Source: Phoronis australis (lineage: Eukaryota; Animalia; Phoronida). From it: DNA of 64,000 nt. How positions within the stretch are numbered: the stretch's first letter is position 1; every line of letters starts with the position of its first letter. Position numbers and translations under genes: made by a program. Below, one piece after another: positions 1 to 64,000 of the stretch. Where the stretch lies: contig NMRA01000512.1 in assembly GCA_002633005.1 (NCBI GenBank), positions 66,540 through 130,539 of the forward strand. Direction: 5' to 3'. The notes beneath the pieces were generated by a model. It saw nothing but the letters and a program-made list of their open reading frames with translations. It made no database searches and was not told the DNA's origin.

Positions 1-1325
1 CCGCTGGGACTGGCACGAACATAAACCAACTTGAGTTGGAAACTAAATCTCCAATCACGAAAAGACTACAATAGTGAGTCAAATAAATAATTTGCAAGTA
101 ATAATATGTGAATTAGCCACGAAACTGAAAAAATCTATTTATTTGTCGGGGGCCGCGAAGTCGGGTTCCCCTTCCACAGACCGTCAGGGGAAGGGTTGTA
201 CAGTAACAATCATAGGAATAATGTATTTGTATGTTTAAAAAAGATTCCTCTAACATGCGACCATAGCATATAAAATCGAGCAATTGTTTCACAACAGCTT
301 TCTGTCAGCAAACACTGGATCAGCATGCGCTCACATGGCCTCGGTGCCCGGTCAATTACCTTTATTGCCGACACATTTGAACTCACGAATACTGCAAATG
401 CATTACAAATTGTATCTAATGAGACAGACTTTGTTTCAGTTTTATATAAGCATTATAGAGGGGTGGGAATAATTCATTTTGAAACAGAACGCGGAGTAAA
501 CGTCTACATGGCAACTCGCCCGGTGCCAATCCCGACTTAGTCAAGAGCTCATCCGTCGAAGACTTCACGGGTCGGATCGTAAGGTTTCACAGGCTATCAA
601 ATCGGACCGGAATACATTGATCAAGAAATGCTAGAGAGGCGCTGTGAACATGCACAGGCAACGGAACGTATGGATAGTTCTTTGGTACGCCGGAATTCGT
701 CAGAGAAATCATTGTCGACGAAAAGCCGGCCACAGACACGGAGATGTTTCACGGCCTCATACTAGCTATTAACAGCGTACCTTTCAATCTTCACTACCGC
801 GAGCCACTTCCTAAGTATTTCGGGCTCTCGAGGAAGTCGAAAAAACGATATACCCTCTTTCTTCGCAGCTTCATAATTCGGACAAGCGGAAACGATGCAC
901 CGCAACATAGCGGCATTCCGCTCTGCAGACGAACCACTGACGCCGCTGCGTCGTTTCTTACCTTCCTCACAGGTTAACGCGACACCTCTCGGCAAGGTGA
1001 GGTCGACCGTATAAGAGGTGATGTGGATATAGACCGATTAAGACAGTAACAAATATTAATTAAATCGGGAGGCATTCTCCTTTAATATCCATCTTGTCAG
1101 TCAGCTATTTGTTGAATGACTGTGAGCGTGCGCTTTTATCTAAGTGGGGTGACGACACAGCTTTTCCTTCATGCGCATTTTAAAAAATGCGAATTTTCTA
1201 GAAATTCCCCTTACAGGGGAAAGGGAATAGCTCTGTAGTACATGTAGATGTTACGAGATGGTGCATTCATGAGGAATTGTTTAGAAGATATTTTTGACGA
1301 CCTTTCGCGTTCCATGCCTCTTTAA
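1..1325 (-). mobile_element. Probable end of a Kolobok-like DNA transposon containing the THAP remnant
   Basis: Minus strand reads TTAA|AGAGGCATGGAACGCG at 1325-1306 (TTAA target plus purine-purine terminus) just upstream of the THAP remnant. The other end is not visible in the window. Confidence 0.4.
620..908 (-). pseudogene. Disrupted THAP zinc-finger coding remnant (transposon-derived)
   Basis: MLRCIVSACPN...ISFFRLP.EPEILRKWL..., in-frame TAG at 762-764, then YEAVKHLRVCGRLFVDNDF in the same frame. This is the THAP C-x-C...P..W...C-x-x-H-F pattern with His replaced by Leu. Confidence 0.7.
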
Positions 1326-2715
1326 GGACACGTGAATTTTTTCACAGCACTTTGTACGTTCTCTATGAAAAATGGTTGTCCAACAAGATCAAATCTTAAA
1401 CATGACTACAGTTTTACTTGATGACAAACGTCCACCGTCAGGATGAATTATTGAACCAGCAAAAGCAAGTGAGAAATGAAGGGGACGCTTATGCTCCTGG
1501 CACAAATACTTCATAGATTTTATGGAAGTGACCTGGTGTTGCACCCTGAGCAAAGTTCTAACCCTACGCCTTGAGTTTGTAGTCAGTGAAAAGCAAAACG
1601 CCAAAAATAATTTCGAGCTCGATTTCGGATTTAATAGTTTATGGAATGCCCAACCCGGCTGAAATTGCGGACCTTAGGTGATATCGTGTTTCTCAACCGG
1701 CAACTACGAATGCTTTTTAGTGGTAGGGATTAAGCGCTTATGAGTTCCACCGCGCCGGTACTATTATGAACGGNTCTACCTTCCTTCTCCCTAGTGCGCG
1801 CATGTCATTGACCACGACATACATCACAGCGTAACTTTTCCAGACGGTGAGGGGTGCTGAACGTGCAATAACATCTGGCTCTTTTGTTAATTGCCCAGCT
1901 CAGTCTTTTGTCCCGTATGATGATAATAAGCAGGCCAATTATCTCCCAGGCTTCAATGGAACGTATGGTGGTCGCACGCTATTCCCCGACGCGTACTGAA
2001 CACAGTCAAAACCCAGCGCGTGCGTTAATCCGATCGTTTGGACAGAATAGATTGTCTTAACTTCTGTTGTAGTTTGGCGATTTTGGTGATTCAAAAACGG
2101 AACATGATCAGCAGTTGACAAGGAATTCAGAAATGGTGAAGCTCAAAATGTGACTCAGTTAATTTGGCATTTTCACTGGCAATCAGCCCAGCCCAGTCAC
2201 TGAGGTGAGGCTAGATACGATCTGATCGGAGATTAGAGCAATTATCAAACAAAAGAGCGCAGGCCCTCCAACCCGTAAATGCCAGAATGGAGTAAATCAG
2301 TCGTGTAAGATCTTGGCTACGGGGGTAAACTTCCCCGCCAACTTGTTGGGCTATATAATGGGAGCAACGGGATGTCCTTGCATGAACAGTAAATAACAAA
2401 ACAAAAGGCTACTCTATACTCGAATATGTATAGATGTAAGTAATTTATGGCCGTACACGTCTGTTCACAGTTTTAGTTAGCGATGAGTGGGTTTTTAACA
2501 AAGATCATTCGGCGTTAATCCCGAACCGTGTCGCTAATTCGGATATTTACGGTACCACTGGAGTTGCATTGCGCCATCTTTATTGCGAAATTTGTAAATA
2601 GTGACACGAGAGGTCAGCACTACGAGCACTGACCAATCAGAAATGAGATTTGCCAATGTTCCTGGAGTAAATAGAGAAGCCATCTTTGTTGTGTCAATTC
2701 TTTCGCAAGTTTACG

Positions 2716-5700
2716 ATGTCTGGGTTCCAAACGTGCGGTCCTAACGAGGCCTTAGTGGTGTCAGGTACTTCTTATTTAGATTTAGCAATACATATCCTGT
2801 GACCGAATGTCAGTAAATTCATCGCACGGCCTGATGGTTACCTGTTTTGACCAAAAACATTTGTAGCCCTGGCAAATTTCGGTCCCCGTGAATTCAGAGT
2901 CAGACTAACATTGATCATTGATGCCCTAAGACCTAATTAATCAGAACTCGAAATTCTTTCGATTGCTGGAGAACTGATGTGGTGTGACCATTCAATGCGT
3001 AGTTTGGGACTTCCCGAAATGATCATATAGGTGATGCAGTGCTAATTTGGCTGTGAAAGGACTTCTTGTTAAATTTGTTTCTAGGGTTAGGCGTGGGAGT
3101 GGCGTTTAGAATACTAGACACCCATTGAGTGGCATGGATGGTGAAAACTGCAGTAGGCAAATCGATTCTTTTGCCACGAAGTGACTTGATAAAGTCTTGC
3201 AATTGTTGTGAAATTCAGGTTCCAAGTTTGACGTTAAGAGCCCTTTTTAGAAATCGCTTGCCAAGTCTTGCTTGTGTCAGTTGCCTCTTGACTGAACCAC
3301 AGGCGTCCTCAGCTTTTGATCGTCCCCAATACACTATATATACCAGTGGCGGATCTAGTTTATCACAAGGGAGGGCCCAACATTTTGTCCGGCTGTAAGC
3401 ATTTGCGCAAACTGAACCATGATTGTAGATGCGCATAGGGNNNNNNNNNNNNNNNNNNNNNNNNNNNNNNNNNNNNNNNNNNNNNNNNNNNNNNNNNNNN
3501 NNNNNNNNNNNNNNNNNNNNNNNNNNNNNNNNNNNNNNNNNNNNNNNNNNNNNNNNNNNNNNNNNNNNNNNNNNNNNNNNNNNNNNNNNNNNNNNNNNNN
3601 NNNNNNNNNNNNNNNNNNNNNNNNNNNNNNNNNNNNNNNNNNNNNNNNNNNNNNNNNNNNNNNNNNNNNNNNNNNNNNNNNNNNNNNNNNNNNNNNNNNN
3701 NNNNNNNNNNNNNNNNNNNNNNNNNNNNNNNNNNNNNNNNNNNNNNNNNNNNNNNNNNNNNNNNNNNNNNNNNNNNNNNNNNNNNNNNNNNNNNNNNNNN
3801 NNNNNNNNNNNNNNNNNNNNNNNNNNNNNNNNNNNNNNNNNNNNNNNNNNNNNNNNNNNNNNNNNNNNNNNNNNNNNNNNNNNNNNNNNNNNNNNNNNNN
3901 NNNNNNNNNNNNNNNNNNNNNNNNNNNNNNNNNNNNNNNNNNNNNNNNNNNNNNNNNNNNNNNNNNNNNNNNNNNNNNNNNNNNNNNNNNNNNNNNNNNN
4001 NNNNNNNNNNNNNNNNNNNNNNNNNNNNNNNNNNNNNNNNNNNNNNNNNNNNNNNNNNNNNNNNNNNNNNNNNNNNNNNNNNNNNNNNNNNNNNNNNNNN
4101 NNNNNNNNNNNNNNNNNNNNNNNNNNNNNNNNNNNNNNNNNNNNNNNNNNNNNNNNNNNNNNNNNNNNNNNNNNNNNNNNNNNNNNNNNNNNNNNNNNNN
4201 NNNNNNNNNNNNNNNNNNNNNNNNNNNNNNGCGGGGCGGGCCCCCTGGCCTCCCCCCCTAAATCCGCCTATATATACTACAAGGTATGACACTCCGGACT
4301 AGAAATTCCACGGGTGCTTCACTTCAGCCGTCCATAGCAAACATAAGTTTACACAAAACAGAGGCTCAACAAACCATGAAGAATTGTTCTTTCTCCCAAT
4401 ACCATTTACGGTCTCCTGCTCCCCCGAATTCGCAAAAATTCGCGGTCAAAGCACAGAAATCTTCCCAAAAAGCTTGTCCAGAGCAACTCCTTGGTCCCAT
4501 GTGTAGGGCACAGTATTATCAGATGAGTTACGAATGTACGGCATTTGCCGATTAATCACGGAAAGTCACGGCATCGATAACTGTAGTGTATATAGTGTAT
4601 TGACTATTGGGGACGATCAGAAACTGAGGACGCCTGTGGACCGAACAGTTTCGTTTGGCTCTTAACTCTCACGCCGACAGCCTGTATTCAATACCTGTCA
4701 AAGACGTGTGGAGTTTTCCACACAATTAATGTTACAGTATTAAGATGAATGTACAGAGAGCAGCTCAGATTTGAAGGGAAGAATTCTCATGTTTTTCATA
4801 GGGGCATAAGAGAAAAGTGACTTAATGGTTTTGCTGTAGAAAAACCATTCTGAATTTTTATAGTCCTGGTCAGCTTTAAGTTGATGCTGCCTTAGTTAAG
4901 TTTTTTAAGACAACAGCAAAGTGAAAATCCTTGCAATTGGAAGTTTGGACATTTTGGATTTGCTCTTACTTAACATTTTCAGGTTTAGTACTTTTGTTTG
5001 TAATTGTCAGCCGCCAGATGTCACCATAACATGGATCATTTTAGAAAAAAACATAGCTCTGGGCTCATTGACTGGCCACAAGGCCTCAAATATATAGGTG
5101 AATTTGGAGGACCTATGGTTCATGTGTTTTCTTTCCTTTTTCAATTCATTTGGGGAGCCATTGAGATGTATGTGACATCATCAGCAATTCGTGATTGATC
5201 TACCTGGCAAACTGCATTTCAAATAACCAAACAGATCAGCTCAGTTGAGCAATAGAAAATTAGGAGTGTGATCAACTGATATCTCTCACAGGCTCACCTA
5301 AGGGAAAATGTGTAGATGATTGGCACAAGTTTTCTGTACATGACTCCATAATGGGCCCTCCTGAATTTTGCCAAATGAATCTTACTTCCATCTGAAACTG
5401 TAGTATTAGAAGTGCGTGCTCAGATTTCTGCATGCCTTCTTTGTGGCAGCCTGGATATTTTTACTAGTTCTGTAAACAAAATCTGACCTTTAATTAGCAA
5501 CTTGCGGGTTGTTCCCCCAAATCGAGTGTTGTGTCTACTTGATTTATGTTGACAAGAGACTTTCCTTATATCTATTTGTCAATGGTTTAGATTTAACGAA
5601 TAAATGACCTGTGACTAAATTGTCAAACTTACTGTGATGACATTGTTTTAAAATCTCTAGAGTGTCTTTGAAAACATTTCTCACTCTTGTGAATATTTCT

Positions 5701-8700
5701 GCAGGCTGTTGCTACTCCCAGCCCCACCTGGTGGCAGGGGGCCGAGTATTTGTCTGGCCATGCCTTCAGAGGCTTGATCGTATTTCGCTGAACACCATGA
5801 CTCTAATCGTAGAGAGTCCCAACGTCTACACTCAACTAGGCGTGGCTATCTCTGTGACTGGAATTGCACAGGTGAGCATTGTTAAACATGGCCACTGGAG
5901 TCAAGTTCCCGTTTCTCGTCTGTAAACCTAACTGCAAGACTCCACTCGAAAATTGTCCAGCGGCAGTTATGTGTGCGTGTTGTTTGACAGAAATGTAACT
6001 CGTAATATGTCACATAGTCAAACAGCTTCGAGTTAAAGGCAGTCTTCAGTTTTCACATTATTAAATTGGTTAGACTCTATTTTTTGAATTTTTTTGTTCC
6101 AATTATGGAAATTTTGTGAGATGACTTTTTTACTAAGTTGTATCAATTCCGCGGAAAATCTGTGTTAGCCGTTTTCAGCCCTATTGATTTTCAACCTTTG
6201 AGTAGTTTTGAACACAATTTCTCTCTAGTGCATGGGTTGATTCATACTAAATTTTGCACCGCACAATTATGGCATATTACCAACTAATAGGGAACTGTGT
6301 CTCAGATTTCTTTATTACTCTTCAAAAAGGGTGTCTTGTCTGTAAAGAACAAATACTTGTGATGATGTTTTAAGAAGAGACCTTGATGGCTTATATCTAT
6401 TTTAATGTTAAATCAGAAATCTGAGACAGGTTTCCTTCACATTGACAATAAGAACTTACAAAGATTTTTAGAAATTCATGTTAAAAATGAGATTTTCCAA
6501 AATAGGGCTATGTGAAAATTTTTGAGGTATTCATTTTGATTTTCCTTTATATGGGATTCAGCAACAATATATTTAAGACTTGGAAATGAACAGTTTTAAA
6601 CTTATTTGCTGAAACATGAAAGGGCGTCACTCAGGTTGATATTTACCTCAAGTTTGGTATTCTTGGATCCTCGTGTCGGGAAGTTTTTAAATTGGCACTT
6701 GTCTTATTTGGACTATGGCCCTAAAACACAGGATTAAGTGGGCTCAAATAACCTGTGTAGGATAGCACTCAAACTTTGCATGATGAGATTGATTTTTGAA
6801 GTAGAAATTTGGAATATTGGTTTGCTAGGTCCCTGTAGATTTCGTAATGTGCTTTTGATTGAGGTAAAGATCATGTGCCTTGAGCATGACAGTAGGGAGT
6901 CAACTGTGTGATCTCATTAAGAACTGTTGCCAAGGCAATGTTTGCTTTTCCAGGGAAACTCTTAGTACTATTAGCATGTGTAGAGTATGGGCATGGGTTG
7001 AAGTGTCAATAGGCAACTTTTAATCATGCTAAACCATGTATGCCTCCATTGTATACAGGTGAAGATCCAAGGACAGAATGAAGAGATGCTGGCAGCAGCC
7101 TGCCAACAGTTCCTTGGCAAGGCTGACCGTGAGATCCAGCAGATCGCACTAGAGACTCTGGAGGGTCACCAGCGTGCTATCATGGGTAACATGACTGTGG
7201 AGGTGAGTGTGGGTTGTGGGAGGGACAGGTAGCGGGGTATAGGGGCACAAGAGGTAGTGTAGTGAGCGTGGCTTCCAATAGATGGCGCTAGGGAAAGTTG
7301 AGGGTAACCAATGGGTTATTGTGGGAGGGAAGAACAGTTTACTGGGAAGACAAGGTAGACGTGAGGTGGTACAGAGAGCATGGAACTCAACAGATGGCGC
7401 TAGAGATACAGGAGAGTCACCAACAGGCTATCATAGGCATCACAACTGTTCAAGTGACTGGGGGTTAGAGGTGGTAGGAAAGGTAGGGGAGGCTGGGCAG
7501 ATGTTATGACAAACATGAGGTCAAGCAGATGGTGCTACTAGAAACATTGAAGGGTCGCTTTGGGCATTATCATAGTGTAGGTGAGTGGTACATGTATGGG
7601 ATTTGGGTGTGGGAAGTGGGTCTGTAAGTCGTTCACCACCAGGTATCATAATGATCCTTGCAAGTTCTCAGATGTGCCATCGTGGAAAGCATGGCTGTGG
7701 AGGCATGACAGACCAGAAGGGACAATTGTGTGGCAAGGGGCAGACAGCGAAGGGATGATTGTGTGGCAAGGGGCAGACAGGGAAGGGATGATTGTGTGGC
7801 AAGGGGCAGACGGGAGGGAGATGGAGTGTAGGAGCATGAAAAACTTTCTCTTTATTGATGTTGAGTTATGTGAGAAATTTGAATTTCGGCCCCAGTGACT
7901 CACTAACTGAGCACTGAGTGAAGACGTGGGTCCAAGTTTTTTTCAAAGGTTCTGAAAATCGGCAAGTTGTGATCTTGAGAGGAAAATGAGTCCTGTTTGC
8001 CTGCCCCACCAGTACAGTACTGTTAAGAACGACTTAGAGACTTGACTACCTCGTAAGTTGTGTATGTCAATTTCTAATCGCAGGAAATCTACAAGGATCG
8101 CAAGAAGTTCTCCAAGGCCGTGTTTGAAGTGGCCTCGTCTGATTTGGTCAACATGGGCATTAGCGTGGTCAGTTATACCCTGAAGGACATTCGTGATGAA
8201 GAGGTAGGCCACTACTAAGACTATATCTGTGTTGTATGGGAATGTGTGTAAGGGGATTCAGTGTTCTTGTGCATTGTTGACGATACATGCCAAAAGTAAT
8301 GGGACACAAGGACCCTCAGTTTCCCATTGTGGCAGCTAAGCGCAAGTAGAACTCTGTCATGACGGCTGAGCGCATGTGAGTGTCTGGTGGCACGTGTAAT
8401 TCGCTTCAGTGACATCATGGCGGGTATTTTGTCTGTTTACTTATGGCATGTACTGTAGATCCATGGCATGTACTGTAGATCCATGGCATGTACTGTAGAT
8501 CCATGGCATGTACTGTAGGTCCATGGCATGTACTGTAGATCCAGCACCAATTACTGATCCACTTGACACCCATTTTTCAAGCCAGTGATGAAAACCTCGG
8601 TATCACGAAATTGATGCTCTCCCCTGAAAGAATGGTTTGTGTTATTGACCTACTTTACAACATGTTGGGTAGACATGGAGATGAAGTGGGCATACATACT

Positions 8701-11700
8701 GGGATGCTGTTCCAGTTCGTCAGTTGCTTGGTGTCATTGCTACCAGCACTGGAATTTACATAAAACATCTCGACGCATGAATATAATGTAATGTTGAGGA
8801 ATAGTGTCTCGCATGGCAGCGTGTGTTAGATTGGGGGAAGTACAGTCGACTGTGGCACTGTGGTATTTCAAAACGAGCTCATCGTCCATGATTGTATTTA
8901 TTTGTTGATGCGATTGCTGCATTTTTTGTCCGTTTCTGGTGAATGAATTTATTGAAACAATGGGTAAATTGTGGAATTTTCCATAGCTTTTGTTTTTTCT
9001 CGTCAACTTTTCTAAAATCCTGGGAGTTTTTTTACTAGTATTTTAGTATAATAGTAAGTTAGCTACGTTAAGTGCAGTGTCATAATCGCTCTGTGTTTGT
9101 CTATGGACAGGGTTACCTGAAGTCCCTAGGTATGGCCAGAACAGCACAGGTGAAGAGAGATGCCAGGATTGGCGAGGCTGAGGCCAAGAGAGACGCAGGC
9201 ATCAAGGTAATTGTCAATGACTGAAGATTATGCACTAGTTGGGCTGATGTTAGGCTAAAAAGTGTTATCGTATTTATCTGTGATTAAACGGGGGATGGAT
9301 TCAGTGTGACGTTTATGTTCTGAATTTTGCAAAATCGTTCAACCTTATTAGAGGATGTGCACGGTCACATGTCAGTGGAAGCATCTTTGGTGTTTGTTGG
9401 GTCTTAGCAGTAGTTTACATTGAGTGATTGTTCAGTGAAACCTGCATCAACGCGGTAATAAACCCAAGTTTCCTGTCGCAAATAAATTTCGTGAATTAGT
9501 CATTTGCTCTGTGAGGATGGATTCACTCGTGAACTTTGCTTTTGACCACTAAACTTTTCGTGACACAGAAATTGTACGAACACATTACTAGACTTTTGAA
9601 AGTGTGTCTCCCGATTGGTCAACTGTCGATTTGAGTGTTGATGAACATTTGATTTTCAGTTTATTTGAAAATGTTCCATATAACAGCTACGCATTGTTAT
9701 TTTGTTTTTCCGTTCAACAGGAGGCCATAGCTGAGGAACAGAGGATGGCGGCGCGATTCATCAACGACACCGAGATAGCCAAGGCTCAGCGGGACTTTGA
9801 GTTGAAGAAAGCGGCTTACGACATGGAAGTACACACAAAGAAGGCGGAGTCAGAGCTGGCGTATGACTTGCAGGTAGGACCAAAGGAGTCAAAATTAGTG
9901 CCCCAGGGATTTCTATTTTAGTAAAATCTCACCAATTTAGGACTCAATATTTGAAATTTCATTTTACTCGTTTTTGTCGTAAAAGATACGTGGCACCATA
10001 TTAACGCTTTGTCATATGAAGTTCTATGTGGTGAATGCCACCAGACGACATTTTGAAAATTTTGGAACATTCAAAGCAATGTAAGGAGCCCTTGGAAAAG
10101 AGAAAATGTGATTTTGTCAATTTCTTTTGTCTGTGTTTGTTAAGATTTTACTGTAATGCTTTACCTAGACGTTACCATTCATCTAAATTTCTGATCGTAG
10201 ACTTGTGTATTTGTTATGTCAACGAAGGCGATTTGTTCACTTTATTAGGGGTCGAGGTACTTTCCCTGTTTTAGATATCCATGAGGAAAGCCTTCCTTGA
10301 ACAGATTTCTGTTATGGAAAATGTGTGTGTCAGCCCAGACGATTCCAGCAATACTTTATCAACATGAGAAAACACTATTTAATCATGCAAACATAGGCTA
10401 ATCAGATGATACGTGAAATAGCTTTTTTGTGGCGTACTGCATCACCATGAGATCAAAAAACTACCATGTTACAGTTAAGAATTCAACATTCGCAGCTAAA
10501 CAGTGATGAAATGTCCCTTTAAATGGTTGATGCTTGTTGGTGGTGTGCCAAGGCAAAATGCTTTTGAAAACAACCAGATCTGATCTTAACCTAGTATCAT
10601 CAGAGCTTTCCTTTCGTCTGATGACGAGCTTCCGTTTGTTGGCATGCTGCCAAGACAAAATGTTGTTGCAGAAGTGAAATTCAATCTGACCTAACACTGT
10701 ATAGTCGTACCCTTTCCTGGCCTACCTTTTCTCTTTTCTCAACTCCCCTTCCCTTGCTGATCGTCTGCTGTTTGTTGGCAGGCTGCCAAGACGAAGCAGA
10801 AGATCAAGGAGGAGCAGATGCAGATCAAGGTTGTGGAGAGGTCGCAGCAGATCCAGGTTCAAGAGCAGGAGATCATGAGGCGTGAGCGTGAACTCGACTC
10901 GACTGTTCGCAAGCCAGCGGAGGCCGAGAAGTACAAGCTGGAGAAGCTGGCTGAGGCCAACAGGTGGCGTGAATGTTGCATTTATGCTAGTACTTTGCAT
11001 TTGCCTCGCTTGTGTTTTGCAAAAGAGAAGACGTCTTGCATGTTTATGTTTGAGATCTTTTGGGTTTTGAAAACGTCAATGACCAAGTGTCTTGTATTTA
11101 AATCATGAATATTCATGATCTCTTAGTTTAAATTGCCCTTGTTAATCAAGTATTTGTTTCTGTTTAATATAGTTATTCATGTCTTCATATCTTGTATATA
11201 AGTGTTTGCATATTCTTGCATATGTCTGTTATGACTACGAAATTGATGTCAGGAATAAGGAGTTGTGTACTATTTGGCTATTCATTAAGTGTTTGACTGC
11301 TTCTGCCGATTGTTTTAGCAGTGGGTTTCTTTGTACCTGTATTTATAACACAGGTGATGTTCATTTCACAGGAACCGTGTTATTCTGGAGGCAGAAGCCA
11401 GTGCCGAGTCTGTGCAGGTGAGTAAAGAGTGATGAATATTGAGTTGCTTGACTCTCAGTTATCAACGTGGGCTTCGCTTTGTTCAGCTTAATGATGATAG
11501 TGTGCTTCTGTGTGTTTATCTCATTCGATGGTCAATTTTGAGATTGCTTGAAAATGGCTATATTATTACATAGTAACATGGAGTCACGACTTTACTTAAA
11601 TAACTGTATATACAAACAGCATATTCATGAATATCCCCAGCAACATGGGCTTATTCTCACTTTTTCAAAAATTGCTACGAGGCAGCCAATTCCTTTTATT

Positions 11701-13388
11701 AAATAATACTTGTTTCCTGACTTCTATAGGTAGTGTTACAAAATTTCCTAATATTTTTAAATGATAATTAATCATATCTGTTATGGCTTGGTAACTCTTA
11801 AATGTTTCTATTTGCCACGTACAAAAGCAAAATGATTTTCATCTTCGACATAGCTATCATTACAAACTTTGTAGCAATGAACAGTGTTAGATGCAAGATG
11901 ACTAGTAATGGCATCTGTGGGTGTCGAGCTGTTTGACTTCGTTAAGGTTTGATGTGAGCTTCAGTTTGTCAACAACTTTTTGCAAAGATCAGTTTTGCAA
12001 GTCTCCAATCCCCACTGCCTAATCTACTCACAATAGCCGGAGATGACGTCCGAAAACGTTAACAAATAGTCTCGCTTCATAAGGCTTACTGGGATTGGTT
12101 GAATCGAGATGCGATGAGATGTTCAATCCTATTCTTCTCTTTTGCTGTAAAGGTCAAAGGTGAAGCCGAAGCCTTCGCCATTGAGGCTAAGGCCAAGGCC
12201 GAGGCAGAACAGATGGCAAAGAAGGCCAATGCATGGAAAGACTACCAGGATGCTGCTATGATTGACATGGTGTTGGAAACCCTGCCCAAGGTAGGTGTGA
12301 CTTAGCTGTGCAGACAGTTGTGATTGGCTTCAGGCAAAGTAGGCGTGTCCTTGTCATGGAGACGGTCGGGATTGCCATGGTAATGAAGATCATTCTCAAA
12401 GTCAATGTTGGATGTTGCCAGTTGGTGGACAATTTATTCTTGACTTAACATAACACGAAGAAAAATGTGGAGAATATTGTTTATGAGTTTTTCAGTCAAT
12501 GAGCTAAAGCTCTTTGTTCGTGTATTGGTGGGTGCCAACCAGTCACAGTAGCGAACTTTGAGATTTTGTAGTCCATACTTAGTGCACTGTGTGTCTTTGT
12601 GAATACATGGATTTTAAATCATCACAGGCTTTCGTTTTCCTAAATGATTTTCAAAGGCAATAAAAATCTTACATTGTAAAGCGGGTGCTGTAAAGAAAAA
12701 ATATGTTATTTAAGATTGGCATTACTGTTAAGAAACCAATGTTGAGTCTGTTTTTGCCACCAGGTTGCAGCTGAAGTTGCGGCGCCATTGTCACAGTGTA
12801 AGAAAGTCACCATGGTTGCCAGCGGTAACAGCGAAGTGGGCGCGGCCAGACTGACAGGAGAGGTACTGGACATCATGGAGAAACTGCCAAAGATGGTGGA
12901 AGGCATGACTGGGGTCAATATTGGCAAGGTGAGAGTGTGGTCGGTGTCTCTTGAGTGAGGGGGGGGGGCGTTAAATGTGTGCAACCCGCCAGTTGTTGAA
13001 TGACATAATACTTCATGGATGATCACTCTGTAAATACCACGAGGTTCATGTTGAACGTGGTAGCTCTTTTTTTAAAAATGTTTAGAACACAAACTTACTC
13101 CTATGTTTTACACGAAAGCATTACATTTGTCACAAATAACGACTTTGTATTTAATTCATGGATTATGCTTCACTTTAGACAAAAGTAAAAAATTTAGCTT
13201 CCGTTCTCTGCATCTGAGAACATTGTGTGAAATGCCTTCCTATCGTGATTCGTCATGAACTTCTGAGCTCTTGTACACGCCCGCAGCCGACGTGTTAGTG
13301 CAGCAAAATCATTGCATGTCGTTTCTTTTATGTAAATGTGACAGTTTACCTTTTGTTACAGGCAATGCAAGGTGCCACAAGACACTAA
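2716..13388 (+). CDS. FLOT1: Flotillin-1 (reggie-2), 11 coding exons
   Basis: GT-AG exons with consistent phase: 2716-2764, 5705-5871, 7059-7202, 8084-8203, 9111-9206, 9721-9873, 10782-10963, 11372-11417, 12153-12290, 12764-12928, 13362-13388. Protein [17 protein letters not shown]...[12 protein letters not shown]...[13 protein letters not shown]...AMQGATRH*; SPFH plus flotillin coiled coil with FLOT1-type motifs. Confidence 0.95.
3298..4638. mobile_element. Non-autonomous TIR DNA transposon (hAT/P-like) in FLOT1 intron 1
   Basis: ~34-bp TIR CACAGGCGTCCTCAGYTTYTGATCGTCCCCAATA at both ends; 8-bp TSD gactgaac (3290-3297) / gaccgaac (4639-4646). Confidence 0.8.
3344..4269. mobile_element. Nested hAT-like element spanning the assembly gap
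   Basis: Ends CAGTGGCGGAT... and ...ATCCGCCT, flanked by atatatac on both sides; interior is mostly N (3441-4230). Confidence 0.5.
7725..7812. repeat. 33-bp tandem repeat, ~3 copies
   Basis: Unit attgtgtggcaaggggcagacagsgaagggatg. Confidence 0.9.
8443..8542. repeat. 20-bp minisatellite, 5 copies
   Basis: Unit atggcatgtactgtagatcc. Confidence 0.95.
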
Positions 13389-14677
13389 GATTCAGAAGCT
13401 CTCCTGCTAACAATCAAAACTTGAGATGACCAGAAGTCACAATTACATTCAAGGTTACCTGACCCTTTTGACTAGTGGTCATGTCTTTTTCTAGACTAGA
13501 CTTTTTGTATGGCGATATTCTGTCATTTGTTTTGTTCAAGTTGCTGGATCGGGATTTAGTTGAGATTTTTTCAAGTTTTTCATTTTATCATCATGATTCT
13601 CTGATAATGAATTGTAGCCCAAATTTGGTTGCACTGATCGTTAATAATCTTGAACACCAAATTCAATGGAGCACTGATGAAGGTTGTATCTGTGTACCAT
13701 ATATCTCTGTGTCCCACTGTCAGTGTGACTTGTATCAGAGGCCAGTCGACACATTTCATTTGCCACATAGCGTGTTATGGAATCTAATTTTCACCCAGCT
13801 CCATTGCACTCAGCACAGCTTCACCCCCAACCTAGAATCACTGCTTTACTGCGATTGCTTTTTATTTAATACAACTGCTTTTGTAGGATTTATACAGTAA
13901 TTGTCCTCTTGTTTCACCCAAAAATGTATTACAAAATGGCCATTTTTCGATTCTTCAGGGTCTGATTACCTTTTAGCAAAGAGTGGTAATTTTGAGCAGT
14001 TTTATATCTTCACGCTAGTCTGTGCTTGTGGTAGACTAAAATTAATGCTATTAATCTTTACTTTTGTGCAGAAATTTAACAGAATAGAATTTAAATGGTC
14101 AGCCATTTTGTGTGCAAAATAAGTGAAGGTTACCGTGTCTATTGGCAGTTCATATGACGAACTTGATGTTATTTATAATCGTCACCTTTTACATTATGTA
14201 GATTTTCATTTTTTCCTACAAGTGTTGTCTGTACTTTATTATTAGCAATATGTTATATATATAAGTGTAGACAGTTGTGCAAAACTTTACAGACAAACAT
14301 TTAGTAGAGATTTTGTCGAGTATTTCGGGTATTCAGTGTCCTATGTATTTTATATAACTGTTGTATATAGTGTTTTAAATTTATGTTTTGTGAGTGTAGT
14401 AGTGTTGACCTCACTTGACCTAATTATTGGCAAAGTGCAGACGACATTTTGGCTCCAATATCACAGCTTATTTTGTGTCAGAATGGTCAATATTAATTAC
14501 ATTTTCCACCAAATTTTCGAGTGACCCACAAATTTATGTTTCACACATTACTAGAGCTGGCTATGTTGTTATGATTAATGTGATGTCTGTCTTTTCAACT
14601 GTGCCAAGGATTTTTTGATATCAATGTAGTATTACCTCTGTGTGGTGTCTCTCGTATATTTAAAAGGTTCAGTGGCT

Positions 14678-14683
14678 AATAAA
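14678..14683 (+). terminator. Candidate FLOT1 polyadenylation signal
   Basis: AATAAA ~1.3 kb after the FLOT1 stop. Confidence 0.5.
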
Positions 14684-15098
14684 TGTCTCCTATATGACAG
14701 TATAGTTGAAACTCGGGGTTCTGCAGTTGAGTGGAATTTAATAACGTTTTAATTTAAAATAATTACATTTACCATACACAATGCACAGTACTTACATTAC
14801 AAATTATTACATCTTGACTTCATGAAAAAACAATTCGTATTGTGTCATTGGACGTAAGGGAGATAACTTGAGACTGAGAGCTTGTACTGCTCTCTAGTGA
14901 ACGAGGAAATGAGATGGCGTACACTATTTCTTCTAAAGAACCAAGTTGATGAATTGGGCCAAAAATCTATTATTTTTTCCAAGTTTGGGAAAATGATGAA
15001 AGCAGATCTGATGGAAAATACAAGTTTTACATTTTACGAGATTCGCTGGAAGTAATTGCAGAAGTACGAATCGTATTTCGTGAACCGCATTTTGTGAA

Positions 15099-18000
15099 CT
15101 ATGTGTCATCTTCGTCGTAATCTTCATCGTCATCATCATCATCATTTATACAGTCCATTAGTTCCTTATCAGCCCCACTGATGTCGCACTCGTCATCTGA
15201 ACTCTCATCATGCAGTGTCATTAAGGAATCGTACCCTGCAATAGAGACCCAACAGGAATTAACAGAAAAGATTGTAAGATGGCCAAATGATTTTGCACCC
15301 ATTATAGTTAACGCGGGCACCCAGCCTAAAATATAGGAGGGGCTTGAAGTTTTCGATATGCACACTTTTTACTGAAAAAAATCAAAAAGAACTAAAAAAA
15401 ACGGGGCCACTCTGGTTCAGGCCCACGAATTGTGCATCCACGCCGACTTCCTATGGATTTTGTGGACTTTTGACTCATTTACTCCGACTTTTTGTTTCAC
15501 CGAAGCGGACCTTTTTACCCAAATTGGGGGGGTTGCGCCCATGTAGTTATTATCCCATCATTTTGCCCCCATTATAATTATTATCCCATCACTTTGCTGG
15601 TAACAGAATTGGCACGTCTGAAAACTTGTCCCGAATTGCGTGTGCAATGCATTACCAGTATGCAGTGCAATGCATTACCAGTATGCAGTGCAATGCATTA
15701 CCAGTATGCAGTGCTATGCATTACCAGTATGCAGTGCAATGCATTACCAGTATGCAGTGCAATGCATTACCAGTATGCAGTGCAATGCATTACCAGTATG
15801 CAGTGCTCTCACTGGAATCAAAGGTCCTGTGCGGTCGGAATGATGGAACAAAGTCATCGTAATTTTCAAGGTTAAAAGTTTTTGTGAATATTAGATCATA
15901 GTTGAGTATGTGATACATTAACAAATTTATTTATTTATTTATTTTTTAAACTTCTTTAAAAGACTGGGTGACCACTTCTGACAGTGAATACACTGATTTT
16001 CAAGTGGGCATGAAGTAAAATACGGACACCTATGTACAATTAGATTGAAAAGATTAATAAATAAAATAAATTAGTATAAAAATTAGTTAATATGTACAAT
16101 TAGATGAATAAATAATATAAAATAGACTAAAATTATAATGATGAGCTGAGGCCTACAGTCCCGAACCACAAAAAAGTCCCAGTAATTGTGTTTGAAGACG
16201 TGGACATTGGGCACGTTCGCGACGTCAGTCCCCAGCCCGTTGATAGCAAGATGAAGTCAGCAGTGGGCACTAGACTGAAAAAATGTAGCTCACTTGACAT
16301 ATACGAATCTAATTAACAAACTTTAAGCAAAATTAATAGTTATCGATCGAAAATGAACAACGATTCAAAATTTGATTATGGTTTACACCCCGTGCTCACG
16401 AACCCAGGTGAGAACGCTAGTATGGTTCCTAATTCAGAAACTTACCTTTTTCACTCATTAAGTGAAGCATCTGTCTCTTCATTGCCCTGGTAACCTTGCT
16501 GTAAAAGTTCTTTACACACCAACCGTCAGTGGATGAACACTTACCCTCCTATAGTGACAAAATAGAGACCTCGTGTAAGAATAACTCCAAAATTCATGTA
16601 CAACATAAGTTGATGACTAACACATTCTCCAAGCAGATTCATACACTTGACTCAGAGGTTCTTTGGGTCACCTGAGCCAGGTAAACGAACTTTAAAAAGG
16701 GTGCCTGAATGATGAAGTCAGATCTCATCAGGTGAAAATTCCTGATACGATGTTCTCAAGTTGGTGAGGTGTTGCATATCAGTAATTAAAATCTTCCTTT
16801 ACAGTACACAAGAGGAAATTTCTACTTGTAACAACTGTAAACGTTTTCCCTGCTAATGTGGAAACTATAGGGAGAAGAATAACAATGCAACCAAGTCAGC
16901 AAGAACAAGACTGTTTTGGAGAAAAGAAATGCAAAAAACAGGACTGAGGTCAAAGGTCAATCCACTGGTCTGTGTTAAGGTCCCACTACTGAAAAAACAA
17001 ACTCCCGGATTTTCCAATTAGAGAGCGCTGTTGACCATGAGTGTACTCACCTTCCCATCATTCCTGTGAACTATTTCCTGTGCCTCGTCCATCTCGATAT
17101 CACACAGTTGGAAATGCATCATTTTGTATGCAGGCAGTCGATTGGACAAAAACTTGTACGAGTCATCCTAGCAATAAACAAGTCAGATGATTGCCGGAAA
17201 TTCCCCCAAAAATTATAATGCAACAGCCTTATTTAGCTGATTACCATACTCATTTATATACACTCAAGAGTTTGAGGGTGAAATGCCCACTACTAAGTCT
17301 GATTGGATATCTGTATTCGACCGGTGGTCCTGATGACTCGGTGGAATAGAGCGTTTGCACGGTGAGCAGAAGGTACCGAAATCGAGACGCAACAGGGGTA
17401 GAAATCTTCACGTGATATGGCCACAGGTGATGTGCTAACCAGACTTAAAAATCTGTGATGTACTCAGTTTATTTGATATACTACTGCAACTTTCATCTAA
17501 TTTCTCAAACTAAGCTTTTTCGAACTTCAACAGTATGTTCTTCACAGGGTGTCATAAGTATAGCCTGAGAAACACCTGAATTCAGGTAAATTACATGAGC
17601 CCCCTATCACACGATCACCTCCTTACACATGGTCTGCTTTCTGCTCCCAATCTATTCAAAAAGAGGCACCGTTATTTAACAGCATCAGCTAATGAATATC
17701 GAGTCACCTATTCCTTAAAAAGCCCTAGTGATCCAGTGCTCTACCGCTCACTACATACCCCCCCTTAATCTTGAAGGCACTGTGCCCTACACCTACACTT
17801 CCCAAAACGCCTGTAGGAGTCGCCACTTACCAAGCTTTCCACTGCCCGTTCTGTATCTACTGAGCTCTGCTTCATCCTTTGATGGATCCCACGAGGTTTG
17901 TGAATGGACATTCTCTTAGCAGGTTCTGCACGCCATAACGAGGCCCTCCTGTTCCCAATGGGCTCATCTTTATTCGGGTCATTCACTGAAATAGGACACA

Positions 18001-21000
18001 ACTGGAGTCACGAAACTGACTTTAAACAGAAAAGATAATTTTCACAAGTTATCAGTCTGTAACTAAAAGCTACGAGTATATTCTCAGAGACTCCAATTAC
18101 ACCTTTATCAAGTTTTAATTAATAGTGTGGAGGGTAACTATCAAATTTCTGACTTAAGCCTCAAGTTACTTTTGATGAAACAGAGCCCAGTCTACGTAAT
18201 TGTCAGTATATTTTCTGCTATTTTACATTAATTTCTTATTTTGTTTTACACACAATGTAATAAAACTCAAAATGTATGTGTGTGTGTGTGTGTGTGTGCA
18301 TGCGTGTGTGTGTGTGCGTGCGTGTGTGCATGCGTGTGTGTGTGTGCGTGTGTGTGTGTGGGAGCGTGCGTGTGCGCGTGTGTGTGTGTAACTGAGACAA
18401 GTTTTGTTGAACATGAAGTTCTATTTGCACTTACTGACCCTACAGATAAACGGTGTAATTGGCGGCAGGCTGCTATGTAAATTCTTAAGCAGGCGTAGCA
18501 CTGTATATCACAGACAAAGCAACCAGGACCAGTTGGGGCAGAGACCTTTCAGAATTATATTCATTAGGTAACGTGACGTGACCACAGGAGGAATATTGAC
18601 TAGACTTAAAAATGTTTGTGACATGCATTTCCGCGGTATCTTAAGAATTACCAGGAGTTCAAGGGCGAGATGCCTACTAAGTCTGATTGAATTTCTGTGT
18701 TCAGCCAATGGACTAGAGAGTCTGCATGGTTAGCACAACGACAAGGTCAAGGGTTCGAGTCCCGGTTGGGGCAGAGATCTTTTCAGACTTATATTCAATA
18801 GGTCACGTGGTGTGGCCACAGGTGGCGTGCTCACCAGACTTAAAATATTTTGGAAATCTCTGTATGCCCAAATATTAGAATCCAAAAATAAGCCGATAAT
18901 TAATAAGCACATGAAACATAGACAATCTGACATTTCTGATTGCTGCTGAGTTTATGAAAACAAGACCTCACAAATATCAAGAGGCCAAGTTTTGTGTTGC
19001 CTCTGAGGGAAGAGGGCAATATTCCAGATGGCATCAATTCACAACTAGTCTTTTGCTGAAGTTAGAAATATCAACTAGATGACTACACAAGGCAGTCACT
19101 GACAGCAACATCCCCTGCAAGATATTTTCATTGTAGGAGTTGTGCTCAGAACAGTTCCAAACATGCATGGCGGCAAGCAAAAATGGGCAATGATTCAAGG
19201 AAATACGGTCAAATCACAAAACACTGACGATAGACGCTAGAATGATGACACAGTTTCTGGACATTGGTCGAAATTGGGAAAGAAATATAGGATTTACTCA
19301 TGCAAAAGAATATTTCCCTACATGTGGGCGTGAAATCGAGAATGGGCCATAATTCAAGAAAATACGGTCGAATTATATCAAAATGCTGATGATATGCACT
19401 ATGGTACTCTGTAAGTTTTTTTTTGAAATTTTGGTTAAAATCTGATGAGAAATGGCAGAGCAGTTGTACACAGATCACTTCTTTCCAGAAAAACGGATGG
19501 ACACCCGGTGAAACCACGGATACACCGATTGACGCATATAATTACTTTGGCAGGGGATAATAAGAAAAAACTGACCATCACTATCTGGATGAATGACATA
19601 AACTGACCATCACTACCTGGATGAATGACATATTTAAACTGACCATCACTACCTGGATGAATGACATATTTAAACTGACCATCACTACCTGGATGAATGA
19701 CATAAACTGACCATCACTACCTGGATGAATTTTTTAAACTGACCATTACTACCTGGGTGAATGCCTCATCTCCTATGAGCCTCATTACCCATGAGCCTCA
19801 TCACCCATGAGCAACGAACTTCACAATAGCCACATCCCGAATTCGACTCTTCTCTTTGCAGAGGTACAATACCACATTTTATGACAAACCCAATTTTGAA
19901 AGATTAAGCCCAAGATGGACAAGTAGAGAGCGATATGTTGCACCCACTTAATATTTTTGTGAGTCTGCACTGTAACTCACTAAACATATGGAACAATCGC
20001 TAGGCTGATATCAAGCCATGTATATCGACAGAGACCAACGTTGACCAAACACTAAGTGCAACATTGGTCTCCCGAAGTCCGTGTGACCTAATTAGACTGA
20101 AGAACCAGTCTATATGTTTAATGACACGATCACTGATACTTCTTTCCTCTGACTTTTTTTGTATCTTGAGATTAGCTTGGTCTTATCTGCATTAATGTAC
20201 TGACATCTGCTGGCTTCGTACGGTCAGAGTTCATAGTTTTTACAGCATCTGATTAGCCAGATCGCGAATTATGTCCGTGCGGCATGAATGAAAGTTGGCA
20301 TTCCCCCACCAGGTTGGTCTACATTATGGTTTATCGGAAGATATCATACCAATCGCAGGTCTTGTAATAATAAAGCACTATTGAGAAGTTATCATACCAG
20401 TCTCAAGTCTTTAATAATAAAACATTATTGAGAAGTTATCATACCAATCGCAGGTCTTGTAATAATAAAACATCATAATAGATATTAGAATGTGATTTAT
20501 GTTGAGGCAAGTTCCAAACAGATGTCCATAATTGAGGTATTAATCACCGAGAAATCAGAATCAGGCTACGATCCCCCGTGATGTGGTTATGTTCCACCCG
20601 TACCTATACATCCCTTTGAGCGAAAGTCCACCATTTGATACTGTTTTGCCTCTATGTGCTGCTTGGGATCGTAACCAAGTCTCACCCACAAGTTCCTCCA
20701 TGGCCCTGAGGTGACAAAGTACGCCACCAGAGGGAGCACCAGCTTCAAGCGGTTTGCAGTGATTGATGGGAGGTGGCAGGTGAGGCGGTACTTGGACCAA
20801 ATTGGCATGGTTTGGAATTTCTGAAATGAAATGCAAAACTTGGTTGTCAACTCCACCTAGTGCACAGACAAAATAGCAACCACACAGAGATCAAATTTGA
20901 TCAGCGAAATCACGCGATCAAGCTGTATACAGAAATAACACAGGAATGACTTTCAAGGATAACAAAATGACCTTCATGAGGTAAACACAAATAATGACAG

Positions 21001-24000
21001 ATTTCGGTTAACGTTGGCCACGATTACAACAAAATGAGTCACATGACTCTCCCTATGAGTGTCAATTCTAGTGAGAAGCTTGACGTGACTGGACAAGGTT
21101 TAGAGACCGTTGTCTTGACTGAGAGATTTGATTAGCCTAGACGTAATAGTTAAAATGATGCCCCAAGCTCTTGTTCAGCAGAGAACACTAATAGTAAAAA
21201 TTACCTCAGAACACTAATAGTACAATTTACCTCAGAACACTAATAGGACAATTTACCTCAGAACACTAGTAGTACAAGTTACCTCAGAACACTAATAGTA
21301 CAAGTTACCTCAGAAACCATTTCCATTATCTCCGGAGTAATAAGAGGGGTGAAATCTTTAACTGCGAGTTCCAAAGGTTCTGTTGGTACAGGATCATCAA
21401 AAGCCACAAATATAGTTTTATTTGTCCGCCTTTTCCTATCTGAAAAATGTCAAAAAGCAACATGATCATAGCATTATTGATGACAGCAAGTTTCGATAAA
21501 TTAATATTCGTCACATTAATTTACTATCAATATGCCATAGTTTCAAAAAACACCTGACAAAAGATGTCAAATTTTGTTGAAATTATAGAAAAATTTCCAC
21601 CAGAAAGAAATCCTAAGAATTTCTGTCAATGTTAAATAGTTCTCAACAACTAACCCTAAGTTTTTGTTCCAAGAGTTATGCTAATTTTATTTGATATTTA
21701 TCAAATTCTGTACCACAAGTGCAGTGGGGTTATACTCATCTGCTTAAATGGTTACACTACCCATAGAGACATAATGTGAATTACTACGTAATATATCCTG
21801 TTTACATGGAATATTTTTTATTATGACAAATACACAGAAACAACTGGTCTCCATGGAAACTAGACCAGGGCATTTTGGACGAGAAAAACCAAAAATCTAA
21901 AGTCGCATCTTTTGAATCACAAAACTCAAATACCGTGTGCAGTAATTGTATTCACACAAGTCATTTGACCAAAAGGTGGAACAAGTCATTTAACCAGTAG
22001 GTAGCGCAATCATTTAACCAGTAGGTGGCGCAGTGCCATATGTGCTGCTGCGCCCCAAGGTGCCAGTAGTCTACTATGAAAACTAGGAAAGTGGAAATTT
22101 TAATAATTATATTTGAACGAAATTGAAAAACCACAATGCTATGATAACTTGGCAACACAATACTCCTCTTTCACAATATGTACACTTACTGATTCCGGGC
22201 AAGAGTTTGGTCTTTGGAGTGGAGGGTCCTTTCAGTGGGTCGGCCCTGTACATATAATTTATTGGTTTGTGGAAGCGAGAGAAAACGATTGGAGGAATGA
22301 ACAAGGGCACATTCGCATCCAGGATGGCTGTGTGACTTGGGAGTTCATTGTCAAACTGTAGTTGGTCGACTAGCGATTTGTACTGACCGGAAGGCTTGCG
22401 CTCAACTGGTAAATACTGGAAGTCTGCCATGCCTGAATGAATGAAAGAAAAAAAGTCACAGAAATGTGAAACCCGTTACCTGTTTATAAGACAGTGAAGA
22501 TAGCAAGACAAAAACCACAAAAAACAAAACGTTGGTACAAAAATGTGATAAATTGGTTTTCATTGTTTTCTTTCCCGTTATTTAGAAAAGGCAAGTATCA
22601 GAGACAACATATCAACAGCTCTGCCTAAATTTTTCCGTTAAACTCTTGTGCGTGAAGCGTCTACATCAAAGGCAACTCCATTAACTAAGAATTAGCAGTG
22701 GATGTAAAGTTGCGATTGTGAACGCCCGTACCTGGCACAACACTCCCCCCACACTGGGGGACAACTATGTGTAAAAGCCTCGAACATAATTAATCTAGAG
22801 AATAACACAATAACACAATAACAAAATAACACAATACCGTCAAATTTATATGTAATTCCAATGACACCCAAGATTTCCGTCTCATATTTCACTTCCTCCG
22901 TAACTGTGCCATCCATATTCCGAAGTTTTCTACGCTTTCGTTTCACCTTCATCAGCAAGTTGGTTGACGGATATTTGACAGCAAACACAGGCTTGCAGTA
23001 GAACTCTCTTGGACGCCACTTCATCTCCAGATGGCTGCCATTTTTAGAGTGACTCTGCAAGATAGAAATGCATTGCATCCAACTCAAACTAGACTCTACA
23101 CATCAACATGCAAGATTGTTAGAACAACTTAAAGAGGATATCTAATGGAAATGATTAACTCTGAACCCAACTCCGATTGTTGGACGAAGCAATCTCTTTT
23201 TATATGCATATGTGCACTGGCTTGGGTATGAAATTTCGTGTTTGACTTTATGACAATGACATTGATTCTAATCTTCAGCAAAGTCCATTTCCTAAGAGCA
23301 AGTTACCACAATGACAACTGGTGCCCAACAAGATTAGCATCTAAATGACAAGACCTAAAAACAGAACAAACAACCATCGTCAGTTAAAGACCTGATGGAG
23401 TGGATGAAAACTTTGGGAATCGACCGACACTTACCTTGCCAGTTACAGCTGTTTCAAAAAGAAAAACACATGCAATACATGTCATTTTCTTGCCTCATTC
23501 TCCAGCCTTTGCACAAAAGAAATGTCTGTCATCGCGGGACACACGCATGAGCCATGCAGTTTTTGCAACCCTTTTGAGAGATCACAAACATTTTTAAGTC
23601 TGGTCTACGCGTCACGGCTAACGAACATAGGTGGCGTGCAGACCAGGTTTAAAAATGTTTGTGACCTATATTTCCATGCCGGTTTAAGATTAACATATTT
23701 ATATATTTACACATTTTGAGAGATGATGACAAACTCGCTTCGCAGAAGCAAAATTTGCACAAAAATTTGGTTTGCTGTAAGTAAAATACAAAAAAATGTA
23801 ATGAAGCGCATCCTGTTCGGATTTGTAGTGAACTTTACACAACCTTTTAATGGGCAATGACCATCGCCTCTGTTGGCTTGAACCAGAGGCGATGCAGAGG
23901 CTATAGGCGCTCTGTACGCCGGAAGCTTTTCAGCGAATTATGCCTTGTACCGACTAAACCATCAGAGTCACGTTGTTATAAATACCTTTTGCGCATAGAG

Positions 24001-26047
24001 GAACACCTGAGGAGGTTGTCGATGTGTTTAATTCCTTCCAACTCGAACAAATATTCCCGTTATGAAACTTTTTCTTCGAGCAGTCCCTATTTCAGTTCCC
24101 AAAATCGTGAACTCACCATTTTTATACTGCGCACGCTCCAATTTTTACCACGCTCGCTAGGTGATGTGACTTCAAGACCTCAATCTTTAAATAGGCCAAA
24201 GGTGAGCCATTGCGGTCATGTCAGTCAAATGTTCGTTTCCAAAATGCCACCACTTATACTTGTCTTTAATTGAAGTTACTTGAAACTGATTGTATTTCAA
24301 TGAATTATTGTTTGTATTTGATAAAAATAAATGCTGTTGGTATGACATTTAATAGTCTTCATGCACATATTTGACATTTTAATGTTTAACAACATGGCAA
24401 ATGCACGGCTGGTTCCCGGCAGCACGTACGCAAAGGACAGGAACTTCAGCTTTCAATTTCGCCGGTAGGACCACAACTTCTGACCTTCCGCCTGGTTAAA
24501 AAATGAAAATGTTGATTTCACGATTTTGGGAACTGAAATAGGGACTACTCGAAGAAAAAGTTTCATAACGGCAGTATTTGTTCGAGTTGGAAGGAATTAA
24601 ACACATCGACTACCTGTCCTCTAAGGTGTTCCTCTATGCACAAAAGGTATTTATAACAACATGACTTTGATGGTTTAGTCGGTGCGAGGCATAATTCGCC
24701 GAAAAGCTTCCGGCGTACAGAGCGCCTATAGAAGCTGCATCACCTCTGGTTCGGGCCAACAGAGGCGATGGTCATTGCCTAATAGGTGGCGTGCAGACCA
24801 GGCTTAAAAATGTTTGTGATCTATATACTGGGGAGCCCAATGTTCGTCCGCCTAAGCATAAAACCGACTTGCTGTTGTACTCACCGAATTATTCCACTTC
24901 AAAGTTATGATCTGAATAGGATTCGATTTAACTCTCACAGATATACCGCATTCATCGATTCGGAAGTTTTCTTTAATTTGTGCCGAGTTATTTCAAATGT
25001 GCACTGCCTTCGGCAGCCATTTTATTGTGACACCTAAGTTCGTCATATGCTGCCCCCTTTTGTAAAAACTGAGAAACATGCAGAAAAAGGCCAACGAAGT
25101 AATGAAAATTGCAACAGCCTGTTTTTATTGACATAAACTCGATTTGAAGCTTTGATGTTGAGCTCTGCACTGTGGTTTCCAATAAAAGCCAATTGGACAA
25201 CATTTCAATGCAGTTTAATGGTGAATGCGTGAGGCAAAAATGTTAAGAACCCAGCGTATCGCATTTGTCTGCGGATTTTTCCTTTGGCCTTCTAGATCCT
25301 ACTAGTGCCTGGGACAAACAGATACATTGCATAAACAAACCCTGGATCATGTTTTGTGTCCCGTCGGAAGAAAATTTAAATTCGAAAACATCTTCTGAAA
25401 ACGCACAAAAAAGTGTATTAGTAAAATCTACTGATTTTTAAGTGGTTTTAAAAAACAATCGGTAAACTCACCGATTTTTGTCTCATTACTTTGATACGTG
25501 TCTCTTCCGATAAGTTAGTACCTAACGTGCAGACGAGAACTCCAAATTGGAACGCTAAGTCCCGCGTGGTTGCGCTGCACGCGAAACAAGATGGCGGACG
25601 AACTTTGGAGCCTGACGAAAATAGGTAACCGGACGATATTTCCACACCGGTTTAAGATTATTTACACATTTTGAGAGATGATGACAAACTCGCTTCGCAG
25701 AAGCAAAGTTTGCACAAAAATTTGGTTTGCTGAAAGTAAAATACAAAAAAAATGTAATGAAGCGCATCCAGTTCGGATAATTTGTAGTGAACTTTACACA
25801 ACCTTTTAAATTAATGGAGAACAGCTGAGTGAAGCAATCGTGAAAAAATAATTTGGCAAATAGTTCAGGACTCAAGTCAGTTACACCCAGCAGTCTCTCA
25901 AGTCAAACCGACTCCACCTTTCTGAGCCACTACCTTTGAAATCTGTTTTTCTCCACCTAAAGTTTCTAACATCTTGTCTTCATTCTCGACAATAGCAGGA
26001 TATTCAACGCAGACGAACCGTGGATTCCCTCTTGTCTGCTCGTCCAT
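15099..26047 (-). CDS. GTF3C5: General transcription factor IIIC subunit 5 (TFIIIC63/Tau95), 9 coding exons
   Basis: Exons 26047-25934, 23054-22838, 22432-22190, 21439-21309, 20820-20604, 17985-17831, 17167-17051, 16548-16446, 15235-15099, all phase-consistent. Motifs FVCVEYP..V.N.DKMLETLGG, GMADFQYL, FIPPIVFSRF, PIWSK, YFVTSGPWRNLWVRLGYDP, FQLCDI, DGW and an acidic tail. Confidence 0.93.
15643..15805. repeat. 23-bp minisatellite, ~7 copies
   Basis: Unit tgcaatgcattaccagtatgcag; explains the repetitive ORFs at 15492-15875. Confidence 0.95.
15925..16250 (-). mobile_element. Probable LINE (L2/CR1-like) 3' fragment
   Basis: Minus strand gives INGLGTDVANVPNVHVFKHN, similar to the RT C-terminal WNxLP...FK motif, then an AT-rich UTR ending in (AATA)n. 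Confidence 0.35.
17281..17460 (+). mobile_element. Degenerate tRNA-derived SINE-like repeat copy
   Basis: Shares ctactaagtctgattg and cacgtg..ggccacaggtg..gtgct.accagacttaaaa with 18668-18850; A-box-like ctcggtggaatagagcg. Confidence 0.55.
18275..18389. repeat. (TG)n/(TGCG)n microsatellite
   Basis: Direct observation. Confidence 0.97.
18525..18850 (+). mobile_element. Two tandem copies (one partial) of the same SINE-like repeat; B box GGTTCGAGTCC at ~18751
   Basis: gttggggcagaga.ctttcaga.ttatattca.tagg occurs twice; canonical Pol III B box in the second copy. Confidence 0.6.
19569..19762. repeat. 30-35-bp minisatellite, ~6 copies
   Basis: Unit aactgaccatcactacctggatgaatgacata, with a short AT-rich extension in some copies. 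Confidence 0.9.
20341..20472. repeat. ~48-bp tandem repeat, 3 copies
   Basis: Unit tatcataccaatcgcaggtcttgtaataataaa.ca.tattgagaagt. Confidence 0.85.
21182..21314 (-). repeat. 26-bp tandem repeat containing the GTF3C5 exon 4 donor
   Basis: ttacctcaga recurs at 21201, 21227, 21253, 21279 and 21305 (minus strand TCTGAG|GTAA). Confidence 0.9.
23852..24780. mobile_element. MITE with ~260-bp terminal inverted repeats and 3-bp TSD (PIF/Harbinger-like)
   Basis: 23852-24112 is the near reverse complement of 24518-24780 (RGGCAATGACCATCGCCTCTGTTGGC...); AAT flanks both ends. Confidence 0.9.
24827..25615. mobile_element. Second insertion with imperfect TIRs
   Basis: gcccaatgttcgtccgcc (left) versus ggcggacgaactttggagc (right); interrupts a duplicated host segment. 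Confidence 0.5.
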
Positions 26048-26244
26048 GTTTGACCCAGTTGTGAAACAAAAACTAGGTCGAAAGTCTCAAAAACGCAATG
26101 TTGTCTGGTTAGCTGAGTTTTATCATTGTACTAGTTAATTCGTTATCTTTTCAATCACTAATATTTTTACATGTTTTCAAAGTTCATGCAAAAGAGTGAA
26201 AACTTACAGAAAAAGCATATTAGATTTGAGACTACTGAGAAGCA
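26048..26244. promoter_or_regulatory. Bidirectional promoter region GTF3C5 / SKIV2L
   Basis: Only 197 bp between the divergent ATGs. Confidence 0.75.
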
Positions 26245-45509
<19,265 letters not shown>

Positions 45510-46005
45510 TCATGGCAGCTATGGGGATAGTCTAGAATTCAGTCTTCATTTGGAATATCAAATTGGGACTGATTTGACCAGATGTTGGACCTTGAAGAGT
45601 TAAAGATGTATTGAGGTGTTCAACTTTCATCAGTTAGAATCATAGCCGACTCGTATGATCTTATGCAATCGATACACACCATATTGAAAAGAGCTAATTT
45701 TCGTGATGGCTTGGAACGTGCATTCACCGACTGTTGAGGACTTCGTATGGAAAAAATATGATGATGTAAATAGATTGTGCTGTTGGTATTGAGTAAAGGG
45801 TGGTCTAAAAGACCAAACACTAAAAAATTGCAATTATTCGTACATTCTATGTTTTTTTCACAATTGTAATGCTTGAACTTTCTTCAGTATTTGGGAGGTT
45901 CTTTCAACAGACTTTCCAAAATCAGCGTCAGAATTTTGAATGCGATACACATTTTGAGCATTTCTTTTTTGGTCACTCTCAGTAATGCTCATCATCATTG
46001 CTGGT

Positions 46006-46212
46006 CACAGATATGGGTGGGTAACTAGGCCCAGTGGTTGAGATATTACAGATATGGGTGGGTAACCAGGCCCAGTGGTTGAGATATCACAGATATGGGT
46101 GGGTAACCAAGCCCAGTGGTTGAGATATCACTGACATGGATGGGTAACCAGGCCCAGTGGTTGAGATATCACTGACATGGATGGGTAACCAAGCCCAGTG
46201 GTTGATATATCA
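46006..46212. repeat. 41-bp tandem repeat, 5 copies, downstream of the SKIV2L stop
   Basis: Unit cacwgayatggrtgggtaaccargcccagtggttgagatat. Confidence 0.92.
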
Positions 46213-48390
46213 AGTGATTGTATATTAGTGACAGTTACGGTGGTCTTATGAAGTGCGATAAGCCACTGCCTTGTGTCAAAAAATCAACTTTGGTCTCACC
46301 TTATTACTTACTCATATTAGAAAGGATACCTGTACTTGAGAAGAACTGATAGGCTGTTACTACTTCTGAACAGCTCAGTTATATAAGTTGCTTATCGTGG
46401 AAGTTTAGTTTCAGTCGTCATGGTGATATGGCTGTCCAGTGGAATCGGAGGCCCAACAACATTGCTTTGCTTATTGAGCAAATATGCTTGTGAAAAACAT
46501 TTTTAATCACCTGAACAGGGTTTGTTGTGTTTTTAAAGTAAACGGTACAAGACAAAAAATAATGAAACAAAATACCATTTTACCGTCATGGCGTCATTCT
46601 TGGTTAACAGCAAAAATTGCAGTCAATTCTATTACAAAATTGCTGTAGCCATCATATTAACATTCTTGTTCATTCTTGGTCATGAAAAAAGGCTACTCCT
46701 GACATTGTCAGACAATGAATTCGGGTTGCGCCCAGTCATCATGATTGTGAATTCCGGGACATTAGTCTGAATTCTTTTGTCGTGTGCTGTATTTGTCTGC
46801 TTCGGTGTAGTCGCTGGTGGTCAAGTAACTCATGTCTTAATATTGATTCATAACGGGAATTGGAATGAAACCATTGATATATCGAAGTTGTTCAACGATC
46901 TACACCTATTTGGTGGTTGAGTGCCTCCTGTGTGAGCCAAAAATGATGAATCTGGTGTTATTTATTGCTACTGCAGTTGTGCTAACTAAAGGGTTTTCAA
47001 TCCTAATTTAATAACCATATACACTTTACACACGTGCCTGTTTGTTGAAGAGGGATTGGGGGGAACTGGAAATGAAGTAATGGACATTCCGTATCACATT
47101 CCTAAACTAATAACCCTGCGGCATCTATGGGACCAACTCGAACAGGTTATATGCGTGCGAGTGACCAATGCATCCACTGTGACCAGCTGATTTGAAGTGC
47201 TTACTGACTCAGGAGTCGAATACCATCACACTGCAACACGTTGCCGGGCTAGAAAACAGCATGCAAAGGTGTGTGGCTGTAGACTACGAATAGTTCGTCA
47301 ACCAAATACTGAGAAGACAATCACTGCTACATGTATCAGTCAGATTATCACCGTCTTATGTCAGTTGTTCAATCAATGTGTCATTTAGCTACAAAGGAAT
47401 TTGCAGCAATCACTGAGAGACCAAACCCCCTTTGGCAGCAGTTACTAAACACAATAAACCTTTGTTGACCGAATGTGGTACCATTGGAAAGAGGGTGATT
47501 GGACTTTAAATTGGTAATGTGATTTAGCTAAAATAAAAAAATAAAATAAAATAAAAACACAGGCAAGTGAATACAAATTTCAGCTTTTTAAGGTGTTACT
47601 GTTAAGAGGTCTTAGTAACATATACTGCATTACCAAGTGCTGTGCAATTGTTCAAAACTGATTTTTTTCCAGGTATTTATGTTCTTTAATAGCTAATTTT
47701 TGTGTCTTTCGTGTGCATTTGTTTTTACTCAGTAAAAAGCAAATCTACACTAGGGGTGCAAAATTAAGCACACTAATAACAATTGGGACATGTAGAAGAT
47801 GCAATTCTGGTTGGGTTGTTTTGTATCTTAAAAATGGTTCAAGATTCAAAATACAAATCCCTGGTTAAATCATCAAGTTTTTACGATTTTGGGAATCCAA
47901 AAGAATACTTTATACGATTTTGTTTACATGGGTTAAAATACTAAGCTCTAAATTAATTAACATTTTGTATTTTTTCTCAAATTCATAACAATGTACATGT
48001 ATGAGTCTGATGACATGAATGTTCTCATATATTACTTTGTTTACCAACAAAAGACAACAAGAATCAAATGGACGCTATGTCACAAATGAAGAAACCAAAA
48101 ACTAGAGCTGATACCTACAGTCAACCAAAACGGCACTTAGCAAAAATAAGATCACATGAGAGTGTTCATAAATATTTACAATGACTTGTAAATTGCCTTT
48201 CCGTGACACCTTGCACACTGCTGTCTATGGCTTCACAAGACTGGCTGATGATGTACATTACAACTATTTACAACATTCTTATTGGTCACGAACTCTCCAT
48301 ACTTTATTTCCAACGTCCGTCAGTGTCGTATATTGCTCCTTGTATGGAATGTGCCTGGCCAGTAGAATACACTGCTAACCTAGACCACCC

Positions 48391-52795
<4,405 letters not shown>

Positions 52796-53396
52796 TCTGA
52801 ATAATAAAAATTACCAACAACTGATTGACTGGAATATTGCAACTGACAGTTATGAATTCAATGTTTTTTTCTTTGTAAAGTAACTCCAAGAAAGATTGGT
52901 TTTAAACATATGCTAACTCCTCGCATCTCACAAGTCAACACCAGATTTGTTTAACGCCTTTTAAATATCCATTCGCAGCTTTAAGTTTAACCTAGTTACC
53001 AAAGCCATTTTGACGGATCGACAGTCAGATTTGGGTGGTCAAACAGCGAATTATTTAGTGATGGAATATCTGTTTGATCGCTACTCAATCAAAATTTACA
53101 AGTTCGCAGTGAATCAACGGCACTGACGTGTTACCCGGCTAGTGTAGGACGTGCCAACTTGAGAAGCCGGTTACACACGATTTTTACAAAACTGGTGAAA
53201 GTAAACAATAAATAACAGTTAACAATACCTGATGACAGCCTTTCAATAAAGAACAACTTTTTCGGAAAAGAGTAAAGATGAAAGAGATGAAGTTCACGAG
53301 TTATCTTCGAAATTTGTTCCCTACTTTTCGAGTTCCCCTGTGAAGTAAGCTAGCGGAGATCACAGCGTGTAGGGTTTTCTCATTTCTTTGGGCGAG

Positions 53397-53525
53397 CGTG
53401 TCGATTTTTCATTGGCTACTATGTTCCTTGTTGTCCTAAAGTGATTGGATACGTTCAATCACGTGCAAGCGTGTTTCTCTTTTATTGGTGGGTGTCAAAT
53501 TTGACCTTCTGAAAAGGACACGTCA
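53397..53525 (-). promoter_or_regulatory. HSPA5 ER-stress promoter: two ERSE-like elements and a UPRE-like site
   Basis: Minus strand CCAAT-N9-ACACG at 53415-53397 and 53488-53470; third CCAAT at ~53444-53448; TGACGTGT at 53525-53518. Confidence 0.75.
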
Positions 53526-54059
53526 GTATACGTCATCTCCGGACATGCGCATCGTAAAATACTTGAACGCACATGGTCTTTTGCGCCAAGATTTCGTAGG
53601 AGTAGGACGTGGTTTCAGTCTTAGATGAACCTGAAAAAAATTGGGGTTAGTTAGGTTCTAGTACATATCTGTTTTTCGTTTATTCAATTTATGAGTCAAA
53701 ATTTCACACTGCTAATGGGCAATTGACGTACTTTTAAGAAACATCAAAAATCTTTCTCGTGTGTTGGACTTTCCAAACTGAAGCACAAAATTCGCTTAAA
53801 ATTCGCTCAGGCCTACGGAACCAGAACACCAACCATAAGACGCTCTTAAATCGTGCAATAGTGGTATTAACTATTTGGGCACTGGTTGCGTGTATCGATC
53901 TTTGATTTTGAGAACCAGACAATCTGCAATCACTGAATAACTGGTCCGTTATTGGCGTTATTCATTGGATGAAACTGGTTCTCAAAATCCGTGAATTACT
54001 GACTAGCTTGTGTGCGCACCCAGGGGCAAGGTTTGGAATTTTCTGCGGAAACGCGGATT

Positions 54060-54440
54060 TCCGCGTTTTTCTTTTATTCTCTCCGCATCATATGTACGTT
54101 ATATTTCCGCGGAAAAAAATCTGATTTGCCATGAAATTATCGCGGCAAATTGGTTTCTCACCGCAGCATTGCTAACGACTCGAAAAGCGGAAATCTTAAT
54201 GTTTCGGAGGAACGAAAACTGTACTTGCAGATCACAGGCGCTCGAATTTCCGAATGACTTGTAAACCACATATAACAAGGCTTTGAATTGTCCGCGTATT
54301 TTATTTTATTTCCGCGTAAAAAAAATCTGATTTGATATAAAAAAATTTCCTGCAAATTACTTTCTTACCGCGGCGTTGCCGACTACTTTCACCTCAAAAG
54401 CGGAAGTTGCTCTTTATGTTTTGGAGGAACGTAAATTGTC
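54060..54440. repeat. ~230-bp degenerate direct duplication in the HSPA5-divergent promoter region
   Basis: tttccgcg.aaaaaaatctgatttg...aaaagcggaa...ggaggaacg.aaa.tgt occurs at ~54100-54222 and ~54308-54440. Confidence 0.75.
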
Positions 54441-55675
54441 AACATTGCCGGGGCATCTGGGATAGCATGGTGGATTTTTAAATGGCGTCCCGTGTGATTG
54501 TAAACCGCGGTGACAAATACTACGACTCTGCAGCCGAAAATGTGTGGGGGTGGGAGTGGACGCCCCTGCTAAAAAGACGCTGACATACGCTTCTGGAAGT
54601 GGCAGTTTTTTTAGTCCTCTCGGTTTTTGTCGGCAAAAGGCCCATATCGACTATTTCAAGGCTGCGAAGCACGCGTTTTGGGCCGTAAAAATTTCCGCTT
54701 TTTTGTCATTGGCCATTGCAAGCCCTGATACTAGAAACATGTTTTCTTAGTAGTGAGTGACGTCAGCGGCAATCGGGGAACAAATAAATTCAAGCGCCTG
54801 TGCCTGGGATAGGGTGGTTCATCAATGGCGTCTGTGGTCAAAAATGCATGGAGCGTGGAGTAGACAGAATATTTCGTGGGAAAAGCAGATAAAAGAAATG
54901 GTCAATGTCTTCACAAACAACATAAGTCAAGGTTTTTGCTCTGTAAACTTTGAGAGAGGAACAATTACGGAGTGCTTGGCCGAGTCGCCTTGGACGAAGT
55001 TGGAATCTGAGGACCAACTGAAAATGATGACACGCTAGAAATAACGCTTCCTGAAAGAAATTTAACCGTAACCGGTTATTTGTTGGGATTGAAATCGTAG
55101 CATGTGAGTGATGTATGGAATTCTTTTGTTTGATCCCACATGCACGGCCATTGCCGTTGGCTGCTAGTGCTAAGCCTGACCGTCTGAGTGCGATTTTCTA
55201 CGTGTCACCGAAACGGGATACAAAGTGCTATTTTAGTTATTGCATGTGTGTTTTAAATTGCCGTTTATGTATTTCAATTTATTTTGACATTTTTCGTGAC
55301 AAGAGTTTTGCACTTCGGGAGAAATGATCACGTGACAGATTCTGAATGATCTGATTGGTCTAAGCCATTGTTTACAAATTCCGCCAGCTATGAAACTACT
55401 TGCTTCTCATAGTTACACAAGGACTGGTCTTATGATCCACACAACTATTTCATTTGAACAACAGTGAAAAGTCTGAGAATGTATGCAAAAGTGCTTGTTA
55501 ATAATTTCTTTGAATTATTCTTATACAGTGATATGCTCATAATTACTAGGGTGAAGCTTTATTGAGCATTTGTGAAGTGGAATGGTGAAACCAAATTGTC
55601 TTAAACCATTTTCATGAAACGGCGCCTGGCAAGGTTTTTAGTCGCCTGGTTCTACTGTATTGTGTAAATGAAACA

Positions 55676-55743
55676 AACCTGTGATGAACCATACTTGTCG
55701 TAACATGATCATGAATGTAGACAGAGCTAGGTCACTGAGGTGT
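55676..55743 (+). ncRNA. Box C/D snoRNA candidate, target not identified
   Basis: C box GTGATGA 55681-55687, D' ATGA, C'-like ATGTAGA, D CTGA 55735-55738, terminal stem acct/aggt, ~70 nt upstream of acceptor 55811. Confidence 0.6.
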
Positions 55744-56181
55744 TGAAAATGGTCTTCGTTATTAACAACTAACAGTGTAGCATGTTACTCAACTAACTTG
55801 CGTCATTTCAGATTGTGCTGACGATTCAAGGATGACCAGGAAACACTTCCACAGAGCAGGTCTGTTTGAGTTGAGATTCTCATCCTCACAGTTTCAGTAA
55901 TTCTCATGATTATTTCGCCGCCAAAACAATTTGCCAAAATTGCATTTTTGGTATTCTCAAAGGCTAATTGCCATGCTGCAAATACATGGGACTTTACCAA
56001 ATGGTATTTTAAGGCATCCAAGCTAATATTAAATAACTATTTTTAATTTGTGCTTTTGTCAAGGAATTTGAAAACAGAAAAGTATCGCATGTGCGCCGTA
56101 TTGTGTGCAAAATGTGTGGAAACTTGTCATTCTGGTTTATTTTTTGTTACTTTTAACTTCGTGTGGTACTAAAAAACAATG

Positions 56182-56252
56182 CACTTGCCAGTGAGGACAT
56201 TATCTAGGCTGAAGTAAATGTCGACATTAGATTGAGGTCTCTGAGGCATGTG
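56182..56252 (+). ncRNA. Box C/D snoRNA candidate, target not identified
   Basis: C-like GTGAGGA, D' CTGA, C'-like ATGTCGA, D CTGA, stem cacttgcc/ggcatgtg, ~66 nt upstream of acceptor 56318. Confidence 0.55.
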
Positions 56253-57743
56253 AGTTATGGTGTTGTTTCTCGTGACATGAGAGATTGCTTTTTCTGAACC
56301 CTTTGATGTTAATTTCAGATGTGCTGGCGTAGTAGCGTGTGGATTTGTTGAGATTTCTAAAACCATGTGCAAATACCCGGTTACATGGAGCTGCATCTCA
56401 GCTCATTGGTCTACATTCGGTGTCTTGATAGCACAGGTAGGCCACCTTTGTTCTCAAGTCTATACAAAAGTGTGAACTTGCTGGCTAATTCCTTATCTCT
56501 CTGATTGCTTGATCAAATTAGAAACCCAACATTTAGCCACAGTGTGAATTGTGAATATGGAGTTTGTTGAAAACTGTCAGATGTTTTCAAGAACGTGTTT
56601 AGTGTCGAAAATAGTATCCTGTAAATCACTGAACCGTGTTCAGTAAGTATTGTGACGTGTTGGAAAATAATACTGCATGATGCGGGTTATGTGAGCTCCC
56701 AAGGTACGTGGTTAGCGTAAAAGTCACCTATTTGCAGAATGCTTTTGTTTTCATCTTTACAAGTTGTAAATGTATACAACTGCACTTTGTTTAGTGTAGA
56801 TGATGTTCAAATAGCGTTGTCGTCTACTTACTGCTATGCAGTAGTGTTGTTAAGAGCATGTTTATAGAGAAATGAATGTTTTTTAATGGTTGTCAGTGTT
56901 CTCCACAACAAAAATTCCAAACTCTACCCAAATATTTTTGTTAGTAGTAATCACTGTTCATACCCTAGCAACATGGTGTGTATTAATATACGTTTTAAAA
57001 GTGTACACTGAACTGGTATGACCTACTTTTTGACTTTCCTACCAATTTTTCACCATAAAATCCAACTAAAGGTTACAAGTTCCTTTAATAATAAAAATGT
57101 CAATTCTAGTATCAATTCTACTTATCAAATATTACTAACGATGTGACCTAGTAATTAGGGACACCTGTTGTTCAGTTGAATAAGTTCTAATTCGCCACCA
57201 GATGTCAGTCAAAATCAAAATCCTTTAAATTAAGCATATCAAGTTGTTAATTTACGGGTTTAAGTGCAAAATTTTAAAGTTAAAATAATATTGCTGGCTA
57301 GTCAATTATTAAAATAAGGTAGCTGACACCATAAAATTATGTTAAAAATAGAATTTCTTCAGATGTTTTTAGCAATAATTTACACTCAATTATTACAAAA
57401 ATTAGGTCATATATGTAATAGGAACTATGTCTGATGTTGGCTAATTCACCCTCTTTTTGATTCTGAGGTCAAAAGTGCCAAGCCAGCCAAAGTTTTAACT
57501 TGTCGCGGCACTTTTCAAACTCAACGCGCATTCTCCAAACTCAATGTGTCAAAATTTAAACTCGTTGCCGCGTCGAGTCAAAACCGGTCGTGGAGAACAC
57601 TGGTTGTGACGTATATGTGAACATACCTTTGGTAGAAGTAGTTGTATTTGGGGGCAGAAAAAATGCTAGATCATTTTTGTGCTGTAGAAAAATTTATTGT
57701 CGGAACTTAAAAATCTTTTGAGTATATTTCTGTTGAGGCCTTC

Positions 57744-57825
57744 GAACCCTGTCTATGATGCTCTTGTATATTTGCTACTCTTGACTGTCTGGTATGACGA
57801 ATCGACAATTCTGAGGCAAGGGTTC
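57744..57825 (+). ncRNA. SNORD76: Box C/D snoRNA, SNORD76-like (28S Am, yeast Am1449-equivalent)
   Basis: C ATGATGC; guide ATATTTGCTACT antisense to 28S AGUAGCAAAUAU, followed by C-TTGA (D') as in vertebrate U76; C' ATGACGA; D CTGA; stem gaaccct/agggttc. Confidence 0.8.
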
Positions 57826-58767
57826 TGGTACTAAACTTCAAATACGTACCTCTTGATATGTTAACAGTTGATATTCTTCAACTGTCTTTGAATTTTCTGC
57901 TCAAACTTTGTTTTTCAGCTGTCAGCTGTGTAACCACAGAAAGTACGGCTCATTACTTTTGAGGTATGTTTTTAGTGGGCAGTTTGATCTAATCTTGGTA
58001 CCAGTATATGCAGGGCTTGGCACTTCGCATGATGTTGATTTGTCAAATCTGATCTGACAAAATTCCCAAGGAAATGAGGTCGCTAAAACAAAGACACCCT
58101 GTGTGAGGAAGTCCTGGCCACCACAAACGACATTTGGTTGGCGATATCTGAAAAACACAAAGTGGGACATCTGAATGTTGAAAGCTTCGGGCAACTGTGC
58201 AAGTACTCTTAAACACCCAAGTGCTGTTATTTTTGGTTGAACAGTAAATTGGGCATATATTGCCTGATGAGTGAGTTTTCATTGCGTGAGTTTTCATTGC
58301 GTGAGTTTTCATTGCGGATCAATATCCCACCCGAAATAAGCTCCTACCTCAGGGAAAACAAATGACCACTAGGACATTCGTGCATATGTCTTGTGACGGG
58401 ACGTTCGTAACTTTACGCTTATTCTTATTGAGTTGCAAATGTTCACTTATTCTTATGCTAATGTCTTTGTTGCGTCTCAGTGCGCCTTTGTTACGTGGGC
58501 ATGTGGGCGCGACTGTATGTGTCGGGCACTTCGCTAGCGACAGGCTTAGGAGAAGGGTGTTTCCTTCTTTTGCTTTCACGGAAAGTTGATCGTTATCATG
58601 TGCAAATTGAACTGAAACGAATGCCTGATGAGAGAAAATACATATTTTGAGGTTCAGTGGAGACTTGCTCTGTTACAGTCTGAAATGCTGTCATTGTCAT
58701 TTCAACTAAGTGAGGTGACAATTTTTCCTGACCAGTTCCTTAGTTGTCACATTTTTATTGCCTATGT

Positions 58768-58843
58768 GCAGTCCTGCGTGATGATTGCATTAGTAATGGA
58801 AATCTCTCAGAACAAGGGCTGTTGAGGTACGTAATCTGACTGT
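58768..58843 (+). ncRNA. SNORD79: Box C/D snoRNA, SNORD79-like (copy A, one guide mismatch)
   Basis: C GTGATGA 58778; guide ATGGAAATCTCT + D' CAGA (target 28S GAGAUUCCCA); D CTGA 58836; stem cagtc/gactg. Confidence 0.7.
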
Positions 58844-60395
58844 TTGCATAAAGGCGGGTCACCTATAGTCTAGACGCATTTCCTGAAAAGAGCCCTGTAT
58901 AAGGTTCTAGAAGCATTTTTTAGTAAAAGTTGGGAACAAGACTTTTTCACACAATCAAGGCATGGCGAATTCAACTAACCCTGTTCCCAAGCCGAATTTT
59001 GCATTTTTGACCATCTAATTAGCATAAACAAAATGGCGGCCAAATTGTCAAGTTAAGATGTATTTTTGTAATAGAAATCATAATATACCATTTAAAATGG
59101 TGAAAAGTCTCACCTGTACACTTCTTGTAAATACTTCTTGAGCAATAGATCACTTATGAAAACTAAAAAATGCATTTCTAAAAACTAATTATGCAAATTA
59201 GGTGCCGCCATTACCATACAATGTAATTTGAGTCTTAAGTTTGTGCTCCTGCAGGCTAACTTGAAAAATGAGGTGTTAATACTTATATTTTCATGGTCAA
59301 CAAACATGCTANNNNNNNNNNNNNNNNNNNNNNNNNNNNNNNNNNNNNNNNNNNNNNNNNNNNNNNNNNNNNNNNNNNNNNNNNNNNNNNNNNNNNNNNN
59401 NNNNNNNNNNNNNNNNNNNNNNNNNNNNNNNNNNNNNNNNNNNNNNNNNNNNNNNNNNNNNNNNNNNNNNNNNNNNNNNNNNNNNNNNNNNNNNNNNNNN
59501 NNNNNNNNNNNNNNNNNNNNNNNNNNNNNNNNNNNNNNNNNNNNNNNNNNNNNNNNNNNNNNNNNNNNNNNNNNNNNNNNNNNNNNNNNNNNNNNNNNNN
59601 NNNNNNNNNNNNNNNNNNNNNNNNNNNNNNNNNNNNNNNNNNNNNNNNNNNNNNNNNNNNNNNNNNNNNNNNNNNNNNNNNNNNNNNNNNNNNNNNNNNN
59701 NNNNNNNNNNNNNNNNNNNNNNNNNNNNNNNNNNNNNNNNNNNNNNNNNNNNNNNNNNNNNNNNNNNNNNNNNNNNNNNNNNNNNNNNNNNNNNNNNNNN
59801 NNNNNNNNNNNNNNNNNNNNNNNNNNNNNNNNNNNNNNNNNNNNNNNNNNNNNNNNNNNNNNNNNNNNNNNNNNNNNNNNNNNNNNNNNNNNNNNNNNNN
59901 NNNNNNNNNNNNNNNNNNNNNNNNNNNNNNNNNNNNNNNNNNNNNNNNNNNNNNNNNNNNNNNNNNNNNNNNNNNNNNNNNNNNNNNNNNNNNNNNNNNN
60001 NNNNNNNNNNNNNNNNNTTTTTAGCAATAATTTACACTCAATTATTACAAAAGTTAGGTCATATATGTAATAGGAACTATGTCTGATGTTGGCTAATTCA
60101 CCATCTTTTTGATTCTGAGGTCAAAAGTGCCAAGCCAGCCAAAGTTTTAACTTGTCGCGGCACTTTTCAAACTCAACGCGCATTCTCCAAACTCGACGCG
60201 TCAAAATTTAAACTCGTTGCCGCATCGAGTCAAAACCGGTCGTGGAGAACACTGGTTGTGACGTATATGTGAACATACCTTTGGTAGAAATAGTTGTATT
60301 TGGGGCAGAAAAAATGCTAGATCATTTTTGTGCTGTAGAAAAATTCATTGTCGGAACTTAAAAAATCTTTTGGGTATATTTCTGTTGAGGCCTTC

Positions 60396-60477
60396 GAACC
60401 CTGTCTATGATGCTCTTGTATATTTGCTACTCTTGACTGTCTGGTATGATGAATCGAAAATTCTGAGGCAAGGGTTC
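60396..60477 (+). ncRNA. SNORD76: SNORD76-like snoRNA, second copy/allele
   Basis: Same boxes and guide as 57744-57825; C' is canonical ATGATGA. Confidence 0.75.
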
Positions 60478-61091
60478 TGGTACTAAACTTCAAATACGTA
60501 ACTCTTGATATGTTAACAGCTGATATTCTTCAACTGTCTTTCATTTTTCTGCTCAAACTTTGTTTTTCAGCTGTCAGCTGTGTAACCACAGAAAGTACGG
60601 CTCATTGCTTTTGAGGTATGTTTTTAGTTGGCAGTTTGATCTAATCTTGGTACCAGTATATGCAGGGCTTGGCACTTCGCATGATGTTGATTTGTCAAAT
60701 CTGATCGGGCAAAATTCCGGAGGTCGCTAAAACAAAGACACCCTGTGTGAGGGAGTCCTGGCCACCACAAACGGCATTCGGTTGGCGACATCTGAAAAAC
60801 AAGAAGTGGGACATCTGAATGTTGAAAGCTTCGGGCAACTGTGCAAGTACTCTTAAACACCCAAGTGGTGTTATTTTTGGTTGAACAGTAAATTGGGCAT
60901 ATATTGCCTGATGAGTGAGTTTTCATTGCGGATCAATATCCCACCCGAAATAAGCTCCTACCTCAGGGAAAACAAACGACCACTAGGACATTCGTGCATA
61001 TGTCTGAAATGCTGTCATTGTCATTTCAACTAAGTGAGGTGACAATTTTTCCTGACCAGTTCCTTAGTTGTCACATTTTTATTGCCTATGT

Positions 61092-61164
61092 GCTGTCATG
61101 CATGATTGCGTTAGTAATGGGAATCTCTCAGAACAAGGGCTGTTGAGGTACGTAATCTGACTGT
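61092..61164 (+). ncRNA. SNORD79: SNORD79-like snoRNA, copy B (perfect guide, altered C box)
   Basis: Guide ATGGGAATCTCT-CAGA; C box lacks 3 nt (gcatgattg); D CTGA 61157-61160. Confidence 0.65.
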
Positions 61165-61367
61165 TTGCATAAAGGCGGGTCACCTATAGGTGTTAGTGAT
61201 ATTGGAATTGGGAATTCTGGGTAACAATAATTTATCATTTTTCAGAATGGTCTGCAGCCAAACGAAGATCTGGATACTGTTGGATTGAACTTGACGGTTG
61301 AAGCAGGTGATTATCTTTCTAAGAAAAAGTTGGACGAGCAAGAAAAAAAAATAAGTACATTGGAAGT

Positions 61368-61470
61368 GTTAGCTATGATGAAATTCTTGCCATAACTCAT
61401 TCGCAGTTTCCAACTCGAGAGGTCCCTGCCTTGATGAGGGCATAATCCTTCCTTGGATGTCTGAGCTAAC
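61368..61470 (+). ncRNA. SNORD14: U14 snoRNA (SNORD14)
   Basis: C ATGATGA; domain A CATTCGCAGTTTC (anti-18S GAAACUGCGAAUG); domain B CCTTCCTTGGATGT + D CTGA (18S Cm414 yeast/Cm462 human); stem gttagct/agctaac. Confidence 0.93.
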
Positions 61471-62003
61471 TTATATTTTTATGCGCCCACATATTTATAT
61501 GTGGACGCATTATAAAATTTTGAAGTCTCCTCTGAATACATTTTACAGCTTTTAATGCCCTGGGCACAATTAGGTAACTGGAAAATTGTGGTGAGGGGTA
61601 ATCCTNATATTGTACTCCTGGTCCCACGAATGTCTCTGATCTTGTTGATTTGGCGGCCATTTTGTTTATGCAAATTAAATGGTCAAAAACTCGAAATCCA
61701 GCTTGGGAACAGGCATAATCGAAATCAGCACACCATAATTATGCTAAAAAGTTAGGTTCTCCACTTTTACTAAAAAATGCCTCTAACATGCACATTTTTC
61801 AGAAATGCGTCTAGACTACTATAGGTGTGAGTGATATTGGAATTGGGAATTCTGAGTAACAATAATTTATCATTTTTCAGAATGGTCTGCAGCCAAACGA
61901 AGATCTGGATACTGTTGGATTGAACTTGACGGTTGAAGCAGGTGATTATCTTTCTAAGAAAAAGTTGGACGAGCAAGAAAAAAAAAATAAGTACATTGGA
62001 AGT

Positions 62004-62106
62004 GTTAGCTATGATGAAATTCTTGCCATAACTCATTCGCAGTTTCCAACTCGAGAGGTCCCTGCCTTGATGAGGGCATAATCCTTCCTTGGATGTCTGA
62101 GCTAAC
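62004..62106 (+). ncRNA. SNORD14: U14 snoRNA (SNORD14), identical second copy/allele
   Basis: Identical to 61368-61470. Confidence 0.93.
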
Positions 62107-62900
62107 TTATATTTTTATGCGCCCACATATTTATATGTGGACGCGTTATAAAATTTTGAAGTCTCCTCTGAATACATTTTACAGCTTTTAATGCCCTGGG
62201 CACAATTAGGTAACTGGAAAATTGTGGTGAGGGGTAATCCTGAACAAGCAATTCAGCCTAGCGTGTCGGGATTAACATCCAATAAAATGGGACAGTGCAG
62301 TTATTTTCCCCACCTGAATAAGCCAAAGTGGTCTTGAAAGTGGTTGCTCTTTATTCACAAAGGGAAGGGAACACCTGTGATGCGAGTGCTTCATGTCGTA
62401 CGAGACTGGCATTCCCCCGCTAAGACATAAGCACTCTCTTGAAAGTGTTTCGTGTCGATATGGGATTGGGTGTGGGTGTTAAGGGGCTCGCAGGTGGACA
62501 TGGGCATTAACCTGGACCGATGTAGTACCTGTGCCAGTAACGATTGCATTTTATTTGTTCAATTTTAATTATATCTGACTGCAGCACTTTGACAAACTAA
62601 CATGTCAGGAACTCCTTCATATATCTACATCGTCCATGTTAACACTGGAATGTACATTCTTTCTTTTTTAGTCTTGTATCAGAATTTGGTGTTAATACTG
62701 GAGATGAAGACGCAAAAGGTATGATTGTGAGCTCGCATAGGCGAGTAACAATGTCTTACTGATTTATATTGAAGTGAGTAATTTAAGTAGTTAAGTGTTG
62801 GAGAATTGTGTGTTGGTATAAGGTTCTTGTATGGGTTGCTTAATCATCGCTGATGTTAGCTCAAAATGAGGCTGCGTACCCTAAGTAGGTCCAACCACTT

Positions 62901-62972
62901 AGCCAATGATGAACGTTATCCCTGTCTGACGATATATTCTGGAGTCAAAGTGAATTCCTCGTTTCTGAGGTT
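62901..62972 (+). ncRNA. SNORD1: Dual-guide box C/D snoRNA, snR38/SNORD1-like plus an 18S guide
   Basis: C ATGATGA 62906; D' guide GTTATCCCTGT-CTGA (28S ACAGGGAUAAC); D guide GAATTCCTCGTT-T-CTGA (18S AACGAGGAAUUC); stem agcc/ggtt. Confidence 0.88.
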
Positions 62973-63820
62973 TGTGGTGGATGCAGGTGGGCGACGGGTT
63001 TCGCTTTGCTAAGTAATGAAAGCTCTGACGGAACCCAAGATTGTGTCGATTGACATTTAGCGTTGTGGAATGTGTTTACACTCGAGTGTCCTTGAGTATT
63101 ACAGAGGTATACAGCTATGACTTAGTTTTACTTTCCTTTTCTTTTAGACTCTGCTTGTGCAAATCATGCCAGCGATCTGCAGACTGAATTGGTATGTATT
63201 GTGTTGTTGGTGCATGCATTTTTGTTCTTCATCTTAAGAGCAACTTACAAACGAGAGGTTCTTGCATAATTTGGATCCAACTGAATGGATAAATTTTATC
63301 CTAGTGCAAGTCTGATCTGAAGGGTCAGCTTCTGGAGTTGAAATAGGTTCTGCGGAAGTTGTAAAGAAATAAGAGTGGTGTTATGCAAGTTTTAGTCTAG
63401 TCTTATTTCCTTACGGCCAACAGGGTAGTTTTTAGAGGTACTTTTAGTCATTAATGTTAGTGGTTTGCTTTCTTAGTTCATAATATCTGAACAATGTGGC
63501 TTTTGCACTTACGGTCTCTGTACTCGGTGCATTTTGAGTTAGAGAATATCGCCCAATCTGGTAATCACAGCCACATGGTTTAAATCAGACAAATGTAGCG
63601 GAAACTGTGAACTATGGAATGCACTTGCTCACATATCTAAACAACAATCCAGGGCTCTTACAATTTCTGAATGAAAATCACAAGTGTCCTGGTGTGAGTG
63701 CAGTCTCATAGTTGCAGCTTATCATAGTCAAATGAGTACGCATTATAATAGGATAATTGGCATGTCAGCTGACCTCGCCTAGTGCAGGACAAGGGTTAAG
63801 TAGCCTGTGTTTGTCCTTGG

Positions 63821-63907
63821 ATGCTTGTTATGATGATATTTTCCCCAACTGATCGATATATGCAGATCTTGTGCTATTACCAAGCCAGAACAAATCTGAA
63901 CAAGCAT
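63821..63907 (+). ncRNA. SNORD12: Box C/D snoRNA, SNORD12-like
   Basis: C ATGATGA; TTTTCCCC.. + D' CTGATCGA (28S GGGGAAAG); AAGCCAG near D CTGA as in vertebrate SNORD12; 9-bp stem atgcttgtt/aacaagcat; 77 nt upstream of acceptor 63984. Confidence 0.75.
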
Positions 63908-64000
63908 ATCATTTCCATATGAACCATGGTATGTTTCATAGGGCCTCTATTGTCTCTCTGACTTAACAAACTCTTGTGTTACAGGTCTTGTGATCTGCTG

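What the first reader, a model, noticed from the sequence alone, without database searches (positions are those of the whole stretch)
2716..64000. Compact proto-MHC synteny block
Known human positions: FLOT1 and SKIV2L at 6p21.3 (MHC), GTF3C5 and HSPA5 at 9q33-34, GAS5 (U76/U79 host) at 1q25. All three are MHC-paralogon regions. Finding these five loci consecutively in 64 kb of an invertebrate-type genome suggests a retained piece of the pre-duplication linkage group. It also adds positional support for the snoRNA host being GAS5-related.
Basis: partly seen in the sequence, partly recalled or inferred. Interest (0 to 1): 0.7.

Follow-up and report, generated by a model that had tools for sequence, protein, structure and literature searches.

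The report
Shuffled piece of proto-MHC chromosome
Four housekeeping genes whose human counterparts lie in MHC-related regions sit side by side here; three of them also share one chromosome, far apart, in other invertebrates, so this is most likely the known ancient chromosome-wide linkage and not a preserved block, with a snoRNA host gene at the end that may be related to GAS5.

Summary
The genes are real: FLOT1 (+), GTF3C5 (-), SKIV2L (+) and HSPA5/BiP (-) follow one another, then a spliced non-coding host of box C/D snoRNAs that starts about 220 bases from the BiP start. Orthology holds (Pfam, PDB best hits, tblastn). Chromosome linkage holds too: FLOT1 and BiP share a record in 5 of 8 other invertebrates with both genes, GTF3C5 and BiP in 3 of 5; the misses include fragmented assemblies. 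Gene order does not hold: in a limpet the three genes are loci 46, 726 and 915 of one record. Published work shows the proto-MHC is a whole scrambled chromosome, and amphioxus blocks on it mix such orthologues routinely. So the run far exceeds chance for an unlinked genome but is expected on this chromosome. The fifth locus is only partly GAS5-like: U76-type and U79-like snoRNAs come in GAS5 order, but with U14, snR38-like and SNORD12-like guides that vertebrates keep elsewhere. Known linkage, new instance; the one open lead is a possible invertebrate GAS5 orthologue.

The parts
624..908 (-).
   Evidence: Pfam THAP E=2.6e-7 on 765-908; stop read from the frames
2716..13388 (+). FLOT1 (flotillin-1), 10 exons by homology plus a short last exon read from the sequence
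   Evidence: PDB bits FLOT1 vs FLOT2: 65.7/31.5, 67.6/44.2, 63.6/43.1; tblastn covers 417 of 426 aa of a brachiopod flotillin-1
15099..26047 (-). GTF3C5 (TFIIIC tau95 subunit); ends approximate, acidic last exon inferred
   Evidence: Pfam Tau95 E=2.1e-23 and Tau95_N; best PDB hit human GTF3C5; six colinear tblastn segments 26020-17054
27750..45509 (+). SKIV2L/SKIC2 RNA helicase; first coding exon not resolved; head-to-head with GTF3C5
   Evidence: Ski2_N, DEAD, Helicase_C, arch, DSHCT; 141.8 bits to human SKIC2 vs 77 to MTR4; tblastn covers 999 of 1249 aa
48391..53358 (-). HSPA5/BiP with N-terminal hydrophobic leader and C-terminal KDEL; non-coding first exon ~53230-53358
   Evidence: 424 bits to BiP vs 335 or less to other HSP70s; tblastn 646 of 669 aa; 48 of 215 molecules end at 53358 in run X5 and loose ends splice to the first coding exon
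53359..53577 (.). About 220-base divergent promoter between BiP and the snoRNA host, with two ERSE-like elements (53397-53415, 53470-53488), each one letter off the consensus
   Evidence: 2 of the 3 matches in the whole window lie here; consensus from PMC8301375; function not tested
53578..64000 (+). Spliced non-coding multi-snoRNA host gene, runs off the window; pyrimidine-rich start inferred at ~53578
   Evidence: GT-AG joints 55859/56319 (36, 26, 35 reads) and 56436/57919 (29, 27, 19 reads) in three RNA runs, none in the DNA run; read ends at 53593; longest open frame in three joined exons 56 codons. The link from the 5' end to these exons and everything beyond 59300 is inferred
55681..55738 (+). 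Unassigned C/D-like element, 73 bases before an acceptor
   Evidence: boxes; no family or target
56191..56244 (+). Unassigned C/D-like element, 75 bases before the RNA-supported acceptor 56319
57755..57814 (+). U76-type snoRNA (second copy 60407-60466)
   Evidence: Rfam SNORD24 family 28.3 bits, gathering 41; 12-bp perfect duplex with large-subunit rRNA, 4 and 2 of 60 shuffles reach it; fifth base from the D' box pairs with the A, the U76 and not the U24 site
58103..58174 (+). Unassigned C/D-like element before a possible 26-base exon (58245-58270); copy at ~60747-60818
   Evidence: read from the sequence; no Rfam hit
61101..61160 (+). U79-like snoRNA (copy 58780-58838 has one guide change)
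   Evidence: Rfam SNORD79 26.6 bits, E=0.06, gathering 47; only 8 bp to the non-animal rRNA at hand
61375..61464 (+). U14 (SNORD14); identical second copy 62011-62100
   Evidence: 63.9 bits, gathering 64, E=4e-12; 14-bp duplex with small-subunit rRNA, 0 of 60 shuffles
62906..62968 (+). snR38-like snoRNA with a second guide to small-subunit rRNA
   Evidence: Rfam snoR38 29.4 bits; 11-bp LSU and 12-bp SSU duplexes next to the boxes
63830..63899 (+). SNORD12/Z103-like snoRNA
   Evidence: 39.5 and 35 bits, gathering 44 and 43; target not found in the rRNA at hand

Best explanation
This is a gene-dense stretch of the old animal chromosome that later gave the four human MHC-paralogon regions, and its gene order is most likely a local product of shuffling, not an inherited block. 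Shown: four orthologues lie in a row, three of them share a chromosome-scale record in other invertebrates, and they are not neighbours there. From the literature: genes leave their ancestral chromosome at under 1% of families per 100 million years while inversions scramble their order. Inferred: after the vertebrate genome doublings each single-copy gene survived on one of the four copies, so any few neighbours on the invertebrate chromosome read as a mixture of human 6p21, 9q33-34 and 1q25 genes. The fifth locus is a non-coding host whose introns likely release rRNA methylation guides, likely driven from a promoter shared with BiP.
For: Same record (judged by identical record length) for FLOT1 and BiP in Solemya, Haliotis asinina, Owenia, Patella caerulea, Ostrea edulis; for GTF3C5 and BiP in Gigantopelta, P. 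caerulea and an amphioxus hybrid assembly; for GTF3C5 and FLOT1 in two Patella species. Order lost: P. caerulea loci 46, 726, 915; accessions 876 apart in Owenia and about 740 in Haliotis. PMC13012124: 432 genes of one amphioxus chromosome map to human 1, 6, 9, 19 and 55 MHC-related genes are scattered along it. Its Dataset S2 has no row for GTF3C5 or SKIC2, while blocks 25 and 29 hold runs such as MED22-RPL7A-SURF1-TMEM183A-PFDN6 and PLPP7-SCAI-HSD17B8-GAPVD1-SMG7 (their human positions recalled). Translocation rates: PMC13689697. Linkage kept, order scrambled, also in scallop: PMC7269912.
Against: Different records for FLOT1 and BiP in 3 of 8 species (Saccostrea echinata 36.2 vs 22.6 Mb, S. 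cucullata, Lingula) and for GTF3C5 and BiP in 2 of 5 taxa (B. belcheri in two assemblies, Lingula); I take these as fragmented assemblies but did not show it. In Solemya FLOT1 and BiP are only 19 loci apart (4-14% by chance in one of four species), which could be a remnant of closer linkage. SKIV2L was not placed in any other invertebrate by my calls. Record length is a proxy for record identity, and accession distance for gene distance. The window's own chromosome was not available, nor any close relative.
Confidence: 0.85

Rival explanations
1. The block is an inherited microsyntenic remnant of a compact proto-MHC, kept together by selection.
For: Four of four recognisable genes are MHC-paralogon orthologues, tightly packed, with two divergent pairs; FLOT1 and BiP 19 loci apart in Solemya.
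Against: Hundreds of loci apart in Patella; three separate scaffolds in Lingula; not in pan-amphioxus blocks; PMC13012124 argues against an en-bloc proto-MHC; none of the four is an immune receptor or antigen-processing gene.
Confidence: 0.06
2. The order is inherited only within the window's own narrower clade (shared with close relatives, lost elsewhere), held by shared divergent promoters.
For: GTF3C5/SKIV2L and HSPA5/host are head-to-head with short spacers; amphioxus shows that order can persist within a subphylum.
Against: The closest sequence by identity (a brachiopod, 88%) has FLOT1, GTF3C5 and BiP on three scaffolds of 888, 308 and 165 kb. No true close relative was available.
Confidence: 0.09
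3. Separate question, the host gene: it is the invertebrate orthologue of vertebrate GAS5, descended from one ancestral multi-snoRNA host on this chromosome.
For: U76-type then U79-like, the GAS5 order in chicken (introns 3 and 9); non-coding, short exons, pyrimidine-rich start; two of five families from a ten-snoRNA host by chance 6-13%, and the host lies on the chromosome that gave human 1q25 (GAS5 position recalled).
Against: Only 2 of about 10 GAS5 families found; Rfam scans of the unassigned elements gave none of U74, U75, U44, U47, U77/80, U78, U81; three cargo families sit in other hosts in chicken (HSPA8 and two unnamed hosts); U79 call is below gathering; snoRNA location drifts and host homology was judged virtually impossible to determine in PMC2655684.
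Confidence: 0.35
4. Separate question, the host gene: it was assembled in this lineage by snoRNA movement into a broadly expressed divergent transcript of the BiP promoter, and resembles GAS5 by convergence.
For: Mixed cargo from four vertebrate hosts; constrained-drift model; repeats and duplicated segments inside the host.
Against: Needs the U76-U79 pair and the matching chromosome to be coincidence.
Confidence: 0.55

Closest known systems
Amphioxus proto-MHC chromosome (Asymmetron lucayanum chromosome 7 and Branchiostoma counterparts; PMC13012124)
   Same: Orthologues of human 6p21, 9q33-34 and 1q genes mixed on one invertebrate chromosome; SKIC2-like genes named there; GTF3C5 and BiP share a record in an amphioxus assembly.
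   Different: Different gene order; GTF3C5 and SKIC2 are absent from its conserved blocks, and the only flotillin row lies among MED13 and PIPOX in another gene-number range, probably FLOT2.
Bilaterian ancestral linkage groups (PMC7269912, PMC13689697); the MHC group is called M by recall, no call confirms the letter
   Same: Linkage kept, order scrambled, also in lophotrochozoans, as found here for three genes.
   Different: Nothing in kind; this window is one more sample.
Vertebrate GAS5 (chicken gas5-like host; PMC2653536)
   Same: Non-coding multi-intron host of C/D snoRNAs with short exons; U76 before U79.
   Different: Eight other GAS5 families not found; carries U14, snR38-like and SNORD12-like guides; head-to-head with BiP.
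Non-coding snoRNA host genes in general (UHG/SNHG class, also reported in fruit flies)
   Same: One guide per intron near the 3' splice site, no long reading frame.
   Different: This cargo set and the BiP-shared promoter were not found in my searches.

Membership tests
Proto-MHC ancestral linkage group | Genes are orthologues of human MHC-paralogon genes | tested here: met
   human MHC location of FLOT1 and SKIV2L; GTF3C5 and HSPA5 at 9q recalled; best-hit and domain tests, no gene tree with paralogues
Proto-MHC ancestral linkage group | Orthologues share one chromosome in other invertebrates | tested here: met
   FLOT1-BiP 5 of 8, GTF3C5-BiP 3 of 5, GTF3C5-FLOT1 2 of 4; SKIV2L from literature only
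Proto-MHC ancestral linkage group | Rest of this scaffold or chromosome belongs to the same group | not testable with these tools
   no genome held
Conserved microsynteny block | Same neighbours or order in distant species | tested here: not met
   P. caerulea loci 46, 726, 915; nearest case 19 loci in Solemya; absent from amphioxus blocks
Conserved microsynteny block | GTF3C5-SKIV2L head-to-head pair kept elsewhere | tested here: inconclusive
   0 of 80 metagenome SKI2 loci carry GTF3C5 or FLOT1, but the closest matches are short (1-12 kb) and the long loci are distant relatives
MHC proper | Class I/II or antigen-processing genes | tested here: not met
   none in the window
Non-coding snoRNA host gene | Spliced transcript, short exons, no long frame | tested here: met
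   shown for three exons only
Non-coding snoRNA host gene | Intronic C/D snoRNAs with rRNA guides | tested here: met
   mature snoRNAs not seen directly
Non-coding snoRNA host gene | 5' terminal oligopyrimidine start | tested here: inconclusive
   C plus T-run at 53578, reads end at 53593; no cap data
GAS5 | About ten snoRNAs (U74, U75, U76, U77/80, U44, U78, U79, U47, U81) | tested here: not met
   2 found within the window; host continues past 64000 and has a 706-base gap
GAS5 | Conserved order of shared snoRNAs | tested here: met
   U76 before U79; with two items this is a coin toss
GAS5 | Same flanking genes as vertebrate GAS5 | tested here: inconclusive
   5' neighbour is HSPA5; vertebrate neighbours differ by recall; 3' neighbour outside the window

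The most novel reading that the evidence does not exclude
The snoRNA host is a true invertebrate GAS5 orthologue: a non-coding host gene older than the protostome-deuterostome split, still on the proto-MHC chromosome, still carrying U76 and U79 in order, and here wired head-to-head to the ER-stress promoter of BiP, so that U14 and other rRNA guides would be co-regulated with the unfolded protein response.
Probability: 0.3. Interest if true: 0.55.

Novelty: new member of a known kind. Interest (0 to 1): 0.22.

Why it matters
The synteny itself adds one data point to a settled picture: the proto-MHC was a whole chromosome, and compaction of the MHC came later. It is a useful caution that short runs of MHC-paralogon genes in invertebrates are expected. 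If the host proved to be GAS5, it would be among the oldest traceable non-coding host genes and would show that chromosome position can establish orthology where exon sequence cannot; a shared promoter with BiP would link rRNA modification guides to ER stress, which is directly testable.

Tried and rejected
Rfam at gathering: 0 hits in the window; no snoRNA in 2700-53000 at E up to 1 (4 weak hits, microRNA-like or scaRNA-like on repeats). An unanchored scan for box-adjacent rRNA duplexes gave 16 sites on the host strand and 14 on the opposite strand, so it is at chance level and only box-anchored, family-supported guides were kept. NAD-GH Pfam hits on the + strand of HSPA5 rejected as the antisense shadow of HSP70. 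An ATG exon at 25591 as first coding exon of SKIV2L: its frame does not fit the next exon by my reading, left open; hand-set exon models had wrong boundaries and no exact models were finished. Tree of one BiP exon with 24 named animals did not place the organism. Metagenome SKI2 loci gave no animal neighbourhoods. Gene-to-linkage-group tables: supplement of PMC13689697 too large, no gene names found in PMC8809688 or in the five searched files of PMC8302630, one file unsearched, none readable for PMC3514665; the SI Appendix of PMC13012124 with the MHC gene maps was not readable. These could place all four genes. The placozoan proto-MHC paper and the original GAS5 paper were not held. No listed holder of the host stretch is on record as RNA; raw-read runs of the same species label were laid instead. 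Earlier scan notes by place, by GAS5 words and by sequence gave nothing relevant.
Full report
Observation. The window is animal DNA, about 40% G+C, with two N gaps; no whole genome is held. Four intron-containing genes run through it. FLOT1 (+, 2716-13388) scores far better against flotillin-1 than flotillin-2 on all three exons tested and covers 417 of 426 residues of a brachiopod flotillin-1. GTF3C5 (-, about 15099-26047) has both tau95 domains, human GTF3C5 as best solved relative and six colinear segments. SKIV2L (+, about 27750-45509) has the Ski2 N-terminal domain and scores 141.8 bits against human SKIC2 against 77 for MTR4; tblastn covers 999 of 1249 residues. HSPA5 (-, 48391-53358) ends in KDEL and prefers BiP to other HSP70s. 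These are best-hit and domain tests, not gene trees with paralogues. Of 104 other frames of 72 residues or more, 4 hit Pfam, all antisense to HSP70 exons. A THAP frame with a stop lies just upstream of FLOT1. A tree of one BiP exon left the organism unplaced among invertebrates; highest identity was 88% to a brachiopod.

The fifth locus. Rfam finds nothing at gathering level, but at relaxed level the + strand beyond 57 kb holds U14 twice (63.9 bits, gathering 64), SNORD12/Z103-like, snR38-like, SNORD24-family twice and SNORD79-like twice. Three stranded RNA runs of the same species label show BiP transcribed on the - strand from about 53358 and a + strand RNA whose reads end at 53593, with two GT-AG joints (55859/56319: 36, 26, 35 reads; 56436/57919: 29, 27, 19 reads) absent from the DNA run. 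Only 52830-59300 was laid, so the link from the 5' end to these exons and all exons beyond 59300 are inferred from splice signals. The C/D elements lie 73-105 bases before acceptors in most introns. Against eukaryotic rRNA contigs found with the U14 guides (unidentified, the complete one probably not animal) U14 pairs over 14 bases (0 of 60 shuffles), the snR38-like RNA over 11 and 12 bases, and the SNORD24-family RNA over 12 bases with the fifth base from its D' box on the adenosine, the U76 site in the chicken table. The U79-like RNA rests on Rfam alone (26.6 bits, E=0.06, gathering 47) and pairs over only 8 bases with the rRNA at hand. Three further elements have boxes and position but no family or target. 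Two of the three ERSE-like matches in the window lie in the 220 bases between the two starts (consensus from passages of PMC8301375). The second U76, U79 and U14 copies sit in segments duplicated at 96-99% beside an N gap and may be assembly artefacts.

Testing the linkage. The protein searches report the length of the record carrying each protein, which serves as a chromosome label. FLOT1 and BiP share a record in 5 of 8 species holding both: Solemya (133.5 Mb), Haliotis asinina (102.0), Owenia (40.8), Patella caerulea (47.8), Ostrea edulis (109.5); they do not in Saccostrea echinata (36.2 vs 22.6 Mb), S. cucullata and Lingula. Batillaria was dropped because its BiP has no record length. GTF3C5 and BiP share a record in 3 of 5 taxa: Gigantopelta, P. 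caerulea and an amphioxus hybrid assembly; not in B. belcheri (two assemblies) or Lingula. GTF3C5 and FLOT1 share one in 2 of 4: both Patella species; not Lingula or Ylistrum. Only 10 of the 150 listed GTF3C5 hits were looked up, and only the best 120 hits of each other search were seen. Order is not kept: P. caerulea loci 46, 726 and 915; accessions 876 apart in Owenia and about 740 in Haliotis. The nearest case, 19 loci in Solemya, has a 4-14% chance in one of four species. SKIV2L was not placed in an invertebrate by my calls.

What is known. Passages of PMC13012124 state that 432 genes of one amphioxus chromosome map to human 1, 6, 9 and 19, that 55 MHC-related genes, with SKIC2-like genes named among the reshuffled ones, are scattered along it, and that this contrasts with an en-bloc proto-MHC. 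In its Dataset S2 (searched whole; parts 6-8 of 77 read) GTF3C5 and SKIC2 have no row, the one flotillin row and two HSP70 rows lie outside the gene-number range of GAPVD1, RPL7A and NELFE, and blocks 25 and 29 show other runs of MHC-paralogon orthologues (human positions recalled). Passages of PMC7269912 describe kept linkage with scrambled order, also in scallop. The abstract and two sections of PMC13689697 give translocation below 1% of families per 100 million years, with 7.3% ancestral and 2.5% later moves in lophotrochozoans. With such retention three further genes from the same group are expected with probability 0.34-0.86 on an unfused chromosome and 0.01-0.11 on a fused and mixed one, against about 1e-4 without linkage (the denominators are my assumptions). 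Passages of PMC10751288 and PMC1309616 give the MHC background and list FLOT1 and SKIV2L as human MHC-region genes. Two earlier scan reports on other genomes reached the same reading; they are not independent support.

GAS5. Passages of PMC2653536 place U76 and U79 in introns 3 and 9 of the chicken gas5-like host, and U14, snR38 and HBII-99 (taken here, by recall, as SNORD12) in three other hosts. So the window's host mixes cargo of four vertebrate hosts. Passages of PMC3511168 and PMC2655684 argue that snoRNAs move between hosts and that host homology is hard to establish. For orthology: two of five families from one ten-snoRNA host (6-13% by chance) on the chromosome that gave human 1q25. 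I put it at about one in three. Searches for an invertebrate GAS5, for this gene set, or for a BiP-snoRNA host pair returned no listing that describes one (listings only, open-access library only).

Verdict. Real genes, real ancient linkage, no preserved block: a new instance of a known pattern, interest 0.22. The lead worth keeping is the snoRNA host.

Noticed in passing
window 624-908 (-): THAP-domain frame with a single in-frame stop at 762-764, divergent from FLOT1; pseudogene, transposon remnant or sequence error
   Followed up: partly
window 53359-53577: Two ERSE-like elements, both with the same one-letter departure from the consensus, between the BiP and snoRNA-host starts
   Followed up: partly
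window 62906-62968: One snoRNA joins an snR38-type large-subunit guide and a 12-base small-subunit guide; this pairing was not checked in other animals
   Followed up: partly
window 57366-58286 vs 60018-60930; 61184-61605 vs 61819-62241: Segments duplicated at 96% and 99% around the N gap; possibly two haplotypes or a real tandem duplication of host exons with their snoRNAs
   Followed up: partly
window 25588-25624 (+): Exon-like ATG element with a donor site inside a GTF3C5 intron; if it is a SKIV2L 5' exon the two genes overlap head-to-head
   Followed up: no
window 53910-55420, 56286-57580, 58230-58660: High-copy repeats inside the host's introns (very high summed contig depth)
   Followed up: no
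window 23853-24125 vs 24503-24779: Inverted 277-base repeat pair at 92% identity in a GTF3C5 intron, transposon-like
   Followed up: no
L089, L093, L099, L119: 4 of 80 metagenome SKI2 loci carry a distant HSP70 gene (46% to the BiP exon in two of them) 7-8 kb upstream; not BiP, organisms not identified
   Followed up: no
L001-L047: At least 47 prokaryote genome records hold contigs matching eukaryotic small-subunit rRNA motifs; 12 of 12 checked are eukaryotic rRNA, i.e. contamination, including two full rDNA repeats in L030
   Followed up: partly
P0033 and P0161 (Solemya velum): BiP and FLOT1 only 19 loci apart; worth checking whether GTF3C5 and SKIV2L lie nearby
   Followed up: no

Follow-up and report, generated by a model that had tools for sequence, protein, structure and literature searches.

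A previously unannotated, expressed and probable host gene for box C/D snoRNAs in Phoronis australis

Results

Structure of the host gene

The window (the whole stretch of 64,000 nucleotides that was analysed, positions 66,540 to 130,539 of Phoronis australis contig NMRA01000512.1) contains a real and expressed snoRNA host gene of an already known kind, previously unannotated. A spliced + strand transcript with at least eight tiny exons runs from about 53578 to beyond 64000 and is likely a non-coding host of the UHG/SNHG type. Such a host, with seven introns each predicted to release one box C/D snoRNA, is overall the best explanation, and we hold it with high confidence. The exons are as follows (reads are given for runs X1/X2/X3).

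53578..53645, + strand: exon 1, pyrimidine-rich TCT/TOP-like start, the exact first base being deduced
55812..55859, + strand: exon 2, junction reads
56319..56436, + strand: exon 3, flanking junctions in 36/26/35 and 29/27/19 reads
57919..57963, + strand: exon 4, 45 nt, junction reads, skipped in one X4 contig
61881..61941, + strand: exon 5, junction 61941>62672 in 30/33/40 reads; the copy in block B (see below) is 61246-61306
62672..62718, + strand: exon 6, joint to exon 7 in 25/23/41 reads
63148..63191, + strand: exon 7, junction reads
63985..64000, + strand: exon 8, truncated by the window end; X4 contig ends behind 63193 extend into it

The strand is given by stranded RNA reads, all junction reads having the first mate on the - strand (runs X1, X2 and X3). 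These raw-read runs were chosen by species label. Five GT-AG junctions of the host are present in the raw reads of all three runs, and three further joints come from contigs; the joints of exons 4-5, 3-5 and 7-8 are found only in contigs of run X4, which is RNA by guess. The first junction (53645>55812) has 8/5/30 reads, plus 14 X1 reads with a variant. A TCT/TOP-like motif is located at 53577, and 10 X3 molecules end at 53593. The initial annotation had placed tiny GT-AG exons between the snoRNAs; junction reads bear out this splicing and, with the ORF analysis, back its single, probably non-coding host. Its limits have to be moved, with the true start at about 53578, some 830 nt upstream of the proposed 54410 (a repeat within intron 1), and the end past 64000. 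The 3' part of the gene is located outside the window.

Box C/D units

A single box C/D unit lies on the sense strand of every one of the seven introns, in the order two orphans, then U76-, SNORD79-, U14-, snR38- and SNORD12-like RNAs. The five named snoRNAs and two orphans proposed for the + strand are all present, one per intron.

55681..55738, + strand: orphan unit 1, intron 1; C, D', C' and D present, two 17-nt guides, 73 nt to the 3' splice site
56191..56244, + strand: orphan unit 2, intron 2; 54 nt, 74 nt to the 3' splice site
57755..57814, + strand: SNORD76 (U76)-like RNA, intron 3; Rfam SNORD24 family at 57750-57818 and 60402-60470, 28 bits
58778..58839, + strand: SNORD79-like RNA, copy A, intron 4; C box perfect, guide with a single mismatch at position 8
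62011..62100, + strand: U14 (SNORD14), intron 5; domain A and domain B
62906..62968, + strand: snR38/SNORD1-like RNA, intron 6; Rfam snoR38 at 62898-62975, 29.4 bits
63830..63899, + strand: SNORD12-like RNA, intron 7; short extra-pairing element

The distance of about 70-100 nt to the 3' splice site, proposed for several of the units, fits five of the seven (73, 74, 104, 85 and 85 nt); U14 (571 nt) and the snR38-like RNA (179 nt) lie farther away. Read depth is 5-19 over U14 and only 1-3 over the snR38- and SNORD12-like RNAs.

At the Rfam gathering threshold, the whole window gives no match, and the entire snoRNA locus is missed; U14 is closest (63.9 bits versus 64). The Rfam check suggested in the initial annotation thus gives nothing at gathering score, but all five RNAs are recovered as sub-threshold matches, the U76-like one under the SNORD24 family, when region 53000-64000 is searched with E up to 10. 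The remaining 53 kb of the window has five weak Rfam matches, with no C/D snoRNA among them. A motif of C box, D box and terminal stem occurs six times in the 7.0 kb of single-copy intron and never on the other strand, compared with four times in the 2 x 52.5 kb control; 275 of 300 shuffles contain none and no shuffle more than two. The SNORD79-like RNA is outside these six matches because it has no canonical stem. One C/D unit per intron is far above background. A third candidate at 55108-55187 has the boxes but neither canonical stem nor target and is not counted. A minus-strand match to Me28S-Cm3227 (E 0.22), where reads lie on both strands, is taken as chance. The window contains no tRNA.

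Guides and predicted targets

Guide pairing was computed against four reference rRNA units of other eukaryotes, not Phoronis, with loci identified by motifs; no usable rRNA was found in viral contigs. Guides of 14, 12, 11 and 10 Watson-Crick pairs are matched in all four units, the 12-pair U76 match being so by construction, as the pattern used to retrieve the references included this guide; what it does show is that the guide word sits in rRNA beside the U24 site. Shuffled guides reach at least 11 pairs in 0 of 3000 cases and 10 pairs in 5 of 3000. Registers and spacings agree with chicken and human sites.

U14 (Rfam SNORD14 at 61370-61468 and 62006-62104, 63.9 bits, E 4e-12) forms 14 pairs in all four references and has the domain A complement; it is predicted to act in 18S processing and to direct Cm at the human 462 site. 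The D' guide of the U76-like RNA forms 12 pairs with 28S, with predicted Am at the human 2350 site. Position 5 of this guide falls on the A of the U76 site, not on the U24 C two bases on, which upholds the SNORD76-like label; the U76/U24 register is that of the chicken table (PMC2653536 Table 1). The D' guide of the SNORD79-like RNA (Rfam matches at 58767-58844 and 61091-61165, 25-27 bits) has the Rfam register and would address the Am3809 site. Each of its two copies carries a lesion, copy B combining a perfect 10-pair guide with a damaged C box. The SNORD12-like RNA matches Rfam SNORD12 at 63820-63908 (35 bits, E 3.6e-4), with plant Z103 scoring 39.5. Its D' guide has only 8 pairs, and the best register in the four references is +69 nt after the SNORD79 site; the chicken sites 3319/3388 in PMC2653536 Table 1 are likewise 69 apart.

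The D' guide of the snR38-like RNA forms 11 pairs with 28S in all four references at the human Gm4362 site, and guide and D' box are identical to the Rfam consensus. Its D guide forms 12 pairs with the 18S G equivalent to yeast G1572 (snR57). Both target identities follow from offsets (1158 and 209) against the values in PMC5699541 Table 1. Judged from pairing, this second guide would be the most unusual feature of the locus. We put the chance that it is functional at somewhat under even; in that case it would direct methylation of the G that adjoins the Bud23/WBSCR22 m7G site in 18S. It predicts an 18S 2'-O-methyl G where fly, frog and human are unmethylated; of the six species compared in Table S4 of PMC11014333 (fly, human, yeast, Arabidopsis, Xenopus and Dictyostelium), yeast alone is marked for Gm1572.

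The orphans are assigned from boxes and position only, and rRNA scans based on pairing and on energy yielded no conserved target for either. Unit 1 (best Rfam score 15.9 bits) has no conserved rRNA match of at least 9 pairs and a weak 6-pair fit at the U28-type 18S site; a 5.8S target was rejected, the fit being seen in only a few non-matching sequences. Unit 2 (best Rfam score 15.1 bits) has no convincing rRNA target.

Transcription, strand, five raw-read junctions, boxes and stems, and complementarity to other eukaryotes' rRNA are observed directly; established biology would supply the remaining steps. Pol II would initiate at the TCT/TOP-like initiator, and each intron, once spliced out and debranched, would be trimmed down to a fibrillarin-containing snoRNP. 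The U76-, SNORD79-, snR38- and SNORD12-like RNAs would then guide 28S 2'-O-methylation, U14 would chaperone 18S processing and guide one Cm, and the spliced exons, rich in early stops, would be degraded by NMD. The doubled middle described below would be two alleles assembled together.

The doubled block and the BiP neighbour

Further features lie beside or within the host.

60018..61605, + strand: block B, second copy of the intron 3 end, U76, exon 4, SNORD79, exon 5 and U14
58866..59311, no strand: left part of a MITE-like insertion with terminal inverted repeats; it interrupts intron 4 of copy A, and its right part is at 61607-61818
48391..53358, - strand: BiP/HSPA5 gene, head-to-head with the host; Pfam HSP70, BiP-named homologues, C-terminal KDEL, junction reads
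53387..53577, no strand: shared divergent promoter, from a motif scan between BiP and host

Block B is limited by an N gap (59312-60017) and a single N at 61606. Its aligned blocks are 96-100% identical to copy A, and it lacks the MITE-like insertion. Matches to consensus motifs in the promoter comprise three CCAAT boxes, one E-box, two CRE/UPRE-like cores and two ERSE-like elements, the last oriented towards BiP. BiP 5' ends are located at 53358-53386. In a BiP tree, the sequence falls loosely among non-mollusc lophotrochozoans, without starred support.

Discussion

Alternative explanations

A small protein encoded also, or mainly, by an isoform lacking exon 4 is very improbable. In the main isoform, the longest ORF has 31 codons and the frame of the first ATG 14 (exons within the window). 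The ATG at 56365 does open at least 80 codons without a stop once exon 4 is skipped, as it is in one X4 contig, and such a frame arises in only 1.9% of 5000 shuffles. This ATG is, however, preceded by three others, exon 4, present in 29/27/19 reads (X1/X2/X3), brings a stop into the frame, and neither of the two exon pieces tried matches Pfam. A 1-nt insertion at 56374, nine bases past the ATG, is common in other individuals (20/46 X1, 13/39 X2 and 0/15 X3 reads, and one X4 contig) and reduces the frame to 42 codons. In the coding-potential check proposed at the outset, the transcript is likely non-coding as far as the exons within the window go, the 80+ codon frame being broken by this common insertion. 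As to the doubled block, a true tandem duplication, with extra exons and two copies each of U76, SNORD79 and U14, has little probability. Hosts usually expand by intragenic duplication, according to PMC2653536, and the SNORD79 copies are unlike each other in both box and guide; yet the block starts and stops exactly at N positions, the two MITE halves lie on either side of it and fit back together as one allele, neither of the two joints listed connects exon 5 with exon 5, and one X4 contig runs from exon 3 through a single exon 4 to exon 5. Most probably, the second copies stem from a second haplotype that was joined in where the assembly has its gap. Similarly improbable is co-induction of host and BiP by ER stress via their common 200-nt promoter, which would link the supply of snoRNAs to the unfolded protein response. 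The 5' ends of BiP and host are about 200 nt apart, and the promoter holds two of only three ERSE-like matches in the window, but both elements face BiP. BiP junction reads fall as 421/270/19 (X1/X2/X3) at similar depth while the host stays level (36/26/35 and 30/33/40), a comparison of three samples only, of unknown condition.

The initial annotation also suggested a GAS5 counterpart, which is not established: two of the five identified guides belong to the GAS5 payload, and equally two of five to that of fly Uhg1 (U76 and snR38). Descent of this host and vertebrate GAS5 from one ancestral locus of bilaterians, with later gain of U14, snR38 and SNORD12 and loss of other guides, is unlikely, and we consider it equally doubtful that a protostome GAS5 descendant still lies in an ancestral proto-MHC block beside BiP. 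If the descent were true, the bilaterian ancestor would already have had a non-coding snoRNA host. U76 precedes U79 as in GAS5 and occupies the third intron both here and in the chicken GAS5-like host. The neighbours of the host are flotillin-1, GTF3C5, SKI2W and BiP; their human copies map to 6p21.3 and 9q33-34 and GAS5 itself to 1q25, all of these being parts of the MHC paralogon, which would favour descent, but chromosome-scale synteny is weak evidence. Only two of the nine guide families of the chicken GAS5-like host were found in the window, and the three that separate U76 from U79 in chicken (U80, U44 and U78) are missing. From the GAS5 payload, the window contains U76 and U79 and none of U74, U75, U77/80, U44, U78, U47 and U81, while the gene extends beyond it; for the seven unassigned guides, no fit to the site of U74 or of U47 was found. 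Host switching is common, as reported in PMC3511168 and PMC13736004, so guides spread over several human hosts and gathered here are to be expected. The payload is best read as independent assortment through host switching. As fly Uhg hosts carry all five families, with as many shared guides in Uhg1, the GAS5 claim comes down to two guides and the neighbouring genes.

Comparison with known hosts

Our search of the literature on amphioxus GAS5 hosts and BiP-snoRNA host pairs, subscription papers such as Tycowski and Steitz 2001 excepted, turned up no account of the locus, and among the matches listed for lophotrochozoan snoRNA hosts none was on topic by title. Through this locus, a little-studied animal group gains an expressed snoRNA host that had not been annotated.

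Yeast snR190-U14 is processed from a cassette, not from introns. It resembles the Phoronis host in that U14 is co-expressed with a guide for the SNORD12/snR190 site, the two forming one cassette (PMC8536666), and this likeness is probably coincidence. Yeast also guides 18S Gm1572 (snR57) and 25S Gm2815 (snR38) with two separate RNAs, whereas one intron 6 RNA would guide both sites here.

Vertebrate GAS5 (SNHG2) is a non-coding, multi-intron C/D host with a TOP-type start and U76 before U79. The Phoronis host, probably non-coding too and with a putative TOP-like start, shares this order; unlike GAS5, it carries U14, snR38 and SNORD12 and has BiP as a neighbour. The Drosophila Uhg hosts are non-coding, as the Phoronis host probably is, and share with it tiny exons, one snoRNA per intron and an E-box near the start (PMC4430873). 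According to Tables S4 and S6 of PMC11014333, Uhg1, 2, 5 and 7 together carry the five families: U76 and snR38 in Uhg1, U14 in Uhg2, Me28S-G2703 (the SNORD12 site) in Uhg5 and two Me28S-A2634 copies (the SNORD79 site) in Uhg7. The Phoronis host differs in holding all five in one gene, one copy each, and in its longer introns. Its U14 retains domain B in full; of the fly copies, U14b is given as an orphan and U14a has a 28S site as its assigned target. The locus is thus a third arrangement of these guides beside those of fly and vertebrates, and informs the choice between ancient cargo-swapping and new origin of hosts.

Structure and expression of the host gene

The snoRNA host locus exists and is expressed, and it adds a new member to a known class of genes. 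Three raw RNA-seq runs (X1, X2 and X3; about 18–19% of each was read) and a contig set (X4), all under the same species label, were mapped to 52500–59310 and 61800–64000. The transcript starts at about 53578 in pyrimidine-rich sequence (53593 is the end of 10 X3 molecules), some 200 nt away from where a BiP gene begins on the opposite strand, and leaves the window within exon 8. The start at 54410 proposed in the initial annotation falls inside an intron 1 repeat, a region of stacked, loose-ended reads from both strands. In all host junction reads the first mate lies on the − strand; BiP reads are opposite. The predicted splicing between tiny exons is seen at five joints in all three raw runs.

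Joints of the host transcript (+ strand), reads in X1/X2/X3
Exon 1–2: GT-AG, 8/5/30, plus 14 variant reads in X1
Exon 2–3: GT-AG, 36/26/35
Exon 3–4: GT-AG, 29/27/19
Exon 5–6: GT-AG, 30/33/40
Exon 6–7: GT-AG, 25/23/41
Exon 4–5, 3–5 and 7–8: only from contig ends of X4, whose RNA origin is a guess

In the main isoform (447 nt), the longest ORF is 31 codons. Skipping of exon 4 gives an open frame of at least 80 codons, a length reached by 1.9% of shuffles, with three ATGs upstream of its own. A 1-nt insertion at 56374 (20/46 reads in X1, 13/39 in X2, 0/15 in X3, plus an X4 contig) shortens this frame to 42 codons. Pfam gave no match for two exon pieces. By the known pathway, the introns would be excised, debranched and trimmed into snoRNPs, and the exonic RNA would be an NMD substrate.

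Box C/D RNAs

At gathering scores, Rfam gave no match in the whole window. The RNAs named in the initial annotation (U14, SNORD76-, SNORD79-, snR38- and SNORD12-like, plus two orphans) are nonetheless present in the region. At a relaxed threshold, Rfam matches on the + strand are U14 twice (63.9 bits against a gathering score of 64, E 4e-12), SNORD12 (35 bits), snoR38 (29.4 bits), the SNORD24 family twice (28 bits) and SNORD79 twice (25–27 bits). C/D snoRNAs are absent among the five weak Rfam matches in the other 53 kb. A C box, a D box and a canonical terminal stem occur together six times in 7.0 kb of single-copy intron, with a further + strand match across the end of exon 6 left out of the count; there are none on the opposite strand of the introns, four in the 2 × 52.5 kb control, and none in 275 of 300 shuffles (maximum two).

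Orphans 1 and 2 have full box sets, 73 and 74 nt from their own 3′ splice sites, and rRNA scans by pairing and energy gave no convincing target for either. In 3 of 7 loci, the D guide of orphan 1 (55735–55738) forms six pairs with the U28-type 18S C, correctly registered but too few for a call. Intron 1 also holds a weak third C/D-like candidate (55108–55187; 13–24 mostly stranded reads per run) with neither canonical stem nor target. Right after U14, a short palindromic dispersed repeat (62104–62149) reaches a depth of 450–700 with reads from elsewhere in the transcriptome.

Predicted rRNA targets

The reference rRNAs were four metagenome contigs of other eukaryotes, spanning 18S to 28S, rather than this species' rRNA. 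Contiguous Watson–Crick pairs in all four number 14 for U14, 12 for U76, 11 for snR38 and 10 for SNORD79 copy B; the pattern used to select the rRNAs included the U76 guide, which makes the U76 match a given. Shuffled guides reach 11 pairs in 0/3000 cases and 10 in 5/3000. The U76-like guide aims at an A, like the U76 site reported for chicken (A2124) and unlike that of U24 (C2126; PMC2653536). The SNORD12-like RNA has its best register 69 nt downstream of the SNORD79 site, the spacing reported for chicken and human; its guide forms only eight pairs, with a short extra-pairing element close by, such as is described for HBII-99 (PMC3116282). The SNORD79 lesions differ by copy, a guide mismatch in A (58778–58839) and a 3-base loss in the C box of B (61102–61160), which suggests that selection is relaxed or that a further copy exists elsewhere.

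Of the 22 loci that contain the 18S site, 20 allow 12 contiguous Watson–Crick pairs with the D guide of the snR38-like RNA in intron 6; none of 498 control 20-mers preceding CTGA reaches 11. Counted from the U14 target, the predicted target G is 1158 nt further along in one reference locus and 1151 and 1163 nt in two others; the dimethyl-A landmark sequence follows it after 209 nt in three loci (after 185–228 nt in most others). These offsets match the spacing of yeast Cm414, Gm1572 and A1781 (PMC5699541). Against a second guide, the best C′-like word of this RNA overlaps five of the paired bases. Gm1572/snR57 is given as yeast-only among six species (PMC11014333, Table S4), and PMC11649923 does not list it with the conserved planarian sites.

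The doubled block

57366–58868: repeated at 60018–61189
61184–61605: repeated at 61819–62241
60018–61605: block B, with an N gap directly before and a single N directly after
58866–59311 and 61607–61818: halves of one inverted-repeat element, for which block B carries the empty site

With block B taken out, one continuous allele is left. One X4 contig runs through exon 3, a single exon 4 and exon 5, and an exon 5–exon 5 joint is not found among the two joints from reads on 61800–64000. Block B is very probably a second haplotype, a reading short of proof because the reads come from other individuals. The inverted-repeat element is a polymorphic, MITE-like insertion and sits between SNORD79 and the 3′ splice site; in the allele carrying it SNORD79 would be >650 nt from that site instead of 85 nt.

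Promoter and gene neighbourhood

The host start is preceded, 118 nt upstream, by an E-box, an element also present at Myc-bound fly Uhg promoters (PMC4430873); it is a lead only. BiP junction reads number 421/270/19 in X1/X2/X3 while the host junctions stay level; co-regulation of the pair is not supported. BiP in X3 stands at about one-twentieth of its X1 level, its first exon (53229–53358) is non-coding, and its strand bears two ERSE-like elements (CCAAT, nine bases, ACACG) at 53397–53488. A tree of BiP sequences, weakly supported, makes the species a probable lophotrochozoan.

The host's neighbours are flotillin-1, GTF3C5, SKI2W and BiP; the order over 762–53358 is THAP-domain, flotillin-1, GTF3C5 (Tau95), SKI2W, BiP. 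Their human genes lie at 6p21.3 and 9q33–34 and, like GAS5, in the MHC paralogon, so 762–53358 may be a piece of the proto-MHC block.

Comparison with known hosts

Human U14 is hosted by HSPA8 and RPS13, U79 by GAS5, SNORD1 by SNHG16 and SNORD12 by ZFAS1. GAS5 is also the described host of U76, and HSPA8 that of chicken U14. The present host has two features in favour of a GAS5 counterpart: its U76 sits in intron 3 and precedes U79, and its neighbours flotillin-1, GTF3C5, SKI2W and BiP have human genes in the MHC paralogon, as has GAS5. All five of its guide families are reported from non-coding hosts in Drosophila too, with U76 and snR38 in Uhg1, U14 in Uhg2, a SNORD12-site guide in Uhg5 and two SNORD79-site guides in Uhg7 (PMC11014333; PMC4430873), and host switching is described as the rule for snoRNAs (PMC3511168; PMC13736004; PMC2655684). 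The GAS5 counterpart suggested in the initial annotation is thus improbable: the locus works like GAS5, but its payload within the window does not match that of GAS5.
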